A DNA stretch of 64,000 nucleotides from a virus. Position numbers and translations under genes: made by a program. The notes beneath the pieces were generated by a model that worked only from the letters and a program-made list of their open reading frames with translations, had not been told where the DNA came from and searched no databases. Shown here in pieces: positions 1-64,000 of the stretch; the first letter of the stretch is position 1, and each line of letters starts with the position of its first letter. The stretch is from IMG/VR virus record IMGVR_UViG_3300033153_010139, positions 32,001 to 96,000 of that record. One strand, given 5' to 3'.

Positions 1-1
1 T

Positions 2-1588
2 GCGCGGGACCTGGTCCGATCCGGGTTGTTTGGTAAGGATTTCGACACCAACGTGGCCGAGCTGGTCTCGTACGTCCAGCTCCGCTTCGGCCCCGAGAAC
101 TCGTCGAACATCGAGGCGAGCGAGCAGGGCATCAAAGACATCGAGATGTTCGCCTTCGGGCTCGCGACCGCCAACTGGTTTGGCGACCGGCAGGCGGACG
201 AGACCAACCTCCAGGACTCGCGCCTGCGCGCCTACTCGGTGTCCATTGCCAGGCAGCTGGGCTACAAGCCGTCGGCCGCCGTACCGCCGGCTGTGCAGAT
301 CACCATGACCCTGGACGTTCCGGCACCGGCCAGGTTCACGATCGAGCGCGGGCGCAAGCTGCAGGGGCCCGGCGGCCTGTTCTTCGAGGTGGCGACCGAG
401 GTCGTGTTCGACGTGGGCGAGAGCGGCCCCAAGAGCTTCGACGCGATCCAGGGCGAGACCAAGCACGCAACCTACACCTCCACCGGGCTGGCGAGCCAGT
501 TCTTCTACGTGACGAACGTGCCGTCCGGCACCTCGATCTCGCAGGACTCGCCGCAGCTCTTTGTGGACGTTGCCGAGTGGCCCGAGAACAAATTCCTGAC
601 GTACGAGCAGATCAACCAGTTCGAGTTCCAGTACGGCTTCGAGCCGACAAGGCTGGTGCTGGGCGATGGCGCGGCCGGCAACATCCCGGAGAAGGACGCC
701 GAGCTGCGCTTGCAGTTCTTCGTGACCGCCGGCGCGAACGGCGCCGTTGCCGCGAACACGGTGACGGCCTTTACCGAGCCGGTCGTGTCCGGCACGGCCA
801 TCGTTGATTACGTGCTCGTCCACAACGAGCCGTCCACGCCCGGCTCGCCCAGGGAGTCCATTGACTCCATCAAGGTGAACGCGCCGCAGGTCTACCAGAC
901 GGCCCAGCGCGCGGTGACCCAGGCTGACCTGGACGGCTGGATCAACAGCTTCTCGGATCCGACGTGGGGTTCGGTAGCGATCGGGCGCGCGACTACGCCG
1001 AGGAGCGTGGAGCAGGACGCCGAGGCGCTCACGATCTTGCAGGAGCTGCGTGACGCCGGCGTTGCTCAGGACACCATCGACCGGCTCTATAACTACTGGA
1101 ACGACGTGCTGGCCTCCAACGGGCAGGCGCAGATCATCGTGGCGCAGGTCTTGGCGGCCGACACCGTGGGGCGCTACGTGCCGGCCTCGCAGGGGCTCGC
1201 CGAAGCGCTGGAGGCGTTCCTCGACACGAAGGCAGAGAGTACCGCCAAGGTGCACGTGTCCGACGGGTCGATCAACCTGCTCTCAGTGGACCTGACGGTC
1301 TCGGTCAAGGTGACGGAGGAGTACTCCAGCTCGGCAGCGCGCGAGACGGTGGCAGAGTCGGTCCTGACGACCCTGGAGACGGAGCTGCTCGGCCGGTCCT
1401 ACGGAGACTCGCTGCGGATCAGCGACCTCTACGCGCTCGTGGACGGGCTCGACGGCGTGGACTGGAGCAACATCGCCATCTCCGGCGATACTACTGCCCT
1501 GGCGCGCGTGAATTCGCACGGCGATCTGGAGATCGAGGACCACGAGGTCATCACACTGGGCCAGCTGCCGTCAATCGTGGTGACGTAG
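2..1588 (+). CDS. Baseplate wedge protein (baseplate J / T4 gp6-like), 5' truncated
   Basis: Frame is open to the window edge. Motifs ARQLGYKP, F-GDG..GNIP and ESIDSIKVNAP...QRAVT..D are typical of gp6/baseplate J proteins. Confidence 0.85.
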   Translation, partial: ARDLVRSGLFGKDFDTNVAELVSYVQLRFGPENSSNIEASEQGIKDIEMFAFGLATANWFGDRQADETNLQDSRLRAYSVSIARQLGYKPSAAVPPAVQITMTLDVPAPARFTIERGRKLQGPGGLFFEVATEVVFDVGESGPKSFDAIQGETKHATYTSTGLASQFFYVTNVPSGTSISQDSPQLFVDVAEWPENKFLTYEQINQFEFQYGFEPTRLVLGDGAAGNIPEKDAELRLQFFVTAGANGAVAANTVTAFTEPVVSGTAIVDYVLVHNEPSTPGSPRESIDSIKVNAPQVYQTAQRAVTQADLDGWINSFSDPTWGSVAIGRATTPRSVEQDAEALTILQELRDAGVAQDTIDRLYNYWNDVLASNGQAQIIVAQVLAADTVGRYVPASQGLAEALEAFLDTKAESTAKVHVSDGSINLLSVDLTVSVKVTEEYSSSAARETVAESVLTTLETELLGRSYGDSLRISDLYALVDGLDGVDWSNIAISGDTTALARVNSHGDLEIEDHEVITLGQLPSIVVT

Positions 1589-1598
1589 GAGACGTAGG

Positions 1599-2582
1599 AT
1601 GGAATCTTCCCCCAGACTGCAGGTGCCGCTCCCGAGCCAGTTCGAGGAGCCCTACTACCAGACGGGCCACGACCGCGACCTGGCGTGGGATGCTGGGATG
1701 TTCGCCAACGCCGAGAACAGCCAGCTCCAGTTCATGTCCATAGGCGACGTCGGCTGGAACAAGGACGGGGCGCCGCCAAGCGCCGGAACCTTGTACTGGA
1801 CCGCGGACATCGAGATCTCCGCGTTCTTCTCGCCGTTCAAGGTGGTGATCGCCGGCGGCGTGTCGGTCGAGATGCAGGACGGCGAACTCCTGTTCTTCAC
1901 CGCGCCGCGACTGCTCCGGGACAACCAAACGGTCACGCTCTACCGCGCCAACAGGATCTTCCTGGAGAGCCAGCGCGCCTACGACTTGCGCCTGTTCGCG
2001 GCGCGCGTGGGGGACACGATCTACTTCCAGAACGGCGCCAGCCTGCTCGATGGCCAGCAGGGTGGCGTGTTCGGCGGCGGACTATTCCCGGCGACGTCCG
2101 TCCCTATTCACGAGCACGAGGACGCGCTGGTGATCGAGCCGCCGTCGGCCGGTATCAGCGCGCTGGACGTGCTCATGACCGGCCCGGACCTGCTCCGGGT
2201 GGACATCTTCCGTAACGGCCAGCTCATCGCCGAGCCGGCCGACTACAGCATGAACTACGTCTCCGGGATCGCCACGCTCGTCGTTCCGACGGCGAGCAGC
2301 GCCGAGCGGTTTGTCGTCTGGCGCGAGACGCGCGATGCGGTGAGCGTGACGCCCACGCACCAGCATCTCGCGCCGCTCGTGATCAACCCGGCGCCGGCAA
2401 CCGCCGTCCTCGACATGCTGGTGACTACGCCGGTACTCGACGCGGTGGACCTGTTCCGCAACGGCCTGCTGCTGTCCGAGCCCGGCGACTACACGCTGGT
2501 GCCGGCGACCGGATTCGTGACTCTGGTGATCCCAACCGTGCCAAGCGAGCGTTTCATGGCGCTCAGAAGGACGTTTGTTTAG
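1599..2582 (+). CDS. Virion structural protein with duplicated C-terminal beta domain
   Basis: 327 aa with RBS; two copies of H.H..PLVI.P...LD(V/M)L...VD(I/L)FRNG.L..EP.DY; lies in the baseplate cluster. Confidence 0.6.
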   Translation: MESSPRLQVPLPSQFEEPYYQTGHDRDLAWDAGMFANAENSQLQFMSIGDVGWNKDGAPPSAGTLYWTADIEISAFFSPFKVVIAGGVSVEMQDGELLFFTAPRLLRDNQTVTLYRANRIFLESQRAYDLRLFAARVGDTIYFQNGASLLDGQQGGVFGGGLFPATSVPIHEHEDALVIEPPSAGISALDVLMTGPDLLRVDIFRNGQLIAEPADYSMNYVSGIATLVVPTASSAERFVVWRETRDAVSVTPTHQHLAPLVINPAPATAVLDMLVTTPVLDAVDLFRNGLLLSEPGDYTLVPATGFVTLVIPTVPSERFMALRRTFV

Positions 2583-3509
2583 GTGGGCAGACCATCGGCA
2601 ATCGGCTACGGTTGGCAGCCTTACGGCCATCCGCAGAGCAGCAGCGCGCTGTGGCGCGCCGGTAATGCGCCGTTCCCGGTCAATGCCGGCTACGGCCGCG
2701 GCGACTGGGCCGAGTACGTCACCTGGCGAATCCTGCCGGAGCACACACGCAACGAGGATGGCGAAGGGAGCCTGGTCCCAGAGCCGCTGCGCGGCATGAT
2801 CGACTGCCTCAAGCCGCTCATGAACGAGTTGGTCGCCAAGTGGACGCTTTTCCCGACGCTCTGGGACGCGAACCTGTGCCCGATCGCGCAGCTCCCGAAG
2901 CTGGCCTACAACGTGGGGATCGCGCTCGACCCGACGAAGTCCGAAGCGCTGCAGCGCTCTGAGGTGCTGAACGCCTCCCAGCTGTTCCTGCACAAAGGCA
3001 CCGATCTCGGCTATACCATCGTCGCCGCGTTCGAGGGTCTGCTGGTCACGATCACGGCACTCTGGGCGGACGGGCAAGAGCCATCGTCAGCGCTGACCGA
3101 CGTCGATCCGACGACGTTCGTTGCGCAGTACGACGAAGTGGCGGCAGACGACATCCCGACCGACGAGGTCTTCGACGACCGCTACGCGCTGTGGCCGAAG
3201 AGTCTCTACGTGACCGGCCCGGTACGGACCATGAAGCTGCGGCTCGTGTTCTACCCGACGGCGGATCAGACACAGGACTTTGACCCGGACGTCGCGGACC
3301 GAATCGTCGCCAGGCTCCTGCGGTTCAAGCCCATCTATGTGGAGATCGATCGGATCACCTTCGATGGGCTGCGCGGGTCTAGCCAGACGTGGGTAGAAGA
3401 CATCAACGCCGGCGAATTGGCGGTAGGCATGTGGACTGCGCCAGTTACGGGCGCCAGCTATGCGGCCAGCGCGACGTGGACGGCTCCGGTCGTGGCGAGC
3501 ACGGTGTAG
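2583..3509 (+). CDS. Baseplate/tail formation protein (P2 gpI-like)
   Basis: LWDANLCPIAQLPKLAYNVG...HKGT resembles Tail_P2_I; follows the gpJ-like gene. Confidence 0.65.
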   Translation: MGRPSAIGYGWQPYGHPQSSSALWRAGNAPFPVNAGYGRGDWAEYVTWRILPEHTRNEDGEGSLVPEPLRGMIDCLKPLMNELVAKWTLFPTLWDANLCPIAQLPKLAYNVGIALDPTKSEALQRSEVLNASQLFLHKGTDLGYTIVAAFEGLLVTITALWADGQEPSSALTDVDPTTFVAQYDEVAADDIPTDEVFDDRYALWPKSLYVTGPVRTMKLRLVFYPTADQTQDFDPDVADRIVARLLRFKPIYVEIDRITFDGLRGSSQTWVEDINAGELAVGMWTAPVTGASYAASATWTAPVVASTV

Positions 3510-3518
3510 GAGAGATCA

Positions 3519-4934
3519 ATGGCGAAGCTACTGGCGTTCCAGCGAAACGTGGGCAAGGTTGTGACGATCGACACGATCAACAACACGCTCACGGTGCTCG
3601 GGTTGGTGCATCCCACCAATGTCGAGAACACGGACAGGTTCGGGCTCCGCACGCGCAACAACATTGCCGTGTTCAAGGGCGCCCCGTTCTTGCTCTACCG
3701 GGAGTCCGTGGCGATGGAGACGCGCGTAGCGCTCTACGCGACCGGGTTCTGGGTTGACCAGGCAAGCGCAACGCTGTCCGACCCGGCCACCGGCTACCGC
3801 TCGCCGACTGCGCTGCACGTTGAGCAGGACAAGCTCGTGTCCATCACGCAGATCAACCAGGACGGCACGGTGGACGCCATCGAGGCGATGACATCCACCG
3901 ACGGGATCGCTTGGACGGCCGCCGTGTCGCGCGCGATGCCGACGATGCCTGCCGACAGTCGCGGCGGGCACTCCATCAACTGGCGGAACGCCATTTGGGT
4001 CGCGACGCCCGACGGCCTGCTCTACTTCGACGTGGCCGGCAACGCGTGGACGACGACCTTCGATCCGGGCGACGACTCGGGCATCGCCGGGCAGGAAGTC
4101 CTGATGGGCTCCTTCGCCTTCTGGAACAACGACCTCTACTTCGCGCTGCCCGGCGCTTCCGTGCGGATCTACAAGCTGGCGTCCGACTGGGACCTGGCCG
4201 CGCCGGCACCGGCGCCTGCGTGGACGAACATCAGCGCGACGGGCATCGTGAGTGTGGGAACGTTCACGCCGGGCGCCGACTCCAGCGGCGTGTGCCTGTT
4301 CGTTGGGCCAGCTGACGACAGCCTCTACCTGCTCTACTCGGCGCAGCTCGGCACCATGATGGCGAAAACGACGGCCGCGGACTACCCGGCCTTCACGGAC
4401 GTTACGGATCCTTACGTGCCCGCCGCGCTCAGGTCAGAGACGCACTTTGACATCTCGCACTACGTGGACGACAGGCGCAGCGTCGCCGAGCTGCATTCGT
4501 TCCTGTTCCGGTCCCCGATGAGCGGCGACACCCGGCTTCTCTCGTGGGATGGCGTGTCTGAGCTTGACGTGCGTACGACGCTGTCCGGCATCTCGGTCAT
4601 GCCGCCGCACGAGCGGTTCGGCGCGCTGCGCACCTACACCGCGTGGCAGCCAGGCTGCTACATCCTATCGACGTCGGCCCCGTTCCCCGGGCGCGTCCAG
4701 ATTGAGTACGAGGTTCGCGACATCTCGTCGCGTCCGGTGGACATCTTCGGCGAGTACTCGATCGACGGCGACGAGTGGCTGCCCATGTCCCAAGGCGACG
4801 GAGACGACGGCAACGAGCAAATCTCCACCACGCCTCCCGGTCAGCACACGTTCTATTGGGATGCGTGGACGGATCTGACCGGCACCCACGACAATATGCG
4901 TATGCGCATCGTCGCCAGGATCTCTGGGGTCTAA
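3519..4934 (+). CDS. Virion protein, probable beta-propeller plus Ig-like C-terminal domain
   Basis: 471 aa, GGAG RBS, beta-rich, S.DG..W (BNR-like) motifs. Confidence 0.5.
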   Translation: MAKLLAFQRNVGKVVTIDTINNTLTVLGLVHPTNVENTDRFGLRTRNNIAVFKGAPFLLYRESVAMETRVALYATGFWVDQASATLSDPATGYRSPTALHVEQDKLVSITQINQDGTVDAIEAMTSTDGIAWTAAVSRAMPTMPADSRGGHSINWRNAIWVATPDGLLYFDVAGNAWTTTFDPGDDSGIAGQEVLMGSFAFWNNDLYFALPGASVRIYKLASDWDLAAPAPAPAWTNISATGIVSVGTFTPGADSSGVCLFVGPADDSLYLLYSAQLGTMMAKTTAADYPAFTDVTDPYVPAALRSETHFDISHYVDDRRSVAELHSFLFRSPMSGDTRLLSWDGVSELDVRTTLSGISVMPPHERFGALRTYTAWQPGCYILSTSAPFPGRVQIEYEVRDISSRPVDIFGEYSIDGDEWLPMSQGDGDDGNEQISTTPPGQHTFYWDAWTDLTGTHDNMRMRIVARISGV

Positions 4935-4958
4935 GATGGCGCTAATAGGAGGCCGACC

Positions 4959-5426
4959 GTGAGCTTGAGCATTCACCCTGGCGCCACGATGCCGCTGTCG
5001 CTGACCGTCGCCGACGGCGCCACCGGCAAGTACCCGCAGGCCGAGGTCTACGCGGACGACGGCACGCTGCTCGGTACCTACGACCTGACCCACCGAGGGA
5101 ACGGCCTCTACACCAACAACCTGCAGACGATGCCGACGTCCCACGAGTTCGTGACCGCCGTCTACGTCGTCTACAACGACGCCGGCCACACGGTCGAGTC
5201 CACGACGCACCTGCGCGCGTCGGACATCTTCGCGCCGGACCCCACTGTCCGTGGCACCGATGTCGTGGACGGCACCATCGACGTGATGGAAGCGCTGAAG
5301 CGCGGGAACGCGAACGCCGCCGGCAAGATCGTGCGGACGGCGGCGCACTACGCCTACAAGGCCGAAGACGGCGTCACGACGGTCTACGCGTTCGACGACA
5401 ACGACACCGAGCGAACGCCGGCATAG
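4959..5426 (+). CDS. Hypothetical virion protein
   Basis: 155 aa with AGGAGG RBS, in the structural operon. Confidence 0.6.
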   Translation: MSLSIHPGATMPLSLTVADGATGKYPQAEVYADDGTLLGTYDLTHRGNGLYTNNLQTMPTSHEFVTAVYVVYNDAGHTVESTTHLRASDIFAPDPTVRGTDVVDGTIDVMEALKRGNANAAGKIVRTAAHYAYKAEDGVTTVYAFDDNDTERTPA

Positions 5427-5437
5427 GGAGAATCTGA

Positions 5438-7012
5438 ATGGCAACTGCTGGCATAGTCGGCGGCGCTGGCGGCGGCGGCGGCTGGATCATGATCAGGGAC
5501 ATTACCCCGACGACCACCGGGGCCGTCGGCACGAAGACCTACCAGACGCCGGAGAACGACGTTCTCCAAACGGCCGTCAGCAGCACGCTCGACATGGACG
5601 TGCTCGTCAACGCAACCGGCCCGAAGGTCACGGTCAATGGCGTCGTCGGGAACCTGACGAAGATCGCCAGCGAGTCCTACTACGCTGGCACCGTGTCCAT
5701 CTCGGTCACCGGCTCCGGCAACGTGGTGGCGATCCAGGTGCTCCCGGACGACTCGAACGGGGCCGAGGCGAGTGTTGTGGTCACGGTCCAAGCCGGGCCG
5801 GTTGTTCTGACCTGCACGTTCGGCGGCGGCTACCCAGGCGGGCAGACCGAGCTGAAGGCCGGCGACACTTTCCAGATCCTCGGCACGACCGACATAGCGG
5901 CCAACCTGATCGAGATCTCGGACTTCGGGGCGTGCGTTTTCGCCTCCATCGCGGTCGTGTCCGGCACCGCCTTCAACATCACCGGCACCATCGCGGATCG
6001 CGGCACGACCGTTCAAGACCTCGCCGCGCGCGTGAGAGCGCGCAACGCCTCGCTCGCGTTCGGCGCCACGTTCGACACGAACACGGCCGGCAGTACCGAC
6101 GGTGTTCACACGGTGAAGTGCAACAACCGCTACCCCGCCTTCACCGACAACGGCACGACGTTCCCCGGCGGGCAGACGGCCTTCAAGGGTACCGAAGCTG
6201 GCAGCCAGGACACGTCGGTCTCGTACTTCGACACGCTCGCCTACTCGTCACCGCATGGCGACTTCGCGATCGGTTCGCCGACGGCTTACGTACAGAACAA
6301 GCCGATCACCTGCACGAACCCTGGCGACTACAACGACTCGGCAACGAACTTCACGATCATCGCCACGCGCTCGGCCAACGCGGCGGTCTCGGTGTTCACC
6401 AAGACGATCGAGGTGGCCGACGTCGCTCCGGTGGTCACGGTCGCCCAGCCAGCTGCCCGCTTGCGCAGCGGCGGGAACGACAGCACGGCGGCCCAGAACC
6501 ACGTGATCACGGCGACCAGCAACCAGAACCTCGCCGCTGCGCCGCCTCTCACCGTGCCGGTTGCCGGCACGTGGCAAGGCGGCGGCTTCGTCGGCGGTCC
6601 CAAGGTCTGGACCAGGACGATCCAGATCCACGACAACGACGCGAAGGGTACGGCGGCGTGGGCCTTCACCGCGCCGCCGGTGAACAACGCCGGAACGTCG
6701 GCGACCATCGCCGGTAACCAGGTCAACGGCGGCTTCGTGGTGCGCAACGTGACGTTCGCCGCGTTCAGCCAGACGGCAACGATCGGCGCCGAGGTCGTCA
6801 CGTACACCAAGCTCACGGCCGGGATCTTCACGGCCACCAGCAACGCCTCGATACGGAACGCTGTCCAAGGCAACACGTCGGACCTCTTGGACACCTACAC
6901 CGTGCTGGCGCTTGCCGTGAACCCGACCACGGTTCACTGGAACGACGTCGCCGCCGCGTCCTCGAACAGCGGCGGCACGGCGCAGCTCCTATCGCTTGAG
7001 GAGGCTGTGTGA
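5438..7012 (+). CDS. Thr/Ala/Gly-rich virion protein (Ig-like domains)
   Basis: 524 aa, beta-rich composition, operon context. Confidence 0.6.
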   Translation: MATAGIVGGAGGGGGWIMIRDITPTTTGAVGTKTYQTPENDVLQTAVSSTLDMDVLVNATGPKVTVNGVVGNLTKIASESYYAGTVSISVTGSGNVVAIQVLPDDSNGAEASVVVTVQAGPVVLTCTFGGGYPGGQTELKAGDTFQILGTTDIAANLIEISDFGACVFASIAVVSGTAFNITGTIADRGTTVQDLAARVRARNASLAFGATFDTNTAGSTDGVHTVKCNNRYPAFTDNGTTFPGGQTAFKGTEAGSQDTSVSYFDTLAYSSPHGDFAIGSPTAYVQNKPITCTNPGDYNDSATNFTIIATRSANAAVSVFTKTIEVADVAPVVTVAQPAARLRSGGNDSTAAQNHVITATSNQNLAAAPPLTVPVAGTWQGGGFVGGPKVWTRTIQIHDNDAKGTAAWAFTAPPVNNAGTSATIAGNQVNGGFVVRNVTFAAFSQTATIGAEVVTYTKLTAGIFTATSNASIRNAVQGNTSDLLDTYTVLALAVNPTTVHWNDVAAASSNSGGTAQLLSLEEAV

Positions 7013-7278
7013 GCGCTGCGGCTCCGATTTACACGGCCGGATGGTTCGGCGTCTCGGACAATGCTCTGACCAGCTCGGCGCTGGCCATCTACACAGAAGG
7101 GTGGTTCCTGCAGCCGCTCCAGCTTCGGCCGATCTGCCCGGGAAACCCGCTTGACGAGATCAACGAGGAGCGGAAGCGTACCGGGCAGCTCAAGGAGTAC
7201 ATCACGCCAGGCACCGGCTCAACGGAGAGTCCCGGGATCATGGGCAGCAGCACCGGCGAAGACCAGGTGGTGCTGTAG
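7009..7278 (+). CDS. Small hypothetical protein
   Basis: GTGA overlap with the upstream stop; internal IYT.GWF duplication. Confidence 0.5.
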   Translation: MSAAAPIYTAGWFGVSDNALTSSALAIYTEGWFLQPLQLRPICPGNPLDEINEERKRTGQLKEYITPGTGSTESPGIMGSSTGEDQVVL

Positions 7279-9206
7279 TGCCCCTACCCGCACACGCGTT
7301 CGACAAGACAGAGATCAAGGTCCGCTACGGCGAGCGGTACGTTTCTCAGGCCGTGAACAAGAAGTTCCTGGGCTTCCCGTTCGGCGTCTACCGTGGCTTC
7401 ACGCCCGCGACGACGGCCGGTTCGCTGGTGCTCAGGCTAGAGCCGGACGGCATCACCGGCACCTCCCTCGCGCGGGCGCAATCGACGACCGAGCTGGTCT
7501 CGGTGGACATCGTGATCGATGCGGTCGTCCAGCTGGACTTCAGCGACCACGACTTCGGCACCGAGCCGACGGCCTATGCCATGGTCCGGGCCGCGGCGTC
7601 GCTCGGCGGGGCAACGTCCGGCGAGGTGTTCACGCGCGCGACGGGCCCGGCCGACCTGACCGAACAACTGCTCTGCGTTGTCACGAAGCCGGCGGCCGAT
7701 CTGGAGATCGCTGCCGATCCGGCGGCAGGCCCGGCGGTGGAGAGGGATACCCCCTACGCTTACGCTGGCGCTCCGATGGGCTACGGGTTTATGGCCAGCG
7801 GCGCGGTCGAGCAGATCAGCGCTGCGGTCGCGATGGTCGGCGAAGTCGAGGACAGCCGTACCGATCTTGACGACGTCTACCACGACTGGGATCCGCTGGA
7901 CGTGACCCCGCCGCCAGGGGTCGAGCTTGGCCTGGCGGATCGAATCGTGGCCGACCTGCAACCGGACGCGATAGCTGGCCGACTTGGGCTCGTTTACCGG
8001 GTGGTTCGCAGCAACGAGCACACGACGGCGATCGAAACCAGCGAGGTCAACGTGTCGTCGTCGTTCACGGAGACGGCCAGGCTCCGTCTTCCGGTGCTCA
8101 CGCTCGACGGCGGCGGCTCCGAGACGCAAGTCGGAGTTGTCACCGACGACGACGCCGAGGCCAGGAACGTCTGCTTCGTTGCGGAAGCCGGCACGAACAA
8201 CCGGCCGGTGGACAACGAGCGGCGCGTGGCTTTCGGTCGTCTGGAGTACGCGCAGCTCGATCTCACCGGAACGCTCACGTTCAGCGCCGTGTCGGCAACC
8301 GTAACCGGCAACGGCACCGACTTCGCCGATCCGACTCAGATTCAGATTGGCGACAGCGTGCAGGCGCCGGACGGCCTCCACTACACGGTCATCAACGTTG
8401 TAAATCCGGTCACGTTGACGCTCGACCAGATCCCGACCGCCGGCGGCGTGGCGCTCTCGACGTTGAGGCGACGGTGGCTGCTCAAGCTGTTCACGAGGTC
8501 GGAGTTGGGCGAGTCTCCGTTTTCGCTTGCGGCGGGCCTGACGATTCGGTTCTTCTGCGGCGCGTGGTTCGGCATCGGCGCATCGGTCTACGACGCGACG
8601 CTGGAGATGTTCGAGGGTGGCGAGGACGAGCCGCTGCCTTCAGCGGCACCGAGCATTGAGGGAAAGGTGCAGATGTACCCCGGACTGACGGGGGCCAAGG
8701 CCGGGGCGATCCAGAACATCCAGATTCGCGGCGCTGCAGTCGGGTCCGGCGTTCCGGTGCATTCGCTAGGCTTCGATGGAGCGGCCGATGCAGCCGGCGG
8801 CGTCGTGGACGTCACGATGACCGGCGAAACCGGGGACCAGGGAGATCAGGGAACCGGCACAGGGCCGCCAGGCGATCCCGGCACGCCCGGCACTGGCCTG
8901 AGTACCAGCACGCTGTTCAACGCGGTGTACTTTCCAGGAGGAGGCGACGCGGCGCACGCGCTAACGCACTCGGTCAACTTCGGCGCGCCGATCAAGTACC
9001 TCCACGGCGGGCCATGCTTCTGGCAGCGCTCTGTGGCGTGGCCCGGCGGTCCGGTGGTTTACTGGTGGCGCGGCTCGGACTACTTCGACATAACGTCGGT
9101 CTACAGGACGGGCACGAGCAATGAGATTGGTGTGGTAGACGACACGTATCACGCTACGCAGTGGGGCGGGACCTTCCGAGGTCTGTACCTTAACGGGGCG
9201 ACGTAG
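7278..9206 (+). CDS. Tail fibre-like protein, paralogue 1 (short collagen G-X-Y linker)
   Basis: Shares GVY.G(F/Y).P, G(F/Y)M, NVS.S, G.SE...G.(I/V)T and RN(V/A) motifs with the next two ORFs; GETGDQGDQG..GPPGDPGTPG linker. Confidence 0.7.
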   Translation: MPLPAHAFDKTEIKVRYGERYVSQAVNKKFLGFPFGVYRGFTPATTAGSLVLRLEPDGITGTSLARAQSTTELVSVDIVIDAVVQLDFSDHDFGTEPTAYAMVRAAASLGGATSGEVFTRATGPADLTEQLLCVVTKPAADLEIAADPAAGPAVERDTPYAYAGAPMGYGFMASGAVEQISAAVAMVGEVEDSRTDLDDVYHDWDPLDVTPPPGVELGLADRIVADLQPDAIAGRLGLVYRVVRSNEHTTAIETSEVNVSSSFTETARLRLPVLTLDGGGSETQVGVVTDDDAEARNVCFVAEAGTNNRPVDNERRVAFGRLEYAQLDLTGTLTFSAVSATVTGNGTDFADPTQIQIGDSVQAPDGLHYTVINVVNPVTLTLDQIPTAGGVALSTLRRRWLLKLFTRSELGESPFSLAAGLTIRFFCGAWFGIGASVYDATLEMFEGGEDEPLPSAAPSIEGKVQMYPGLTGAKAGAIQNIQIRGAAVGSGVPVHSLGFDGAADAAGGVVDVTMTGETGDQGDQGTGTGPPGDPGTPGTGLSTSTLFNAVYFPGGGDAAHALTHSVNFGAPIKYLHGGPCFWQRSVAWPGGPVVYWWRGSDYFDITSVYRTGTSNEIGVVDDTYHATQWGGTFRGLYLNGAT

Positions 9207-11365
9207 TGGCCATATTCCCACAGCAGTACTTCACGCGCGACAATGTGCCGATGCGGACCGGTCCGCGTGGCGAGCGCGAGTCGTTCAATTCGGCGGCGCT
9301 CGCTCGCAAGTTCGCCGGACCGCCGAAAGGCGTTTACGTTGGATTCACGCCGACCGCGCTCGGCAGCGTGCTAACGCTCGCGCCGGATCCGACGATGGGC
9401 TACTCGCTGCTGAAGGTCCACTCGTCGGAGGATCCAGCTGGCGTGGACATCGTGATTACCGGCTCGATTACGCTGGACTTCGCGACCGCGTCGCCGTCGG
9501 ACTTCCTCCCCGATGGTGTGCAAGTCGTCGCGCAAGCGGCCTATCGGGAGGCCGCCGAGGCAACGGCTGACATCACGACGCGCCCCAAGACGGCGACGAC
9601 GCTTGAGGCGACCATCGGCGCGTCGGACGCGGCCTTCGATCTGGACTTGGTGTCGGACCTGGCCACGGCGCCGGGCTCCATCAGCATTTCTGTCGTCATG
9701 CCGGGGCCAATCGCGGACACGATTACCGACGACGGGCTCGGTAACCTGGTCAGCGCTGGCGTAGCGCTACCAAGCGGCGGAACGATCGACTACCAGACCG
9801 GCGCGATGACTGGCGTGACGGCTCTGCTCGCCGCCCTCTCGCCGGTCTACCTTACGCGCACGCAAGCTGTTCGTCGTGACGAGGTCTTGCTCTGCCGGAT
9901 CACAGGCATTCCTGGCGCGATCGTTGTGCACAGCACGCTGGCCACGGACCGGGACAGACCGCTGGCGGCCGGTGCGGCGGACTTGGAGTTCGGGTTCATG
10001 CCGCCCACGAGCATGGAAGCGCTCGCCGCCGCAGTCGAGATCGTGAACGAAGTCGGCGATGCTCGTGTTGACCTGCAAAATACGACGCACGCGAGCCTCA
10101 AGGAGCGGATCGACTACGATCTCGGCGCCGAAGCAATGGGCCTGCGGCTCGGGAAGGTGGTCAAGCTCATCCGCAGCAACGCCTATTCTGCTCCGGCTGG
10201 CGCGCCACAGGTCAACATCTCCGGGTCCATGAGCGAAGTCAACCGCGACTACGAGCCCAAGCTCACGTTTGCGGGCAGCGGCTCGGAAACGTCGGCCGGA
10301 GTGATCACTGCACCGGACGATGCCGTGCGGAACGCGGCAATCGTCGTGGATGCCGGAACAGGTGAACGGCTCATCGACAACGCCACCGACAGAAACATCG
10401 TGATCGGCAGAATCGAGCAGGCCGACGACGAGGTGCTCGACGGCGTACTGACATTCACGAACGCGCTGACCATTGTTTCAGGCGACGATTCCTCGGCGTT
10501 CACGGCACAGCTCGAAGCCGGAGACACGATCCAAGGACCGGACGGTCGGCTCTACGAGGTCGGCGCCGTCATCGACGACGGTCAGCTGGTCTTGCGGGAC
10601 GCTTACCTGAGCGCCACCGCGTCAAGCGCGAGTCTGCTCAGGCGACGCTTCCTGCTCAAGTTCATTTCGGCGGCCACCGGCGCGGAGATGGAGCACGAGC
10701 TGGAGGCGGCGGCCACGCTTGAGCTGTTCTTCGCGGTGTTCATGTCGCACGCGCAGGCCAACTTCCACAACGCGCTCGTGATGCAACGATCCGGCGCGCG
10801 TCCGCCTGTGCCGGACGCGTCGCTAACGGTGCCCGGCAAGGTCGAGCTGGCCGGGGCCGTGTCGCCCTACGCCGGCGCCGTCAACCTACAACAGCGCGGC
10901 GCGGACGTCGCGCCGGGCGGGCAGTTCCACACGCTCAACTTCACGGCCGCTGAAGCGCAGCTTGCTGAGCTGTCCGAGGGCAGTGTCGAGGTGCTGGGGA
11001 TCGGGCCGAAGGGGATCAAAGGGCTCGGCGGCGGGCCTGGGCCAAAAGGCCCGGACGGAGACCCCGGCCTGTCTTACAACAACATCTCCACGCTCGTGAC
11101 GAGCGAGGAGCACTATCTCTCCGGCACAGCGACCAGCTCGGTTAGTCTCACGCAGGATTTCGGATTCAACATCGGCATGTTGTCCGGTGGTATTGCTAGA
11201 TTCCGTTCCGGGAACGTCTACACCGGTGGTGACTGGGTTGAGGTTCTCGATATACGGATCGAGAACAACGGGAACGGTGATCCGCAGATCGGCGTAATTG
11301 AGGCGCGAGGCAACGGTGACACCTACGCCGTGCTCTACTTGGATGCGGCGGGATACACAGCCTGA
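9206..11365 (+). CDS. Tail fibre-like protein, paralogue 2
   Basis: Same motif series; GPKGIKG..GPKGPDGDPG linker. Confidence 0.7.
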   Translation: MAIFPQQYFTRDNVPMRTGPRGERESFNSAALARKFAGPPKGVYVGFTPTALGSVLTLAPDPTMGYSLLKVHSSEDPAGVDIVITGSITLDFATASPSDFLPDGVQVVAQAAYREAAEATADITTRPKTATTLEATIGASDAAFDLDLVSDLATAPGSISISVVMPGPIADTITDDGLGNLVSAGVALPSGGTIDYQTGAMTGVTALLAALSPVYLTRTQAVRRDEVLLCRITGIPGAIVVHSTLATDRDRPLAAGAADLEFGFMPPTSMEALAAAVEIVNEVGDARVDLQNTTHASLKERIDYDLGAEAMGLRLGKVVKLIRSNAYSAPAGAPQVNISGSMSEVNRDYEPKLTFAGSGSETSAGVITAPDDAVRNAAIVVDAGTGERLIDNATDRNIVIGRIEQADDEVLDGVLTFTNALTIVSGDDSSAFTAQLEAGDTIQGPDGRLYEVGAVIDDGQLVLRDAYLSATASSASLLRRRFLLKFISAATGAEMEHELEAAATLELFFAVFMSHAQANFHNALVMQRSGARPPVPDASLTVPGKVELAGAVSPYAGAVNLQQRGADVAPGGQFHTLNFTAAEAQLAELSEGSVEVLGIGPKGIKGLGGGPGPKGPDGDPGLSYNNISTLVTSEEHYLSGTATSSVSLTQDFGFNIGMLSGGIARFRSGNVYTGGDWVEVLDIRIENNGNGDPQIGVIEARGNGDTYAVLYLDAAGYTA

Positions 11366-13287
11366 TGGCGAACTTCCCTACATACAGCTTCTCGGAAGAC
11401 AGCGTGGAAGTTCGCTTTCGCGAGCAGCGAATGTCCGACTCTGTGGGCCGCCGCTGCTTCGCGCTACCGCACGGCGTCTACGTCGGCTACGAGCCGCAAG
11501 TTCAGTCGGGTTCCCAAGTGCTCTCGCTGGCGATCGACTCCCGAGTCGGCTTCTCCAGCTTGAAGGTCGGTTCGCAGAGCCTCCCGGTGCAGGTGGACGT
11601 CTTCACGAAGGAGACGGTCACACTCAACTTCACCGGCCACACGCAGTTCCCCGTCTTCGTGATCGCCCGCGCTGACTGCGCAAAGGACTCGCACACGCAG
11701 GGGCGCATCCTCACGAGAACCGCAGGCGCCGCAGGTCCGCAAGAGATCAACATCTGCAAGGTGGACAAGCCGGACGCCGACCTGACCCTGGACGTGTCCA
11801 TTCCAGCGAGCCGCCACTTGCCGGTTGCTCACGAAGGGCAGGCGTTCGGCTACATGCTGCCCGGATCGGCCGAAGACATCATCTTCGCCCAGTCGGTGAC
11901 CGCCGAGGTCATTCGCTCGCGCTACTCGCTCGCGACGCCGGATCCGCTCCCGCCCACTCCACCGCCAGCTGGACAGAAGCTCAACGACCGCTTGGCGCTT
12001 GACCTGTCCGCCGACTACCTCGCATCCCAAATGGGGTTGCGGAACAACATTCTCGTGGCCAACGCTAAGACGCTGCCGGCCGGCGGCAGCTCGGCAAACG
12101 TCTCCGGGTCATTCGCGGGCACCAGCCGCGAGTTCGAGCCGAAGATGACGCTAGCCCCCGGCGGGTCCGAATCCGCCGAGGGCGCGATCACCGCTCCGGC
12201 CGACGCCGTCCGCAACGTCTGTTTCCTGGTGAATGACGCGACCGGTCTGCGGGTCATCGACGCCGGCCGTCACCCGGTCTACGGGCGCCTGTCTGCATCG
12301 GCTGTAACACCGTTCTCCGGCACGATAACGTTCACGAACGCGCAGACGGCCGTGGTGGGCGTGGCGACGAGTTTCCAGACGGAGCTGGAGGTCGGTGACA
12401 TCATTGTCGGCGACGACGGCGTGTGGTACGAGATCGAGGCGATCCCGTCGCAGACCGATCTGGAGCTGTCGGCCGCTTACCAGGGCGTGACCGTGGCCGG
12501 CGTCGGTTCGAGCTACAGGCGCTACACGCTCTCGTTCTTCTCGCGCGGTACCGGGTCTGAGGCGGTGCATACGCTGGCCGAGCCGGTGAACATGCGGTTC
12601 TTCTTCTCCGCTTGGAACCGCGTTGATCGCCCGGCGTTCGACGCTATCGCGTTCATGCACCGCACCGGTGAACGTCCAGTGCTCGGCGAAGCGTCTGGAA
12701 CGCTCGCTGGGCGCATTCTGCTGGCTGCCGCGGGCGCCAAGGCCGGGGCCATCCGCACGGTCACGGACGACCAGGTCTCGGTCGGCGACAACTTCCACAC
12801 GCTCAATTTCTCGGCGGACAACGCGGTAGTCACGCCGGCAGGCACAGGCGTTGCGAACGTCGTTGTGCAGGGCGACCAAGGTCCGCTCGGCCCGGGATCG
12901 ATAGAGGGCCCGCAGGGTCCAATCGGCACAGCCGGACCAGGCATGATCCAGTGCATTCCGTTCGTGGTTTCGTCAGATCTGGCCCACGACCCGGGCGGTC
13001 CACTATCCCCGGAAATTCCAGGGGTAATCGGGCTCGGCGGTTCGGGCAAGCAGGGCACTTATACCGTGGACTTCTCGGCAACTACGCCAACGCTCGCTGG
13101 CGAGATCGTACATGCCGTAGGCGGGTTCGCGCTGCTCAGGGCCGGCGGCGACATTCTGGGCTACTGGTACGATGCCGCCGCGTGGCGCATTGATTCCATC
13201 GTTAAGACTGGTCCACTGGTCGTGACGCTAACGTACAGCTTGGGCGGCGCGTCGTCGGCCAGGTTTTTCATAGGAGCATGTGTGTGA
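11365..13287 (+). CDS. Tail fibre-like protein, paralogue 3
   Basis: Same motif series; GDQGPLGPG..GPQGPIG linker. Confidence 0.7.
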   Translation: MANFPTYSFSEDSVEVRFREQRMSDSVGRRCFALPHGVYVGYEPQVQSGSQVLSLAIDSRVGFSSLKVGSQSLPVQVDVFTKETVTLNFTGHTQFPVFVIARADCAKDSHTQGRILTRTAGAAGPQEINICKVDKPDADLTLDVSIPASRHLPVAHEGQAFGYMLPGSAEDIIFAQSVTAEVIRSRYSLATPDPLPPTPPPAGQKLNDRLALDLSADYLASQMGLRNNILVANAKTLPAGGSSANVSGSFAGTSREFEPKMTLAPGGSESAEGAITAPADAVRNVCFLVNDATGLRVIDAGRHPVYGRLSASAVTPFSGTITFTNAQTAVVGVATSFQTELEVGDIIVGDDGVWYEIEAIPSQTDLELSAAYQGVTVAGVGSSYRRYTLSFFSRGTGSEAVHTLAEPVNMRFFFSAWNRVDRPAFDAIAFMHRTGERPVLGEASGTLAGRILLAAAGAKAGAIRTVTDDQVSVGDNFHTLNFSADNAVVTPAGTGVANVVVQGDQGPLGPGSIEGPQGPIGTAGPGMIQCIPFVVSSDLAHDPGGPLSPEIPGVIGLGGSGKQGTYTVDFSATTPTLAGEIVHAVGGFALLRAGGDILGYWYDAAAWRIDSIVKTGPLVVTLTYSLGGASSARFFIGACV

Positions 13288-13874
13288 GGCACCTATTCAG
13301 CTACGGCGCGAATGGCACCATCATCGGCACCCACGCGTACCAGCAGGCTTCGACCGGCCTGCGCGGCTGGCCGGACCACTACGAGTGCGACAATCCGAAC
13401 ACGGAGCAGCCAGACTCTCGCGCGTGGCTTGACGCGCTAACAATGAAACCGGCCGGCGGGTTCATCTTCTACGAATGTCCGCATTCGGGGGCAGAGGACC
13501 CGTGCGTGTGCGCGGCCGAACAGATGGCCGATCACTACGTTGAAGGGAACCTGTTCGTACCGCTTCCAACTGTTGTCGTTCAGCTGAGCGGTGTTGCTGT
13601 AGCAGCGAACACCGTGGTCAGCTATCCAGTCGGAACATTGCTCAAGCTGCAAATCTCTTGTGCCGGGTCTGCCGCTACGGCGGTAGTGGTAGCACAGAGC
13701 AAGAATCCGCAGGTTCTCGATACTACAGAAGCCTGCGTTGAGGCGGTCATGGCCAACGGCATGGCCGAGGAGATCGACGTCTACGCCCCCGCCCAAGGCA
13801 TGGTGGGTGCGCTGTCTATTTCAGGCAGTCGCTTCCGCTCGTTCAATTTCAGCATTCGCGGCTGGGGCTCGTAG
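13284..13874 (+). CDS. Hypothetical protein (possible fibre assembly factor)
   Basis: GTG overlaps the upstream TGA, with a TAGGAG RBS; follows the fibre genes. Confidence 0.5.
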   Translation: MRHLFSYGANGTIIGTHAYQQASTGLRGWPDHYECDNPNTEQPDSRAWLDALTMKPAGGFIFYECPHSGAEDPCVCAAEQMADHYVEGNLFVPLPTVVVQLSGVAVAANTVVSYPVGTLLKLQISCAGSAATAVVVAQSKNPQVLDTTEACVEAVMANGMAEEIDVYAPAQGMVGALSISGSRFRSFNFSIRGWGS

Positions 13875-13906
13875 CCCCAGCAACCGCTCAACCGACGGAG
13901 GAAGAA

Positions 13907-14224
13907 ATGAGACGACTCGGAGTAGCGGTGCTCGCGGCGGCGCTGCTGTTGTTCCCAGGCTGTTGTGCCTCGGTCAGCGCAGTCCACCCCGACACCAATG
14001 TGAGCATCGGGAGCTACGTCAAAGCGCTCAAGAAGATCAAGGAGAACGTCGCGACAATGCGCGGCGATCACAAGACGGCGTTGGAGCGCGCGCAGCCACC
14101 GTACGTGCCGGAGCTGGTAGAGGCCGAGCTTGGTCTCTACGACACGACGAACACGCTCTGTGACGACGCGCTGAACGGCACCGAGGACGCGGCGCCGTCG
14201 CCGACCGAAGGCGGTGACGAATGA
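13907..14224 (+). CDS. Predicted lipoprotein
   Basis: MRR, a hydrophobic stretch and a lipobox-like FPGC; strong GGAGGA RBS. Confidence 0.65.
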   Translation: MRRLGVAVLAAALLLFPGCCASVSAVHPDTNVSIGSYVKALKKIKENVATMRGDHKTALERAQPPYVPELVEAELGLYDTTNTLCDDALNGTEDAAPSPTEGGDE

Positions 14225-14670
14225 GCGCGGACTTCGACAAGCAGGTTCGTGAGATTGCCGAGCCCAAGGTCATGGCCGCGTTGGACCGAGCCAAGACCGC
14301 CTACATGGCCGAGTTCGGGGACTTCGTGGAGGGCATCCACAAGGACGAGCTGGCCGAGCACTTCCAGAAGGCCGGCGAGTGCAAGCTCAAGGCGCTCTTG
14401 GAGTCGGACAAGACCGTGGCGGCTCAGTACGCCAAGGCAGCCGAGCGGCACATGGATTCGATCGAGACGCTGGGCGTTGGCGCCGTGATCATCGCCAAGG
14501 CGAAGACGGCCAGCGTGCTCCGTGTGACAGCTGGCATCATCCTCGACACGCTCGGGGACGTGGCGCTGGCGGTCATCAAGACCGTGGCCGAAGGGCTCGT
14601 GGACGGGCTGATCAAGGGCTTCATGCCCGAGGGAGGGATTGCTGGCGAAGCCGGCAGCTTTCCTGGTTGA
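14221..14670 (+). CDS. Helical hypothetical protein with hydrophobic C-terminus
   Basis: ATGA overlap, 149 aa. Confidence 0.6.
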   Translation: MSADFDKQVREIAEPKVMAALDRAKTAYMAEFGDFVEGIHKDELAEHFQKAGECKLKALLESDKTVAAQYAKAAERHMDSIETLGVGAVIIAKAKTASVLRVTAGIILDTLGDVALAVIKTVAEGLVDGLIKGFMPEGGIAGEAGSFPG

Positions 14671-14746
14671 GACTCTGCTCGGCGACAAGGACAAGGACAA
14701 GGACGAATCAACCCCGCTCAGTTCCGAATGGAAGAAGGAGAGAACA

Positions 14747-15073
14747 ATGGCGGAATGGACGCAGGCTCAGTTGAAGGAGATGGCCGGAGGGGTCATCGGG
14801 CTGTTTGACGACGGGTTCCAGTTCAGCGACATCTTCGAGATCGTGCCGAAGGTCATGGAGGTCGTGGCTTTGGTGAAGGACACGACGGGCCCCGAGAAGA
14901 AGGAGCTGGCGATCATGCTCGGTGAGTACATCATCGATGAGACCGACTTCCCCTGGCTCCCGGACGCTCTCGTGGATCCGATCTGCAAGAAGTTCCTGCC
15001 CGGCGCGGTGCAGATGGCATGGGACGCTTCCAAGGGCAAGTTCGCTTTCGGCGGCAACGACGCGAGCGAGTAG
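14747..15073 (+). CDS. Small helical hypothetical protein
   Basis: AAGGAG RBS before ATG 14747 (MAEWTQ...). Confidence 0.65.
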   Translation: MAEWTQAQLKEMAGGVIGLFDDGFQFSDIFEIVPKVMEVVALVKDTTGPEKKELAIMLGEYIIDETDFPWLPDALVDPICKKFLPGAVQMAWDASKGKFAFGGNDASE

Positions 15074-15106
15074 CCACAAGCACTTGGGAACGTTTTTCGG
15101 AAAGCG

Positions 15107-15135
15107 TTGACTTCGTGTCGGTGAATCCGTAAAAC
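15107..15135 (+). promoter_or_regulatory. Sigma70-type promoter
   Basis: TTGACT-N17-TAAAAC, preceded by hairpin 15089-15108. Confidence 0.6.
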
Positions 15136-15141
15136 AGCTCT

Positions 15142-15452
15142 CGCTCAACGAGGTTGGGTGTCGCAGTCAGCAGCGCTGGCGCGAGTCACAGGCGGGACGG
15201 CCGGGGTCTTTCGGGACCTTGGAGAGAGCGGCTGGGCTAGAGGACAACGGCCACCCTGACGGTTGGAACCGGGTCCGAAGGTCGCCGAGCAAGTGCTCGG
15301 TAGGCGCGCGGTGGTGAGGTCGGCAGCTTGGCTGGAGGGGAAACCTGAAGGCCGAGGCGGCGCACGACAACGAATGGGTAGGGTCATTCGCTTCTTCACG
15401 GACGGTGATCCAGGGTAAGGCGGTTCAAGAGTTCGCTCTTGGCCGCCTTTGC
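15142..15452 (+). ncRNA. Candidate structured non-coding RNA (family unknown)
   Basis: No credible ORF. Own promoter. Stems at 15201-15222 (UUCG), 15284-15301, 15327-15356 (GAAA), 15371-15390 and 15417-15450 (UUCG, then TTT). Confidence 0.55.
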
Positions 15453-15524
15453 TCATCCCAGAGAAGAGTAGTCGCTGGTGCTTGTCGCATTCGTGGCCCA
15501 TAATGGTGCGCGGAGGCGCGGCTT

Positions 15525-16250
15525 ATGGCGTGGGATCGCCTGGAACAGCTCAACCGGTTGCTGGGGACTGGCCCACCGGCGAGCGCCTACATCTTCCCCG
15601 AGATGCCAGGAACCTTCAGCCGCACAACGGCGCGGTCGAGCGACGAGATCTTCGTCTTCCAGTACTGGCCCGAGTCGGTAGAGGCCGCCTACACGGTCAA
15701 CTACGCGCAGAAGTCGGTCCCAGGAGGCTCCCACGACCTCCAGCAGTGGACCGGCGGCAGCGGCCGGGACATTACCTTCCCCGTCGTGTTCACCGCTGAG
15801 GTCAGCGCTGACGTGCGCGGCTTGCTTGGCGTGTCGCCGCCCGTGGAGCTGCTGCCATCCGTGCGCTACACCGTAGACGTGCGCGGCGCCGTGTCCTACC
15901 TCCAGTCGCTCATGCTCGGCAGCTACGGCAAAGAGAGACAAGCGGGCGGCGGGCTCAACAACCTCGCGAGGCCGCCAAAGAAGATCTGGCTTGTGCTCGA
16001 AGGCACTGGGCTCGGCGGCAACAAGGACGAGGTGCTGGTCATTCTTCGATCCGCGCCGGTCACTTACGAGGCGTGGTTTCCAAACGGGAAGCCGCGTATC
16101 GTAGCGATGTCGCTCACGTTCACGGAGATCGTGCAGCGGTCAACGGCAACGCAAGGCAAGTCGTCCATCCAGTTCATCGGGCGCGAGGTGTTCGAGCGCG
16201 ACGGCGAGTTCTACAACTACCGAGGCACCGTCGATCGGGCGCTGGGTTAG
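15525..16250 (+). CDS. Contractile tail tube-initiator / CIS tube N-terminal-like protein
   Basis: FQYWPESV...Y....VPGGS..LQQWTGG.GR.I.F...F and ..F.NGKPR....L.F.E pattern. Confidence 0.6.
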   Translation: MAWDRLEQLNRLLGTGPPASAYIFPEMPGTFSRTTARSSDEIFVFQYWPESVEAAYTVNYAQKSVPGGSHDLQQWTGGSGRDITFPVVFTAEVSADVRGLLGVSPPVELLPSVRYTVDVRGAVSYLQSLMLGSYGKERQAGGGLNNLARPPKKIWLVLEGTGLGGNKDEVLVILRSAPVTYEAWFPNGKPRIVAMSLTFTEIVQRSTATQGKSSIQFIGREVFERDGEFYNYRGTVDRALG

Positions 16251-16260
16251 GAGAGTCTGA

Positions 16261-16584
16261 GTGGCAGGCACAGGCGAAACGAGCATTCGCTCCTACAACT
16301 ACTACAAGGATGACGTGATCGCCGGCACCGGGGTCTATACCGATGCCGGAAACATCCTCACGTTCGTGGACCAGGACACGACCAAGCCGTTCACCAGCCA
16401 CTCGATCATGCTGGCGAACGACGCGGCGTCCGACATCTACTTCCGAGTCGCGCCGGACGGTGGCGGCGCGCCGGACCACGGTCGCGTGAAGGCTGGTGAG
16501 GTGCTGGTGCAGGACTTCAGGAGGCTCAAGGCGATCTACCTCAAGGGCACTGCTGGAGCCGCCTATCGTTTTTGGGCTTGGTAG
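16261..16584 (+). CDS. Small beta-rich virion/decoration protein
   Basis: 107 aa, AGGAG RBS. Confidence 0.55.
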   Translation: MAGTGETSIRSYNYYKDDVIAGTGVYTDAGNILTFVDQDTTKPFTSHSIMLANDAASDIYFRVAPDGGGAPDHGRVKAGEVLVQDFRRLKAIYLKGTAGAAYRFWAW

Positions 16585-16589
16585 TCGTC

Positions 16590-17129
16590 GTGAGCGGGCT
16601 GGGCAAACGCGGACCGGGCGGCTTCACCGTAGGCGCGCTCCAAGGCGTCCACGGCGGCGAGCGCATCTTCGTGCCCGACATGTTCCAGGCGCCGGAGGCA
16701 GCTTGGCCGGTGCCGACGGTTGCGCCAGTCGCGTCGGACGTGCCTTACTCGGCGACCGGTCTCGTGCGCGCCTACGTGGACTCGGGCGAGACCAGCATCG
16801 GGTTCTCGCTCAAGATCCCAGCTGGCGTGACGACGATGGTCATGCGGATGCCGGGCCGTGCGGGAGACGCGCCGGCAGCTCCGGGCCAGGTCGTCATGCG
16901 CCTGCACGCGCGCGTTGGCGTCGGCGCGTGGATCGGGCCGACGGCGCTGGGCGTGTTAGCCGTGCCCAATGACCTGGCGCAGAGCTGGTCCTTCTCGACG
17001 ACGCTCGCCGGTCTTGGCTTGGGCGCCGGCAACGACGCGCAGTTCATTCTGAGCAGGAATCCAGGATCGGCTTCGGATACCCTGGTGGGGCGCTGGTTCC
17101 TGTACGAGCTGGGGGTCAACTTCGCATGA
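16590..17129 (+). CDS. Hypothetical virion protein (jelly-roll-like)
   Basis: Fills the operon gap; ATGA coupling downstream; start uncertain. Confidence 0.5.
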   Translation: MSGLGKRGPGGFTVGALQGVHGGERIFVPDMFQAPEAAWPVPTVAPVASDVPYSATGLVRAYVDSGETSIGFSLKIPAGVTTMVMRMPGRAGDAPAAPGQVVMRLHARVGVGAWIGPTALGVLAVPNDLAQSWSFSTTLAGLGLGAGNDAQFILSRNPGSASDTLVGRWFLYELGVNFA

Positions 17130-17749
17130 GCGCGCTCACCAGACCTGGCGGTGGCACCATCGGCACGCCGGTCGATCCGGCGTCGCCGTCCGGGATCCTC
17201 ATCGATCCCTACACCGAGATTGGCCAAACACCGCTGCTCGATGAGGTCATCAAGGGCGACGGGCTTGGCGGCTGGACGATCGGGCTTCCTCCGGGCGGTC
17301 CGCCGAGCGGCGTGGCGGGGGGCGACCTGTCCGGCACCTACGCTAATCCGACGGTCAAGACCAAGCGCCTGGTGCTGGAGTTCGCTTCTCCTGGGCGCGT
17401 GATGTCCGCCGGCGTTCGTTACTTGGACCGAGAGGCCATTGCCTGTTCGCTGATCCCCACGCTGCTGCACGCGGCCTGGAACCTCATCGGTATCTCGATT
17501 GTGGTCGATCTTGTTGACGCTTCGCGGACCTACGACGTCGAGGTCGTCAGCAACCCGCACACCGGATCGCCTGCGATCATCGGGACTGCGCTGACCGTGC
17601 CTCTGAGCACCTTGAGCGCGTCAACGCGAGCGCTCACGACCGCCGTTCCGGTGAACACGCTCTGGGGCGTGCGGATCGTGCGAGCTACCGGTTCGGGGCT
17701 GTCCACCTTCACGCGCGCTCGCGTGGAGATCGAAGTGGAGATGCCATGA
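17126..17749 (+). CDS. Fibre-like virion protein
   Basis: PPSG.AGGDLSGTY.NPTV motif, common in phage fibre shafts. Confidence 0.6.
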   Translation: MSALTRPGGGTIGTPVDPASPSGILIDPYTEIGQTPLLDEVIKGDGLGGWTIGLPPGGPPSGVAGGDLSGTYANPTVKTKRLVLEFASPGRVMSAGVRYLDREAIACSLIPTLLHAAWNLIGISIVVDLVDASRTYDVEVVSNPHTGSPAIIGTALTVPLSTLSASTRALTTAVPVNTLWGVRIVRATGSGLSTFTRARVEIEVEMP

Positions 17750-18579
17750 GTACGCTCGTCATTCGCTCCAACGCCGATACGATCATTCCCGTTCTGATTG
17801 CCGACCTCGGGTTCCCGATCCCGCCGGCCGGCGGTCAGGAGACGCTGACCGACGACGAAGAGATTGCGGCAGCTGGGGAGTCGGGCAGCCTGGACGCGCT
17901 CACGCAGGACAGTGCCTACGTTGGCGGCGGCGACGCATCCGACCATTCGCTAATCTTGAACGACGGTGCGGCGGACATCACGCACGACGAATTGAAGGCG
18001 GTCGCCGGGACCGCTGTCATGGTCGGCGCCACGCCGACGGACGCCGGTATCCAGGGCCTCGTGCCCGGCTCGACGGCTGGCAGCGAGACCGCCGAGTTCT
18101 TGCGCAAGGACGGCTCATGGGCGCAGCCAGCTGGCGCCGGCACTGGCGATGTCGTTGGCCCGGCCGCCGCGTCCGATCGCGCTGTTGCGCTCTACGACGG
18201 CACGACCGGCAAGCTCATCCAGAACAGCCCGGTGACGGTCTCCGCTGGTGGCGACATCGCGACCGCCGGCACTGTGGACGGCGTGAACGTTTCCGCGCAC
18301 GCGCTGGACGCGAACGCTCATCACACGCGCTATCAGAATAGCGAGGCCGTCACGGCGATGGGCGCCAAGGCTGACGCGAACGCGCTGAACCACGATAGGT
18401 ACGCCAACACCGAAGCCCGTTCGGCAATGGGTTTTGCTGGGGTGTTTACTCAGGCTTCTGAGCCGACTATCGTGCAAGTTCCAAACGATCAGTGGGCCTT
18501 CTGGCTCAACACGACCAGCGGCAAGGATTACTTAGTGAGGCGTCGGGCCGGCGCTCTCAAGAAGGTTGAGATGCGCTAG
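17746..18579 (+). CDS. Fibre-like virion protein
   Basis: FLRKDGSW and GDVVGPA.ASD.AVALYDGTTGKLIQNS fibre motifs. Confidence 0.65.
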   Translation: MSTLVIRSNADTIIPVLIADLGFPIPPAGGQETLTDDEEIAAAGESGSLDALTQDSAYVGGGDASDHSLILNDGAADITHDELKAVAGTAVMVGATPTDAGIQGLVPGSTAGSETAEFLRKDGSWAQPAGAGTGDVVGPAAASDRAVALYDGTTGKLIQNSPVTVSAGGDIATAGTVDGVNVSAHALDANAHHTRYQNSEAVTAMGAKADANALNHDRYANTEARSAMGFAGVFTQASEPTIVQVPNDQWAFWLNTTSGKDYLVRRRAGALKKVEMR

Positions 18580-18596
18580 ACGCGCAAGGAGCAGAC

Positions 18597-19982
18597 ATGG
18601 CGATCAACACTTCCGGGACTACGACGGTCCAGCACGACAAGGACCACTACATTTCCGATCACAACCACGACGGCTCGGACGTCTTAGTCGGCGCCAGTGG
18701 CGGGAACCCGGCCGAGATCGACTGGTCGCACGCTGCGGCCACCGCGCTGACCGTCGCTATCCGCGACGCCAACGGCGATCTGATCGTTCCGGCGACCCCG
18801 ACCAACGACAACGCCGCGGTCTCCAAGGTCTACGCCGAGGGACTCGTCTCCGGTCTGCAGATCAAGGACGCCTGTAGCGTGGCGACCGCCGCCGCTCTCC
18901 CAGCCTACACGGGCGGCGGAACAGGTACGCTCACGGCAACCAGCGTTGGCGTCCTTACGATCGACGGCATTGCGACGGTGCTTGGCGACCGCATTCTCCT
19001 GAAGGACGGCGCCTCCGCGATCGACAACGGCATTTACGAAGTCACTACCGAGGGCACTGTCGGCGTCGCCTATGTGCTGACGCGTACTGCGGACCTGGAC
19101 ACCGGTGACAGCGCCGCCAACGCCTTCACGTTCGTCGGTCAAGGCACGGCCAACGGAGAGACCGGCTGGGCTTGCACCAGCGTGTCCGGTTCCGACACCG
19201 TGGACACCCACGCGCTGACCTGGGTCCAGTTCAATGGCGGCACGACGGTCACTGGCGGCGACGGTATCCGCAAGACCGGCACCTCACTTGACATCGAGCC
19301 GACCGACTTCGCCGGCAACGGCCTGACCACAACCGGCGCAGTTCCCGCGCAGGACATGCTGGTCGAGCACGACGTGACCACAGGCGGGAACATCCAGCCT
19401 GTCAACGTAGCCGCCAACGGCGTGGGTGTGGACATCAACGCCATTGCCGGCACGGGTATCGAAGCTGACGGCAGCGCGAACCTGCGCTTGGCGCTCCAGG
19501 GCAACGGTATCGCTGGCGGCGCCGGCAGCACGCTATCGGTGGACGCCGACACGGAAACCGGCGGGAACATCCAGGGCGCGAACGTCACGGCCAACGGCGT
19601 GGGCGTAGACGTCAGCGCCATTGCCGGCAACGGCCTGGCCGCAGACGGCAGCGCCAACTTGGACGTGAGCCCGGACACGACCGGAGGCGCGAACCTGGCC
19701 GAGGCCATCAACGTCAGCGCCAACGGCGTGGCCGTCAAGATCGATGACGTCGGCGTCAAGGAGAACGGGAGCGGCCAGCTGGTGGTGGCCGGATTCCATG
19801 GCTTCGGCGCCTACGCCGGCTCGAAGCCGACCTACACCGAGGCGCACACCACGCTGGGTATGGCTGCCGTGAACGACTGGGCCTTCTTCCTCAAGGCCGC
19901 CTCGAACAAGGTCTACCTGCTGATTCGCCAGTCGGTCGGGGCCTCCGACATCACCGACTTCAGCATGGTCCAGATGACCTAA
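18597..19982 (+). CDS. Gly/Asn-rich fibre or head decoration protein with 59-aa repeats
   Basis: GDRILLKD....DNGIY module plus repeats shared with 26496..28964. Confidence 0.7.
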   Translation: MAINTSGTTTVQHDKDHYISDHNHDGSDVLVGASGGNPAEIDWSHAAATALTVAIRDANGDLIVPATPTNDNAAVSKVYAEGLVSGLQIKDACSVATAAALPAYTGGGTGTLTATSVGVLTIDGIATVLGDRILLKDGASAIDNGIYEVTTEGTVGVAYVLTRTADLDTGDSAANAFTFVGQGTANGETGWACTSVSGSDTVDTHALTWVQFNGGTTVTGGDGIRKTGTSLDIEPTDFAGNGLTTTGAVPAQDMLVEHDVTTGGNIQPVNVAANGVGVDINAIAGTGIEADGSANLRLALQGNGIAGGAGSTLSVDADTETGGNIQGANVTANGVGVDVSAIAGNGLAADGSANLDVSPDTTGGANLAEAINVSANGVAVKIDDVGVKENGSGQLVVAGFHGFGAYAGSKPTYTEAHTTLGMAAVNDWAFFLKAASNKVYLLIRQSVGASDITDFSMVQMT

Positions 19983-20027
19983 TCGTCCTCGGGCGACGGT
20001 AGGAGGTAGCCCGGCTCAGGAGGCTCT

Positions 20028-20717
20028 GTGTCACACGACGATCATGCTGAACAGGTGGGAGTGGCGAACGGACTCGCCACCCTCGGCGCCGGGGCCACGC
20101 ATCCTGCAGCCCAATACACCGAGATGGTCGGCGATTCAGGCGCTGGCGGCACCAAAGGGGCGGTCCCCGCCCCAGCCGCTGGCGATGCCGCCGCCGGCAA
20201 ATTCCTCAAGGCCGATGGGACGTGGGCGGCTGCCGGCAGCGGCCCGCGAACCGATTACGGCGCTCTGGCGGCCGACCCCGGCGGTACCCCGAGCGACGGC
20301 GACATCTACTACAACACGGCGCTCGACATGGAAATGCGCTACGACGCCGGGCGCACGAAGTGGTTGAGCATCGAGTCCCAGGTCTTCCAGTTCGGTCGGA
20401 GCGGTAACACCGCTGATGGCGCCTATTACAAGCACGTCGATGCGATGACCATGTCGGCGACGGCAGGGTTCATGGTGCCGCACAATGGCACGCTGATCGG
20501 CGTCGGCTATACGCGTACGGACACCGACGCGGCCACGTTCGAGATTCAAGACGACGGCGTTAGCCTTGGAACGCTCGCGTCTGCCGCTGTAGCCGGGTCC
20601 GTTATGGCTCTGAATGGCGATTTTGCCGCGAGCAGCGTTCTTTCCGCGTTGAACCAAACGGGGAGTGCTACCACAAGCGGCGTGCTCGGTTGGTTCAAGG
20701 TGAAGTGGAGGGCGTAA
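20028..20717 (+). CDS. Fibre-like virion protein
   Basis: GDSGAGGTKG.VPAPAAGDAAAGKFLKADGTW motif. Confidence 0.65.
   Translation: MSHDDHAEQVGVANGLATLGAGATHPAAQYTEMVGDSGAGGTKGAVPAPAAGDAAAGKFLKADGTWAAAGSGPRTDYGALAADPGGTPSDGDIYYNTALDMEMRYDAGRTKWLSIESQVFQFGRSGNTADGAYYKHVDAMTMSATAGFMVPHNGTLIGVGYTRTDTDAATFEIQDDGVSLGTLASAAVAGSVMALNGDFAASSVLSALNQTGSATTSGVLGWFKVKWRA
20166..20225 (+). repeat. 60-bp exact direct repeat, copy 1
   Basis: Identical to 21072-21131. Confidence 0.85.
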
Positions 20718-21509
20718 GTGGCAGCCACAATCATCGCCAAGAACCAGACGGCGGGGGACCTGGCCCTCACCCAGCTGATCGCGCCGGACCGGAAGATCCC
20801 GGCCTCCGGCCAAGTCCAGCTCACAGACTGGAACACGGTTTCTGAGATCCAGAGCGACAAACAGCTCAAGGCTTACATCACCAGCGACGACGTTCTGCTC
20901 AATATCAACGGAACAGATCAGAACAAGGCGCAGAGCCTTGCCGAGGGTATCGCTTCCGTTGCGCCTGTTGCTGACGGAGTTCCGCGAGCCGATGACGGCG
21001 CCGAGCTGGCCGCCGCGTGGCTCAAGAATTTCGTCGGAGACTCTGGATCCGGCGGTACCAAGGGCGCCGCGCCCGCCCCAGCCGCTGGCGATGCCGCCGC
21101 CGGCAAATTCCTCAAGGCCGATGGGACGTGGTCAACCGCGCCCAGCGGCGGGTCGCCGACAAGCCAGCTCGTGGCCGCGACGGCTGGCGCGACCACCACC
21201 TCGACAGATCCTGTCCTGGTTCCGGGCGCAACGATAACACCAGCAGCTGGCACCTACCTCGTATGGTTCACCGGCTCTGCCGCGCAGTCCAATAAGAACA
21301 ACAGTGCGTGGACGTCCGTGCATTCTGGTGGCGTGATCGAGCAGGCGTCAGAGCGACTACTCGACTTTGCCGGAGCCTTGCAGTACGTGCCGTTCTCTTG
21401 TGTGGCCCGCGTAACGGTCGATGGCGCGCAGGCGATCGAAGGCAGGTGGCGGGTCGATGGCGTCCAGGCGACGCTTGCCGAAGCAACCCTCGCGATTCTG
21501 AGGACGTAA
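20718..21509 (+). CDS. Fibre-like virion protein
   Basis: Same AGDAAAGKFLKADGTW module. Confidence 0.65.
   Translation: MAATIIAKNQTAGDLALTQLIAPDRKIPASGQVQLTDWNTVSEIQSDKQLKAYITSDDVLLNINGTDQNKAQSLAEGIASVAPVADGVPRADDGAELAAAWLKNFVGDSGSGGTKGAAPAPAAGDAAAGKFLKADGTWSTAPSGGSPTSQLVAATAGATTTSTDPVLVPGATITPAAGTYLVWFTGSAAQSNKNNSAWTSVHSGGVIEQASERLLDFAGALQYVPFSCVARVTVDGAQAIEGRWRVDGVQATLAEATLAILRT
21072..21131 (+). repeat. 60-bp exact direct repeat, copy 2
   Basis: Identical to 20166-20225. Confidence 0.85.
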
Positions 21510-22765
21510 TGGCGGAACACACCTATACCTACAGCAAGGCAACCGACTTCGGCGGCGCGATCAACTCGCACACGCTTGAGACCGCGATTTACGCGTCATC
21601 CATCGAAACCGCGCTGGCCCGGATCGACACCGCCGGCGACGTCGTCGAGGTCGTCTTCAAGGCGCAGCCGTCTCAGGCCGACAAGACGACGCTGGACGGC
21701 GGCGCATCGCAGACCGAGGAATCTCCCCCCGCGGCCGACAGCCTGCTCGACGAGCACGACGGCTCTGTTGTGACGATCCCCGACCAAACGCTGATCGTCA
21801 ACGAGGACGAGACGAAGTGGTACCAGCCGCAGACGAGCAACAAGACGCCGATCGTGAACCCGGACACGATCCCGCCCGGGTATATGCTCTACCTGACCGG
21901 AGCCTTCGACGACCTCGAAACCGGGAAGCGAGGAGTAGGTGCTCAGATAGAGAAGGCGGTGACCAACGACGCAGGTCCGATCACGGAGTACGTCGAGGGG
22001 CAGTTCTGCGAGCACGCCTATATTGTTGGGGGCGAGTTTGGCGTTCAGAACGACAACTTCGGCGACTGGGTCTCGATGCTCGCCTACGCTCCCGCGTCGG
22101 CGCCTACGAACGTGCCCACCGGAACAGGCAACGCCAACAAGGGTGGCGTGCTCGCCATCGACAACAAGAACGGCACCTTCCAAGCCGGTGACGTACTGAC
22201 CGGGGGAACGTCAGGGCATACAGCGGCAGTCGCAGCGGTACTGGCGGACACCGAGCTGCAGGTAGCGCACATCGGAACCGGCGCGTTCGAGGACGACGAA
22301 GAGGTGACCGGGAGCATCAGTAGCGCTACGGCCGACGTGGACGGCCTGATAGCCGGCAACATGTTCGTGCCGGCCGCGGACAACGGCTTCTGGAACGTGG
22401 ACGGCTCGGCGCTCACGGTGGGCGAGATCAACGAGAACCTCGTGCCTGTTCCAAACCCCGGCACGCCACAAGCGGGCTTCTGGAACTGGGATCCCGATGT
22501 GGACCCGTCGATTACGCCAGCTCCTAGCCAAGACGGAAGCTACGACCTCTACGACATCGACATTCCGCTGGTGCGCCAGGCGAACCGGATCAGCGTGCTC
22601 ATGCACGAGAAGGGGTGTTGCCCGCCAAACATCAGAGGCAAGAAGCTGCTTCCGCATTGGATATTCCGCTTCTACGTGCACAGGGAAGCGGCCGGGCCCG
22701 TTTCCGTCGCTTTCGTCATGAAGTTCGGTCGCCGCAGTACTGTCAACTCCACTGACCTGCTGTGA
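21509..22765 (+). CDS. Virion structural protein
   Basis: TAATG coupling (MAEHTYTY...); contains a GTF..G..LTG.TSG.TA module. Confidence 0.6.
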   Translation: MAEHTYTYSKATDFGGAINSHTLETAIYASSIETALARIDTAGDVVEVVFKAQPSQADKTTLDGGASQTEESPPAADSLLDEHDGSVVTIPDQTLIVNEDETKWYQPQTSNKTPIVNPDTIPPGYMLYLTGAFDDLETGKRGVGAQIEKAVTNDAGPITEYVEGQFCEHAYIVGGEFGVQNDNFGDWVSMLAYAPASAPTNVPTGTGNANKGGVLAIDNKNGTFQAGDVLTGGTSGHTAAVAAVLADTELQVAHIGTGAFEDDEEVTGSISSATADVDGLIAGNMFVPAADNGFWNVDGSALTVGEINENLVPVPNPGTPQAGFWNWDPDVDPSITPAPSQDGSYDLYDIDIPLVRQANRISVLMHEKGCCPPNIRGKKLLPHWIFRFYVHREAAGPVSVAFVMKFGRRSTVNSTDLL

Positions 22766-23322
22766 TCGTCGTTGTCCTGTCAACGCCGTCTTCCCCCAGC
22801 CTGGTGTCCTGGCTGATCCGAAAGATCACCCGGTTTAAGGCCACCCACGCCTCGATTCACATCAAAGGGCGCGGCATGTTCGCCGGCTCGCGGCTGATCT
22901 TCGAGAGCACGTCGCACGGCGTCAGCCTGGTGCACCCTTCGACCTGGGACAAGAACAACCGCGCCGTGTTCGCTTACGAGATGGTCGGCGAGAACGAGGC
23001 CGGCGCAGTGGGGCTCCGCGAGACGTGGAAGCTCCTGGGCGCGGACTACGACTACCTGGGGTTGTTCCACTTTGGCTGGAGGATGCTCATGGACCGCATC
23101 TTCGGCGTGAAGGTGGACGCTCCCATCACCCAAGACACGTTGTTTTGCAGCGAGCTGGTCGCGCGGTGGCTGAACGAGGTGAAGACACAGCTCGGTATTC
23201 CTCTTGGAACGCTCCGACCCGACGAAGTGTCGCCAGCTGGGCTGTCGATCGAGCTGGAGCGCTCCGACCTGTTCAGGAGCCTGCCGTGCGAGGAACTCTC
23301 ATTGTCAGCGATCTTCACTTAG
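22762..23322 (+). CDS. Permuted papain-like (YiiX/YebB, NlpC/P60) amidase
   Basis: N-terminal THAS His, YDY and C-terminal FCSELV Cys. Confidence 0.75.
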   Translation: MIVVVLSTPSSPSLVSWLIRKITRFKATHASIHIKGRGMFAGSRLIFESTSHGVSLVHPSTWDKNNRAVFAYEMVGENEAGAVGLRETWKLLGADYDYLGLFHFGWRMLMDRIFGVKVDAPITQDTLFCSELVARWLNEVKTQLGIPLGTLRPDEVSPAGLSIELERSDLFRSLPCEELSLSAIFT

Positions 23323-23975
23323 GGGCGCCCAGCCGTTACCCGCAGGCCGACGGCGAACTGTGCCGGATCCTCTGGCAGCCCTGGGAGCGCATTATCCTGG
23401 CCGGCGACGTCTTCGACCTGTGGCGCTCGTCCTACTGGGCGATCCGCAAGGTCCACACGACCGTGCTGGAGACCATCGCAGCGGCCAAGTGCCCGGTAAT
23501 CTTCATCCCTGGGAACCACGATGACGTATACCGCGGCGTGACCGACCTCGAAGGCATGGAAGTCGTGTGGCCCAGCTACACGTTCACCAGCGGCGGGAAG
23601 AAGGTCACCGTCTGCCACGGCGATACCTACGACACCGCCAGCCCGGCGCTGTCGGGTTTCGGGGCTTGGCTGGGTAACGCGGCCGACCGGATCGCGACCT
23701 GGCTCGCCGGTCCGGGGGCGTCGATCCAGCGGTCGGTGCGCCACTCATTCGTAGACCGTGGCCCAGGGCGCGAGCGCTACGCCAGACCAATCCTGGAGGC
23801 CGCGGCGCGCGATATTGACGCCGATCTGGTGGTGCTCGGCCACACGCACCTCCCGAGCGGGCCGGAGGAGATTGCCGGCAAGATCGTAGTCAACTCGGGA
23901 GACTTCGGCTCCGAGCACATGACCTACGTGGTGGTTTCTGAGGGAAAGGCAGAGCTTCGTGACCTACAGGCATGA
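23286..23975 (+). CDS. Calcineurin-like metallophosphoesterase (LpxH-like)
   Basis: SDLHLG, GDVFD, GNHD, HGD and GHTH motifs. Confidence 0.85.
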   Translation: MRGTLIVSDLHLGAPSRYPQADGELCRILWQPWERIILAGDVFDLWRSSYWAIRKVHTTVLETIAAAKCPVIFIPGNHDDVYRGVTDLEGMEVVWPSYTFTSGGKKVTVCHGDTYDTASPALSGFGAWLGNAADRIATWLAGPGASIQRSVRHSFVDRGPGRERYARPILEAAARDIDADLVVLGHTHLPSGPEEIAGKIVVNSGDFGSEHMTYVVVSEGKAELRDLQA

Positions 23976-23986
23976 TGCCGTAGAAT
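23959..23986 (+). promoter_or_regulatory. Putative sigma70-type promoter
   Basis: GTGACC-N16-TAGAAT upstream of 24012. Confidence 0.4.
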
Positions 23987-24011
23987 GTCGTGGAGATAGG
24001 CGAGGGAGCTG

Positions 24012-25988
24012 ATGACGACTACCAAAGCGGTCCTCGACATTCAGTCGGATCTCGACCAGCCCAACGCCCCGTCGGTCGCGACCGACGTGGCGAACAAGGG
24101 TTACGTGGACTCGGTCGCGGGCGGCGTGGACGCCACTTCCGCATCTGGCGGCGGAATCAAGGGCAAGGCCACGTACGACGAGGACAAGGGGCTTCTCGTT
24201 GCGGCGGGCATCGCCGAGGTCAAGGTCGATACGGCGGCCGGCGTCGAATTCAACGGCTCGGGCGCGATCAGGGCCAAGGTCTCGCCGACAGAGGCCATCG
24301 AGTTCAACGGCAGCGGGGAGATCAGGACCAAGATCGACGGCAGCTCGGTCACCTTGAACGGCTCTGGCCAGCTGGCCGTCCCAGAGGCTGCCGCGGCGTC
24401 CGGTGGCGGGGCCAAGGGGCTGGCGACCTACGATTCCGATAAGGGCATTGCCGTGACGTCTGGGGTCGCCGAGGTCAAGCTCGACTCGACGCTCCACTTC
24501 GACGGTCTGGGCCGAGTGGGAATCGTCGGCGCCGGAGGCGGTGGCGGCGCGATCGGCACCGTGTCGCAGCGGGCGCAGGTCATTCGGACCATCACAGCCA
24601 TTACCCCGGCCACGCCGATCACGATCGGAACCGGGATCGACGCCCTGTCGCACCCGAACGGCTCGATCACGGGACAACGAATCGAGGTGGCTGTTCCGCC
24701 CGACTACTACACGGGTACGCTGGACCTGCGGCTGACCTACCGCATGTCGTCGGCAGTCGGAGGTCCGAACAACCAGGTCCGGTTGAGCCTGGCAGCCGAG
24801 ATCGCCCAAGTGACCACCGGGCTGATCGACTTCACGTCGTACCCAGACACGGGCCAGGATCTCATCACGCCGACGAACACCGACATCGTGCGGCAGTTAG
24901 TGATGTCGCTGACCGCCGGCTCGTTCGATACCGGGGCCACGATCGCGTTCTACGTGAAGCGTCTGGGCACGCACGCGAACGACCTGCACACGGGCGCCCT
25001 CGACATCATCGCCTACGAGTGGGCCTACACGTCGATCGTCGATTCGCGGATGGCTACCCAGACCCTTGACGTGCTCGTGGCCGCGCCGCCCGAGGCGGCT
25101 ACCACGCCCAACACGCTGGGCTCCGGGATCGACGCGTGGGACTTCGTGACCGGCACGGACAACTCACTGAAGGGCTCGTTCATCGTCCCGGAGAACTGGG
25201 ACGGGGTGACCGACGCGATCATCTACGCCACCTACGCGATGTCCTCCGGGTCCGCTTCGGTGGTGCGGCTGGAGACGAGCGGGGAGATCGCCAACGTCAC
25301 GACCGGCGCCATAGACGTGGTGGTGGCCCAGAACTACGACGTGGGCACAACGGCGGACACGAACGTCCACAAGGCCGCGATCCGTTCGATTCCGGCGTCG
25401 GCGCTCCAGACCGGGAGCCATATCACTGCGAAGCTCGTGCGGCGCGTGTCCGTGGGCAGCAACCACCCCGGCAGCTTCCAGCTGATCGGGCTGTCCGTCG
25501 CCTTCAGCACGGCGCCGGTCTCCGGCTTCACGGCGATCACGACCGAGGAGCACTTCATCGACGAGTTCGGGTTCAACATCATCACGACCGACGGCGTCTG
25601 GGGCGACTCGGAGTATCCGAGCTTCGCTACAACCTTCGACCAGTACGTCAAGATGAACTCGACCGTCTCGTCCGGCCGACTCGACGTGGCCTTCTCCGGC
25701 CGACTGATGAGTGCGCAGGCCACGGTCGCCCAGGTGAAGATGAACATCATGGGCGTCGGGGCCACGCCGAGGCACAAGCTGCTGATCTACGCGGAAGGTT
25801 CGGGGGCCACGGCCGTCTACGACTCCGGCCTTGTGCCGTCGCCGGTCGCGCCGACCGAGTACGTCATTACGGCTGCTATGATGTCGGCCCAACCGCTCGT
25901 GCAGAAGCGTTTTCACGTGGTCGTGGAGGCGTATATCGACTCGGGCGAGGTGGTCAAGTGTAGCCTTCCGTTCGTGCGGCAGGAGTAG
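24012..25988 (+). CDS. Multi-domain virion protein (paralogue of 31698 and 29539)
   Basis: Two VP.(D/N)(Y/W)...YAMS....VRL domains and a shared C-terminal domain ending EA.(I/L)D.GE...P.V.(QE/HG). Confidence 0.65.
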   Translation: MTTTKAVLDIQSDLDQPNAPSVATDVANKGYVDSVAGGVDATSASGGGIKGKATYDEDKGLLVAAGIAEVKVDTAAGVEFNGSGAIRAKVSPTEAIEFNGSGEIRTKIDGSSVTLNGSGQLAVPEAAAASGGGAKGLATYDSDKGIAVTSGVAEVKLDSTLHFDGLGRVGIVGAGGGGGAIGTVSQRAQVIRTITAITPATPITIGTGIDALSHPNGSITGQRIEVAVPPDYYTGTLDLRLTYRMSSAVGGPNNQVRLSLAAEIAQVTTGLIDFTSYPDTGQDLITPTNTDIVRQLVMSLTAGSFDTGATIAFYVKRLGTHANDLHTGALDIIAYEWAYTSIVDSRMATQTLDVLVAAPPEAATTPNTLGSGIDAWDFVTGTDNSLKGSFIVPENWDGVTDAIIYATYAMSSGSASVVRLETSGEIANVTTGAIDVVVAQNYDVGTTADTNVHKAAIRSIPASALQTGSHITAKLVRRVSVGSNHPGSFQLIGLSVAFSTAPVSGFTAITTEEHFIDEFGFNIITTDGVWGDSEYPSFATTFDQYVKMNSTVSSGRLDVAFSGRLMSAQATVAQVKMNIMGVGATPRHKLLIYAEGSGATAVYDSGLVPSPVAPTEYVITAAMMSAQPLVQKRFHVVVEAYIDSGEVVKCSLPFVRQE

Positions 25989-25992
25989 GCCG

Positions 25993-26448
25993 ATGAGCGC
26001 CTTCGAGGACTTTGTTGCTCTTGAGCTGCCCAGGCGCTCGACGCTGCTCACCAAGGCGATCACCTCCTACGATGCCGATCCGAACCTCGGCGGCGCGCCG
26101 GCCATCGTCCAGAGCGCGCCGCTCGGCACCTGGTTCTACGAGGAGACCGCAAACAAGTGGTGGCGAAGGCGCGGGGCGGCGCCGACGACGTGGTCCGACC
26201 AGACGTCCGGTGGCGCTGCGACCTTCGACCGCCGAGAGGAGACCTTCGTTCCGACGCTTGGGCAGACGGTGTTCACTTTGTCGGCCACGCCGGCAACACC
26301 GAACGACACGAGCGTGTTTGTGAACACGGTCAAATACATCTACGGGACCGACTTCTCGGTCGCCGGCAATCAGGTTACTTGGATCCCCGGCGCCGCCGGG
26401 TTTGCGCTGGACGCGCTGGACGTGGTGGAGATCATCTACTTCGTCTAA
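25993..26448 (+). CDS. Virion protein with C-terminal GQTVFTL/VFVN beta domain
   Basis: 151 aa, AGGAG RBS. Confidence 0.6.
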   Translation: MSAFEDFVALELPRRSTLLTKAITSYDADPNLGGAPAIVQSAPLGTWFYEETANKWWRRRGAAPTTWSDQTSGGAATFDRREETFVPTLGQTVFTLSATPATPNDTSVFVNTVKYIYGTDFSVAGNQVTWIPGAAGFALDALDVVEIIYFV

Positions 26449-26495
26449 CGGACGGCGGCTTTCGCAACACACCACGCAGGGAGTTTTAGGAAGAC

Positions 26496-28964
26496 ATGGC
26501 AATCCGAGCAAAGCAAATGCTGTCGAGCACTTTCGACAGCACCCAGGTCACCCGGCTGTTCGCGGCACAAGCAATCGCCGGCTCCAAAATCGCCAATGGC
26601 GACATCACCGGAACGCAGTTAGCGACGTCGGTGGCCGGCTCCGGCCTGACCGGCGGCGGCGGTTCGGCGCTGGCTGTCGAGCCCAACGTTACCGACAACG
26701 GCCAGGTTCCCGGGCTGGAGGCCGCGGCCAACGGCGTACGGATCGCGGCTGCGGCAGCTGGCAATGGCCTCGCGGGCGGCGGTGGCACGGCGCTGTCCGT
26801 GGATGTGGACTCGGAGACGGGTTCCAACATCCAGCCGGCCAATCTCACCGCCAACGGCGTGGGCGTGGACATCAACGCCATCGCCGGCACCGGTGTCGAA
26901 GCCGACGGTTCCGCCAACCTGCGCCTCGCAACCCAAGGCAACGGTATCGCCGGCGGCAACGGTTCGACCCTGAGCGTGGACCCGGACTCCGAGAGCGGCG
27001 GCAACACCGAGCCAGTGTCCGTGGGCGCCAACGGCGTCGGGCTCAACGTGTCCGGCATTGCCGGCACCGGCATCGAGGCCGATGGGTCGGCGAACCTGCG
27101 CCTCGCCGCACAGGGCAACGGCATTACCGGTGGCGCCGGTTCGACCTTGTCGGTCGATCCTGACACCGGCATTGCTGTTGGCGCGAGCGGCGTTGCCGTC
27201 GATGTCGGATCGACGGTGGACTTCTCCGGCGACACTCCAGTCTGGACATTCGGCAACGAGACCACGGCCGAGGGGCTATTCGTCACAGGTACGCCGCAAG
27301 ACGCCAACCACGTGCCCAACAAGAGCTACGTGGACAACGCAATCACTGGACTCACCTGGCTGCCGCCGGTGCATGTCAAGGAGATGATCGGCTCGGACGC
27401 TGCGCTGGACATCGAGGGGTTCTCCCCAGCTGCCGGCGACGCCTACGTGATCGACACGGCCAACGGCGCCGGCGTGCTCGCCGGTGCGACAGTGGGCGAC
27501 ATCTGGGAGTACAGCGGATCCGCGTGGGCGCTGATCATCGCCGGCGACGGCGGCTATGTAGCCAACGGCTACCGAGCACTCGCCTCGATCCAGACGGCGC
27601 TCAACGGTTCCATCGGGTTGGTGAACGACACCGACGACGGCAAGGTGTTGGAGTGGGATGGCACGAGCCTGACCCCGGCCAAGACCTCGCCGTCCAGTGG
27701 CGACGCGGCCCTGATCACAGATCAGGACGCGGACGGCGACTCGATCTACGCCAACAGCGCCTTCACGTTCGAGGGCGCGGTCCCGACCGGAACGTGGATC
27801 CAGTTCTCTGGCGCGGGGTCGATCAACGCTGGCGCTGGCCTCAGCAAGGACGGCAACACGATCAACGTTGGCGACGCCAACAAGGGCGTCCAGGCTAACG
27901 CGGACGACCTGGAAATCGCCGCCAGCGAGATCGTCAGCAACGGTCTTGGCGTAGGCGCCAGCTCACACCTGCTGGCCGTCAAGCCGAACACCGCCGACAA
28001 CGGTGGTGTTCCTGGCGTGGAGGTCGCGGCCAACGGGCTGAGGCTCGCGGCTGCGGCAGCTGGCGATGGCCTGGCCGGAGGCGCGGGCGACGCGCTCTCG
28101 GTGGATTCCGACACGGAGACCGGCGGAAACATCCAGGGCGTCAACGTCACAGCGAACGGCGCTGGGCTCGATGTCTCGGCCGTTGCCGGTACTGGCGTTG
28201 AGGCGGACGGTTCCGCGAACCTGCGCCTCGCGACGCAGGGCAACGGCATCGCCGGCGGCAACGGTTCGACGTTGAGCGTCGATTCCGACACGGAAACTGG
28301 CGGGAATGTCCAGGGCGCCAACGTCACGGCCAACGGCGTAGGTGTAGACATCAACGCAATCGCCGGCACCGGTCTCGAAGCCGACGGCAGCGCGAACCTT
28401 CGTCTGGCGACGCAGGGCAATGGCATCTCCGGCGGCAACGGTTCGACGTTGAGCGTGGATCCCGACACCGGCATTGCCGTCGGCGCCAGCGGCGTCGCTA
28501 TCGATGTCGGCTCGACGGTGGACTTCTCCGGCGATACGCCGGTTTGGACCTTCGGCAACGAGACCACTGCTGAGGGGCTATTCGTCACCGGCACGCCGCA
28601 AGACGCCAACCACGTGCCCAACAAGAGCTACGTGGATACCGCTGTCGGGAACGTCAACACGGCGGCCCTGACCGCATCCGACAAGGCCAGGATCCCGTCG
28701 TCCGCGACGTCCGGGAACTACTCAACGACTGGCCTCACGATTTCGGCCACGCCGCTCGGCTGGGTCGGGATCTACGTCAACGGTATCCTCTACGAGCTGG
28801 GCGCCGACCGCACGAAGGCGTGCTACTTCAGCTCGGACGGCGGCACGACCGCCAAGGCGATTGCGGCCATCGCCAGTGGCGACACGCTCTACTGGAACGG
28901 TTCGATCATTGGCTGGGAACTCGACGACTCCACCGACGTGGTGGACATGGTTTACGAGACCTAG
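26496..28964 (+). CDS. Large Gly/Ala/Asn-rich fibre protein with internal duplication
   Basis: 822 aa; four 59-aa repeats within a duplicated ~220-aa block. Confidence 0.75.
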   Translation: MAIRAKQMLSSTFDSTQVTRLFAAQAIAGSKIANGDITGTQLATSVAGSGLTGGGGSALAVEPNVTDNGQVPGLEAAANGVRIAAAAAGNGLAGGGGTALSVDVDSETGSNIQPANLTANGVGVDINAIAGTGVEADGSANLRLATQGNGIAGGNGSTLSVDPDSESGGNTEPVSVGANGVGLNVSGIAGTGIEADGSANLRLAAQGNGITGGAGSTLSVDPDTGIAVGASGVAVDVGSTVDFSGDTPVWTFGNETTAEGLFVTGTPQDANHVPNKSYVDNAITGLTWLPPVHVKEMIGSDAALDIEGFSPAAGDAYVIDTANGAGVLAGATVGDIWEYSGSAWALIIAGDGGYVANGYRALASIQTALNGSIGLVNDTDDGKVLEWDGTSLTPAKTSPSSGDAALITDQDADGDSIYANSAFTFEGAVPTGTWIQFSGAGSINAGAGLSKDGNTINVGDANKGVQANADDLEIAASEIVSNGLGVGASSHLLAVKPNTADNGGVPGVEVAANGLRLAAAAAGDGLAGGAGDALSVDSDTETGGNIQGVNVTANGAGLDVSAVAGTGVEADGSANLRLATQGNGIAGGNGSTLSVDSDTETGGNVQGANVTANGVGVDINAIAGTGLEADGSANLRLATQGNGISGGNGSTLSVDPDTGIAVGASGVAIDVGSTVDFSGDTPVWTFGNETTAEGLFVTGTPQDANHVPNKSYVDTAVGNVNTAALTASDKARIPSSATSGNYSTTGLTISATPLGWVGIYVNGILYELGADRTKACYFSSDGGTTAKAIAAIASGDTLYWNGSIIGWELDDSTDVVDMVYET

Positions 28965-28994
28965 CAGAGCGGGTTAGGGTAGAGGTCCAAGCGC

Positions 28995-29528
28995 ATGAAA
29001 CAGCTGAAACCTGGACAACGCGGGCTCAAAGCTGCGCAGATTCGCAACGCACCGGACTTCCCGGTGCAGAACCTCTACCCGTGCGCCCAGGGGCCGGAGC
29101 CGTTCGTGGCCTGGCTCCTGGGAGATCTGCAGCTCGCCGAAGGCATCCTGTTCCGCTCGGACGGCTACGTCTCTTACGTTCCGGCAATGATCGCCAGAAT
29201 GAAGATCAAGCGTGTTCTCGTCATCGCCCATGTCGATGGTTTCGACGAGGAATGCGAGTACCGGCTTCGGCTGGTCTACACGAGCAAGACGGGTGAGTAT
29301 TTCGAGATCGTTTCGGTCGTGCTTCGTGCCGCCGAAACCGAGCGCTTCCCGTTCGAGATTCCGCTGGAGCACGTGGATCCGGCAGGCTGGCTCACATGCG
29401 CGCTCAACGTCGAGCTGCTCACGCCCATGCCGGCTGGACCCGCCTATGACGCTGCTGTCGCCATCGGCTGCGAGGCTCCCCATATGCCTGTGAGCATTCG
29501 CGGTTCTTACTTGGAGATCACCGGATGA
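28995..29528 (+). CDS. Hypothetical protein
   Basis: 177 aa in the structural operon. Confidence 0.55.
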   Translation: MKQLKPGQRGLKAAQIRNAPDFPVQNLYPCAQGPEPFVAWLLGDLQLAEGILFRSDGYVSYVPAMIARMKIKRVLVIAHVDGFDEECEYRLRLVYTSKTGEYFEIVSVVLRAAETERFPFEIPLEHVDPAGWLTCALNVELLTPMPAGPAYDAAVAIGCEAPHMPVSIRGSYLEITG

Positions 29529-29538
29529 GGAAACGGTA

Positions 29539-30006
29539 GTGCCAGGTCCAAGGCAAAAGCAGCTCCGCGTCCAGCACTACCTGCCATTGGGCATTTACGG
29601 CATCGTTTCGGAGAGCGGCATCACCGTCGATTCGCAAGCTCCGAGCTTGGCTGGCGACTTCGAGATCTACGACCGCTTCACGGCCACAGAGGACTCTCGC
29701 CGGGCTGATGTCTACTACCAAGGGAGTCTTGAAGCGAGCGAGGGGAAGATCGCCGAGATCAAGATCCCGATCAAGGGCAGCAGCACCAACGCGCAGTACC
29801 GTGTGCTCGTCTACGCCGAGGGCTCTGGCGCTTCGGCGGTCTACGACAGCTCACTGTCGGCGGCGTCAGTCACACGGACGGTCACGACGATCACGTCATT
29901 CTCCGCGCCTCCCACCGGGGAGAAGCGTTACCATATCAAGGTCGAAGCGCACCTGGACACCGGCGAGATTCTCTACGTCGGCCGACCGCGCGTCAGGCAC
30001 GGGTGA
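29539..30006 (+). CDS. Stand-alone copy of the C-terminal domain of 24012/31698
   Basis: YAEGSGA.AVYDS and EAHLDTGEILYVGRP. Confidence 0.65.
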   Translation: MPGPRQKQLRVQHYLPLGIYGIVSESGITVDSQAPSLAGDFEIYDRFTATEDSRRADVYYQGSLEASEGKIAEIKIPIKGSSTNAQYRVLVYAEGSGASAVYDSSLSAASVTRTVTTITSFSAPPTGEKRYHIKVEAHLDTGEILYVGRPRVRHG

Positions 30007-30010
30007 TCAC

Positions 30011-31399
30011 ATGCCGCTTACCGTAGGGAACCAGAACATCCGCACCAGCCGCATGGTCTCGGCCAACATCACCGAGGCCACGCACGGGTTTACCGTTGGC
30101 GAGCCCGTCTCCTACGACGGCTCCAACTGGGTCCAGGCTAAAGCGGACGACGTCACCACAGAGGCCCTCGGCCTCGTCTACGAGGTAGTCGATACCAACA
30201 CGTTCACCTACCTCAGTCGCGGGAGCTTCTCGCGCACAACGCCGCAGTGGGACGCGCTCGTCGGCACGACCGGCGGCCTGGTCGCCGGCTCGGACTACGC
30301 CGTGTCGCAAACCACGGCTGGCCAGTACGAAACGACGGAACCGACGTCGGGCGTCATTCAGTTCATGTTCCGCGCGATCAGCACGACCGAGGTCGAGGTC
30401 TATTGCGCCACGCCGAGGTTCAACTCGTGGACCGGTGCGCACGTCCACGACGCGAATCTCGGCGGCTTTTCGACCGTGCTTCCGGCGGGCTCCTCGTACG
30501 CCGAGGTGCAGGCGGCGCTGGACGCCTACCAGATCGTCTACCTGCAACAAGGGGAATACAACACCTGGGGGACCGGCTACCTCCGGCTCCGCATCCCGAG
30601 CTACACACACCTGATCGGCCTGTCCCTCGGCTACCAGTACATAACCAGCAGCTACACGCCTCGGATAACCTTGTCCGGGTCCAACCAGGGCGTAGAGCTG
30701 CAAGCCGGTGCGTCGATCAGGAACGTAGGCTTCTACTGCAGCTACAGCGGCACGTCGTCCGCGTCAGCCCTCTTCACCTGCAGCTACAGCAGCCGGAACT
30801 TGATCAAGAACTGCTGGGCGGACTTCGCCAACCAGTGCGCACAGAACTTCCTTACGGCGAATGGGCCGTGCCGTGTGGAGGACTGCACGGCTTACCGGCT
30901 TCCGAACACCTCTAGTCCGGGCGGCTACGTGATCAGCATAGCGGGTTACAGCGCCGCGACGCTGGTTCCGTACCACGGCGTCCACAACTGCCGCATTTAC
31001 TTCACCAGCTCGCCGACGCTCGGGAGCAGGGGCGGGATCAGCTGCACCTACGGCGGGCAGATCAAGGACACCCTCGTATTCAATGCCCCAGGTCACGGGT
31101 TCTACATGACCTCGTCCAACGGGTACCAGCCGGGCCAGATCAACGGCTGTTACGCCTACAACTGTGGGGTTTCCACCGCCTACCACGGGTTCTATATGCT
31201 CGGCGCCGGGGATGCGAGCTGGCTTACCTGTATCAACAACAAGGCGGCTGATTGCAACGGTTGGGGGTTCTGGTTTCCGTCCGGTTACTCCGGTAGCCAC
31301 GGCGGCGCTGCGACCAACAACCACTCACATCAATGCCCGGCCGGCGCTTATCAATTCAGCGGCAGTTTCCTAAACAATAACGGGAACCACAGCAACTAG
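30011..31399 (+). CDS. Tailspike/fibre with right-handed beta-helix-like domain
   Basis: Start MPLTVGNQ. VQAALD...VYLQQGEY then repeated N/C/G/F strands (pectate-lyase-like). Confidence 0.65.
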   Translation: MPLTVGNQNIRTSRMVSANITEATHGFTVGEPVSYDGSNWVQAKADDVTTEALGLVYEVVDTNTFTYLSRGSFSRTTPQWDALVGTTGGLVAGSDYAVSQTTAGQYETTEPTSGVIQFMFRAISTTEVEVYCATPRFNSWTGAHVHDANLGGFSTVLPAGSSYAEVQAALDAYQIVYLQQGEYNTWGTGYLRLRIPSYTHLIGLSLGYQYITSSYTPRITLSGSNQGVELQAGASIRNVGFYCSYSGTSSASALFTCSYSSRNLIKNCWADFANQCAQNFLTANGPCRVEDCTAYRLPNTSSPGGYVISIAGYSAATLVPYHGVHNCRIYFTSSPTLGSRGGISCTYGGQIKDTLVFNAPGHGFYMTSSNGYQPGQINGCYAYNCGVSTAYHGFYMLGAGDASWLTCINNKAADCNGWGFWFPSGYSGSHGGAATNNHSHQCPAGAYQFSGSFLNNNGNHSN

Positions 31400-31403
31400 G
31401 GGA

Positions 31404-31694
31404 ATGGGCATGAGTACATTCGCTTGCCACTGCGGCGGGATCGTCACGGGAACCTCCGATCCCGACCCGGAACGCGACGACAACCCTACCTGGACCTTCG
31501 CCTGCAACGATCACCGGGGCGCCGGTCCGCGCGAACTGCTCATTGTTCGCGTCAGCGGAACGCCGACCGGCGAGAGGGCTCTTGCGCTGACCGAGGAAGA
31601 TCGCATGGCGGTCATGAAGGACGCCATCGACGTTAACGGGCAGTGGTTGCTCGACAACCCGACGACTCCGCTCACATCAGACGTGATACTGTGA
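31404..31694 (+). CDS. Small hypothetical protein (Cys-containing)
   Basis: 96 aa directly after the tailspike-like gene. Confidence 0.45.
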   Translation: MGMSTFACHCGGIVTGTSDPDPERDDNPTWTFACNDHRGAGPRELLIVRVSGTPTGERALALTEEDRMAVMKDAIDVNGQWLLDNPTTPLTSDVIL

Positions 31695-31697
31695 CAC

Positions 31698-33185
31698 ATG
31701 CCCAGACTTGTTGTTGACGGAACGATCCCAGGCAGCGGTGGCGCCGGCAGCGTACAGGTCACCGGCTCCATTTCGCACCTCGTGCCGTTCACCGAGAACA
31801 TCCCGACGGTTTCGGCACCGACCCTGGGGACAGCGGGAACCGCTACCGGTACGTTGGACCACCCAGACGCTGCCACGACGGGCCAGAAGTTCGAGATCAC
31901 CGTCCCGGACGACTACGATTCCGGCAATCTGACCGTCAGCATCACCTACGCCATGTCCACGTCGTACTCCGGCAACGTGCGGCTGGAGACGACCGCCGAG
32001 ATTGCGCAGGCATCAGCGGGCACGATCGACTCGGCCTCCTACCCGGCCACCGGCGTCACGATCACGCCGCCGACGGACACGGCCATCGCGAAGGAGGTGC
32101 TGCTCACCATCGACGAGGGCGACATCCAAGCCGGTGACCAGATCGTCGTCTTAGTCAAGCGCATCGGGGCCGACGGCCTGGACTCGCACACGGGCGACTG
32201 GCGCCTCATCGCCTACACCTACACCTACACGGGCCAGCTGGCCGCCAGGAACGTCTCGCAGTTCATTGCGCTGTTCTCGGACACCGACGAAACGCGACCG
32301 CCAGCCGGTCTCATTGGCAATATCTCGACCCTGGACTTCAATCCTTCCGTGGACCGCGAGCAGAAATTCGAGGTGCTGGTCCCCGAGCACTGGGACAGCT
32401 ACTCGGATGGCCACGTCCGGTTCGTCTTCGCGATGTCCACGGCGGTAGACGCGTTCGTCAAGCTGGAGACCGAGGTCGAGATCGCGAACGCTACGGACGG
32501 CACCTACGACCTTTACTCGGCTGAGGCGCAGATCCTCGATCTCGATGCAGACACGAACCCGCACCGCACGGTCACGGTCCGGTCCATTCCCGTGGCTGCC
32601 ATGCACAAAGGCGACCACGTCACGATCAAGATCGCCCGTCGGGGAACGTCCGGCGACGACACGCACTCGGGCGCGTGGCGGCTCATGTCTGCGCACTTCG
32701 CGACCGGCATTTCGCCGACGTCCGGCGCAATCGTTTCACCGACGGCCTACTACATCCAGATCCACGACTTCGAGGAGGTCTCCGGCACGGTCTATGGCGA
32801 TCTCCTGTCGCCCGACTTCGCCGGCGACTTTGAGACCTGGACGAAGATGTCGTCGGACTCGGCCGGCGGCCGGATCGACGTTGCGTTCCAAGGCAAGCTC
32901 CGCGCCGACCAGACGACGCTCGCGGAGTTCCAGCTCGCCATCAAAGGCAACCTGGCCACGGCGCAGTACCAGGTCAAGCTCTACGTCGATGGCTCGGGCG
33001 CGACGCAGAAGCTCACTCCGTCAGCGCTGACCTTCGCCCCGACGTCGCGCACGAAGCTCATCTACAGCGCGTCCGACTTCTCGGCTCAACCAACAGGCGA
33101 CGGGCGATACTTCATCGTGGTCGAGGCGACGCTCGACACTGGTGAGATCCTTTACGTCGGCCGGCCCTACGTGAAGCAGGAGTAA
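31698..33185 (+). CDS. Multi-domain virion protein (paralogue of 24012)
   Basis: Colinear with residues ~180-658 of 24012; ends EATLDTGEILYVGRPYVKQE. Confidence 0.7.
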   Translation: MPRLVVDGTIPGSGGAGSVQVTGSISHLVPFTENIPTVSAPTLGTAGTATGTLDHPDAATTGQKFEITVPDDYDSGNLTVSITYAMSTSYSGNVRLETTAEIAQASAGTIDSASYPATGVTITPPTDTAIAKEVLLTIDEGDIQAGDQIVVLVKRIGADGLDSHTGDWRLIAYTYTYTGQLAARNVSQFIALFSDTDETRPPAGLIGNISTLDFNPSVDREQKFEVLVPEHWDSYSDGHVRFVFAMSTAVDAFVKLETEVEIANATDGTYDLYSAEAQILDLDADTNPHRTVTVRSIPVAAMHKGDHVTIKIARRGTSGDDTHSGAWRLMSAHFATGISPTSGAIVSPTAYYIQIHDFEEVSGTVYGDLLSPDFAGDFETWTKMSSDSAGGRIDVAFQGKLRADQTTLAEFQLAIKGNLATAQYQVKLYVDGSGATQKLTPSALTFAPTSRTKLIYSASDFSAQPTGDGRYFIVVEATLDTGEILYVGRPYVKQE

Positions 33186-33190
33186 GCCGC

Positions 33191-34639
33191 ATGGCCATCA
33201 GCTTTGGTGACGCCTCTGTTCTGCCCGCTGCCGATGCCGTTCCGACGCCCGATGTCTGGGGTGTGCGTGAGCACACGTTCACCGGCACGCTGAACCTGCT
33301 GGACACGGACAAGACGGTTCAGATCCTCGACGGTTCCAGTACGCCGGTCGTCAACCTGCCGACGAGTACGGTAGACAACCCGTTCTTCGTGCTGATCAAC
33401 GCTGGCATAGAAGAATTCCTGGTCGGTATGCCAACCAGTGGCCGCTCGTTCACGCTCGCCGTTGGTGAGGGCGTCCAAGTCTTCTCTGACGGGTCGGTCG
33501 AGTGGTATGGTTCGCCGGACAATCTCAAAACGCAGACCGGGCTGGCGGTCCTTCACTACGGTGGCAGATGCTACACCATCGGTGGCAATCCCTACGGCCC
33601 CCCTGCAGGCTACTGGGTGGACACGCAGATCACGCAGATCACCACCACAGAAACGGTCACTTCTTGGTCGATGCCGGTGTCTGGGAGACTCGTCGGGTTT
33701 GCCTGTCGGTATCAGACTTCCGTGATCTTCAGTTTGAAGATTTACAAGAACGGCATCCTCTCTGAGTCGAAGACAGAACTCGCGAGCACCACGTCCCGAT
33801 ACTACGGTGACGAGTTCTTTACGACGTTTGTCGCCGGGGATCGGTTGTCGGTCGCCAATAGCGGTACCGTCTCGACCGGCGAGGGGGGTTATCAGTACTT
33901 TGTTGAGCTGTACGGTATCGACGCGGTCCTTGACTTCACCAGCATCATGAGTACCTCCTACCGCTGGCCAATCGTCAATACGCCCTACACGCTCCAAGGG
34001 TCCTCGACTTATGTGACCTACAACTGCGATCACATTGTGCCGATTGCCCTGACGATGCGCGGCGTCTCCTACGATTTACAGAATGCGGGGGTACACGTCT
34101 TCGAGATCGTCAAGAACGGCACCGATTCTGGCGTGACTTTCACGACGGACGCGTTGCTGAAGGTCGGTACCGCCCCATTGTCCGGCGCGCTGTCGTTCGC
34201 TGCTGGTGATCGCATCGCGCTTCATCTGACCAGCGCTACCAACCCAAATCAATCAAGAGTCACCTGCCTGTTCGCCGCTACGCCCACGAAGTTCTATCGG
34301 TGGGGCGGTGCCGCCGGCAGCGCCAGCTACTACTACATGCCGTTTGCGTATCCTTCCAGGAGCATCAGCAACTCGGCGATTGGCTACAGAACCTCGATTT
34401 ACATGCCTGTTGCCGGTACCGTGGTCGCGCTTGCGCACACGAGGCGTTACACGGGAACATTGGGCGTTCAGCTCTACAAGAACGGTATGCTCTCAGAGGT
34501 CGTCACCACTGTGACCGCCCCTGGTGGCGTAGATTCTTCCATGAGCACGACCGTAGTCCCCGGCGACTACTTAGACGTCAAACATCCTGCTTCGGGCACC
34601 TCACCTGGAGCATCCTCAATCATCGTGGCCATAAGGTAG
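33191..34639 (+). CDS. Tyr/Thr-rich fibre or receptor-binding protein
   Basis: Three repeats of (M/V)P(V/I)....KNG....F.AGD.(L/I); lower-GC codon use. Confidence 0.6.
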   Translation: MAISFGDASVLPAADAVPTPDVWGVREHTFTGTLNLLDTDKTVQILDGSSTPVVNLPTSTVDNPFFVLINAGIEEFLVGMPTSGRSFTLAVGEGVQVFSDGSVEWYGSPDNLKTQTGLAVLHYGGRCYTIGGNPYGPPAGYWVDTQITQITTTETVTSWSMPVSGRLVGFACRYQTSVIFSLKIYKNGILSESKTELASTTSRYYGDEFFTTFVAGDRLSVANSGTVSTGEGGYQYFVELYGIDAVLDFTSIMSTSYRWPIVNTPYTLQGSSTYVTYNCDHIVPIALTMRGVSYDLQNAGVHVFEIVKNGTDSGVTFTTDALLKVGTAPLSGALSFAAGDRIALHLTSATNPNQSRVTCLFAATPTKFYRWGGAAGSASYYYMPFAYPSRSISNSAIGYRTSIYMPVAGTVVALAHTRRYTGTLGVQLYKNGMLSEVVTTVTAPGGVDSSMSTTVVPGDYLDVKHPASGTSPGASSIIVAIR

Positions 34640-34643
34640 ATCA

Positions 34644-35165
34644 ATGGAAACCAGGACAGCATGGCTCATTACAGAGAGCGGCACGCCTCACTCGCTCTCC
34701 TTCGGGAACTACAAGAACCCGTCCCAGGAAGCGGACGAGAGTAAGCGCTCTTGGGCCGCAGCGCTTAACGAAACACAAGAGGCTGACCCGAACTTCGATG
34801 CCACGATGACGGCCTGGAAGGCCGCGTCAACTATCCCCGGGCGCATGGGCCACGCGAGCGCGGGCGCCGGCCTCACTGGGCGCACGCTCACCATAGCCGG
34901 CGTCACTTGGGATCTCGACGACGCCGGGCGCGCCCAAGGCGCAGGCATGGAAAACTTCCCGCCAGACGGCACGCTCATCGATGCAACGGCGGCTGTTACC
35001 TTTGCGGAAGCCCTCGAAGGGGATCTCGAATTTGTCGAGGCGACGACGCTGAAGCGGGTCAAGGTCTGGTGCACCGAAGACCCGGCCGATCCATACGAGG
35101 GCGGCTTCGATTCCGCACTGTATCGCCAGGACTCGGACGAGAGCGTCGTTCGCGTAGACGCGTAG
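34644..35165 (+). CDS. Hypothetical protein
   Basis: 173 aa, AAGG RBS. Confidence 0.55.
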   Translation: METRTAWLITESGTPHSLSFGNYKNPSQEADESKRSWAAALNETQEADPNFDATMTAWKAASTIPGRMGHASAGAGLTGRTLTIAGVTWDLDDAGRAQGAGMENFPPDGTLIDATAAVTFAEALEGDLEFVEATTLKRVKVWCTEDPADPYEGGFDSALYRQDSDESVVRVDA

Positions 35166-35174
35166 GAGACTGCC

Positions 35175-37730
35175 ATGGTCGTTAGCGTAGGAGACGTCGG
35201 TCCCGGTCTCTCGGTTGTCTGCCAAGTGCGGCGCACGACAAACTACACCGTAACCGGGGCGTGGGCCGACATCGCGTTCGACGCCGTGGACGTCGAAACG
35301 AACGACGCTGAGATCGAGCACGACTACGGCGGCGGCGGGACCGACCGGATCTACGTGAAGACGGCCGGCACGTACAGAGTCTCCATCCAAGGCCATTACT
35401 ACGCGGGCGCGACCGGCGCCGCTTATGTACGTCTGCGGGTGAACGACACTACGGTCGTGAACGGTTCCACCTGGCGTACCTACCAACAGAACGTGGATGA
35501 TCCTTTCGCCCGCTCGGTCGAAGTGCCACTCAGCGCTGGTGATTTCCTGACGTGGCAGGCTTACGACTCTGTCACAGGGGCCTCCTTTACGGATCCTCTG
35601 CTCTTTACTGTCAGCCACTACACAGGCTCGACCGGAGCAGACGGCGCCGATGGCGACATCGTCTGGGCCAACGCCTGGACCTCGCAGAACTACACGATCA
35701 ACCAGGCCGTCTCCTACCTGGGCTCGTCCTACGTCTGCAAGCTGGACACGGTCTCGTCGGAGGTGCCGACGGACACGACCTATTGGGACGTGCTCGCCGC
35801 GAAGGGCGAGGTGGGAGATGCCGGCGCGCCGAACGTGCCGATGGTCCAGGCTCGCGAATCGTCCGCGATCACGCTCGGGGCTTCGTGGGCTGACATCCCG
35901 TTTGACACCACCGACGTCGAAACGGCCGACACAGAGATCAAGCACCACGACAGCAACACCGACCAAATCCACGTCTACACGACTGGCGTCTATGACGTGA
36001 CGGTCGAGGGGACTGCGAGCTTCAACAACACCGGGATCGAGCTGCGGGTCAGGAGTAACGACACTACGGTGATTCCCGGCTCCGTGATCGAGAAGCACTG
36101 GGGAGCCGGGACCACGAACGCATCCTTCAGCAAGTCCTTTTTGGTGACACTTACGGCCGGCGACTATCTCACGGTGCAGGGACAGTACGCGACCGCCCCC
36201 CGTGGCATTCTGGCTGACATGCTGTTCTCCGTCCGCCGCTACGTCGGCATCGAAGGCGAGAAGGGCGACACCGGCGACACGGGGTTGACCGGCCCAGCTG
36301 GCGCCGCCGAGCCCACCGCCGGCGGCTTCGGCTACAACGCCGCGACGATTACGACCGACAAGACGCTCACCGATTCCGACGACACGATCCAGACGCTCAC
36401 GTGCAACACTGCCGACCTGAAGGTGCTTCTGCCGACGATTACCGAAGACACGCCATTCTTCTTGTTGGTCAACCCGGCCACATCTTCGTACTCCTACGAC
36501 ATCGCCGACGCGAACGGCGTTACTCGCGTCACATGCGAGCCGGGCCAGCAGGTCAAGGTCCAGACGGATGCCGTGGACTCATTCCTGACGGTGCTCGATA
36601 ACGTCCCGTCCACTGTTGGCTTCATCACGTTCCCGTTCGGCGGCTACTGCCATTCGTCCTACGTCGGTCGCTACTACCAGACGAACTACGAGTATTACGC
36701 CCAAGCCGTCACCTCCGGTCTCACCTATGCGAACGAGTACACCGTCCCCGTCGATGGCACGATCAAGTACATAACCTTCGCTTGCCAATCCGCTGTGGAT
36801 TCGACATTCAAGATTGTTATCAACGGTACGCCCGGCGCGGGAATAACGCTTGCCGGCACGTACTTCGCGAATGAGGAAATTGATATTGCCGTGTCTGCTG
36901 GCGACACCATCGCGTTGGAGTTCGACGCATACGCGTCGGCGCCGAACTACTCGGTGGCCTGTCTCTACATGGAGGCTGACTCGGGCGCGGGCTACACCAG
37001 CAAACCGTTCGGAGCGTACCTGCAGAGCGTGAACTACTTCCACGAGGCGGGTGGGCGCGCTACCAGCAGCCAGCTTTCGTCTGAAGCCTCGAACGGGGCC
37101 AGAACGACGCTGAACAACTGCACGCTGAGCGAAGTTAGCTGGCGTACAGAGAACACCATGGCGACCCAAGAGCTTTCAGCCTTCAAGAACGGCATCTTGT
37201 CTGAGACCAAAGCCTACGGAACAGGTACGTCTGGCGTTATGACAGGCTGGGCGACGCATTATGCCCCCGGAGATGACTGTGCCTTCCGCGCGACCACGGC
37301 CGCCCCTTTTCGCGTGCAGCTGCTTGCCGCCTTCTCTGGTAGTGGATCTACCGCTCTAGAACACTACGGCTCCGCGGTGACTACCAACTACTGGCAGTAC
37401 AACAGGTACAACCAGAAGACGAACAATGGAGGAAGTAATCCCGCACTGAATATTCGGTACGAGTACGTTCACGTGATCCCCCAGACCGGCCTGATCACCG
37501 GTTTCACGCTCAGCGCTGGCCTGAACTCCGGCAGTAAGCCTATGACCGTGGCGGTTGTTGGGAGTGGCGGCAGTGAGTCCGCCACCGTAGTACTGGTGGA
37601 TTACCGGGGTTACGCGGAGTTTGACGCGCCCATTCCCGTGGTGGCCGGTGACTACGTCTACATCTACCCCGCCGATACGACGAACCTCTCCTCTGGAACC
37701 TTCAGCTTGATGTACAAGATCATCGACTAG
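35175..37730 (+). CDS. Long fibre protein with C1q-like domains, collagen linkers and Tyr-rich distal repeats
   Basis: Two WADI.FD..DVET..EI.H...TD.I.V.T.G.Y.V domains, G-X-Y linkers and distal repeats like those of 33191. Confidence 0.7.
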   Translation: MVVSVGDVGPGLSVVCQVRRTTNYTVTGAWADIAFDAVDVETNDAEIEHDYGGGGTDRIYVKTAGTYRVSIQGHYYAGATGAAYVRLRVNDTTVVNGSTWRTYQQNVDDPFARSVEVPLSAGDFLTWQAYDSVTGASFTDPLLFTVSHYTGSTGADGADGDIVWANAWTSQNYTINQAVSYLGSSYVCKLDTVSSEVPTDTTYWDVLAAKGEVGDAGAPNVPMVQARESSAITLGASWADIPFDTTDVETADTEIKHHDSNTDQIHVYTTGVYDVTVEGTASFNNTGIELRVRSNDTTVIPGSVIEKHWGAGTTNASFSKSFLVTLTAGDYLTVQGQYATAPRGILADMLFSVRRYVGIEGEKGDTGDTGLTGPAGAAEPTAGGFGYNAATITTDKTLTDSDDTIQTLTCNTADLKVLLPTITEDTPFFLLVNPATSSYSYDIADANGVTRVTCEPGQQVKVQTDAVDSFLTVLDNVPSTVGFITFPFGGYCHSSYVGRYYQTNYEYYAQAVTSGLTYANEYTVPVDGTIKYITFACQSAVDSTFKIVINGTPGAGITLAGTYFANEEIDIAVSAGDTIALEFDAYASAPNYSVACLYMEADSGAGYTSKPFGAYLQSVNYFHEAGGRATSSQLSSEASNGARTTLNNCTLSEVSWRTENTMATQELSAFKNGILSETKAYGTGTSGVMTGWATHYAPGDDCAFRATTAAPFRVQLLAAFSGSGSTALEHYGSAVTTNYWQYNRYNQKTNNGGSNPALNIRYEYVHVIPQTGLITGFTLSAGLNSGSKPMTVAVVGSGGSESATVVLVDYRGYAEFDAPIPVVAGDYVYIYPADTTNLSSGTFSLMYKIID

Positions 37731-37848
37731 GTCTTCACGCGGCCTGCCGTAGCGAAGACCGCGGTCCCGACGGTAGAATCGACCTACGTGCCGAACCGAG
37801 CGACCAAATACCCCATTTCCACCACACGCTGCGGTCGTCTTTCGCAGC

Positions 37849-37877
37849 TTGACCGTCTACTCTGACGAGCCTAGAAT
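37849..37877 (+). promoter_or_regulatory. Sigma70-type promoter
   Basis: TTGACC-N17-TAGAAT upstream of 37917. Confidence 0.7.
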
Positions 37878-37916
37878 GTCAGCCGACGCACGAGGTTTCG
37901 TCCCAAGGAGATTCCA

Positions 37917-38528
37917 ATGAGCATTGTCAACCGCGCACAGTTCGCCAAGTCTGTCACGGTGTCCTTCCCGAACGTGACGGCGACCACCTTCGACGTGCCT
38001 CGTCCCGTGACGACGCCCGCCGAGCCCGCCTACTGCGAGGGATCGGATCACGTCATCAAGCCCACTTCGCTGGAAGAGGACTTCGCTGGCGAGGTCGTCG
38101 TTCGCCTGCCCACCACGCTGGAACTCGCGACCGTGTTCCTGCGGAGCGTGGAAGTCCGCAAGCTGCTCCCCGCCGCCCAGAAGGGTCTCGCGGGACCGTC
38201 CTCGACCTTCCCGCACCCTCCCGGCGCCGTCTCTCCCATCTTCCCCTCCGGTGCCCCCACGGACAGCGAGCACGTCCGCTTCCTGGTGGAAGAGGCTGGC
38301 AACACGATCGAGATGTCGCAGGGCGCCGGCCACGCGCTCCTCGGTAGCCCCGATCCCACGAACCTGGCCGCTGGCGGCCTGACGCGCTCCTACCCCGGCA
38401 TCACGCTGCGGGCCGGCGAGTACGTGCGGCTCACGTTCTACAACAACTCGGGCGGCGATCTCAACAACCAGATCATCACGGCCAACTACAACATGGGCCA
38501 GTTCCACGGCGACGTGGGCCGTCCGTAG
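37917..38528 (+). CDS. Hypothetical protein (possible decoration protein)
   Basis: AAGGAG RBS, own promoter, strongly biased codons. Confidence 0.7.
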   Translation: MSIVNRAQFAKSVTVSFPNVTATTFDVPRPVTTPAEPAYCEGSDHVIKPTSLEEDFAGEVVVRLPTTLELATVFLRSVEVRKLLPAAQKGLAGPSSTFPHPPGAVSPIFPSGAPTDSEHVRFLVEEAGNTIEMSQGAGHALLGSPDPTNLAAGGLTRSYPGITLRAGEYVRLTFYNNSGGDLNNQIITANYNMGQFHGDVGRP

Positions 38529-38586
38529 TCAGCGCCGTCCGGCGTAACAAGACCACAGAGCAGAAAACACCAGCAGGAGATCAATC

Positions 38587-39048
38587 ATGCACGGCGACGC
38601 ACTCATCGACGCGGATGTCACCCTCACCGGCATCACCGCCTTCAACCACGCGACTGGCGCCAGTCTCGTCAAGAGTCTCAAGTTCGGGGTCGAAGAGGAG
38701 GAGATGCTCGTGGATCTCAAGGTGCTCTGCACCTTGCACCACAGCGTCGCCGACGAAGTCCTCGACTACACCCTGTTCCTCGACGGCACGGACCTCGCGC
38801 CGCTGGCCGCCGGGCTGGGCCGTCTGGCCATGCCCTCGACGGCGGACGATCCGACCCAGCTCGCGTTCGAGCGGACCATGCGGATTCCGCAGGGCGAGCA
38901 CCAGCTGCAGCTCCACCTGCGGACCGCGGCCGGCAACATCATCGTGGACGGCGCGACCTGGAACGGTTGGCTCACCGCCACGCGGCACAGCCACCCGGCG
39001 ACGCTGGCGCAGGGCGTCAACAGCAAGAGCGTCGGCGGCAGCTTCTAG
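38587..39048 (+). CDS. Hypothetical beta-rich protein
   Basis: AGGAG RBS, 153 aa. Confidence 0.65.
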   Translation: MHGDALIDADVTLTGITAFNHATGASLVKSLKFGVEEEEMLVDLKVLCTLHHSVADEVLDYTLFLDGTDLAPLAAGLGRLAMPSTADDPTQLAFERTMRIPQGEHQLQLHLRTAAGNIIVDGATWNGWLTATRHSHPATLAQGVNSKSVGGSF

Positions 39049-39115
39049 CCTTCGGGCTCGGGATCGGAATCTCCGCAACGGGGGCGCCATCGTGCGCCCT
39101 CGTTGTCATCCCCGG

Positions 39116-39676
39116 TCAGCGCTGACTCTGGAGGCGCTTGATCCGCCCGCGGCGCTCGCGGATCTCCCGCTTGAGCTTCTTGACCGCAGACTCGGCGCGC
39201 TTCCGCTTCTTCTCCCATGCGGCTAGCTTGGCCTCGGCCTTCGTGATCTCGGCCTTCTGGTAGGCCACGCCGGTCAGCTTCTCGGGCTCCGACGGCAGCG
39301 GCTTGATCCGCACGCGCCGGCCCTCGGCCCACTTCGGGACCGTCTTGTACCACCGGCACTTCTCCTTCGTGCCCTGGACGTACCACGAGACCAGAGAGCA
39401 GAGGTCGATGAGGACCGGCTGCGGTATCGCGGCGCCGCCGCTGGCGAGGCCGCCCAGCTGATCGATCGCGTCCACGGCGAGGCGCTCGGTGCGAATGATC
39501 TTCAGCGTGTTGCCGTGCGCGGTGACGGAGTGCTGGCGCGGGGCGTAGTAGACGACGCTCAGCGTGAGGTTGCGGAGGGGCCCGCCAGCCATGCTGACGC
39601 CCGAGTAGCTCGCGCACGCGCAGAACAGGCCCCGGATGTCCCTCCCATCGTAGCGGGTCTCGTTCTGGATCTTCAC
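39116..39676 (-). CDS. Hypothetical protein with basic coiled-coil C-terminus; internal DAIDQLGGLA motif
   Basis: Probable GTG start (VKIQNETRY); the upstream part of the listed ORF is shadow sequence. Confidence 0.6.
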   Translation of the reverse strand: MKIQNETRYDGRDIRGLFCACASYSGVSMAGGPLRNLTLSVVYYAPRQHSVTAHGNTLKIIRTERLAVDAIDQLGGLASGGAAIPQPVLIDLCSLVSWYVQGTKEKCRWYKTVPKWAEGRRVRIKPLPSEPEKLTGVAYQKAEITKAEAKLAAWEKKRKRAESAVKKLKREIRERRGRIKRLQSQR

Positions 39677-39684
39677 CGGGCGGG

Positions 39685-40221
39685 CTACTCCCCGCGCTGG
39701 ATCCGACCGAAGAGGCTGCCCAGGAGCGCCCCGGCCCGCAGCTCGGGCGGGGGGATCGCCGGGCGATCCTCGGGCACCGGCTTCGCGGGCGTCGTCGGGC
39801 AGGTGATCTGAGCCGCCAAAGCCATCTCGGGCTCCTGGGCGGGCTCCTGGGGCTCCTGGGGGGCCTCTGGTGCCTGGGCCGCGGGCTCGATCCCGGCCTC
39901 GGGGAGCGTGACCGGGTCCGCCTCCGGGCGGGGCACCGGCTTGGGCTTCGGCTTGGGCTTGGGCGTCGCCTCGGCCTTGCCCTCGACCTGATCGAGCAGG
40001 CGCTGGATGGCCTTCCTGCGCTTGGGGGTTGGGCCCTCGTCGATCAGGCCCCGAAGCACGCCGGCCAGCGCAGCCAGCTCCTCGGTGTCGCCGTCCGGCA
40101 GATTCCACCGGACCTGGACCTTCCACTTCTTCGCGTAGGCGTCGAGCCAGGCGGACAGCTCCTCGGATGCCGCGTCGTGGATCGCGTTGTAGAGCTTGTA
40201 GGACGTGAGCAGCAGTTTCAT
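39685..40221 (-). CDS. Hypothetical protein with Pro/Glu-rich tail
   Basis: AAAGGA RBS and a GGGTAGAAC motif upstream. Confidence 0.65.
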   Translation of the reverse strand: MKLLLTSYKLYNAIHDAASEELSAWLDAYAKKWKVQVRWNLPDGDTEELAALAGVLRGLIDEGPTPKRRKAIQRLLDQVEGKAEATPKPKPKPKPVPRPEADPVTLPEAGIEPAAQAPEAPQEPQEPAQEPEMALAAQITCPTTPAKPVPEDRPAIPPPELRAGALLGSLFGRIQRGE

Positions 40222-40240
40222 GGCGTAGTCCTTTCTCTGT

Positions 40241-40249
40241 GTTCTACCC
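40241..40249 (-). promoter_or_regulatory. GGGTAGAAC promoter-like motif
   Basis: About 20 nt upstream of ATG 40221; one of six copies. Confidence 0.55.
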
Positions 40250-40291
40250 GGCTGTGCGGGGTCAGGTGTTGCGCGCTCAGAATCTGGCGCA

Positions 40292-41224
40292 TTAGGCCGC
40301 CGCCCCGTTGTCGTCGGTCTTGGGCTTGGTCCGCAGGCTGTCCAGCGAGACGGGCGCGGACTTGGGCTGCTGGAGCAGGAGACCCTGCACCAGAGCCGCG
40401 ATCGTGCTGCTGCTCGTCTCGGGGAGACCGGCGGCCTCGACCAGGGCGGAAATCGCCGCGTCGATGGGGTGGGGCGGGAGCTTGGCGGCCGTCTTGACCT
40501 CGACGACCGTCTTGGGCTCGGGCGCGGGCTCGGCGACCGCGAGGATCGTGACCGGCATCTCCTCTGCTATCTCGGCAGCTTGCTTGAGGACGCTCTTGAC
40601 GACGTCATCGGGCATCGAGCCGCTCGGATCCATCTCGACCGGCGCCAGGGCCGCGAGCTTCTCGATCGTGCTGACCTTGACGTTGGCCATCTCGACGCCC
40701 AGGAGCTTCGCGCAGACAGGCCCGAGGCCGGTCTTGATCGAGGCGGGCACCGTCAGGGGAGCGGCGCAGCGACCGCAGATCCCGCGCTGCCAGACCTGGA
40801 TCTTGTGACCGGCTTCCTTGCCGTCCACGAGCCAAGCGATCACGTCGCCGATCATGTTGATGTTGACGGCGGTGGCGTGCTGGTTCTTCTTGGTGCCCTG
40901 CGTGGTGCGGAACCGGCGGGCGCCGTGCGTGTCGTCCACGCAGCCGAGGTACTTGTAGGAGCGCGTGTTGTCATCGCCGCAGAGCAGGTAGACGAACCAG
41001 CGATCCTTCTCGACCTGCTCGACGGTTCCGTCGGCCTGCTTGACGTCGTCCACGGCCCGCTTGATGTAGTAGGTGTGGCGGACGCTGCTCGCCTTCTCGA
41101 CGAGGGTAGTGACCGCGTGCCCGGCCAGCATGAACTTGAGGCAGTTCGGTCCCCAGGGGAGGGCCATGCCCGGGTCGAGCGTCTTCTTCGCCAGATTCTT
41201 CGTGCTTACGTGCTTGAGTGCCAT
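40292..41224 (-). CDS. DUF6011-like zinc-finger protein
   Basis: CGRC..PLTVPASI.TG.GPVCA signature; strong RBS. Confidence 0.7.
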   Translation of the reverse strand: MALKHVSTKNLAKKTLDPGMALPWGPNCLKFMLAGHAVTTLVEKASSVRHTYYIKRAVDDVKQADGTVEQVEKDRWFVYLLCGDDNTRSYKYLGCVDDTHGARRFRTTQGTKKNQHATAVNINMIGDVIAWLVDGKEAGHKIQVWQRGICGRCAAPLTVPASIKTGLGPVCAKLLGVEMANVKVSTIEKLAALAPVEMDPSGSMPDDVVKSVLKQAAEIAEEMPVTILAVAEPAPEPKTVVEVKTAAKLPPHPIDAAISALVEAAGLPETSSSTIAALVQGLLLQQPKSAPVSLDSLRTKPKTDDNGAAA

Positions 41225-41247
41225 GTGGGTTTCCTTCCTTCCACTGG

Positions 41248-41277
41248 CGCCAACAACGCTGGCGCGAAGTTCTACAC
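41248..41277 (-). repeat. 30-bp GTGTAGAACTT..GCCAGCGTTGTTGGCG element, copy 1
   Basis: Inverted relative to 41366-41395. Confidence 0.8.
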
Positions 41278-41365
41278 GATGTTCCGAGAAACATCTTGGA
41301 ATCGTTCTACCCCCGTTCTGGCAATGGGTTACGGCTTGTCGCCGCCAAAGGCTTTACGGAATTCC

Positions 41366-41402
41366 GTGTAGAACTTTCGGCCAGCGTTGTTGGCGGGGTT
41401 GG
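41366..41402 (+). repeat. GTGTAGAACTT..GCCAGCGTTGTTGGCG element, copy 2
   Basis: 36 of 37 bases identical to 52834-52870. Confidence 0.85.
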
Positions 41403-41424
41403 AGAAGATCCTCGGGAGAACCGG

Positions 41425-41433
41425 GGGTAGAAC
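41425..41433 (+). promoter_or_regulatory. GGGTAGAAC promoter-like motif
   Basis: 18 nt upstream of ATG 41452, before the GAGGAG RBS. Confidence 0.55.
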
Positions 41434-41451
41434 AACCACGAGGAGAACACG

Positions 41452-41715
41452 ATGAACCAAGACACGGTGAGAGCCGTAATCCTGGGCGCCGCCTGCGGCG
41501 ATCTGATGAAAGCTGTGGAGCTGGTTCTCGCACCGCTTGCGTGCGTCGAGTCCAATCCGGCTTCGGCCAGTGCCGCAGGACGATTCGCGGTAAGGGTTCC
41601 GATTGCCGATCTTCGCGACCTCAAAGCCAAGCACGATGGGGTGAAGCGCAGTGCTAGGATGACGGGAGCGGCCGACTGTGCCAACAGCCGACCGCGCCCT
41701 AACCCCGAGACCTGA
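41452..41715 (+). CDS. Small hypothetical protein
   Basis: GAGGAG RBS; first gene of the rightward accessory operon. Confidence 0.5.
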   Translation: MNQDTVRAVILGAACGDLMKAVELVLAPLACVESNPASASAAGRFAVRVPIADLRDLKAKHDGVKRSARMTGAADCANSRPRPNPET

Positions 41716-41716
41716 G

Positions 41717-42607
41717 ATGGAGGTCACCGTGGCTGGTACACGTTCTACCCCGAAGCTCTACTCCTACCAGGGTCGCCAGTGGCCGCTGCGCGATCTGGCC
41801 GAAGCGCACGGCATGGACGTGGGCACGCTCAGGAGCCGCCTCTACCGCGGACTGTCCTTGGAGGCGGCGCTGGCGCGGCCGGTGGGACCGGCGAACAACC
41901 CGAGGCGCAAGCAGGCACCGCACCACAAGACCGCCAAGCGGCTGCTCGGCAACACGTACGGCGAACTGACTGTCGTTGGCTACGAGACCGGCCCCGGCTG
42001 GAAGTGGAAGTGCCGGTGCTCGTGCGGAGCCGCGGTTCTGCGCGGCCAGAGCGACATGCTGCAAGTCGCCAGGAACAGCGTCGGCGCGTCCTGCAGCACG
42101 GCCCAACACCGCGGCGGGCTACCGCCATTCGAGACCATGCCCGAGTACTCCGTCTGGGGTTCGATGCGCGCAAGGTGCAACAACCCGAACAACAAGCGCT
42201 ATCCGCGCTACGGCGGACGCGGCATCAAGGTCTGCTCTCGGTGGAATGAACCGTACAACGGCTTCCTCCGGTTCGTGCGCGACATGGGCCGCAGGCCGTC
42301 GCCGGAGTTGACCATCGAGCGCGTTGACAACGACGGTGATTACGAGCCGGACAACTGCGAGTGGGCAAGCCGGAAGCAGCAGGCGCGGAACCGCGCAACC
42401 AACCGCCACCTGACCATCGACGGTGAAACGCGGACGCTGGCCGAGTGGAGCGAGTTGCACGGAATCCACTCGGCCACCATCAGCAACAGGCTGGTCCGGG
42501 GCTGGCCACCGCGTGTTGCCGTGTCAGCGCCGCCGATGAGCCCACGCGAGATGCAACAACTGAGCGCCGCAGTGCGGCGCGAGAAACGGAAGAGGGGCGA
42601 GACATGA
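41717..42607 (+). CDS. HNH-type homing endonuclease with flanking DNA-binding repeats
   Basis: W.SMRARC.NPN...YGGRGI.VC.RW...DMG.RP...TIERVDND..YEP.NC.WA. Confidence 0.85.
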   Translation: MEVTVAGTRSTPKLYSYQGRQWPLRDLAEAHGMDVGTLRSRLYRGLSLEAALARPVGPANNPRRKQAPHHKTAKRLLGNTYGELTVVGYETGPGWKWKCRCSCGAAVLRGQSDMLQVARNSVGASCSTAQHRGGLPPFETMPEYSVWGSMRARCNNPNNKRYPRYGGRGIKVCSRWNEPYNGFLRFVRDMGRRPSPELTIERVDNDGDYEPDNCEWASRKQQARNRATNRHLTIDGETRTLAEWSELHGIHSATISNRLVRGWPPRVAVSAPPMSPREMQQLSAAVRREKRKRGET

Positions 42608-43629
42608 GCATCAGCAGGGAGACGTGCCAGGCGGTCATCTTGGGAGCAGGTTGTGGCGATGCTCTCGGAGCGCCGACCGAGTTCCACCACATGGACAGCA
42701 TTCGGCGCCAGTTCGGCCAGGACGGGATCCAGGAGCTGGTGCAGACGTCCGGCCGGTACACCGACGACACGGCGATGTTGATCGCGCTGGCCGAGGGCCT
42801 GCTCGATGCGCACGGAGGCGCCCAGAGCTGGCGCGGCTACCCCGAAGCCCCAATGACCAGCCCGGACTTCGTGATGCCCTACGTCGCCAGGAGTTTCGTC
42901 GAGTGGTCCAACTCCGACCAGACCGGCCGCGCTCCCGGCAACACCTGCCTGGGCGGCTGCCGCAACATGGAGAAGGGCATGTCCTGGCGCGAATCCGGGA
43001 TCGCCCGCTCGAAGGGCTGCGGCGGGATCATGCGGGTGGCCCCCGTCGGGCTGGTCTACTCCGACGCCGGGGATGTCCTGAAGATCGCCCAAGCGCAGTG
43101 CACCTGCACACACGGACACCCGTCCGCCTACCAGGCTGCGCAGCTCGGGGCACTCGCTGTCCACCTGCTCGCGCGTCGCGGGCTCCCGGCATCCGACCTG
43201 CTCGAAACGCTCCGCGAGACGCTGGCCGTGATGCCCGACCCCGACCCCACGCTGACCGACCTGCTCTGGCGCGTCCGCGGGGCCCTCGATCTGGTCCACA
43301 CAGGCAAGGCCGGGCCGCACGAGGTCCAGCAACACATGGCCGGCGGCCCCAAGAACCTGGGCGAGAGCTGGCACGGCGACGAGGCGCTGGCGTCGTCGCT
43401 GTTCTGCTTCCTGCTCGCGCACGAGGCCGGCGAGGGCTACATCGAGACCGTGCGCTACGGCGCCAACACCGACGGCGACAGCGATTCGATCGCAACGATC
43501 GCGGGCGGCATGGCCGGAGCCTACTGGGGGCTGGGCGAGAAGGGCGTGCCCCAGAGCTGGATCGACCAGGTCGAGAGTGCCGACTACCTGCTGACGCTGG
43601 CCGACCGGCTCCACGCGGCGGCGCTGTGA
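42604..43629 (+). CDS. ADP-ribosylglycohydrolase (DraG/ARH family)
   Basis: GDALGAP, YTDDT, G.G.IMR.AP, THGHP and GDSDS motifs. Confidence 0.9.
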   Translation: MSISRETCQAVILGAGCGDALGAPTEFHHMDSIRRQFGQDGIQELVQTSGRYTDDTAMLIALAEGLLDAHGGAQSWRGYPEAPMTSPDFVMPYVARSFVEWSNSDQTGRAPGNTCLGGCRNMEKGMSWRESGIARSKGCGGIMRVAPVGLVYSDAGDVLKIAQAQCTCTHGHPSAYQAAQLGALAVHLLARRGLPASDLLETLRETLAVMPDPDPTLTDLLWRVRGALDLVHTGKAGPHEVQQHMAGGPKNLGESWHGDEALASSLFCFLLAHEAGEGYIETVRYGANTDGDSDSIATIAGGMAGAYWGLGEKGVPQSWIDQVESADYLLTLADRLHAAAL

Positions 43630-44039
43630 AGCTGATCGACCTCACCGGCTCGGATCGCCGGTTGCGCGTCCGACGCGTGAACGAGGAAAGCCTGGCGCGC
43701 TACGTGGCTGCCGAGGCGCGCAAGGATGACACGTGGGTCGTCGATGTCCGGCACGGCGGCACGGTGGCCAACGCCTACGGCTACCCCGCCGAGACCGAAT
43801 GCGCGCTGGCGGTCGCCAGCCCGGCCGGGTTGGTGATCGTCTGGCTCGCGCGGGCCAGCGCCAACGCGACGACCGAGCGGGGTGCGGCCGAAGCGTGCCT
43901 GCTGGGCGCCGGTGACCTGTGGGACGGCCGCGTCAAGCGCGAGGAGCGCAAGGACGCGGCGTGGGAGCTGATCAAGGCGACCTTCGCCGAGGAGATGCCG
44001 GTCGTAGACCAGCTCGCATCGCTCGTGGGGGCGGCATGA
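43626..44039 (+). CDS. Hypothetical protein, C-terminal tag PVVDQLASLV
   Basis: GTGA overlap; coupled on both sides. Confidence 0.65.
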   Translation: MKLIDLTGSDRRLRVRRVNEESLARYVAAEARKDDTWVVDVRHGGTVANAYGYPAETECALAVASPAGLVIVWLARASANATTERGAAEACLLGAGDLWDGRVKREERKDAAWELIKATFAEEMPVVDQLASLVGAA

Positions 44040-44215
44040 AGCGCGAACGGTGCGGTACTGCGCTCGTGGTCGAGCGCTACGGCGGCGGTCAGCGCTGGCA
44101 CTGCCCAACCTGCGACAAGCGCTGGAACGACCGCCACATGACGGTAGTCACGTGGACCAACAGCGCGCCGCCGGCCGGCCGCCACTGCGCCAACTCGCGA
44201 AGGAGCTACCGGTGA
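44036..44215 (+). CDS. Small Cys-rich hypothetical protein
   Basis: ATGA/GTGA coupling; CPTC. Confidence 0.5.
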   Translation: MKRERCGTALVVERYGGGQRWHCPTCDKRWNDRHMTVVTWTNSAPPAGRHCANSRRSYR

Positions 44216-44559
44216 CCGGGCCCGGCGAGACTGTGGAGCTGCTGCCCCCGTGGCCGCACGGCGCGACCGGAACGGTGGTACGTGCCGAGGACGATGGGCG
44301 CATCGCCGTGCGGTTCGACTGCCGGTCAGCGCTGCCGCCCGACAAGCAGGTCATCCTGGTCTACCCCCAGGACATCAGGCCATGCCTCGATCCGCGCAAG
44401 AACGCCCGCCGGTTCGAGCTGATCAACAAGGAGATGGACGACGGGGAACTGACCGCCGAGGAGGCGACCGAGCTGGAGAGCCTGGAGCAGTGGTGCGACG
44501 AGGCGATGGACAAGATCTGCCCGCTGCCCGAGCCGCCAGCGATTGGAGGAGAGGAATGA
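44212..44559 (+). CDS. Hypothetical protein with SH3/KOW-like N-terminus
   Basis: GETVEL...GATGTVV...DGRIAVRFD pattern. Confidence 0.55.
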   Translation: MTGPGETVELLPPWPHGATGTVVRAEDDGRIAVRFDCRSALPPDKQVILVYPQDIRPCLDPRKNARRFELINKEMDDGELTAEEATELESLEQWCDEAMDKICPLPEPPAIGGEE

Positions 44560-45380
44560 CCAAGGTCGCAGTCATCGGAGATGTCCACGGGCACGCCACC
44601 CAGCTGCTGGCCGCGCTCGATCGCGTGGAGACCGAAGGCGTGGATCGCATCATCCTGCTGGGCGACTTGATCGACCGGGGCACCGGCTCGATGGCGTGCC
44701 TACGGCTCGCGCAGACGCGAACCTTCCGGGCGCGCAACGGACGGCGCTACAGCCTGGAGATCGTCAAAGGCAATCACGAGGACGCCTACGTCCGACTCGC
44801 GGACGGAATCCCCAAGCCGGGGCGGGATCGCGTTTCGCCGGCAGAATCGCACCCGTTCTACGGGCGCCTGACCGCGGACGATCTGGCCTGGATGCGCGGC
44901 CTGCCGCACTACATCCGCGTTGACGAGCTGAACGTGACCTGCCTGCACGGCGGCGTCACGCCCTTCCAGTTCGATCTGGACGTGGCCGGACCTTGGGTCC
45001 TGCGCGCACGCTACCTGAGCGACGAGGGCCACGCGCTGGTCTCGACCATGTCCAGCGAATGGTTCTGGGCCGACACCTACAACGGGCGGTTCGGCACGAT
45101 CGTGTTCGGCCACGAGGGGCACACGCTGCCGACCCGCTACCCGCACGCCATCGCGCTCGACGGCGAGGGCTTCGGGCGGCTGCACGGCGTGATCCTCTCC
45201 GACGAGCCGAACGACAAGCCGGAGGCCGCTTTCACGATCGCCTACGGCTCGCGAAGGGTCGTCAACCACAAGCGCCTGTCCGAGCGCCCCATGCGGGTGC
45301 ACGGCGGTTGGCGCCGAGACGCTCGGCTGCGGGAAGCGCAGAAGCGCACAGCACAACGCCTGCTCTGGGGGAATGCGTGA
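44556..45380 (+). CDS. Ser/Thr protein phosphatase / ApaH-like metallophosphoesterase
   Basis: GDVHG, GDLIDRG, GNHE, HGG and FGH motifs. Confidence 0.88.
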   Translation: MTKVAVIGDVHGHATQLLAALDRVETEGVDRIILLGDLIDRGTGSMACLRLAQTRTFRARNGRRYSLEIVKGNHEDAYVRLADGIPKPGRDRVSPAESHPFYGRLTADDLAWMRGLPHYIRVDELNVTCLHGGVTPFQFDLDVAGPWVLRARYLSDEGHALVSTMSSEWFWADTYNGRFGTIVFGHEGHTLPTRYPHAIALDGEGFGRLHGVILSDEPNDKPEAAFTIAYGSRRVVNHKRLSERPMRVHGGWRRDARLREAQKRTAQRLLWGNA

Positions 45381-45916
45381 CGAGAAGGTACCGGAAGCCG
45401 AAGATCTTCACCGAAGACCCTGACCAAATGGCGGCCATGCGCCGCTGCGGCCAGTGCACGGCGTGCTGCACGTGCCCGAGCTTGAGCGTGCCCGACTGCA
45501 AGCGCCTCGACGCGCACTGCGTGCACCTGCGCCGCGGGCGCGCGAAGGCGAGATGCCCAGGGTGCGCCATCTACGACGCGAAGCCGGGCAACTGCCAGGA
45601 CTACGCCTGCTTCTGGCGGCTGGGGATGCTCGGCCGACACGAGCGCCCGGACAAGCTGGGCATCATCTTCGACACGGCGGCGCCGACGGTGCAGAAGGTG
45701 ATCGCGGCAGCTGGCGTGCCGGTCGTGCTCGCGCGAGAGACCTACCCGGGCTCGTCCAACAACTCGCGCACGAAGATAGCGATCCTCGCCATGGCGGACA
45801 GCTTCGGCGTGATCCGCGTCGGCGTTGCGGCCGGTCCGATCGTTCACGCGGCGACGCAGGAGATTACCGACAAGGTCATCGCGGCCATCGAAGCGGTGGA
45901 AGCGGAGAGCGCATGA
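45377..45916 (+). CDS. YkgJ-like CxxCxxCC metal-cluster protein
   Basis: CGQCTACC...C.HL...C.IY..KP..C..Y.C.W. Confidence 0.7.
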   Translation: MTRRYRKPKIFTEDPDQMAAMRRCGQCTACCTCPSLSVPDCKRLDAHCVHLRRGRAKARCPGCAIYDAKPGNCQDYACFWRLGMLGRHERPDKLGIIFDTAAPTVQKVIAAAGVPVVLARETYPGSSNNSRTKIAILAMADSFGVIRVGVAAGPIVHAATQEITDKVIAAIEAVEAESA

Positions 45917-46305
45917 TCGAGCGCCGGGTGATCTACGACGAGACCGACGTCAAGCTCGTGATGCGCTTCGCGCAGGAGAACAAGAAGGGCGAGGTCGTCG
46001 AGCGCCGTTACGCCGCCCGGCGCAGCGCTGGCGGGAAACACGAGTGGTACGTCACCTTGACCCCCTCTCGGGCGTACGGGTTCGATGACGTGGCCTGGGC
46101 GCGGCGCTACTCGAAGATCGTCAAGCGGTTCAAAGAGTTCGCGGAGGGCGCCCACGGCAAGGGCTGGAGGACGGAGGTCGTCGAGATGACCGACCGCCGC
46201 GTCAGGACGCGCGAGATCAAACAGCTCTACCCGGTCGTAGACGCGATCGAGGCTCTGGCGGACCTGGGACGCGCGACGAACAAGAGAATCGCAGGAGGAG
46301 TCTGA
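45913..46305 (+). CDS. Hypothetical protein, tag DAIEALADLG near C-terminus
   Basis: ATGA coupling. Confidence 0.65.
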   Translation: MIERRVIYDETDVKLVMRFAQENKKGEVVERRYAARRSAGGKHEWYVTLTPSRAYGFDDVAWARRYSKIVKRFKEFAEGAHGKGWRTEVVEMTDRRVRTREIKQLYPVVDAIEALADLGRATNKRIAGGV

Positions 46306-46838
46306 TGGGGAGGCGTATCGGTCGTGGCACGAAACGACTGCGCGAGCGGCAACGAGCGGAGCGCGTCGCGTGTCGCACTAAGCACGACGCGTGCATGAAG
46401 GAACTGGCAGAGAGGGACAAGCGAGACAGTGAGGCCGCGCGAGTTGCCCAGGTGAAGGCCGCCGCTCAGGCGAAGATAGATCGGGCAAGGGCTAAGGAAC
46501 TGACCGACCGGCTCGGGGCCTTGGGCTTCAAGATCGGCGTGATCCGGGCGTGCGCTTTGCCCGACCTCTCGCCTCGCAACATCTACACTCTCGATGAAAG
46601 CGAGCTGGAGAGGCTGGTTGCCGCGCTAATCGAGCGCCGCACGCCGCGCGGCGGTGTGATGCGGCTCCCGCGGGCGCTGGCGCCGCGCGTCGGCACCAGG
46701 CCGGGGATGATCGGCCGGTTCATCTGCAAGCTCGCTGGACACCCGCCAGGTCCGGTCTGGCGGGGAGTTCCGCCGGACGGGGAGGGCGCCGACCTCCGAT
46801 GCCGGGCTTGTGGGGGCGTTGTCCGCCAACCGGGGTAG
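46305..46838 (+). CDS. Hypothetical basic protein
   Basis: AGGAGGAG RBS, TGATG coupling. Confidence 0.55.
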   Translation: MGRRIGRGTKRLRERQRAERVACRTKHDACMKELAERDKRDSEAARVAQVKAAAQAKIDRARAKELTDRLGALGFKIGVIRACALPDLSPRNIYTLDESELERLVAALIERRTPRGGVMRLPRALAPRVGTRPGMIGRFICKLAGHPPGPVWRGVPPDGEGADLRCRACGGVVRQPG

Positions 46839-46841
46839 AAC
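46833..46841 (+). promoter_or_regulatory. GGGTAGAAC promoter-like motif
   Basis: 17 nt upstream of ATG 46859. Confidence 0.55.
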
Positions 46842-46858
46842 AACTGCGGAGGCCGACC

Positions 46859-47542
46859 ATGAGCAAGCCACGCGTTCTCGTCATTGGCGGTAAGCGTAAG
46901 AACATTCCGGCTTGGGCCGATGCCGCCTTCGAGATCGTGCTGTTAGAGCAGGAGGGGCCGAAGGCGCGTATCGAGCCGCCCGAGGCGCCGTGTTCCGCGA
47001 TCGTGATCTACACGGGGGCCGTCTCGCACCAGCACTCCGGGCAGGCGCACGAGATGGGCTCCACGTGGGACGTGCCGGTGCTCAAGGCGCGCGACGGTTG
47101 GAGTACCGCTGTCCAGCAGGCCGCGCAAATCGGCGCTACGTGGTTCGTGGACGCCGTGCAGACCGGCGCCGCGGCCATCAGCGACAAGAACCCGCCGCGC
47201 GCTGAAGAGGCCGCCAAGATCGTGGACAACGCTTGGCGCGATCACGCCGAGCAGGAGGCCGCCAGGAGCGACGGCCTGGAGAAGCGGCTACGCAAAGTTC
47301 AGGTCAAGCTCGACAAGGCCAACGAGGTGATCGCCCGCCTGCGGTCTGGCGCAGAGGAGCGGATCCTCTCCGAGATCAGGCGGCGTGCGGCAGAGGTGCG
47401 CCAGGAGCGGGAAGGGCTGAAGACCGAGAAGCGCATCGTGCACGGCATCACGCAGGATTTGGCCAGCTGGCTCGGCAAGGCCGCCGACCTGCACGCTCAT
47501 CTGAAAGAGGTCGAGGCGCGCTTGCAGGACGAGGTAGACTGA
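46859..47542 (+). CDS. DUF2325-like N-terminal domain plus coiled coil
   Basis: VLVIGG...IVIYTGAVSH pattern; heptad C-terminus. Confidence 0.55.
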   Translation: MSKPRVLVIGGKRKNIPAWADAAFEIVLLEQEGPKARIEPPEAPCSAIVIYTGAVSHQHSGQAHEMGSTWDVPVLKARDGWSTAVQQAAQIGATWFVDAVQTGAAAISDKNPPRAEEAAKIVDNAWRDHAEQEAARSDGLEKRLRKVQVKLDKANEVIARLRSGAEERILSEIRRRAAEVRQEREGLKTEKRIVHGITQDLASWLGKAADLHAHLKEVEARLQDEVD

Positions 47543-47549
47543 CCCGACC

Positions 47550-49913
47550 ATGGGCGAGCCTTACCTGAACGTTGTTGGCGTCGGAGACGCTCTGGAGTAC
47601 CTGCGTCGCGTTCCCGACAGTTCCATCGACTCGTGCGTGGCGGACGCTCCGTACGGATTGGGCACGCCGCCGATACCGCAGGAGGTCATGTTCTTCTGGA
47701 TGCGGGGCAAGGACTATAACGCCAAAGGCACCGGCTTCATGGAGGCGTCGTGGGACGCGTTCGTTCCGGGACCGCCGATCTGGAAAGAGGTCTACCGCGT
47801 TCTGAAGCCCGGCGCCTGGTGCCTGGTGTTCTTCGGCACGCGCACCTACGACTGGGGCGCGATGGCGATGCGGTTCGCCGGGTTCGAGGTGCAGGACTGC
47901 GCCTCTTGGATCTTCGGATCGGGCTTCCCCAAATCGCTGAACGTCTCGAAGGCCATCGACGCGCACCTGGTCTCCGGCTACAGCGACTCCCATGCGCTGA
48001 AGCACGCGAACGACAACGTTCGCACCGGCGAGGGCCGGGAGCGCGCGAGCACGCACAACCGCGGAATCTCAAGCCACGACGAGCGCGGCGGCAGGACCAT
48101 TCGCGACGAGCCCGCGACTGAGGACGGCAAGCGCTGGCAGGGCTGGGGCACGGCAATGAAACCGGCCCAGGAGCTTGTCGCGATGGCGCGCAAGCCGTTC
48201 GACGGTACCTACGCCGAGCACGTGCTGGAGCACGGCACGGGCGCGTTGAACATCGACGCGAGTCGCATTGCCGCCAGCGATCCGGTGAACTTCCAGTTCG
48301 GACCTTCCGAGAGCTTGGGGCATGGCTCGTTCAAGATGGCCGACTCGACGGACGCCAAACGCGCGAACACGCTGTGGGAGAACACGCAGGGGAGGTGGCC
48401 AACGAACGTCCTCTTCCAGCACCTGCCCGAGTGCCAGCTGGTCGGCACGAAACGCGTGGCGACTGGAACGGCGGTGAAGCGGAATCTGCCACCCGAGGGC
48501 GCGAGCCGGCGGGTCGGCAACAAGGCACGCACGCAACGCGGCGATGACATTACCTACGCCGACGCGGACGGCAAAGAGGCCATCGAGGAATGGGACTGCG
48601 CGCCGGGTTGCCCGGTCGGCGAGCTAGATCGGCAGAGCGGCGTCAGCAGCTCAACCGGCGGTACCGGCGAGGCCAGCAAACGAACCGCGGGCAGCGGTAG
48701 CGTCTTCCAGCGCCCGAGTAACACGGGCGGATTTGGCGATACCGGCGGCGCCAGCAGGTTCTTTCTGACGCTGCCAGCGACGGTTGACCAATCGGGTTCT
48801 TCTATGCACGATGAAGCACAGGAGACGCTATGCAACGATCGTGCGAGCAGTGCGCCGGAACGTTCGACGCCAGGCCGTCGGCAGTTGCACGAGGTTACGG
48901 GCGGTTCTGTACCAGGCAATGCGCCGGACTCGCGCGACGCGGTCGAGGGCGAGTTGACGCCTGGAGATATTTCAGCAAGCGCGATGGGCGCTGGTACCGA
49001 AAATGGCGGGAACCCGGCTCGCGGAAGCTCCGCTCCCAGCTCGAAAACCGCTGGATCTGGGAGCAAGCGCACGGCGCTATCCCCGAGGGGCACGAAGTCC
49101 ATCACCGGAACGGGCGCCAAACCGACAACACCCCCTCCAACCTCCAGCTCGTCACAGAAGCATGGCACGACAACTATCACCAGCGACGACGAGAGGCGCA
49201 CCGTAACAAGAACGGGCACGAGGAGAGACGCTGCCAGTGCTGCAAGCGATGGAAGCGCCTCAACCACTTCAGCATTCGCCGGGCCGGAACCTACCATGGC
49301 TACTGCAAGCCCTGCGCCCGCCGGAAGCTCCAAGAGTGGCGTGCCGCGAACCGAGAACACCACAACGCCTACATGCGAGCCTACCGTCGAAGACAAGCTC
49401 GCCTCTAGCCCCCGCTTCTTCTACCACGCGAAGGCGGCGAACAAGGAGCGCTGGTCCTACTGCCGCACCTGCAAGATCGCGTTCCAGCACAGTCGCGAGC
49501 GCTTCAAGGAGCACGAAGCGCACAAGGACGAGGTCATCTCGCACCCAACTCAAAAGCCGCTCAAGCTCATGGAGTACCTGGTCCGGCTGGTCACGCAACC
49601 CGGCGGCGTCGTGCTTGATCCTTTCTGTGGTACCGGATCGACGCCGGTGGCAGCCAGACGGCTCGGGCTCAACTTCGTGACCTGTGACCTGGACGAGGAC
49701 TACACGCACATCGCGCGCGCCAGGCTGGGGCAGATCGGTCGAGAGGCCGAGTCAGCGCTTACCTCCGGCGCCTACTTCTGCCCCGGCTGCAAGGCAAAGG
49801 GCGAGATCAAGCTGATCGCCCGGGAGGCCGTAGAGCGCATGCGCAAGCGCGGCAAGAAGACGACCTGCGTGAAGTGCATGGAGCGATACACCTACGAGGA
49901 GCTGGTCACGTGA
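47550..49913 (+). CDS. DNA methyltransferase (N6/N4, beta class) with ~210-aa insertion
   Basis: DAPYG (motif IV variant), RVLKPG, GSGFPKS, GWGTAMKPA, GRWPTN, HPTQKP and DPFCGTGST. Confidence 0.9.
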   Translation: MGEPYLNVVGVGDALEYLRRVPDSSIDSCVADAPYGLGTPPIPQEVMFFWMRGKDYNAKGTGFMEASWDAFVPGPPIWKEVYRVLKPGAWCLVFFGTRTYDWGAMAMRFAGFEVQDCASWIFGSGFPKSLNVSKAIDAHLVSGYSDSHALKHANDNVRTGEGRERASTHNRGISSHDERGGRTIRDEPATEDGKRWQGWGTAMKPAQELVAMARKPFDGTYAEHVLEHGTGALNIDASRIAASDPVNFQFGPSESLGHGSFKMADSTDAKRANTLWENTQGRWPTNVLFQHLPECQLVGTKRVATGTAVKRNLPPEGASRRVGNKARTQRGDDITYADADGKEAIEEWDCAPGCPVGELDRQSGVSSSTGGTGEASKRTAGSGSVFQRPSNTGGFGDTGGASRFFLTLPATVDQSGSSMHDEAQETLCNDRASSAPERSTPGRRQLHEVTGGSVPGNAPDSRDAVEGELTPGDISASAMGAGTENGGNPARGSSAPSSKTAGSGSKRTALSPRGTKSITGTGAKPTTPPPTSSSSQKHGTTTITSDDERRTVTRTGTRRDAASAASDGSASTTSAFAGPEPTMATASPAPAGSSKSGVPRTENTTTPTCEPTVEDKLASSPRFFYHAKAANKERWSYCRTCKIAFQHSRERFKEHEAHKDEVISHPTQKPLKLMEYLVRLVTQPGGVVLDPFCGTGSTPVAARRLGLNFVTCDLDEDYTHIARARLGQIGREAESALTSGAYFCPGCKAKGEIKLIAREAVERMRKRGKKTTCVKCMERYTYEELVT
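48830..49408 (+). CDS. HNH endonuclease nested out of frame inside the methyltransferase gene
   Basis: Own AGGAG RBS; CEQC..RFCTRQC zinc finger; HGAIPEGHEVHHRNG..TDN..SNLQLV...H HNH; C-terminal CQCC/YCKPC. Confidence 0.85.
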   Translation: MQRSCEQCAGTFDARPSAVARGYGRFCTRQCAGLARRGRGRVDAWRYFSKRDGRWYRKWREPGSRKLRSQLENRWIWEQAHGAIPEGHEVHHRNGRQTDNTPSNLQLVTEAWHDNYHQRRREAHRNKNGHEERRCQCCKRWKRLNHFSIRRAGTYHGYCKPCARRKLQEWRAANREHHNAYMRAYRRRQARL

Positions 49914-50101
49914 GGCTGCGGTGTGAGGGTTGCGGTACGGAGAACTCCTACAGCGGGTGGCACGAGCATGGGACGCTGCCGGGCGCCGTACTCTGCACAT
50001 GCTGCCACTACGCGAGCTGGCCGGAACCGTGCCCGTGCGGCGACTGCGGACCGGCGAACGCCATCGACGCTCTTGGCGATCTTGTGAGGACCGGCGCGTG
50101 A
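49910..50101 (+). CDS. Small Cys-rich protein, tag NAIDALGDLV
   Basis: GTGA coupling on both sides. Confidence 0.6.
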   Translation: MRLRCEGCGTENSYSGWHEHGTLPGAVLCTCCHYASWPEPCPCGDCGPANAIDALGDLVRTGA

Positions 50102-50865
50102 GGAAGCGGACAGAGGCTCAACGGACCGAGGCGCTTGAGACGGGGATTTACCACGGCAATGCTCTGCAGCTCCTCAAGCACCTGCCGCCGAACAGCATCG
50201 ATCTGTTGCTTACGGACCCCCCGTACAACACGTCCAAGGCGAACAACTTCCACACGATGGGCCGCACCGGCATCAACTTCTCGTGGGACGGCGGCTTCGA
50301 CCAGGTCACGTGGCTGCGGCTCGCCGACCCGGCGCTCAGGCCCGGCGCCAACGTGGTGATCTGGAACGACTGGAAAAACCTCGGGCTGATCGCCGCCGCG
50401 CTGGAGCAGCTGGGCTACGACATCAAGCGCGACATTTCCTGGTGGAAGAGTAATCCGATGCCGCGCAACATCAGGCGGTCGATGGTCCAGCGAAACGAGC
50501 ACGGCTTTTGGGCCGTGAAGCGAGGAGCTAAGTGGACCTTCAACCCGGAGCCCGGTCGGCCATACGAAGACGGCGTGTATCGCTACCCGATCCCGCGCGG
50601 ATCTTCCGGCGCGGGCCGCGAACGGCACGAGACGAAAAAACCGGACGACATGTTCCGGGCGATCATCCGACTCTTGAGCAACCCGCTCGACCGGGTGCTT
50701 GATCCGTTCGTCGGCGGTGGCACAGCCGCGTACGCGGCAGAGGCCGAAGGGCGCAGACACATCAGCTTTGAGCTTTCGGCGAAGTGGTACGCCGAGGCGC
50801 GCATACACCTGCTGGGGGCTCCGTCGGTTTCGGCGGTAGACCAGCTCGCTCAGATCGCACTGTAG
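50098..50865 (+). CDS. DNA methyltransferase (beta class), C-terminal tag SAVDQLAQIAL
   Basis: TDPPY, H.TKKP and LDPFVGGGT. Confidence 0.9.
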   Translation: MRKRTEAQRTEALETGIYHGNALQLLKHLPPNSIDLLLTDPPYNTSKANNFHTMGRTGINFSWDGGFDQVTWLRLADPALRPGANVVIWNDWKNLGLIAAALEQLGYDIKRDISWWKSNPMPRNIRRSMVQRNEHGFWAVKRGAKWTFNPEPGRPYEDGVYRYPIPRGSSGAGRERHETKKPDDMFRAIIRLLSNPLDRVLDPFVGGGTAAYAAEAEGRRHISFELSAKWYAEARIHLLGAPSVSAVDQLAQIAL

Positions 50866-50876
50866 AGGCACCATCC

Positions 50877-51614
50877 GTGGACAACAACCGCCAGCTCATT
50901 CAGGAAATCGACATCAACGCCGTCATGGCGGCACTCCCCCATCTGCGCGATGCCCGTGGCAAGTTCATCGGTATCGAGGCCAACATCGGCGCTGGAAAAA
51001 CAGAGGCTTGCAACATGCTCTCGCGCATCCGGCAGGCGCACGACGGGCCGGCGATGGTCCTGTTCGAGCCGCTCATGGGCCGGTTCAAGGAGCTGCTCGG
51101 GCGCTACTACCAGGACCCGGCGCGCTGGGGTTTCACCTTCCAGATGCACGCGCTGCAAGCGCGGTTCCGGCAGCACACGCTCGCGGCCGAGCTGACCGCC
51201 AACGGCATCGACGTGGTGCAGGACCGCACGATCTACGCTGACGGGTGCTTCGGCATGACGGTCCGCGAAGACCACAACATGGACGAGGAGGAGTGGGGGA
51301 TCTACGCCGACACGTTCGGGTGCATGAAGCGCAACCTGCGCTACCCGGACATCATCGTCTACCTCCGCACCGACCCCGAGACCTGCCATACGCGCATGAA
51401 GCGCCGCGCCCGTAGCGAGGAGGCTGGCGTGCCGCTCGACTACTTGCGGAGGATCCACGACAAGCACGAGATGCTGGCCGCAGCGATGTCGCGCTACACG
51501 CGCGTTCTCATCGCGGACTGGGATGAGTACGGCGACATCGAGTCGCTGAACAGTAAGATCAACCGCGTCCTTCAGGAAGACCGACCTTTTCTTCGCGACT
51601 GGAACGGCGTATAG
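50877..51614 (+). CDS. Deoxynucleoside kinase (dNK family)
   Basis: IGIEANIGAGKT P-loop, EP, YYQDP.RW.F.FQ, DRTIY.D and R.R.EE lid. Confidence 0.9.
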   Translation: MDNNRQLIQEIDINAVMAALPHLRDARGKFIGIEANIGAGKTEACNMLSRIRQAHDGPAMVLFEPLMGRFKELLGRYYQDPARWGFTFQMHALQARFRQHTLAAELTANGIDVVQDRTIYADGCFGMTVREDHNMDEEEWGIYADTFGCMKRNLRYPDIIVYLRTDPETCHTRMKRRARSEEAGVPLDYLRRIHDKHEMLAAAMSRYTRVLIADWDEYGDIESLNSKINRVLQEDRPFLRDWNGV

Positions 51615-51623
51615 GAGGCCGAG

Positions 51624-52193
51624 ATGACCACGATCGTCCGCGGCGGGCACGTTCCCGTCATCTTCACCTACCGACGCGTGACGAAGCGCCCGGAGATCAA
51701 GAGAAGCAAGAGCTTCATCGGCTGGAAGCGTATTGTCGGAACGCTCGTGCACCGGGCGCTCGAATGGGTCGAGGACTTGGCCTACGAGGCCAACGACGAG
51801 GTGCTCGACGCCGGGCGCGAAGAGTCTGTTCACTGGGCGCTGCAGGTCGATGACCCCTGGGGCCCGCACGAGAACGGGCAGCTGGTCGTGACCCGCGTCC
51901 CGGAGAATTTCCGCGGCGGCATGAACTTCGAGATGATCAGGATCGAGGAGCCGCAGACGGAGCAGGAGCAGGACGAGCGCGCCCGACGGCCCGCCAACTT
52001 CGAGCAGGCGCGCTCGCGCATGCGCGACATGATCCAGCGCGAGCAGCAGTTCGTGCCGCCACCGCCGCCTCAGCAGCCGCAGCCGCAGCGGCCGGAATTC
52101 GAGCAGCGGTTCGTGCAGCCGCCGCAGCAGGTACCGCAGTCTCCCGGCTTTGCCCCGCCGGCGCCGGGCGGCGACGGCAACGGGCGCTCGTGA
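51624..52193 (+). CDS. Hypothetical protein with Pro/Gln-rich tail
   Basis: AGGAGG RBS. Confidence 0.6.
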   Translation: MTTIVRGGHVPVIFTYRRVTKRPEIKRSKSFIGWKRIVGTLVHRALEWVEDLAYEANDEVLDAGREESVHWALQVDDPWGPHENGQLVVTRVPENFRGGMNFEMIRIEEPQTEQEQDERARRPANFEQARSRMRDMIQREQQFVPPPPPQQPQPQRPEFEQRFVQPPQQVPQSPGFAPPAPGGDGNGRS

Positions 52194-52816
52194 GCCTGCG
52201 CAAGCTCCTTGTCGTCTTCGCCGGTCCCACCCACGCCGAGAAGTCCACCGGCGCCATCCAGGCAGCTGGCAGACTCAAGCGGCTCGGCAAGCGCGTGGTC
52301 CTGATCCGGCCCACGCAATCGATCAGGCCGCTCGACCCGAAGGACCCGGACCCGACGGAAGGGGATCGGCCGGGGGCGCTCGTCACCAAGCGCGACGAGG
52401 AATGGCCCAGCATCGATCTTGAGTCGGCCGCCGACATCGTCGCGGCGTTCGAGGCGAGTGGTGGTGACGTGCTCTGGCTCGACGAGCCGGGACTTTGGCC
52501 GGACGACCACCTGGCCATCCCCGCTGTTCGGCAGATCCGGCAGCGCGCGGACGTCATCGTCTCGACCATCGTGACCGACTCCGAGGGCGAGCCGTTCCGC
52601 ACGGCCCCGCCGTGGCTCTGGGCCGCCGCGGACGTGCCCTCCTGGCGCAAGGCCGACTGTGACGCCTGCGCGTCGTTCGGCACCGCGACCCGCTCGGTCT
52701 ACATCGGCGATGCGCCCAAGGTCGGCCAGGTGAAGGTCGGGGGCGTCTCGGACTACGCCGCCTTCTGCCCCAACTGCGACATTCGTCGCGCAAGGGCCTG
52801 CGCACAGGCCGTTTAG
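52190..52816 (+). CDS. tdk: Thymidine kinase-like protein (type II, divergent)
   Basis: GPTHAEKST, LDE, D..GEPF and zinc site C..C...ATRS...VGG..DY.A.C..C. Confidence 0.7.
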   Translation: MSLRKLLVVFAGPTHAEKSTGAIQAAGRLKRLGKRVVLIRPTQSIRPLDPKDPDPTEGDRPGALVTKRDEEWPSIDLESAADIVAAFEASGGDVLWLDEPGLWPDDHLAIPAVRQIRQRADVIVSTIVTDSEGEPFRTAPPWLWAAADVPSWRKADCDACASFGTATRSVYIGDAPKVGQVKVGGVSDYAAFCPNCDIRRARACAQAV

Positions 52817-52833
52817 GGCAATCTGATTTTGGG

Positions 52834-52870
52834 GTGTAGAACTTCCGGCCAGCGTTGTTGGCGGGGTTGG
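52834..52870 (+). repeat. GTGTAGAACTT..GCCAGCGTTGTTGGCG element, copy 3
   Basis: 36 of 37 bases identical to 41366-41402. Confidence 0.85.
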
Positions 52871-52911
52871 AGGGCTGAAATGGTCAGCTCGACAACCGAC
52901 CCGGAGAAGCC

Positions 52912-52920
52912 GGGTAGAAC
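52912..52920 (+). promoter_or_regulatory. GGGTAGAAC promoter-like motif
   Basis: 24 nt upstream of ATG 52945. Confidence 0.55.
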
Positions 52921-52944
52921 AACAACCGGAAGGAGGCCCCACTC

Positions 52945-54075
52945 ATGAGCGGCTTCAACGATCTTGCCGAGCTGATTTGCGAGGACACCCCCGAGGAGGT
53001 GCCCGTATTCCTGAAGGGCCCGCCCGGGATCGGGAAGTCGGCGCTCTGTCAGGCCGTGTCGGCCGCCTTCGCCAAGAAGGCCGAGGCCGCGAACCGGACG
53101 TTCGCGTTCGATCGCTGGGAGCTGACGGTGCACCAGCCCGAGGATCTCTCGGGAATCCCGTTCGCCCACGACGGTTGGATGCGGTTCTGCCCGCCCGAGA
53201 GGCTGGCCCCGTTCTGCGCCGGCTCCGGCGTGAACGGCACCGACCCAATCGGTTGCCTGGTCTTCGAGGACGTCACTCACGCGAGCCAGGCCGTCAAGAA
53301 CGGCATGCTGCAGCTCGTGCAAGAGCGCACGCTCGGTGCCCTGGTCCTGTCGCCAGACATCCGCATTCTCATGACGGGCAACCGCACGAGCGACAAGGCC
53401 GGCGCTCGTGACCTGCTGTCGGCGTTGAAGAATCGCGTTCTCGTTCTCGACCTCCAGCCGAATCTCGAAGAGTGGATGCTCTGGGCCGGCTCGCGCGGGC
53501 TCCCCTCGGTGATCGGTGGGTTCCTGAGCTGGAAGCCAGGATCGTTCTCGACGCTGCCCAACAGCGAGTGCAAGGAGAACGGCCAGTTCGCCACGCCCCG
53601 GAGCTGGGCCAACGTCGGGGCCTGCTACAACAAGGTCTTCCGCAACGGCAGCACGGCCGCGGCTTACAGCAAGCTGCTCCTGCAGACGTCGGGGCTGATC
53701 GGTCAGGGGCACGCGCACGAGTTCGTGGCCTTCGTCCGGCTCAAGGAGGAGTACCCCGACCCCAAGAAGATCCTGGACGACCCCGAGAACGCGCTGCCCA
53801 AGCCGCCGACCGAGGCCGACCGGGTGATCGCGCTCGTCACGGCGCTCGGCGACTACTCCGCGCACCACCAGGAGAAGGACAAGGCGATCTACCTCAAGCT
53901 GCTGCTGGCGCTCTCGCACGTCTCCGGCAAGAACCGCGAAGGCTGCGCCGCAGGCGTCTCGGTCTTCCAGGCGTGCGGCGGCGATGTCGCCAAGCTCGTG
54001 GACGCTGCCGACAAGAACAAGAAGGATGGCCGGGTTCTGGCGGTGCTGAAGTTCTTCGCCGAGGCGACCAAGTGA
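52945..54075 (+). CDS. MoxR-like AAA+ ATPase
   Basis: GPPGIGKS, DL.G.P, LVFED (atypical Walker B), TGNR..D, AL.NR and FATPRSW. Confidence 0.9.
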   Translation: MSGFNDLAELICEDTPEEVPVFLKGPPGIGKSALCQAVSAAFAKKAEAANRTFAFDRWELTVHQPEDLSGIPFAHDGWMRFCPPERLAPFCAGSGVNGTDPIGCLVFEDVTHASQAVKNGMLQLVQERTLGALVLSPDIRILMTGNRTSDKAGARDLLSALKNRVLVLDLQPNLEEWMLWAGSRGLPSVIGGFLSWKPGSFSTLPNSECKENGQFATPRSWANVGACYNKVFRNGSTAAAYSKLLLQTSGLIGQGHAHEFVAFVRLKEEYPDPKKILDDPENALPKPPTEADRVIALVTALGDYSAHHQEKDKAIYLKLLLALSHVSGKNREGCAAGVSVFQACGGDVAKLVDAADKNKKDGRVLAVLKFFAEATK

Positions 54076-55361
54076 GCGCCAAGGCCAAGCCGGCGCTCGA
54101 CGTTCGCTACGAGGTGGGTCTGGCGCGCACGCGGTGCGTCGCGCGCCTCCCCCTGATCGGGCGGATCGTCATGCAGATGGCGCCTCGGGCCGCACGGCCC
54201 GAGGACGGGGTTTCGACGGCGGCGATCTCCCCCGACGGAACGGCGATCTTCAACCCCGACTACCTGGCGACGCTGAACAACAAGCAGCGGGCCGGCGTAG
54301 TTGCGCATGAGGCGTTCCACCCGGCGCTGCTGTTCTGGCAGCGCAAGGGTACGCGCAACATGCTGCTCGCGAACATCGCGCACGACCTGGTGATCAACCC
54401 CTACATCGAGGAGCTGTCCTGCGGCGAGATCGAGTTGCCGCCCGGCGCGTTGCTCGACCCCAAGTTCTACGGCATGGCGATGGAGGAGGTCTACACCTAC
54501 CTCCAGAGGGGCGACCCGAACACGCCCGGAATGACCAACGTCAAGTGCAAGGGCGGCGGCGAGATCACCGTGGACACCACGTCCGGCGGCGATCCCGGCG
54601 GCGACGGCAGCGGCATGGGCGGGAGCCTGTGGGGCGACTGCCGTCCCGACCTGTCCGACAGCAAGGACGGCAAGAAGGCCGCGAAGGGCGACGCGTCAGC
54701 GCAGAAGAAGCTCGAAGGCCAGTGGAAGATGGCGCTCGCCGAAGCGGTGCAGCAGCACGAGGCTCGCAAGAGCCAAGGCAGGCTGCCGGCCGGACTCAAG
54801 CGCTACATCGACGAGCTGCTCCACCCCCAGCTCGACTGGACCGAGGAGCTGGCGCGCTGGTGCGGTGACAACGGGAAGCGCGAGAACTACTCGTTCCGGC
54901 GCCCGCACCGTTGGTCCTGCTCGCTCGGCACCGTGCTCCCCAGCCAGTGCCTCGGCGGATTCGCTGACGTCGTGTTCCTGCTCGACACGTCCGGCTCCAT
55001 GAGCAAGCACGAGATCAGCCGCGGCATGTCCGAGTGCGGTGGAATCCTCGAAGCCATGGGGTCCGAGATCCGCGTGTTGATCTGCGACGCTGACGTGCAC
55101 GTGGACATGACCATCGAAGACGCGCTCGACGTCGAGATCAAGGGCGGCGGGGGGTCCAACTTCATCCCGGCCTTCGATCTGCTCGAAGAGAGCGGCTTCG
55201 ACGGCGCGGTAATCGCCTTCACCGACGGAATGATCAGCGTGCCCCACGAGAAGCCGCCCTCCCTGAAGGGCTGCCTGTGGGTCACCACCGGCGACTACGA
55301 TCCGCCGAGCGAAGGCGAATGGGGCGAGCACATCAAGATGCCGCCGGAGACCGACCAGTGA
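54072..55361 (+). CDS. DUF2201-type metallopeptidase-vWA protein
   Basis: AHEAFH (HExxH), NIAHD..IN, DTSGSM MIDAS, GGGGS.F and FTDG. Confidence 0.88.
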   Translation: MSAKAKPALDVRYEVGLARTRCVARLPLIGRIVMQMAPRAARPEDGVSTAAISPDGTAIFNPDYLATLNNKQRAGVVAHEAFHPALLFWQRKGTRNMLLANIAHDLVINPYIEELSCGEIELPPGALLDPKFYGMAMEEVYTYLQRGDPNTPGMTNVKCKGGGEITVDTTSGGDPGGDGSGMGGSLWGDCRPDLSDSKDGKKAAKGDASAQKKLEGQWKMALAEAVQQHEARKSQGRLPAGLKRYIDELLHPQLDWTEELARWCGDNGKRENYSFRRPHRWSCSLGTVLPSQCLGGFADVVFLLDTSGSMSKHEISRGMSECGGILEAMGSEIRVLICDADVHVDMTIEDALDVEIKGGGGSNFIPAFDLLEESGFDGAVIAFTDGMISVPHEKPPSLKGCLWVTTGDYDPPSEGEWGEHIKMPPETDQ

Positions 55362-55675
55362 GCGAGTGGGCGCCGGGCGACAGGGTAGCGGCCAAGCACG
55401 ACTGCATCGGGCTCTACGCTCCCTACAGCGACGACCGGCGCTTCGAGATCGGCAACGTCAACACGTCCTACCCGGCGAGGCGCGGCGACACGGGCACAGT
55501 GGTCGAGTGGGCCCAGGGCTACTCCAAGGCCGGACCGACCGGGCACCCGAACGACATGTGGCGAGTCCGCTTCGAGATCCACGGGCTGTGGGCCGTCGGC
55601 CGGAACGGCATTAGGCCGGTGACCAAGCTCGAACGCCAGGGATACCGAACACCGCGGGGAGCGCGCGGTGCCTGA
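55358..55675 (+). CDS. Small SH3-like hypothetical protein
   Basis: GDRV...GDTGTVVE...WRVRFE pattern. Confidence 0.5.
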   Translation: MSEWAPGDRVAAKHDCIGLYAPYSDDRRFEIGNVNTSYPARRGDTGTVVEWAQGYSKAGPTGHPNDMWRVRFEIHGLWAVGRNGIRPVTKLERQGYRTPRGARGA

Positions 55676-55919
55676 GCTGGAAGGAACCCACATCCGCTTT
55701 GTCTCGGCGCCGCCCAAGCCCAAGACGGCGGTCTGGTGGGTAGTGAACAAGCACGACGACGTTCAACTCGGATGCGTGGGCTGGTTTGGCAGGTGGCGCA
55801 AGTACGCCTTCTACCCCAAGCCGGACACGGTCTACGAGCAGGTCTGTCTGCGGGAAATCGCGGACTTCTGCGAAACCGCTACCCGGGAGCACAGGAAGAG
55901 GTCCAGTGACGAAGCGTAA
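55668..55919 (+). CDS. Small phage hypothetical protein
   Basis: LG.V.W...WRKY.F.P...TVY...CL.EIA.F; coupled to neighbours. Confidence 0.65.
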   Translation: MPELEGTHIRFVSAPPKPKTAVWWVVNKHDDVQLGCVGWFGRWRKYAFYPKPDTVYEQVCLREIADFCETATREHRKRSSDEA

Positions 55920-56679
55920 GACTGGCACGCGCGAATGGGCGGCCAGGAATTTGAACATCGCCACAGGGTGTTCGCACGACTGCAGATATTGCTACGCCCG
56001 CCACGACGCCGTCAAACGCTTCAAGCGGATTGAACCGGCCGACTGGACGACCATGGTCGTGGACCAGGCGCGCGTCGCCAAGGGCTACGGCAAGCGCAAG
56101 AACGAAGACGACTCCGTCTACGACATCATGTTTCCGACGGCTCATGATGTTACGCCCGAGATCGTGGGCGACTGCATCACCGTGCTCAAGAAGGTGCTGG
56201 ACGCCGGCAACACCGTGCTGATCGTGACCAAGCCGCACCTGGCGTGCGTGGCCAAGATGATCAGCGCGCTCGGCCAGTGGAAGGCGCAGGTGGCCTTCCG
56301 CTTCACCATCGGCGCCGACACGGACGAGATCCTGTCGGTCTGGGAGCCGGGGGCGCCGCCGTTCGCGGAGCGCCTGGCCGCACTGAAGACCGCGTTCGAT
56401 CACGGCTGGACTACGAGCGTCAGCGCCGAGCCCATGCTCGACCCGGCGAACGTCGATCGGCTCGTGAACCAGCTGCTCCCGTTCGTCAACGAGACCTTGT
56501 GGCTCGGCAAGATGAACAAGATCCGCTCACGCTGTACGGGCTTGCCCGAGTCAGCGCTGACCGCGCTGGAAGCCGAATACACCGACGACAAGATCCTGCA
56601 GATCGTCGATCGCTGGGACGGCACGCCGCAGATCGAGTGGAAGGATTCGATCAAGCAGGTGATCGAGGCGCGGGGGTGA
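55906..56679 (+). CDS. Radical SAM protein (DUF5131/gp37gp68-like)
   Basis: GCSHDCRYCYA CxxxCxxC motif, LIVTK and S.EP.L. Confidence 0.85.
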   Translation: MTKRKTGTREWAARNLNIATGCSHDCRYCYARHDAVKRFKRIEPADWTTMVVDQARVAKGYGKRKNEDDSVYDIMFPTAHDVTPEIVGDCITVLKKVLDAGNTVLIVTKPHLACVAKMISALGQWKAQVAFRFTIGADTDEILSVWEPGAPPFAERLAALKTAFDHGWTTSVSAEPMLDPANVDRLVNQLLPFVNETLWLGKMNKIRSRCTGLPESALTALEAEYTDDKILQIVDRWDGTPQIEWKDSIKQVIEARG

Positions 56680-56924
56680 CCCGCGAGGAGTGCGAAGAAG
56701 GCGTCGCTGTCATCGTCTCGCGCGGGTGGCTCCGAGGGCGCGTCGGGAGGATCCGCCAGGAGGGGCTTTGGGACATGGAGACCACCGTGTGGGTCTACTT
56801 CTCCGACTGCGCGGTGAACATCCAGCCCAAGCGGTTGGCCTTCGCGTCTGCGGTAGACCTGTTAGCGGACGTGGCCCGACGGTGGCCGCACGTGCGGGGC
56901 ACCATACGGTTGGCGGTGTCGTGA
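56676..56924 (+). CDS. Small KOW/SH3-like protein with tag SAVDLLADVA
   Basis: GTGA coupling; G..V.V..G..RG..G.I pattern. Confidence 0.6.
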   Translation: MTREECEEGVAVIVSRGWLRGRVGRIRQEGLWDMETTVWVYFSDCAVNIQPKRLAFASAVDLLADVARRWPHVRGTIRLAVS

Positions 56925-57169
56925 GCGACAACATCAACGAGCCGACCTACCCGATCGGTGCCCGAGTGCGCGTGTTCTGGACGTTCGGTGGCGACCCTCT
57001 GCCAGGCGGCTACACAGGCGTAATCGTTCAAGCGCCACGGTGGACGGCGATCGGCTGGGAAGCCTGCGTCCGCCGCGATGATCTGCCGGGGCAGTTCGAC
57101 AAGTGGATCCAGGCGGATCACGTCTCTGCTCTCAGCGCCGTGGAATTGCTCGCGGAGCTGTCGCCATGA
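56921..57169 (+). CDS. Small SH3-like protein with C-terminal tag SAVELLAEL
   Basis: Coupled; GARVRV...YTGVIV pattern. Confidence 0.6.
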   Translation: MSDNINEPTYPIGARVRVFWTFGGDPLPGGYTGVIVQAPRWTAIGWEACVRRDDLPGQFDKWIQADHVSALSAVELLAELSP

Positions 57170-57357
57170 GCTTCAAGCTGGGCGACCCTGTCGAATTCGA
57201 GGACGATCACGGCAACAAGCGCAAAGGCAAGGTCGTGAATCCAGGTCACGGAGAGCCGGAAGGCATCGGCGTCGAGTGGACGGAGATGGCCTACTTCTCA
57301 TCGCACGAGCTGCGGCACGTTTCTGCCGTAGACCGACTCGCGGAGCTGGCGTCGTGA
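57166..57357 (+). CDS. Small SH3-like protein with C-terminal tag SAVDRLAELA
   Basis: Coupled; FKLGD.V...KGKVV...VEW pattern. Confidence 0.65.
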   Translation: MSFKLGDPVEFEDDHGNKRKGKVVNPGHGEPEGIGVEWTEMAYFSSHELRHVSAVDRLAELAS

Positions 57358-57758
57358 TCGTCAACGTCGAGACGGCCGAGGGCAACCGCGAGTTCATCGT
57401 ACCGTCGCAGTGGCACGGTGCGGTGCTCTCACTGCTGGAGACCATCGACAGGTGGGTCATGTCCGGGGTCGGCGAGATGGTCCAACCGCGGCTGATCGAC
57501 AGGGGTGTCAGGTCAATCGCGGTGATCAAGGTACTGCGGACCTACTACGAGATTACGCTCATGGAGGGGAAGCGCTACGTGGACCGCGCGCCGATTACGC
57601 TCCCCCCGCTCCCGCACATCAAGGCGCAGAAGATGCTCATCGAGCTGGAGAGCGTAGGCGCAAAGGCCGAGCTGCCCAGCGCCGTGGATCGCCTGGGAGC
57701 ACTCGCAAAACACGACGCTGACGCGGCACGGGCCATGTCGGCACTGAACGGAGAATGA
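57354..57758 (+). CDS. Ribosomal protein bL12 (L7/L12) C-terminal-domain-like protein with tag SAVDRLGALA
   Basis: IAVIKVLR....ITLMEGKRYVD.AP.......A.KM..ELESVGAKAEL matches the bL12 CTD pattern. Confidence 0.7.
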   Translation: MIVNVETAEGNREFIVPSQWHGAVLSLLETIDRWVMSGVGEMVQPRLIDRGVRSIAVIKVLRTYYEITLMEGKRYVDRAPITLPPLPHIKAQKMLIELESVGAKAELPSAVDRLGALAKHDADAARAMSALNGE

Positions 57759-57759
57759 G

Positions 57760-58176
57760 ATGACGACGCCAGCGAAGTTCTTGAAGAAACCCGACACCGA
57801 TCTAAGCGAGCTGAACGAGGCCGAGCTGCAGAAGCTCGGGAGCGGCCTGGTCAAGCGCACGATCAAGCTCATGTTGGCCGCTTCCGAGGAGCCAGCTGAG
57901 GCATGGGAGGAGCCGGTACTGGAGTTCCTCCGGGCGTGCTCGCACATCGGGCTGAAGCACCCGCACCTGGCCGGCGCCATGTGCGGCATCTTCCAGAAGG
58001 ATGGGCCGCCGCAGGCGCTCGACGCGCTGCTGGGGCTCGCCGAGAAGCACAGGAACGACGACAAGGAGATCGGCGAGTACCTCACGCTGATCCGCAGCGC
58101 GATGAACGAGGGCGGCGAAAAGGCGCTCGCGTTCAAGGCCAAGTGCGACCAGCTGGAGAGTGTTCTACAGGCGTGA
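57760..58176 (+). CDS. Helical hypothetical protein
   Basis: 138 aa, RBS. Confidence 0.6.
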   Translation: MTTPAKFLKKPDTDLSELNEAELQKLGSGLVKRTIKLMLAASEEPAEAWEEPVLEFLRACSHIGLKHPHLAGAMCGIFQKDGPPQALDALLGLAEKHRNDDKEIGEYLTLIRSAMNEGGEKALAFKAKCDQLESVLQA

Positions 58177-58209
58177 TGTGATCGCGGGCCCGGCCCGCGG
58201 GAGGACGTC

Positions 58210-58512
58210 ATGCCTGAACAGCACGACCCGATGTACGCGGCCACGATGGTGGCCAAGTCGCAGCTCCGGCTGGGGCGACTGATGGAAGGCAACGCACCGC
58301 CGGTCCTGATCGAGCGCGAGGAGAAGCTGCTCGCCGATTGGCGGGAGCACCTCAAGCACGCCGTTGCGGTCGCGGCAGACCTGCCGCCGCGCGACAGCCT
58401 GCTCGGGGCACTGGCAGCGGTCGGTGGTGTCGAGACGACGGAAGACGCGCAGCGCATAATGGCCGCCGTCGCGTTTCTGGATGCAGCCTACCCAGACGGA
58501 GCAGCGACATGA
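58210..58512 (+). CDS. Hypothetical protein
   Basis: GGAGG RBS. Confidence 0.55.
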   Translation: MPEQHDPMYAATMVAKSQLRLGRLMEGNAPPVLIEREEKLLADWREHLKHAVAVAADLPPRDSLLGALAAVGGVETTEDAQRIMAAVAFLDAAYPDGAAT

Positions 58513-58724
58513 AGATCAAGAAGATCCTGAGCCAGGCTCGTCGAGACTTCAAGGCCGTCTACGAGTGCGAGCACTGCGGCGCAACGCACGAGGATGTTGG
58601 CTACGACGATCGCCACTTCCACGCGTCCGTCGTGCCCGACATGGCGTGCAAGAAGTGCGGCAAGAAAGCGTCGGGGGACTACGTTGCCAGGGCCACCAAG
58701 TACCCGGATGCGGAGGTCGTGTGA
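58509..58724 (+). CDS. Small zinc-ribbon phage protein
   Basis: MKIKKI.SQ.RRDF.A.YECEHCG...GYDD..FH..V.P.M.C.KCG. Confidence 0.7.
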   Translation: MKIKKILSQARRDFKAVYECEHCGATHEDVGYDDRHFHASVVPDMACKKCGKKASGDYVARATKYPDAEVV

Positions 58725-59185
58725 GCAAGCTCACGCCGCAGCAGATTGTGGAGACCCTGAGCACACCGCTCGGACGGAACTACTTCATCCAAGACGAGAC
58801 GGTGCTCGCCGAGCGCAAGAGGATCCGCGCCAAGTACGAGGAGCTGCAGTCCATACCGATCTGGTGCCCCGGCCGCGGCCCCAAGGGCGAGCACGATGGC
58901 CCGGGAGCGATGCTGACCCCGGGATTCGAGTACGCCTCGATCGAGGCTCGCGCCTGGTGGCTCCAAGAGAACGTGCTGGGGAAGGTGGACGAGGTGGAGG
59001 CCGAGCTTCTGCGCTTCCGCGCGGACGTGACGGGAGAGATGGACGAGATGAAGGCCGAGCTTCTGCACTTTCGCGCAGTCGTCTACCCGTCCACGCGCGA
59101 GCTGTTGAACAAGGCGCGCAGGGAGCGGGACGAGCTGGCCGCCAAGGTCGAGGAGCTGGAGGCAGAGCTGCGGGAGGCGCAGTGA
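58721..59185 (+). CDS. Hypothetical coiled-coil protein with an 18-aa tandem duplication
   Basis: VDEVEAELLRFRA / MDEMKAELLHFRA. Confidence 0.55.
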   Translation: MSKLTPQQIVETLSTPLGRNYFIQDETVLAERKRIRAKYEELQSIPIWCPGRGPKGEHDGPGAMLTPGFEYASIEARAWWLQENVLGKVDEVEAELLRFRADVTGEMDEMKAELLHFRAVVYPSTRELLNKARRERDELAAKVEELEAELREAQ

Positions 59186-59400
59186 CCGACGTCTGGTGCG
59201 TGCGGCACCGCAACGGCTGGTGCGCGACCTACGCCGGCCGTCGGCCGAGCGCCGAAGCCTGGAGCGACCGCACGCGCTGCGGCCACTACGTGCTCCTGCG
59301 TTGGGGTTCTGCGCGCCGGATGCCAGACTGCCAGGACTGCCTGAAGAGGATTCGTGGACGATCGAATGCGGCGCCTGGAGCGCCAAGCCGCGCAAGGTGA
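59182..59400 (+). CDS. Small Cys-rich hypothetical protein
   Basis: GTGA coupling; T.CG...PDC.DC. Confidence 0.45.
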   Translation: MTDVWCVRHRNGWCATYAGRRPSAEAWSDRTRCGHYVLLRWGSARRMPDCQDCLKRIRGRSNAAPGAPSRAR

Positions 59401-60013
59401 CGCTCGGGCGCGTGACCAGCTGGTCGCCGCGCGCCTGCGCACAGGTGATCTGGATCGAGAGCGCGTGAAGCTCGCGGCGCACTTGAGCGATCCGCTCGCG
59501 GAGCAGCTCACCTCGGAGGCGCCGCCGTCGCTCAAGTGCTCGTGCGGTGGCTCTCGCGCGTGCATGAGGTGCGGCGGTACCGGGCGCAGGCCGCTGCCGA
59601 CAGATCTGGTGCCGTTCGCGCGTTCAGCGGAAGTCCCGGGCGACGTCCTGCGCGAGTGGGCGTGCGACTGCGCCGCGCACGTGCTTCCGCTCGTTACCGA
59701 AGATGAGCGCGAGCCGCTGCGCAACCTGATCGCCTCGGCCCGTGCCCTCGACGGCGCTCTGGCGTCCGGCGGGAGGAGCACCCAGCTGCGGGGGAACGTG
59801 CTGAGGCGCGAACCGGCGCCGGCGGACCAGCGCGTCAGCGAGGCTGTGCAGCTCCTGGTCAACGCGGCGGTGTTCCAGCGCAACCTGCAGCCGCCGCATC
59901 GCTGGCGTACGGCCTACGCCGGCGTGGTGACCTGCGCCTACCGGGCGGCGGGGAACGGTCGGGACGAGCGAGACTGGCAGCGCCGAGCACTCTCCGGTCG
60001 GCTGCTGGCATAG
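59354..60013 (+). CDS. Hypothetical protein with Zn finger and Imm5-like W.CDCA.HVLP motif
   Basis: GAGG RBS; DRMRRLERQAAQGD N-terminus. Confidence 0.6.
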   Translation: MDDRMRRLERQAAQGDARARDQLVAARLRTGDLDRERVKLAAHLSDPLAEQLTSEAPPSLKCSCGGSRACMRCGGTGRRPLPTDLVPFARSAEVPGDVLREWACDCAAHVLPLVTEDEREPLRNLIASARALDGALASGGRSTQLRGNVLRREPAPADQRVSEAVQLLVNAAVFQRNLQPPHRWRTAYAGVVTCAYRAAGNGRDERDWQRRALSGRLLA

Positions 60014-60041
60014 CCCCTCGGGCTCCAGGGAGCCCCGTGGC
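60014..60041. terminator. Hairpin between convergent genes
   Basis: GGGCTCC-AG-GGAGCCC inverted repeat. Confidence 0.35.
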
Positions 60042-60124
60042 GCGATGATCTGGGGAAACGTGGAGCAGGACGCGCCCCGCCCCGGCCTGGCCGGGCGTCT
60101 CGGTCATCGGACTGCCGCGTCCGC

Positions 60125-60349
60125 TTAGGCGGCGCCTGTCTGCTGGCAGACACCGTCCTGGCAGCACGGGCACAATCCGCGGGCGGTGCACGATCCGCAG
60201 ACGAACACCCACTCGACCTCGGGGTCGATGGCCAGTTCGGGCGAGCTGGCGAGGATCTCCCGCACCCGCTCCTCGAACTCCTCGGGCTGGTATTCTCCAC
60301 AGACTGTGCAAACAGCCGGAACGTACGTGATCTGATCGCTACTACTCAT
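60125..60349 (-). CDS. Small Cys-rich protein (paralogue of the 60717 C-terminal domain)
   Basis: CTVCGE...CGSC...GLCPCC. Confidence 0.6.
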   Translation of the reverse strand: MSSSDQITYVPAVCTVCGEYQPEEFEERVREILASSPELAIDPEVEWVFVCGSCTARGLCPCCQDGVCQQTGAA

Positions 60350-60541
60350 TGGTCCATGTCCTACTCCCAATAGTGCCCCCGGCTGTCGGTAAAAGCAAGG
60401 GTTACGCGTGGTCGGCGGGTCTGGGGAGCCAAACCGCACCCGTGATAGGGGCACCAGGAGTCCCCCAGCGTTCCAGCACAACAGCCGCTAACGCAATGGC
60501 TTACGCCAACCGGCCGTGCGATGTCACGACCTGCGCCAGTG

Positions 60542-60736
60542 TCAGGAATTTCTTGGTAACTCGGCGGCGCGCGCGAGGTTGCCGAGGAGGTCCACGGCGC
60601 TCGGGTCCAGCGCGCGGTGAAGCTCGGAGCCCTCCTCGACGCGGACCCAGTTCGATCGGGACTTGATGGTGCGCTCGTAGATCTCGTTGGAGGCGCGAGT
60701 GATGCGCTCGATCAGGTCAGGATCGGGCGACGTCAT
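60542..60736 (-). CDS. Small protein with tag SAVDLLGNLA
   Basis: 64 aa, coupled to the upstream gene. Confidence 0.55.
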   Translation of the reverse strand: MTSPDPDLIERITRASNEIYERTIKSRSNWVRVEEGSELHRALDPSAVDLLGNLARAAELPRNS

Positions 60737-61199
60737 CGCGGTCGTGCCCGCAGTCTTTCGCTCCGCAGCACGGGCAGAGCCCGAGATCGCCGCACCGACC
60801 GCAGACGGGCTTGAGGAACTTGTCGGGGTCCTCGGCGATGTGCGGCCACATGCGAAGGAACTTGGTCACAGCCGCTTCGGAGCAGGCCGCCGGCTCGCCG
60901 CATACCGAGCACACGAGTTGCGCGCCCAGCTGCCTAGCTTGATCGGCGACGGCCGCGTAATCGGGGTGCTCGTACTGGAAGACGGCCGACACGACTCCTC
61001 CGTCGTTCGTTTTCGTTGCTGCCGTAGCGCCGGTGTGCCGAACACCGCAGCGTTCGCACGTCGGCATTGGCGTCGGGTCCTTACGCAACGGCACGAGGTT
61101 CTGGGTGCTCTCGTACACCAGAATCATCCTGCCGTTGGCAGGCTGGTCCTCACAGAATAGGCACCAGGTCGGCTCGACCACGCTTTGATTGTAGGGCAT
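60717..61199 (-). CDS. Multi-CxxC zinc-binding protein
   Basis: CLFC, CERC, CSVCGE and CGRC...GLCPCC; start MPYNQ assumed. Confidence 0.6.
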   Translation of the reverse strand: MPYNQSVVEPTWCLFCEDQPANGRMILVYESTQNLVPLRKDPTPMPTCERCGVRHTGATAATKTNDGGVVSAVFQYEHPDYAAVADQARQLGAQLVCSVCGEPAACSEAAVTKFLRMWPHIAEDPDKFLKPVCGRCGDLGLCPCCGAKDCGHDRDDVARS

Positions 61200-61228
61200 G
61201 CGGCTGCACCAGGAACACGGACTACGCG

Positions 61229-61570
61229 CTACGCCCCGGCTTTCCAAGTTTCCAGGCTGCGCATCTCGACCGGGCGGCCGTCCGTCTCGGCGCGCGCGAT
61301 GCCGAGCTTCATGCCATCGCTGATGCCGAGGTCGGTGTAGACCGCCGTCAGCTCGGCGCGCTCCCCCCACGCGAGCCCGGCCTCGATGCCGAGCGTCCGC
61401 TCGGCGGGATCGTTGTCGTCCAGCACGCCGGGCTGCGTGTAGAGCAGGTGGGAAGCGTACGGCGCGTCGCCGCGCTTCAGGCAATCCCGCATCGCGGCCC
61501 TGGCGTACGCCTTGTTCTTCGCAACGTCGCCCGCGAACGGGCTCTCGATAAGGACGAGTCTGAAGCTCAT
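61229..61570 (-). CDS. Conserved phage protein, nucleoside deoxyribosyltransferase-like fold
   Basis: V.IESPFAGD...N..YAR....D....G.APYASHLLY...LDD..P.ER..GI..G..W...Y.DLGIS.GM; CAGGAG RBS. Confidence 0.7.
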   Translation of the reverse strand: MSFRLVLIESPFAGDVAKNKAYARAAMRDCLKRGDAPYASHLLYTQPGVLDDNDPAERTLGIEAGLAWGERAELTAVYTDLGISDGMKLGIARAETDGRPVEMRSLETWKAGA

Positions 61571-61654
61571 TCGTTCTCCTGATTTCAGGAACACGGGCGC
61601 CGGCCACGGGCGAGTATGGAAACCCGTGGCCGGCTCTGCCGCATACCGCATTGA

Positions 61655-62067
61655 TGGAGGCGCAGAGAGTCGAACTCTGGTCCCGTAACCGCTCCCTCCC
61701 AGCCTCTACGTGCGTAGTTCGCTGAAGGTCTCACCTACGAGCTGCAGCGAGCACAAAACTCGTAGGCCAGTCACAGAACTTTCTCGTCTCTTCCCCCTGC
61801 GACGCAGGGTTGAGACCAGCCCATCTTGTGGCCCTGCTTCAGCTCCCATGGGCGGGGGGCTGTAGCAGGGGGAGTCCCGTCTTAGACGAGGACGGCCTCG
61901 GTCGAGTCCACCGTCGCCATGAAGACGTCGATGTTGTCGTCCGAGAGCCACTCCGGGGTGCTGTTCGCGTTGGCAAATAGCGTTTTGCCGGTGGTTTTAC
62001 GAGGCCAACCGGCGACCTCGGCACGCAACTGGGGCTTCGCAAGTCCGGTCGATACCGGGCCGCCCCC
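61655..62067 (-). ncRNA. ssrA: tmRNA
   Basis: 5' GGGGGCG..GG.ATCGAC pairs with 3' CGCCTCC-A (G3.U70). T arm CAGAG-TTCGACT-CTCTG. Internal tag ORF starts GCC AAC. CCA is not encoded. Confidence 0.92.
61882..61974 (-). other. tmRNA tag reading frame ANANSTPEWLSDDNIDVFMATVDSTEAVLV*
   Basis: Resume codon GCC follows the A/T-rich segment after pseudoknot 1; ends TAA. Confidence 0.75.
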
Positions 62068-62204
62068 AATGTGGAGTCGTGTTCCTGATTGTCAAAAAGC
62101 GCAAGACGACGAGCAGGGCCGGGTCCGTGGGGAAAAGGTCGGGGATGGTAGGACCCTCCCCTGCTCGCCTCTTTGTTATACCCCCGACGTCGGAGGTGTC
62201 GAGA

Positions 62205-62729
62205 CTAGAGCTTGCTCGCGACCCTGGCGATGACGTCGGCGATGGTGGCTTCGGTCGGTTCGAGGCCGCCGTTCCACGGCTGCGGGAACAAGCAGGCTTC
62301 GCCGCCGGCAGCGAGGAACGACGCGATATGCTCAGGCGAGTCGTCCACGAGCACGCGCGTAGGCTGGGCGAGCAGGTCTTTGCTGGAGGTGAGGTGGATG
62401 TCTCGGAATTGCCGGCCGAACATCTTGTCGAACCACATCTTCTTGCCGGCGTAAGACTGCCACGACCAGCCGGGCTGGGTGACGAACAGTACGCGCCCGA
62501 GCGCCTTGAACCCGTTGTAGAGCTGGTCAAACCACGGGTAGACGTCCAGATCGCGCCAAAACTCCGGCCCGGCCGCGTCGATGACGCGCCAGAACTCGGT
62601 TGGCGTAACGCCGATGTAAGGCTCCAGCCGGTACGAGGTCATGTCCTTGACCTGGAAGTCAGAGCCGTGAGCGAGGAGAGCCCCGCGCATGAAATCGACG
62701 CACACGCCGTCTACGTCGAGCAGGATCAT
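62205..62729 (-). CDS. 5'(3')-deoxyribonucleotidase (NT5C-type HAD)
   Basis: LLDVDGV..DF, FW..L..YP, K..W and LVDDSP. Confidence 0.85.
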   Translation of the reverse strand: MILLDVDGVCVDFMRGALLAHGSDFQVKDMTSYRLEPYIGVTPTEFWRVIDAAGPEFWRDLDVYPWFDQLYNGFKALGRVLFVTQPGWSWQSYAGKKMWFDKMFGRQFRDIHLTSSKDLLAQPTRVLVDDSPEHIASFLAAGGEACLFPQPWNGGLEPTEATIADVIARVASKL

Positions 62730-63082
62730 ACGAGGTCTCCCAGTTTTTCTACGGCCGATGGTTCTGGTTGTACGCGGGTAATGCTGGCGCTAACGTCCAG
62801 TTCAGCGCCGCGGCCGTCGTTCATGGCCTCGGCACGGACGGTCAGCCGTTCGTTCGGTCTCACGCGCGCTTTGGCTATTATCATCGCTTCGCTAACCCAG
62901 GCGCGCCGGATGTAGACGGCGGTCTCGCTACGGACCGTGACGAATGCCGGTTCGGTGGCGTAGATCGCCAACTCCAGGTCAAGGGCGCCTGGCGGCGTCA
63001 CGCACAGCTCACGGGCGGGCTCGCCCGTGAAGATCCGCAGCGCGACCGCTTCGGCGATTATGGAACCGGCAGGCGGTCTCAC
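62726..63082 (-). CDS. Hypothetical protein with C-terminal tag SAVEKLGDLV
   Basis: Coupled on both sides. Confidence 0.55.
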   Translation of the reverse strand: MRPPAGSIIAEAVALRIFTGEPARELCVTPPGALDLELAIYATEPAFVTVRSETAVYIRRAWVSEAMIIAKARVRPNERLTVRAEAMNDGRGAELDVSASITRVQPEPSAVEKLGDLV

Positions 63083-63558
63083 CGGAGCTTGACGTGCGCG
63101 CTGGCCGCTTTCTTCCCGAGCAGATCGGTCTCGGCGAGGATGTGGTAGGTGAAGCCGTGCACGGTGACGGGGATCATCGACCGGAACTTCTCGAAGACGA
63201 CGATGTCGCCTTGCGCGACGCGCAGGGGGATCACGCTACCGTCGCCCTTCATGATGCCTGGGCCCGTGGCAAGCACGGTGCCGGTCATGGTTCGCCACTC
63301 GCCACGCCGTGCCGATTCGGGCAGGATGATCCCCCCGTCGGTCATCTCCTGCACGTCGTCGCGCTTGATGACGATCTTGTTGTCGAAGAGGTCGATAGGG
63401 AAGGGTGTCGTGGTCCAGTCCGGCTCCTCGGGCTTGGCGCCCTTCTTGGCCTCGGGCGCGGGCTCGGCCGGCTCGGCCTTGGGCGCCGGCGAGCCATCGG
63501 GCATGACAATCGAGGTTGGGCTTGGGCCGGGGGTTGGACCGGGGTTTAGTTCAGGCAC
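63079..63558 (-). CDS. groES: Co-chaperonin GroES with Pro-rich N-terminal extension
   Basis: L.DNKIVIK.....T.GGIILPESA...GTVLATGPG...PL.V..GD.V.F.K...ILAETDLLG. Confidence 0.85.
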   Translation of the reverse strand: MPELNPGPTPGPSPTSIVMPDGSPAPKAEPAEPAPEAKKGAKPEEPDWTTTPFPIDLFDNKIVIKRDDVQEMTDGGIILPESARRGEWRTMTGTVLATGPGIMKGDGSVIPLRVAQGDIVVFEKFRSMIPVTVHGFTYHILAETDLLGKKAASAHVKLR

Positions 63559-63605
63559 TGGCTTCTCCTTCTTGTGGCGGGCAGAATACCGAAATGGAGG
63601 GACAG

Positions 63606-64000
63606 ATGAACTGCCTCATTCGATTCTTGCCCTTGGTCCTGCTTGTTCTACCCACCGGGTGCGTCAGTGTGGTGGAGAAGTTCTACCCGAGCGACGCGTT
63701 GCCCGAGGAGTGGCGTCCCCTGGAGAAGATCCAGGAGCGGCCCGAGATGCTGGCGAAGGACACCGTTTCGACCACCATCGGACGCACGCTTTACGTCGCG
63801 AATCTGGCCAAGTGGTTCGAGAAGCACCCGCCTGGCAGCGTGCGCTGGCGGGCTATCCTTCGCCACGAGCAGGAGCACTCGCGCCGCCAGCTGGCCGCCG
63901 GCGTTCTGCTCTGGATGGCGAAATACGCTTACGACATCGACTTCATGTGGAACGAGGAGATGATCGGGTATTACTACGCGATTACCATTCGGCAGCAGGG
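63606..64000 (+). CDS. Predicted lipoprotein with HExxH zincin motif, 3' truncated
   Basis: GGAGG RBS; MNCLIRFLPLVLLVLPTGC lipobox; ILRHEQEH..Q; open to the window end. Confidence 0.65.
   Translation, partial: MNCLIRFLPLVLLVLPTGCVSVVEKFYPSDALPEEWRPLEKIQERPEMLAKDTVSTTIGRTLYVANLAKWFEKHPPGSVRWRAILRHEQEHSRRQLAAGVLLWMAKYAYDIDFMWNEEMIGYYYAITIRQQ
63645..63653 (-). promoter_or_regulatory. GGGTAGAAC promoter-like motif upstream of the groES operon
   Basis: Same motif as the other five copies, oriented toward groES. Confidence 0.4.

What the first reader, a model, noticed from the sequence alone, without database searches (positions are those of the whole stretch)
39443..62758. A shared ~10-aa helical tag (SAVDxLAxLA) on at least 12 unrelated accessory proteins: candidate undescribed docking or targeting system
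Seen: DAIDQLGGLA (~39443-39472), STIEKLAALA (~40645-40675, after DUF6011), PVVDQLASLV (~43998), DAIEALADLG (~46240), NAIDALGDLV (~50057), SAVDQLAQIAL* (MTase, 50830), SAVDLLADVA (56847), SAVELLAELSP* (57134), SAVDRLAELAS* (57322), SAVDRLGALA (bL12-like, 57678), SAVDLLGNLA (~60573) and SAVEKLGDLV* (62726). Ten of the 12 lie within about 30 residues of the C-terminus. The carriers have unrelated folds (MTase, SH3-like, Cys-rich, bL12 CTD, DUF6011). I found no clear copy in the virion genes. Inference: an amphipathic helix that binds one hub. Candidate roles are a capsid-packaging/injection signal, compartment import, a degron, or recruitment to a phage factor such as the MoxR/vWA pair.
Basis: partly seen in the sequence, partly recalled or inferred. 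Interest (0 to 1): 0.88.

Follow-up and report, generated by a model that had tools for sequence, protein, structure and literature searches.

The report
Shared C-terminal address tag in jumbo phages
About a quarter of the genes of this uncultivated giant phage and its close relatives encode otherwise unrelated small proteins that end in the same ten-residue helix, which looks like an address label read by one partner that is still unknown.

Summary
All 12 peptides sit where stated. The window is part of a 119-kb fragment of a ~275-kb T4-like-headed jumbo phage. A position matrix finds the motif (S-A-[VI]-[DE]-x-L-[AG]-x-[LIV]-[AV]) in 37 of 161 predicted proteins here and in 109 of 423 in the complete relative, against about 1 in shuffles. 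Of the six-frame hits, 38 of 39 lie in called gene frames. Synonymous codons vary freely, so selection acts on the peptide. With the tag masked the carriers share no similarity. Orthologues gain and lose the tag, and it is better conserved than the protein bodies. A sister clade carries a variant ([VI]-L-D-x-L-A-x-I-COOH). Three more distant relatives show no shared tail; a fourth shows only acidic tails. The reading "docking tag read by one hub" is supported by sequence and evolution only. The hub is not identified. The window's MoxR/vWA-metallopeptidase pair is missing from the sister clade, so it is not a universal reader. My best guess (about 0.3) is loading into the assembling head, as with the T4 capsid-targeting sequence or encapsulin cargo peptides. 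This scan has noted similar lineage-specific C-terminal tags, with other sequences, in other phage lineages.

The parts
39116..39676 (-). g082, 186 aa, internal motif DAIDQLGGLA (39443-39472), 108 aa from the C-terminus
   Evidence: 21.1 bits; no Pfam family; its G001 orthologue h411 has no tag
40292..41224 (-). g084, 310 aa, DUF6011 protein with internal motif STIEKLAALA (40643-40672), 116 aa from the C-terminus
   Evidence: (DUF6011, 2.4e-9); the orthologues h414 and k059 keep the motif
43626..44039 (+). g088, 137 aa, C-terminal tag PVVDQLASLV (43998-44027), 3 aa from the end
   Evidence: 19.0 bits
45913..46305 (+). g092, 130 aa, C-terminal tag DAIEALADLG (46240-46269), 11 aa from the end
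   Evidence: the orthologues h420 and k050 carry DAVEALADLG
49874..50101 (+). small Cys-rich ORF (75 aa, missed by my gene caller) with tag NAIDALGDLV (50057-50086), 4 aa from the end
   Evidence: 15.0 bits; overlaps the end of the 787-aa gene g095 by 40 nt
50098..50865 (+). g096, 255 aa, N6/N4 DNA methyltransferase ending in SAVDQLAQIA-L (50830-50862)
   Evidence: (PF01555, 1.8e-27); 24.4 bits
56676..56924 (+). g105, 82 aa, tag SAVDLLADVA (56847-56876), 15 aa from the end
   Evidence: (no Pfam)
56921..57169 (+). g106, 82 aa, tag SAVELLAELS-P (57134-57166)
57166..57357 (+). g107, 63 aa, tag SAVDRLAELA-S (57322-57354)
   Evidence: 27.6 bits; only close homologues in the 5.8-billion-protein search
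57354..57758 (+). g108, 134 aa, bL12 C-terminal-domain-like protein followed by tag SAVDRLGALA (57678-57707) and 16 further residues
   Evidence: (PF00542, 4.2e-7); sister-clade orthologues carry their own tag variant at the aligned position
60542..60736 (-). g115, 64 aa, tag SAVDLLGNLA (60572-60601), 9 aa from the end
62726..63082 (-). g120, 118 aa, ends exactly in SAVEKLGDLV (62729-62758)
52945..54075 (+). g100, MoxR-type AAA+ ATPase: candidate reader component, clade-specific
   Evidence: AAA_5, 2.2e-6; orthologues in G001, G002 and G003, none in G006 or G007
54072..55361 (+). g101, putative zinc metallopeptidase (HExxH) fused to a vWA-like domain: candidate reader component, clade-specific
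   Evidence: DUF2201_N 4e-26; DUF2201 2.6e-16; family absent from G006, G007 and the G004 fragment

Best explanation
The motif is a modular protein-level address tag. It is a ten-residue amphipathic alpha-helix that starts with a capping box: S/D at position 1 paired with D/E, or with T/S, at position 4. One face is hydrophobic (V/I3, L6, L/I/V9) and is flanked by small residues (A2, A/G7, A/V10). A Pro-rich linker usually precedes it, and it usually lies within ten residues of the C-terminus. Shown from sequence and evolution: the motif is enriched, selected at the peptide level, modular, uniform within a genome and variable between lineages. Inferred (about 0.75): one common reader, most likely phage-encoded and co-evolving with the tag, grips all carriers by this helix. 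On that reading the tag loads a varied, fast-evolving set of small accessory proteins and some enzymes into the head for delivery with the DNA. That would make it the functional equivalent of the T4 capsid-targeting sequence and of encapsulin cargo-loading peptides, but C-terminal and used on a quarter of the proteome.
For: - Enrichment: 37 of 161 proteins, 109 of 423 in complete G001 and 48 of 221 in G002, 103 of 276 in G004 and 21 of 184 in G003. Shuffles give about 0.6-1.2.
- Frame test: 38 of 39 six-frame hits are in called gene frames.
- Peptide-level selection: all six Ser codons are used and synonymous usage is close to genome-wide.
- Capping-box covariation: all 18 T/S at position 4 have D at position 1.
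- Position: 216 of 323 hits lie within 10 aa of the C-terminus.
- Unrelated carriers: 37 carriers form 37 clusters and 109 form 107 with the tag masked.
- Conservation: the tag is better conserved than the body, 0.84 vs 0.62 in 30 of 33 G001-G002 pairs and 0.64 vs 0.37 in 9 of 10 G000-G001 pairs.
- Gain and loss between orthologues: g034, g057/h378, the RNase H tail and the PolA loop insertion.
- Lineage variant: the sister clade carries [VI]LDxLAxI-COOH in 37 of 251 G006 proteins. The orthologous bL12-like and S77-like proteins carry each clade's own variant.
- Head-loading specifically: the phage has a T4-type head module, with MCP and Portal_T4.
- In T-even phages, diverse defence-countering internal proteins share only a capsid-targeting sequence, and about 1000 copies are packed (PMC3012670, passages read).
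- An S77 prohead-protease-like paralogue (g134, 3.8e-4) carries the tag in both clades, whereas the real protease appears fused to the scaffold (sequence read).
- Tags are nearly absent from virion proteins (5 of 92 genes in the G001 virion block).
- A few small tagged genes sit inside the tail/baseplate operons (h367, h378).
Against: - No binding, localisation or virion proteomics exists for any member. The clade is uncultivated and its nearest cultured MCP is about 30% identical.
- 109 different cargoes is far more than any known packaged set.
- Carriers include replication-type enzymes that one would not expect in a head: RNase H (h128), a PolA loop insertion (h055) and a DnaB_C-like protein (h040).
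- A T4-type [LI]xE protease site lies within 12 residues upstream in only 51 of 237 tags, against 26 of 237 control windows. Tag removal as in T4 is therefore not the rule.
- Tagged genes lie in long arrays of small genes that look like early or accessory regions (83 of 212 genes at 90-179 kb in G001). Their timing is unknown: no T4-type late promoters and no sigma-70-like promoter at the main divergent region.
- MCP, protease and portal also occur in the four more distant relatives, three of which show no shared tail. A head receptor would therefore need a clade-specific site or a clade-specific head protein such as h334.
Confidence: 0.3

Rival explanations
1. The tag is a substrate or client tag for a phage MoxR AAA+/vWA machine. 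The vWA domain, possibly through its metal site and the tag's conserved acidic residue, or the fused zinc metallopeptidase of g101, captures the tag. The AAA+ partner then remodels the carriers, or the peptidase trims or destroys them. This would amount to timed processing or turnover of accessory proteins. The CobS/CobT-like pair, present in both tag-bearing clades, could do the capturing instead of g100/g101.
For: - g100 is AAA_5 and g101 is DUF2201_N (HExxH) plus a vWA-like DUF2201. They lie just upstream of the tagged cluster g105-g108.
- A second pair, CobS-like (AAA_5 + CbbQ_C) and CobT (CobT_C/vWA), is conserved in both tag-bearing clades. CobT has no BLAST hit in the four distant relatives, three of which show no shared tail.
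- Kaur et al. 2020 (PMC7159879; passages and section 24 read) describe peptide capture by vWA domains with MoxR partners. They also describe zincin peptidases acting on small, fast-diverging proteins whose C-terminal peptide is the conserved part.
- Nearly every tag keeps an acidic residue at position 4 or position 1.
Against: - g100/g101 are absent from G006 (89% complete) and G007, which do have a tag.
- The tag motif matches none of the C-terminal peptide types listed in that paper (FxSxx, RxD, acidic).
- A class II B12-dependent ribonucleotide reductase in G001 gives CobS/CobT an ordinary possible role.
- From my own knowledge, not tested here: cobS/cobT-like genes occur in many phages with no such tag.
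- 28 of 61 shared core genes show the same presence/absence pattern as CobT, so that pattern is weak evidence.
Confidence: 0.17
2. The tag is read by a host machine. It could be a degron or adaptor-binding peptide for a host AAA+ protease, giving rapid turnover of early proteins or saturation of the protease. Alternatively it could be a docking peptide for another abundant host hub. The two tag variants would then reflect different hosts.
For: - Strong C-terminal bias: 43 of 323 tags end exactly at the C-terminus in clade I. In G006, 14 of 38 end exactly at the C-terminus and 20 of 38 within 3 residues.
- Tags end in small or aliphatic residues.
- The two clades differ in G+C (0.65 against 0.56-0.58), which fits different hosts.
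- No phage-encoded reader could be identified.
Against: - In clade I most tags are followed by 1-10 mostly charged residues. Some are internal or followed by 23-63 residues. A free C-terminal carboxylate therefore cannot be required.
- The exact peptide SAVDRLAALA occurs only 7 times in one genome each of 185,579 bacterial and archaeal species. Each is an internal singleton, so no host protein family shows the tag. Only that one 10-mer was searched.
- The host is unknown.
Confidence: 0.18
3. The tag recruits proteins to the phage DNA or replication factory through a DNA-bound platform. This would resemble the C-terminal clamp-binding tails of T4 proteins or PIP boxes.
For: - The carriers with recognisable domains are mostly nucleic-acid enzymes: DNA methylase, SNase-type nuclease, RNase H, PolA and a DnaB_C-like protein, and a Zeta/AAA_33-type P-loop kinase.
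- T4 gp43 ends in SLDFLFG and gp55 in SLDFLYEAND, loosely like [VI]LDxLAxI-COOH.
Against: - No gp45-type clamp was found in complete G001, G006 or G007 (PF09116 and PF02916, no match at E<=1).
- The replicative polymerase is family A.
- The tag lacks the aromatic residues of the T4 motif.
- Most carriers are tiny proteins of unknown function, and a bL12-like protein does not fit this reading.
Confidence: 0.12
4. There is no common reader. The helix would be a generic structural or stabilising C-terminal cap, spread by recombination among small genes. Alternatively it would act on the ribosome at termination to aid coupling to the next overlapping gene.
For: - Tagged genes overlap the next gene somewhat more often than untagged small genes: 65% vs 56% in G001 and 86% vs 64% in G004.
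- Many tags would sit in the exit tunnel at termination.
Against: - The overlap difference is small, and it is absent in G000 (50% vs 54%). Tags also precede gaps.
- The distance to the stop varies from 0 to more than 60 residues.
- Sequence-specific conservation of six positions across more than 300 copies, higher than that of the protein bodies, is hard to explain by generic helix capping.
- The clade-wide switch to a variant is equally hard to explain that way.
- No DNA-level repeat that would drive recombination exists.
Confidence: 0.1

Closest known systems
Capsid-targeting sequence (CTS) of phage T4 internal proteins (IPI-III, Alt)
   Same: A roughly 10-residue peptide is the only shared element of a diverse, fast-evolving set of accessory or anti-defence proteins in a phage with a gp23/gp20/gp21-type head. 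It works as an address into the prohead core (PMC3012670, passages read).
   Different: The CTS is N-terminal and is removed by the prohead protease at an L/I-x-E site. Here the tag is C-terminal or internal, has no consistent protease site and sits on 22-37% of genes rather than a handful. Packaging is not shown.
Encapsulin cargo-loading peptides and bacterial microcompartment encapsulation peptides
   Same: Short terminal peptides on unrelated enzymes that dock to the lumen of a protein shell (HK97-fold in encapsulins). Microcompartment peptides are amphipathic helices on a flexible linker. This comparison is recalled knowledge, not tested here.
   Different: The consensus sequences are different. 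No shell binding is shown here. The number of carriers is one to two orders of magnitude larger.
Paxillin LD motifs (LDXLLXXL)
   Same: A short amphipathic helix with a leading Asp and Leu at i+2/i+3. Many copies are read by helical-bundle or groove domains, and the Asp makes electrostatic contacts (PMC2572193, passages read). The clade II tag reads [VI]-L-D-x-L-A-x-I.
   Different: LD motifs belong to eukaryotic focal-adhesion biology, so this is an analogy of mechanism only. The spacing of the last hydrophobic residue differs. No reader domain is known here.
C-terminal sliding-clamp-binding tails of T4 gp43, gp55 (SLDFL[FY])
   Same: A C-terminal hydrophobic/acidic tail shared by unrelated proteins of a T4-type phage. 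The L-D-x-L core is shared.
   Different: No gp45-type clamp was detected. The tag has no aromatic residues. There are hundreds of carriers, most of them not replication or transcription proteins.
vWA-MoxR systems with zincin peptidase and small variable proteins bearing a conserved C-terminal peptide (Kaur, Burroughs, Iyer, Aravind 2020)
   Same: A MoxR AAA+, a vWA domain, a zincin-like peptidase (here fused to the vWA domain in g101) and many small, fast-diverging proteins whose C-terminal peptide is the conserved part.
   Different: Those are bacterial conflict systems with one precursor per system and other peptide motifs. Here the pair is missing from the sister clade, which still has a tag.

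Membership tests
T4 capsid-targeting sequence | Located at the N-terminus of the carrier | tested here: not met
   216 of 323 motif copies lie within 10 residues of the C-terminus
T4 capsid-targeting sequence | Separated from the mature protein by a prohead-protease site (L/I-x-E) | tested here: not met
   [LI]xE lies within 12 residues upstream in 51 of 237 C-terminal tags, against 26 of 237 control windows. It is enriched but not the rule.
T4 capsid-targeting sequence | Carriers are found inside the head; the tag is sufficient for packaging | not testable with these tools
   No cultured member; the nearest cultured MCP is about 30% identical
Encapsulin-type cargo-loading peptide | Short C-terminal peptide shared by unrelated cargo proteins | tested here: met
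Encapsulin-type cargo-loading peptide | Peptide binds the inner face of the shell protein | not testable with these tools
   Needs binding assays or structures
T4-type clamp-binding tail | A gp45-type sliding clamp is encoded | tested here: not met
   PF09116 and PF02916 give no match at E<=1 in G001 (complete), G006 or G007. A very divergent or host clamp is not excluded.
T4-type clamp-binding tail | S-L-D-F-L-[FY] type sequence with aromatic residues | tested here: not met
   T4 tails read. The tag logo has R/Q/A/L and A/G at the corresponding positions.
vWA-MoxR peptide-processing system | MoxR AAA+, vWA domain and zincin-like peptidase are encoded | tested here: met
   g100 is AAA_5; g101 is DUF2201_N + DUF2201
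vWA-MoxR peptide-processing system | The machine co-occurs with the tagged proteins in every genome that has them | tested here: not met
   Absent from G006 (89% complete) and G007, which carry the variant tag. The CobS/CobT-like pair does co-occur.
ssrA-like C-terminal degron | Motif ends at the free C-terminus | tested here: inconclusive
   Exactly terminal in 43 of 323 clade I copies and 14 of 38 G006 copies. Most clade I copies are followed by 1-10 residues.
Dispersed DNA repeat / regulatory DNA motif translated by chance | Conservation at the nucleotide level, including synonymous sites | tested here: not met
   All six Ser codons are used (TCT 10, TCC 12, TCA 9, TCG 58, AGT 5, AGC 37). 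Leu, Ala and Val codons are near genome-wide usage.
Paralogous gene family | Carriers are similar outside the motif | tested here: not met
   BLASTP at E<1e-3 with the tag and the next 20 residues masked: G000 37 of 37 singletons; G001 105 of 109 singletons; G004 80 of 103 singletons, with one 9-member family

The most novel reading that the evidence does not exclude
These phages run a proteome-scale cargo-address system. One C-terminal helix, read by a clade-specific component of the T4-like prohead, loads more than a hundred different, rapidly exchanged accessory proteins into the capsid, so that they enter the next host together with the DNA. The cargo includes nucleases, a methylase, a kinase and 'bait' micro-proteins built from fragments of the phage's own capsid, protease, sheath and polymerase proteins. 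New genes would join the injected arsenal simply by acquiring the ten-residue tag.
Probability: 0.22. Interest if true: 0.92.

Novelty: new variant of a known kind. Interest (0 to 1): 0.74.

Why it matters
Short address peptides are known for a few phage proteins (the T4 CTS), for encapsulins and for microcompartments. A single tag carried by 22-37% of a phage's genes, switching in concert between sister clades, would mean that much of the 'dark matter' of small jumbo-phage genes is handled as one group by one reader. It would also give a portable tag for engineering. The system is directly testable with tag-reporter fusions, peptide pull-downs and virion proteomics. In five full-text searches I found no published description. 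This scan's own notes report analogous tags with other sequences in other phage lineages, so the phenomenon may be general.

Tried and rejected
- **DNA-level repeat:** rejected.
- **Paralogy:** rejected.
- **Translational-coupling signal:** only a weak association with overlapping junctions.
- **T4-type late promoter TATAAATA in G001:** none found. There is no sigma-70-like promoter at the main divergent region, so expression timing could not be inferred.
- **Megablast of 24 kb against 50,697 phage records:** no match.
- **Protein search with g107:** 3 proteins, the query's own sequence among them; the other two are close homologues. Tag-only matches cannot reach significance in that database.
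- **Complex prediction:** one job, MCP of G001 (alignment A1, 81 rows) with the 79-aa tagged protein h014. The verdict was 'no answer', score 0.00, and the controls were not run. This is neither for nor against binding.
- **AlphaFold2 of g108 with 3 sequences:** mean pLDDT 61.8. The tag region is helical, but the model is too weak to use.
- **h334 (head-module protein, clade-specific):** the model has pLDDT 83.7. Foldseek against the PDB gave nothing at E<=0.001. The wide VIA search gave only generic helical-bundle matches for residues 169-277 (best Z 8.7, rmsd 2.8, 101 aligned). PHROGs gave nothing for it or for eight other shortlisted or unannotated proteins.
- **Pfam Ribosomal_L12_N-like origin of the tag:** considered from a resemblance seen by eye. 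No Pfam hit supports it.
profile searches of the record find only one MCP-like fragment. BLAST against the relatives' MCP supports g132, plus weaker matches for g133 and g136.
- **Presence/absence shortlisting of a reader:** 28 of 61 clade I+II core genes lack a BLAST hit in four more distant relatives. That is too many to name one.
- **Not used:** supplementary files of papers; sequencing-run tools.

Full report
**What the window is.** The window is bases 32,001-96,000 of a 119,266-bp IMG/VR virus record that CheckV rates 43% complete. It is 65% G+C. Megablast against 50,697 deposited phage records finds nothing.

A search for the exact peptide SAVDRLAALA in viral contigs led to a complete relative with direct terminal repeats (G001, 275,101 bp) and a 159,664-bp fragment (G002). 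The major capsid protein of G001 is about 25-30% identical to those of T4-like and other large myoviruses. The portal is Portal_T4. The replicative polymerase is family A with an intein. This is therefore an uncultivated jumbo phage with a T4-type head. I called genes myself with a codon-usage caller: 161 genes in the record, 93% coding. Start codons are therefore approximate, but C-termini are not.

- All 12 peptides are at the stated places.
- Ten of them lie within 16 residues of the stop. Two (g082, g084) are internal.
- A position matrix built from the copies finds 38 hits in 37 of 161 proteins. Shuffled proteins give 0.57 on average (max 2, 30 shuffles) and reversed ones give 0.
- Because the matrix was trained on these hits, the better control is the six-frame scan. 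It gives 39 hits in about 238,000 codon positions. Of these, 38 are in the frame of a called gene, one is in a small Cys-rich ORF my caller had missed (window 49874-50101), and none is in any other frame.
None lies in the virion block at 1-37,730.

**It is a peptide, not a DNA element.** The copies use all six serine codons (TCT 10, TCC 12, TCA 9, TCG 58, AGT 5, AGC 37). Leu, Ala and Val codons occur in nearly genome-wide proportions, with modest deviations such as extra GAT at position 4 (199 copies from three genomes).

**Anatomy.** Counts are out of 199 copies.

| Position | Residues |
|---|---|
| 1 | S 131, D 28 |
| 2 | A 173 |
| 3 | V 135, I 62 |
| 4 | D 124, E 53, T/S 19 |
| 5 | any (R, Q most often) |
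| 6 | L 196 |
| 7 | A 113, G 85 |
| 8 | any |
| 9 | L 122, V 35, I 34 |
| 10 | A, V, G |

Eighteen of the 19 copies with T or S at position 4 (all 11 T less one, and 8 S) have D at position 1. This is the reciprocal pattern of a helix N-terminal capping box. The peptide is therefore best read as a three-turn amphipathic helix with one hydrophobic face and obligatorily small residues beside it.

Upstream there is a weaker pattern: L/V/I at -4 in 46%, E/R at -3, P/E at -2 and P at -1. Downstream comes R, D or E, or the stop.

Of 323 copies in the five clade I genomes, 216 lie within 10 residues of the C-terminus and 238 within 20. Another 42 lie at 21-59 residues and 43 further in.

A minority ('class B', 13 of 323 by a strict pattern; visible) continue as -DPE-x-A-x-R-[VI]-x-x-[WY]-D. 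This looks like a second helix.

**Carriers.** With the tag and the next 20 residues masked, the carriers do not resemble each other (BLASTP, E<1e-3).

| Genome | Carriers | Clusters |
|---|---|---|
| G000 | 37 | 37 |
| G001 | 109 | 107 |
| G004 | 103 | 86 (one 9-member family) |

Recognisable domains among carriers:
- a DNA methylase and DUF6011
- a bL12 C-terminal domain and an S77 prohead-protease-like domain
- an SNase-type nuclease
- a Zeta/AAA_33-type P-loop kinase
- RNase H, and internal copies in PolA and in a DnaB_C-like protein

Tagged small proteins do not differ from untagged ones in pI. They rarely have a hydrophobic segment (3 of 163 against 20 of 339).

**Evolution.**
- In orthologous pairs the tag is better conserved than the rest of the protein: 0.84 against 0.62 for G001-G002 (30 of 33 pairs), and 0.64 against 0.37 for G000-G001 (9 of 10).
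- Tags come and go. g034 has one where h353 and k097 do not. h378 and k075 have one where g057 does not.
- The RNase H tag is a C-terminal extension, and the PolA copy is a 25-residue loop insertion. Both are absent from the sister clade.

**Scale and spread.** Carriers are 109 of 423 proteins in complete G001 and 48 of 221 in G002 (shuffles 1.2 and 0.55). They are 103 of 276 in G004 and 21 of 184 in G003.

In G001, 83 of 212 genes in the long arrays of small genes at 90-179 kb carry the motif. This compares with 6 of 64 in the replication and nucleotide-metabolism region and 5 of 92 in the virion block.

Two records whose MCP is 69% identical (G006, 89% complete, and G007) score almost nothing with this matrix (3 of 251 and 0 of 136). 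They have their own variant, x-[VI]-L-[DE]-x-[LM]-[AS]-x-[IV]. It occurs in 37 of 251 and 7 of 136 proteins, and 14 of 38 copies in G006 end exactly at the C-terminus (this matrix was trained on the same genomes; shuffles 2.5 and 1.0). The orthologous bL12-like and S77-like proteins carry each clade's own variant at the aligned position.

A de novo test for similar C-termini was strongly positive for G001: 1066 similar pairs against 183 for internal segments and 201 for shuffled tails. It was positive for G006: 104 against 54 and 50. It shows no shared tail in three more distant relatives with MCP 30-38% identical (G008, G010, G012, 91-100% complete). In a fourth, G009, it shows only acidic low-complexity tails.

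The exact 10-mer occurs only 7 times in one genome each of 185,579 bacterial and archaeal species, always as an internal singleton.

**Who reads it?** This is not settled.

The window's MoxR-type ATPase g100 and its neighbour g101 are real. g101 is a putative HExxH metallopeptidase fused to a vWA-like domain. They fit a published idea in which vWA domains capture a peptide and MoxR partners remodel the client. That work also describes zincin peptidases acting on small variable proteins with a conserved C-terminal peptide (PMC7159879; passages and section 24 read). But the pair is absent from G006 and G007.

A second, CobS/CobT-like pair is present in both tag-bearing clades. G001 also encodes a B12-dependent ribonucleotide reductase, which offers this pair an ordinary role.

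No gp45-type clamp is detectable, although T4's clamp-binding tails (SLDFLFG, SLDFLYEAND) loosely resemble the clade II tag.

Of the 61 genes shared by the two tag-bearing clades, 28 have no BLAST hit in the four more distant relatives. They include CobT, the unannotated h003/g098 (window 51624-52193) and h334. h334 is a 277-residue protein encoded between the portal and the protease-scaffold genes, with no Pfam or PHROG family. That is a shortlist, not an answer.

**Most likely mechanism.**
- *Shown:* enrichment, peptide-level selection, helix-capping covariation, modular gain and loss, within-genome uniformity and a between-clade switch.
- *Inferred (about 0.75):* one reader binds the hydrophobic face of this helix on all carriers.

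The reasons are as follows. The head module is T4-type. In T-even phages, diverse anti-defence internal proteins share only a capsid-targeting sequence and are packed at about 1000 copies (PMC3012670, passages read). A protease-like paralogue carries the tag in both clades, whereas the true protease seems to be fused to the scaffold (sequence; inferred). Virion proteins lack the tag. A few small tagged genes sit inside tail operons.

Against it: the number of carriers, the replication-type carriers, the lack of a consistent protease site (51 of 237 against 26 of 237), the early-looking gene arrays, and the absence of any experimental data.

The rivals are a MoxR/vWA client tag (0.17), a host reader or degron (0.18), a DNA-factory platform (0.12) and no common reader (0.10).

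**Comparison with what is known.** In kind, this belongs with terminal address or docking peptides: the T4 CTS, encapsulin and microcompartment targeting peptides, PTS1, clamp-binding tails and paxillin LD motifs (LDXLLXXL, an amphipathic helix with a leading Asp; PMC2572193, passages read). It is a member of none of them by sequence or position (see the membership table). What is new is the sequence, the C-terminal capped-helix form in a phage, the scale (22-37% of genes in four of the five clade I records, 11% in G003) and the concerted switch between sister clades. Five full-text searches found no description. These searches cover open-access papers and bioRxiv only. This scan's own earlier notes report analogous tags with other sequences in other phage lineages. 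Those are unverified leads, not evidence.

**Limits.**
- Gene calls are my own.
- The matrices were trained on the data they score.
- Relatives are metagenomic fragments of unknown host.
- Structure and complex predictions gave nothing usable (see Tried and rejected).
- The T4 'Gol region' remark below rests on recall.

Noticed in passing
just beyond the window's end: record 96,148-102,027 (window scale 64,148-70,027; locus L006:1148-7027): A run of about 17 overlapping micro-genes (50-233 aa), most carrying the tag. Several combine it with a fragment of one of the phage's own conserved proteins.
- g132 matches MCP residues about 24-124 (E 1e-9 to 1e-12 against the relatives' MCP; Pfam Gp23 0.003).
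- The C-terminus of g136 matches the MCP C-terminus (weak, E 0.002).
- g134 is a Peptidase_S77-like domain (3.8e-4).
- g139 holds a piece of the protease.
- g129 holds a piece of the tail-sheath-like protein.
- g128 matches a PolA segment (Pfam positions 205-228, which I take to be motif B; Pfam 0.022, PHROG 0.004).
g132 is conserved in G001-G003 at 42-52% identity and g134 in G001/G002 at 35-41%. From recall, the g132 fragment corresponds to the T4 gp23 'Gol' region. Function unknown; they could be adaptors, decoys or dominant-negative pieces.
   Followed up: partly
G001 191,916-194,747 (L020) and 40,847-43,639 (L013): The prohead protease seems fused to a long coiled-coil scaffold domain and is interrupted by an intein with a LAGLIDADG-type block (read by eye). 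The family-A DNA polymerase also holds an intein (Intein_splicing 1.4e-7).
   Followed up: partly
G001 17,340-19,016 (L011:17343-19016, minus strand): A Ro60 homologue (TROVE 4.3e-9 plus Ro60 vWA 6.6e-9) is encoded next to large gaps without called genes (3.5 kb and 1.9 kb). Those gaps might hold RNA genes.
   Followed up: no
G001 81,916-84,669 and 36,405-38,950; in the window's record 111,826-115,321 (L007): A class II B12-dependent ribonucleotide reductase (2e-137) occurs together with a CobS-like MoxR ATPase and a CobT vWA protein. In four of the five orthologues printed the CobS-like protein has a conserved N-terminal extension of about 80-140 residues, of unknown function.
   Followed up: partly
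window 49874-50101 (+): A 75-aa Cys-rich tagged ORF overlaps the last 40 nt of the 787-aa gene g095. A simple gene caller misses it.
   Followed up: partly
record 21,506-22,414 (L005:3506-4411), upstream of the window: g034, a Zeta_toxin/AAA_33-type P-loop kinase (5.5e-8), carries the tag as an insertion of about 12 residues near its C-terminus. The insertion is missing from its 60-64% identical orthologues in G001 and G002. This is a clean example of tag gain or loss.
   Followed up: yes
G001 134,459-134,517 (L017:14459-14517): The 59-bp divergent region from which the two longest arrays of tagged genes start contains a near-perfect palindrome (GTTCTACCCGGG...CCCGGGGTAGAAC). It may be an operator or a phage-specific promoter element. 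No sigma-70-like promoter is present.
   Followed up: no
G001 39,023-39,808 (L012:19023-19805): A 261-aa protein between the CobT and PolA genes has a Cys/His cluster and an acidic tail ending in ...GAISF. It looks like a gp32-type single-strand-binding protein, but has no Pfam hit.
   Followed up: no
Both ORFs are in the ORF list. I did not examine them.
   Followed up: no

What the first reader, a model, noticed from the sequence alone, without database searches (positions are those of the whole stretch)
48765..49425. HNH endonuclease overprinted inside a DNA methyltransferase gene, both frames open
Seen: the MTase frame runs uninterrupted from 47550 to 49913. The usual GGASRFFY.AKA motif is split into GGASRFF and RFFYHAKA by about 210 aa of low-complexity Ser/Thr/Gly sequence. 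That stretch is the alternative-frame read-through of a complete 192-aa zinc-finger HNH gene (48830-49408) with its own AGGAG RBS. Known: beta-class MTases need both the N-terminal motif IV and the C-terminal FxGxG motif. Inference: a homing endonuclease that is tolerated as a disordered loop, with no intron or intein I can recognise.
Basis: partly seen in the sequence, partly recalled or inferred. Interest (0 to 1): 0.76.

Follow-up and report, generated by a model that had tools for sequence, protein, structure and literature searches.

The report
Hidden HNH gene inside phage methyltransferase
A selfish DNA-cutting (HNH) gene sits in a shifted reading frame inside a phage DNA-methyltransferase gene whose own frame stays free of stop codons across it, a splicing-free arrangement first published in 2025 for related phage methylases and seen here at a different position in the gene.

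Summary
The methyltransferase (MTase) frame is open over 47550-49913 (787 aa). A complete 192-aa HNH_3 gene (48830-49408, AGGAG 5 nt before its ATG) lies in the third frame, inside an insert that insertion-free homologues lack (645 nt, or 657 nt with a repeated RFF).

The open host frame is not chance. In this genome 1 of 910 windows of 215 codons is open in that frame. Across two HNH-seeded surveys, 50 distinct MTase-embedded relatives have 0 stops in 8,857 codons, against 651 in 19,500 for the other 95 relatives. This includes loci of 32-40% GC.

Substitutions fit selection on the HNH protein: 69% identity in the HNH frame against 46% in the MTase frame. AlphaFold models the insert as disordered between well-folded MTase halves. 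No intron or intein signature was found.

The kind is already in print as the "ShiLan domain" hidden HNH (Arsenault, Gosselin and Gogarten 2025, PMC11855218). This scan has noted it before on other DNA, in 50 notes. The HNH here is a relative (39% over 117 aa) at another site, after GGASRFF, and that subfamily recurs in metagenomes.

Verdict: a real, selected, new member of a known kind. Read-through, HNH activity and MTase activity remain untested.

The parts
47550..49913 (+). Whole DNA methyltransferase reading frame, 787 aa, with no stop
   Evidence: ORF list. (PF01555 at 95.4 bits, in two stretches). (best fold matches are beta-class N6-adenine and N4-cytosine MTases: M.BceJIV, M.MboIIA, CcrM).
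47550..48764 (+). MTase N-terminal part (motif IV region and target-recognition region), ending in GGASRFF
   Evidence: Alignments A1 and A3. AF2 pLDDT is 83-98 over residues 11-120.
47643..47654 (+). Motif IV, read as D-A-P-Y rather than the usual DPPY
   Evidence: The relatives L009, P0004, P0005 and P0006 read D[AS]PY. D32, P34 and Y35 are nearly invariant in A3.
48756..48764 (+). First copy of the RFF repeat (AGGTTCTTT), at the end of the 5' host part
   Evidence: The repeat R[FY]F ... R[FA][FKQ]Y was printed at both junctions by the motif script in 8 of the 11 site-B loci examined, and not in L102, L103 and L106. It is also present in P0002 and P0003, read by eye.
48765..49409 (+). Inserted cassette, 645 nt or 215 codons (657 nt to 49421 if the second RFF is counted). 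In the MTase frame it reads as an S/T/G/A/P-rich peptide.
   Evidence: AF2 pLDDT is 25-34 with no secondary structure over residues 411-627.
48797..48814 (+). Leader relic TTCTTCTATGCACGATGA. In the HNH frame it reads F-F-Y-A-R-stop, a shifted copy of the target motif RFFY.A.
   Evidence: TTCTTCTAYGCA is also present in L010. It is implied by the peptide DSSTH in P0002. Its meaning is unexplained.
48820..48824 (+). Shine-Dalgarno-like AGGAG, 5 nt upstream of the HNH start codon
48830..49408 (+). [quoted passage not shown] It has two CxxC...CxxxC zinc-finger pairs, an HNH core and a TAG stop at 49406-08.
   Evidence: (HNH_3, E 7.8e-14). (C5, C8, C31, H91, H92, N100, N104, H113, H117, C135 and C138 are invariant among 5 relatives). 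(nearest phage relatives all lie inside methylase genes).
49413..49421 (+). Second copy of the RFF repeat (CGCTTCTTC), where the 3' host part RFFYHAKA begins
49410..49913 (+). MTase C-terminal part: PRFFYHAKA, a Cys-rich hairpin, HPTQKP, motif I and a C-terminal Cys-rich tail
   Evidence: AF2 pLDDT is 85-95 over residues 631-730.
49617..49643 (+). Motif I (AdoMet binding), DPFCGTGST
   Evidence: P691, G694, G696 and T698 are invariant in A3.

Best explanation
This is a splicing-free homing-endonuclease cassette of the 'hidden HNH' (ShiLan-domain) kind. A compact HNH gene with its own ribosome-binding site and ATG has been copied into a conserved motif (GGAS-RFF-Y.AKA) of a phage beta-class DNA methyltransferase gene. 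The insert's length is a multiple of three, and the HNH gene is written in the -1 (third) frame. Ribosomes that start at the MTase ATG therefore read straight through it and make a 787-aa MTase. In that protein, about 215 S/T/G/A/P-rich, disordered residues loop out between the N-terminal catalytic/recognition part and the C-terminal AdoMet-binding part. Ribosomes that start internally at 48830 make the HNH enzyme. That enzyme is inferred to cut or nick insert-free MTase alleles in co-infecting phages, so that repair copies the cassette in. What is shown: the anatomy; purifying selection on the HNH protein; strong selection against stops in the host frame across many diverged relatives; and the absence of intron and intein signatures. 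What is inferred: that the long protein is made and is active; that the loop is merely tolerated; that initiation at the internal site occurs; and that the HNH is an active homing enzyme.
For: (1) Anatomy.

(2) Selection for an open host frame. In the viral-contig survey seeded with HNH proteins only (80 loci), 24 HNH copies are flanked on both sides by MTase homology, and 24 of 24 have no stop in the +1 frame over the HNH ORF. For 22 of 24 the MTase flanks are in one frame, stop-free from flank to flank, with the HNH at shift 2. Of the other 60 HNH copies, 2 are open, and the rate is 3.45 stops per 100 codons. In the genome and metagenome survey (83 loci), 38 of 38 copies flanked on both sides are open, and 36 of 38 have both flanks in one frame and the HNH at shift 2. 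Of 43 copies without flanks, 2 are open. After removing identical ORFs, 50 embedded ORFs remain (39 clusters at 90% identity, 32 at 70%). They have 0 stops in 8,857 codons, against 651 in 19,500 for the 95 others. Synonymous resampling with host-gene codon usage gives P(open) from 0.59 down to 0 of 5,000 in 13 embedded copies. The low-GC copies give the smallest values: L101 0.0014, L016b 0.0004, and L016a, L032, L125 and L163 each 0 of 5,000.

(3) Which frame carries the protein-level constraint. Between the window and L010, nucleotide differences by HNH codon position are 55/44/92. Amino-acid identity is 69% in the HNH frame, 46% in the MTase frame and 39% in the third frame.

(4) Codon signature in the window. 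All 8 Leu codons are CTC (genome share 0.35). No V, L or I codon ends in A or G. T at codon position 2 is 0.11, against 0.25 genome-wide.

(5) AF2 with a 40-row alignment gives core pLDDT of 85-98 and insert (411-627) pLDDT of 25-34, with no secondary structure in the insert.

(6) No intron family in Rfam at E<=10. No intein or Hint family at E<=0.1.

(7) Mobility. On a 40-row MTase tree the 4 site-B carriers need at least 2 changes across starred branches. In the site-A relative Murica, compared with insert-free Porky, the flanks are about 99% identical around a divergent centre that holds the cassette.

(8) The same reading was published for the related ShiLan domain (PMC11855218; sections 3, 12, 19 and 32 read).
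Against: There is no expression, protein or activity data for this or any relative. No sequencing run was listed for the stretch, and the paper itself reports only computation. For the window alone the statistics are modest once the HNH amino-acid sequence is taken as given: P(open) is 0.13, with a further factor of 1/3 for length. Motif IV reads DAPY rather than DPPY, so MTase activity is not assured, although the whole subfamily shares D[AS]PY. Four flanked copies do not show one continuous MTase frame: the second HNH copies of L014 and L015, plus L100 and L116. I did not resolve whether these are assembly errors, other insertions or broken genes. The tree evidence for mobility of the site-B element is thin: there are 4 carriers, and 2 of them were found with the read-through peptide as query, so they were biased toward open frames. 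A long disordered loop could also be clipped by proteases, leaving two associated halves, and the data cannot tell that apart from an intact loop.
Confidence: 0.8

Rival explanations
1. The insert is an intron, either group I or an unrecognised self-splicing or host-spliced RNA, that carries the HNH ORF. The open MTase frame would then be incidental.
For: HNH genes commonly ride in phage group I introns (established knowledge; also PMC11855218 section 3.5). The insert begins with a short copy of the sequence that follows it (RFF). The 2025 paper raised this as a possible group I trait for the ShiLan domain. No RNA data exist.
Against: An Rfam scan at E<=10 over 48300-49900 finds no intron family. 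Only 65 nt before and 1 nt after the HNH ORF are free for a ribozyme core. A spliced insert would not need to be stop-free or a multiple of three, yet 62 of 62 embedded copies are stop-free over the HNH ORF and 58 of 62 keep one host frame. These include copies of 32-40% GC, where resampling gives P<=0.0014. The paper's RNAweasel/MFannot runs were also negative for the ShiLan domain.
Confidence: 0.04
2. The insert is an atypical intein, or is otherwise removed after translation. The read-through peptide would be excised and the MTase halves ligated.
For: The insert is in frame, stop-free and in a conserved motif, as inteins are. The same MTase family does carry intein-like insertions: L009 has a LAGLIDADG_3-bearing insertion in motif I, and an intein is reported in ShiLan gp65 (PMC9957025 passages).
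Against: There is no Hint, intein-splicing or LAGLIDADG hit in the 787-aa protein at E<=0.1. The first residue of the insert is L, K, F, F or K, its last is S, G, P, G or K, and the next residue is P, K, T, S or R in the window, L009, P0002, P0003 and L011. So there is no conserved Cys/Ser/Thr or terminal Asn. The insert is modelled without any fold. Its sequence evolves as a by-product of the HNH frame (46% against 69% identity).
Confidence: 0.02
3. The MTase is a dead or dispensable gene, and the open frame is kept for another reason, or the protein works only after the loop is cut into two associating halves. One such reason would be that uninterrupted translation protects the transcript and lets the HNH be expressed.
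For: Motif IV is DAPY. A second PF01555 MTase lies directly downstream at 49930-50865. The 2025 paper notes that close relatives of ShiLan lack this methylase. Long disordered loops are protease-sensitive (general knowledge).
Against: The flanking MTase parts keep their invariant residues (25 invariant columns in A3, all present in the window) and fold confidently. The subfamily without inserts also has D[AS]PY. Selection against stops extends to the very end of the insert and restores the frame exactly, which is what MTase function requires.
Confidence: 0.1
4. The open frame is coincidence: in 65% GC DNA, long alternative-frame ORFs are common, and this one merely happens to be open.
For: A 280-aa antisense ORF (48554-49396) is also open over the same stretch. 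P(open) given the HNH protein sequence is 0.13.
Against: Only 1 of 910 windows of 215 codons is open in this particular frame in the same genome. The length is a multiple of 3 and restores the conserved C-terminal half exactly. Relatives at 32-40% GC show the same arrangement.
Confidence: 0.01

Closest known systems
ShiLan domain: the hidden out-of-frame HNH endonuclease in the actinophage DNA methylase ShiLan gp65 and 9 other phages (Gosselin et al. 2023, PMC9957025, passages read; Arsenault, Gosselin and Gogarten 2025, PMC11855218, sections 3, 12, 19 and 32 read)
   Same: Both hosts belong to the same MTase family (PF01555; 35-38% identity to the Porky, PopTart and Filuzino methylases). The HNH is homologous, with the same N-terminal zinc finger (39% over 117 aa, E 1e-10 to 2e-10; alignment A2). 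The HNH is in the third frame. The insert is a multiple of 3 and stop-free in the host frame. The HNH stop lies within the last 4 nt of the insert. The start of the insert repeats the host sequence that follows it. No intron or intein signature is found, and the read-through peptide is modelled as disordered.
   Different: The insertion site differs: here it is after GGASRFF, about 190 residues further along than the ShiLan site after TALKP. The repeat is 3 residues rather than 11. The start is ATG with a canonical AGGAG 5 nt upstream, whereas the paper reports GTG and no detectable RBS. The HNH has a longer C-terminal part (192 aa, against 169 aa in my ORF calls and 195 aa in the paper). The host is an uncultured 119-kb, 65% GC phage, not a mycobacteriophage. 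The subfamily is found in metagenomic DNA of 32-65% GC.
Pacc40 gp60 insertion (same 2025 paper, section 3.6)
   Same: An out-of-frame putative HNH sits inside an unbroken methylase frame, at a site other than the ShiLan site.
   Different: The paper says that methylase is divergent (helicase plus methylase, another pham) and that its HNH is similar to free-standing genes of cluster AY phages. I did not fetch Pacc40, so no direct comparison was made.
Inteins with homing-endonuclease domains
   Same: Both are selfish insertions in conserved motifs of a host protein, translated in frame with it. The related MTase in L009 carries an intein-like insertion as well.
   Different: Here the endonuclease is in another frame, there is no splicing domain, and the junction residues are not conserved.
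Group I introns that carry HNH ORFs (for example I-HmuI of SPO1; recalled, not fetched)
   Same: An HNH homing gene interrupts a conserved phage gene.
   Different: No ribozyme was detected, and there is no room for one (66 nt outside the ORF). The host frame is selected to stay open.
Free-standing HNH genes that split host genes (for example mobE in nrdA of phage Aeh1; recalled, not fetched)
   Same: A homing-endonuclease gene without an intron or intein lies inside a host coding region.
   Different: Those insertions cut the host gene into two separately translated genes. Here there is no stop and no restart, so a single polypeptide is expected.

Membership tests
Hidden out-of-frame HNH insertion element (ShiLan-domain kind) | The insertion lies in a conserved site of a phage DNA methylase gene and is absent from close homologues | tested here: met
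   A1 and A3. Insert-free P0004-P0007 are 48-60% identical overall in A3, and P0006 and P0007 read GASRFF[WY]S.KA without a break.
Hidden out-of-frame HNH insertion element (ShiLan-domain kind) | The insert length is a multiple of three and there is no stop in the host frame | tested here: met
   645 nt (or 657 nt) with 0 stops. The same holds in the relatives.
Hidden out-of-frame HNH insertion element (ShiLan-domain kind) | [quoted passage not shown] | tested here: met
   The shift is 2. TAG is at 49406-08, and the insert ends at 49409.
Hidden out-of-frame HNH insertion element (ShiLan-domain kind) | The HNH is homologous to the ShiLan-domain HNH | tested here: met
   tblastn gives 39% over residues 1-117, with E 1e-10 (Bipolar) and 2e-10 (ShiLan). 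All 15 Mycobacterium-phage records lie under methylase features. See also alignment A2.
Hidden out-of-frame HNH insertion element (ShiLan-domain kind) | The insertion site is the same as that of the ShiLan domain (after TALKP) | tested here: not met
   The window's site is after GGASRFF (residue 405). The ShiLan-type site maps to about residue 205-217 of the window protein.
Hidden out-of-frame HNH insertion element (ShiLan-domain kind) | The distribution among host genes is disjunct, as expected of homing | tested here: inconclusive
   At least 2 changes are forced on a 40-row tree, but there are only 4 carriers and 2 of them were found by a biased query.
HNH_3 endonuclease (PF13392) | The score exceeds Pfam's gathering threshold | tested here: met
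   51.5 bits against 24.8, E 7.8e-14, residues 74-111
HNH_3 endonuclease (PF13392) | The catalytic His-Asn-His residues and the zinc-binding cysteines are present | tested here: met
   H91, H92, N100, N104, H113, H117, C5, C8, C31, C135 and C138 are invariant in A2. Nuclease activity is not testable here.
Beta-class N6-adenine/N4-cytosine DNA methyltransferase (PF01555) | Pfam score over the threshold, with motif IV before motif I | tested here: met
   95.4 bits against 26.7. D-A-P-Y is at residues 32-35 and DPFCGTGST at 690-698. Fold matches are M.BceJIV, M.MboIIA, CcrM and M.RsrI.
Beta-class N6-adenine/N4-cytosine DNA methyltransferase (PF01555) | Canonical (D/N/S)PP(Y/F/W) catalytic motif | tested here: inconclusive
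   The window reads DAPY, and the subfamily reads D[AS]PY. The motif definition is recalled. Activity is untested.
Group I intron | A conserved ribozyme core detectable by covariance models | tested here: not met
   Rfam 15 at E<=10 over 48300-49900 gave 5 hits, none an intron and all far below their gathering scores. Only 66 nt lie outside the ORF.
Intein | Hint/splicing blocks, a Cys/Ser/Thr at the first and the +1 positions, and a terminal Asn | tested here: not met
   No intein family at E<=0.1. The junction residues are L...S|P here and vary among relatives.

The most novel reading that the evidence does not exclude
The HNH cassette may be a portable module that is already adapted to being read through. 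One HNH lineage would have evolved a stop-free +1 frame (few T at codon position 2, avoidance of NTR codons, C-rich third positions). It could then colonise new sites in methylases (after TALKP, after GGASRFF, before HPTxKP) and even other genes, always in the same phase, with no splicing machinery. Candidates outside methylases are a terminase intein in L062 and a nucleotidyltransferase ORF in L078 and L174. That would make 'translate-through' a third general lifestyle for homing endonucleases, beside introns and inteins. The conserved leader relic (FFYA-stop in the HNH frame) would be a trace of how the module captures a new target.
Probability: 0.4. Interest if true: 0.6.

Novelty: new member of a known kind. 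Interest (0 to 1): 0.35.

Why it matters
Homing endonucleases are thought to survive inside essential or useful genes only by hiding in self-splicing introns or inteins. The hidden-HNH arrangement is a third way: the host simply translates through the parasite in another frame. It was proposed in 2025 from ten mycobacteriophages and one further case, with no experiment.

This window adds a second subfamily at a new site in the same methylase family. The comparisons made here supply the quantitative argument that the published sections I read do not give. The host frame is stop-free in 50 of 50 distinct embedded copies (0 stops in 8,857 codons), against 3.3 stops per 100 codons in non-embedded relatives. 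This holds down to 32% GC, and the HNH is in the same phase in 58 of 62 copies.

That makes splicing very unlikely and gives clear material for a bench test. In practice, such genes are annotated as single long 'methyltransferases' and the nuclease is missed.

Tried and rejected
Intron: the Rfam E<=10 scan of 48300-49900 gave only 5 noise hits, so this was rejected.

Intein: no Pfam hit and no conserved junction residues, so this was rejected.

-1 frameshift fusion of the MTase N-part to the HNH: the HNH frame has a TGA at 48812-14, 15 nt before the ATG, and I saw no slippery site in 48815-48829. Not supported.

Separate translation of two MTase halves: there is no stop in the MTase frame, and I saw no start codon in the first 50 nt or so after the HNH stop. 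Rejected as a gene structure. Proteolysis of the loop cannot be excluded.

Promoter and terminator scan of 47300-50100: 0 promoter-like sites, and 1 terminator-like site at 47811 against 2.1 expected. Nothing useful.

Sequencing runs for 47550-49913: none was listed and no RNA holder was listed, so there is no evidence either way.

Near or distant DNA matches to known phages: the best match covers 12% of the query at 71% identity, within methylase genes only. The phage itself is not in that collection.

Fold search of the 787-aa model: the matches are beta-class MTases, but most align only 62-74 columns of the C-terminal part because the model is broken by low-confidence loops. I could therefore not map the insertion point onto a solved structure.

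I did not resolve the four flanked copies without one continuous MTase frame (the second copies in L014 and L015, plus L100 and L116). I did not fetch Pacc40. Supplements and the GitHub repository of the two papers were not seen and may list further sites, including this one.

Literature: 'homing endonuclease' + 'overprinting' gave 0 papers. 'ShiLan domain' gave 2 papers. The five-term search gave 102 papers, of which I read the listing of 25.


Full report
THE OBSERVATION. The window is bases 32001-96000 of a single 119,266-bp virus record of about 65% GC. On the + strand an ORF runs from ATG 47550 to the stop ending at 49913 (787 aa). A second complete ORF of 192 aa runs from ATG 48830 to TAG 49406-08 in another frame. 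Pfam gives N6_N4_Mtase (95.4 bits, two separate stretches) for the long ORF and HNH_3 (E 7.8e-14) for the short one. AGGAG lies 5 nt before the HNH ATG. The HNH frame is the MTase frame +2.

WHERE THE INSERT IS. Porky gp98, a Proteus-phage methylase and an uncultured-phage homologue read GGASRFF-PVF[KR]Y-xAKA without a break. Against them the window has 645 extra nucleotides, 48765-49409, or 215 codons. The closest insertion-free homologues are P0004-P0007 (48-60% identical overall). P0006 and P0007 read GASRFF[WY]S.KA. Against these, the extra stretch is 657 nt and RFF occurs twice (48756-64 and 49413-21, 6 of 9 nt alike). Only 65 nt precede the HNH ATG inside the insert, and 1 nt follows its stop.

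IS THE OPEN FRAME CHANCE? In 82 other genes of the same genome, the frame that the MTase occupies relative to the HNH (+1) has 2.65 stops per 100 codons. Only 1 of 910 windows of 215 codons is open. Given the HNH amino-acid sequence and genome codon usage, the frame would be open in 13% of synonymous resamplings. This is because the protein has only 17 L/V/I/M residues. All 8 Leu codons are CTC (genome share 0.35), and no L, V or I codon ends in A or G. T at codon position 2 is 0.11, against 0.25 genome-wide. So the window alone is suggestive, and the comparative data decide.

RELATIVES. tblastn of the HNH against 50,697 phage records found 66 records. The 15 Mycobacterium-phage records are the ten best-covered phages: Bipolar, ShiLan, Pollywog, MISSy, Murica, Starcevich, OwlsT2W, Filuzino, Mantra and Totinger. 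All of them lie under features annotated as DNA methylase. In Filuzino, Murica and Mantra the HNH ORF is out of frame inside an unbroken methylase ORF, at another site, after TALKP. Murica and insert-free Porky are about 99% identical in the outer parts of the gene and divergent in the centre that holds the 606-nt insert. That is the pattern expected after homing with co-conversion.

SURVEYS. A scan of viral contigs with the window HNH found one 69%-identical copy (L009/L010) at the same site as in the window, inside a 1102-aa open methylase ORF. That ORF also carries an intein-like LAGLIDADG_3 insertion in motif I. Scans with an HNH alignment returned 80 viral loci, 3 genome loci and 80 metagenome loci. 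These scans were seeded with the HNH only, so they are blind to the state of the host frame. Among the viral loci, 24 HNH copies have MTase homology on both sides. All 24 are stop-free in the +1 frame over the HNH ORF. In 22 of 24 the two flanks are in one frame, stop-free from flank to flank, with the HNH at shift 2. The exceptions are the second copies in L014 and L015. Of the 60 other copies, 2 are open (L062, L078), and the rate is 3.45 stops per 100 codons. Among the genome and metagenome loci, 38 of 38 copies flanked on both sides are open, and 36 of 38 keep one frame at shift 2 (exceptions L100 and L116). Of 43 copies with no flank, 2 are open: L098, a 1-kb contig, and L174.

SURVEY STATISTICS. 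After removing identical ORFs, there are 50 embedded ORFs (39 clusters at 90% identity, 32 at 70%, 7 at 50%). They have 0 stops in 8,857 codons, against 651 in 19,500 codons for the 95 others. Embedded copies occur at 32-40% GC (L016, L032, L033, L057, L099-L101, L125, L163). Resampling there gives P(open) between 0.0014 and 0 of 5,000. L105 is a 50%-identical relative without MTase flanks, and it has 5 stops in that frame.

SITE-B SUBFAMILY. Copies at the window's site, after SR[FY]F and before R[FA][FKQ]Y.AKA, are L010, L011, L097, L099/L100/L101, L102, L104 and L108 (41-69% identical HNH). L103 and L106/L107 are probably further copies. P0002 and P0003 were found with the read-through peptide and so were biased toward open frames.

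WHICH FRAME IS THE GENE? Between the window and L010 the HNH genes differ at 55, 44 and 92 of 193 first, second and third codon positions. Protein identity is 69% in the HNH frame, 46% in the MTase frame and 39% in the remaining frame. The HNH protein is thus under ordinary purifying selection. The read-through peptide drifts freely, except that it never acquires a stop. It is 63% S/T/G/A/P, which follows from the C-rich third positions of the HNH codons (0.46 C). AlphaFold2 with a 40-row alignment folds the MTase halves with confidence (pLDDT 83-98 for residues 11-120 and 85-95 for 631-730). It gives residues 411-627 a pLDDT of 25-34 and no secondary structure. The best structural matches are beta-class MTases.

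NOT AN INTRON, NOT AN INTEIN. An Rfam E<=10 scan found no intron family. There is no room for a ribozyme outside the ORF. Pfam shows no Hint or intein family, and the junction residues vary among relatives. Above all, a spliced RNA would not need an open, in-phase host frame.

MECHANISM. Shown: the anatomy, the selection on both frames, and the lack of splicing signatures. Inferred: ribosomes starting at 47550 read through and make a 787-aa MTase with a disordered loop between its catalytic/recognition part and its AdoMet-binding part. Also inferred: ribosomes starting at 48830 behind AGGAG make the HNH, which targets insert-free alleles so that repair copies the cassette in. On a 40-row MTase tree, the window and L009 are sisters (SH-aLRT 95) inside a clade with the insert-free P0004-P0007. 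P0002 and P0003 lie in the other main clade, so at least 2 gains or losses are forced. This is a thin sample.

WHAT IS KNOWN. The arrangement is in print. Gosselin et al. 2023 (PMC9957025, passages read) described the 'ShiLan domain' as an enigmatic 202-aa insertion with a disjunct distribution in an actinophage methylase family. That family also holds an intein and a lone LAGLIDADG insertion. Arsenault, Gosselin and Gogarten 2025 (PMC11855218; sections 3, 12, 19 and 32 read) showed that it encodes an out-of-frame HNH in the third frame with no stop in the host frame. They found no intron or intein signature and proposed that the insert stays in the protein as a loop. They also added a second case in Pacc40 gp60. 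All of this is computational. This scan has 50 earlier notes of the same kind on other DNA.

WHAT DIFFERS HERE. The window's element is a homologue of the ShiLan HNH, in a homologue of that methylase. It sits at a different site, has a 3-residue rather than 11-residue repeat, and has ATG plus a canonical RBS where the paper reports GTG and no RBS. It lies in an uncultured large phage. I did not see this site in the parts of the papers that I read. Their supplements and repository were not seen.

VERDICT. It is a new member of a recently described kind, at a new site and in a new subfamily. Interest is moderate, mainly because the mechanism is still untested and this locus, with its clear RBS and ATG, is a good test case.

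Noticed in passing
window 48797-48814: The 65-nt leader of the cassette holds TTCTTCTATGCACGATGA. In the HNH frame this reads FFYAR-stop, a frame-shifted copy of the host target motif RFFY.A that follows the insert. The 12-mer TTCTTCTAYGCA is also in L010 and is implied in P0002. Its origin and role are unexplained.
   Followed up: partly
L062:1536-3962 (host ORF) and 3128-3703 (HNH): A terminase large-subunit ORF (Terminase_6N) has an Intein_splicing match at residues 479-741. An HNH_3 ORF lies within that stretch in another frame, and the host frame is stop-free across it. This looks like an intein whose endonuclease is encoded out of frame.
   Followed up: partly
L078:2158-7116 and L174: Relatives of the HNH lie out of frame inside very long open ORFs (1652 and 1171 codons). 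The L078 ORF also holds a PolyA_pol head domain and a LAGLIDADG intein. The hidden-HNH arrangement may therefore extend beyond methylases.
   Followed up: partly
L016:1636-4032: A methylase ORF of about 39% GC and 798 aa carries two out-of-frame HNH genes (2265-2735 after ALKP, 3405-3833 just before HSTVKP) and still has no stop. Resampling gives P(open) of 0 of 5,000 and 0.0004.
   Followed up: partly
L009:1787-5095: The nearest relative's methylase (1102 aa) has, besides the hidden HNH, an in-frame insertion of about 390 aa inside motif I (DPFCG|C...GN|TGST) with a LAGLIDADG_3 domain. It is intein-like.
   Followed up: partly
L007:677-3049 (Mycobacterium phage Mantra): The methylase also has an in-frame LAGLIDADG-type insertion near its N-terminus with no obvious splicing blocks. 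This is already described as the 'second endonuclease' in PMC9957025.
   Followed up: no
window 47643-47654: Motif IV of the methylase reads DAPY, and the closest relatives read D[AS]PY, instead of the usual DPPY. Activity and base specificity are open questions.
   Followed up: no
window 49930-50865 and 49874-50101: A second PF01555 methylase lies directly downstream and ends in SAVDQLAQIAL. The small overlapping ORF contains NAIDALGDLV near its end. These match the shared C-terminal tag that other notes of this scan report on many proteins of this phage.
   Followed up: no
G000:C1:183-830 (outside the window): A 365-aa open frame near the start of the genome has two HNH_3 matches (E 2e-11 and 9e-11). 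It is a separate double-HNH protein.
   Followed up: no
L014 and L015 (second HNH), L100, L116: Four MTase-flanked HNH copies have flanks that are not in one continuous frame, although the +1 frame over the HNH ORF itself is open. They could be assembly errors, further insertions or decaying genes.
   Followed up: no
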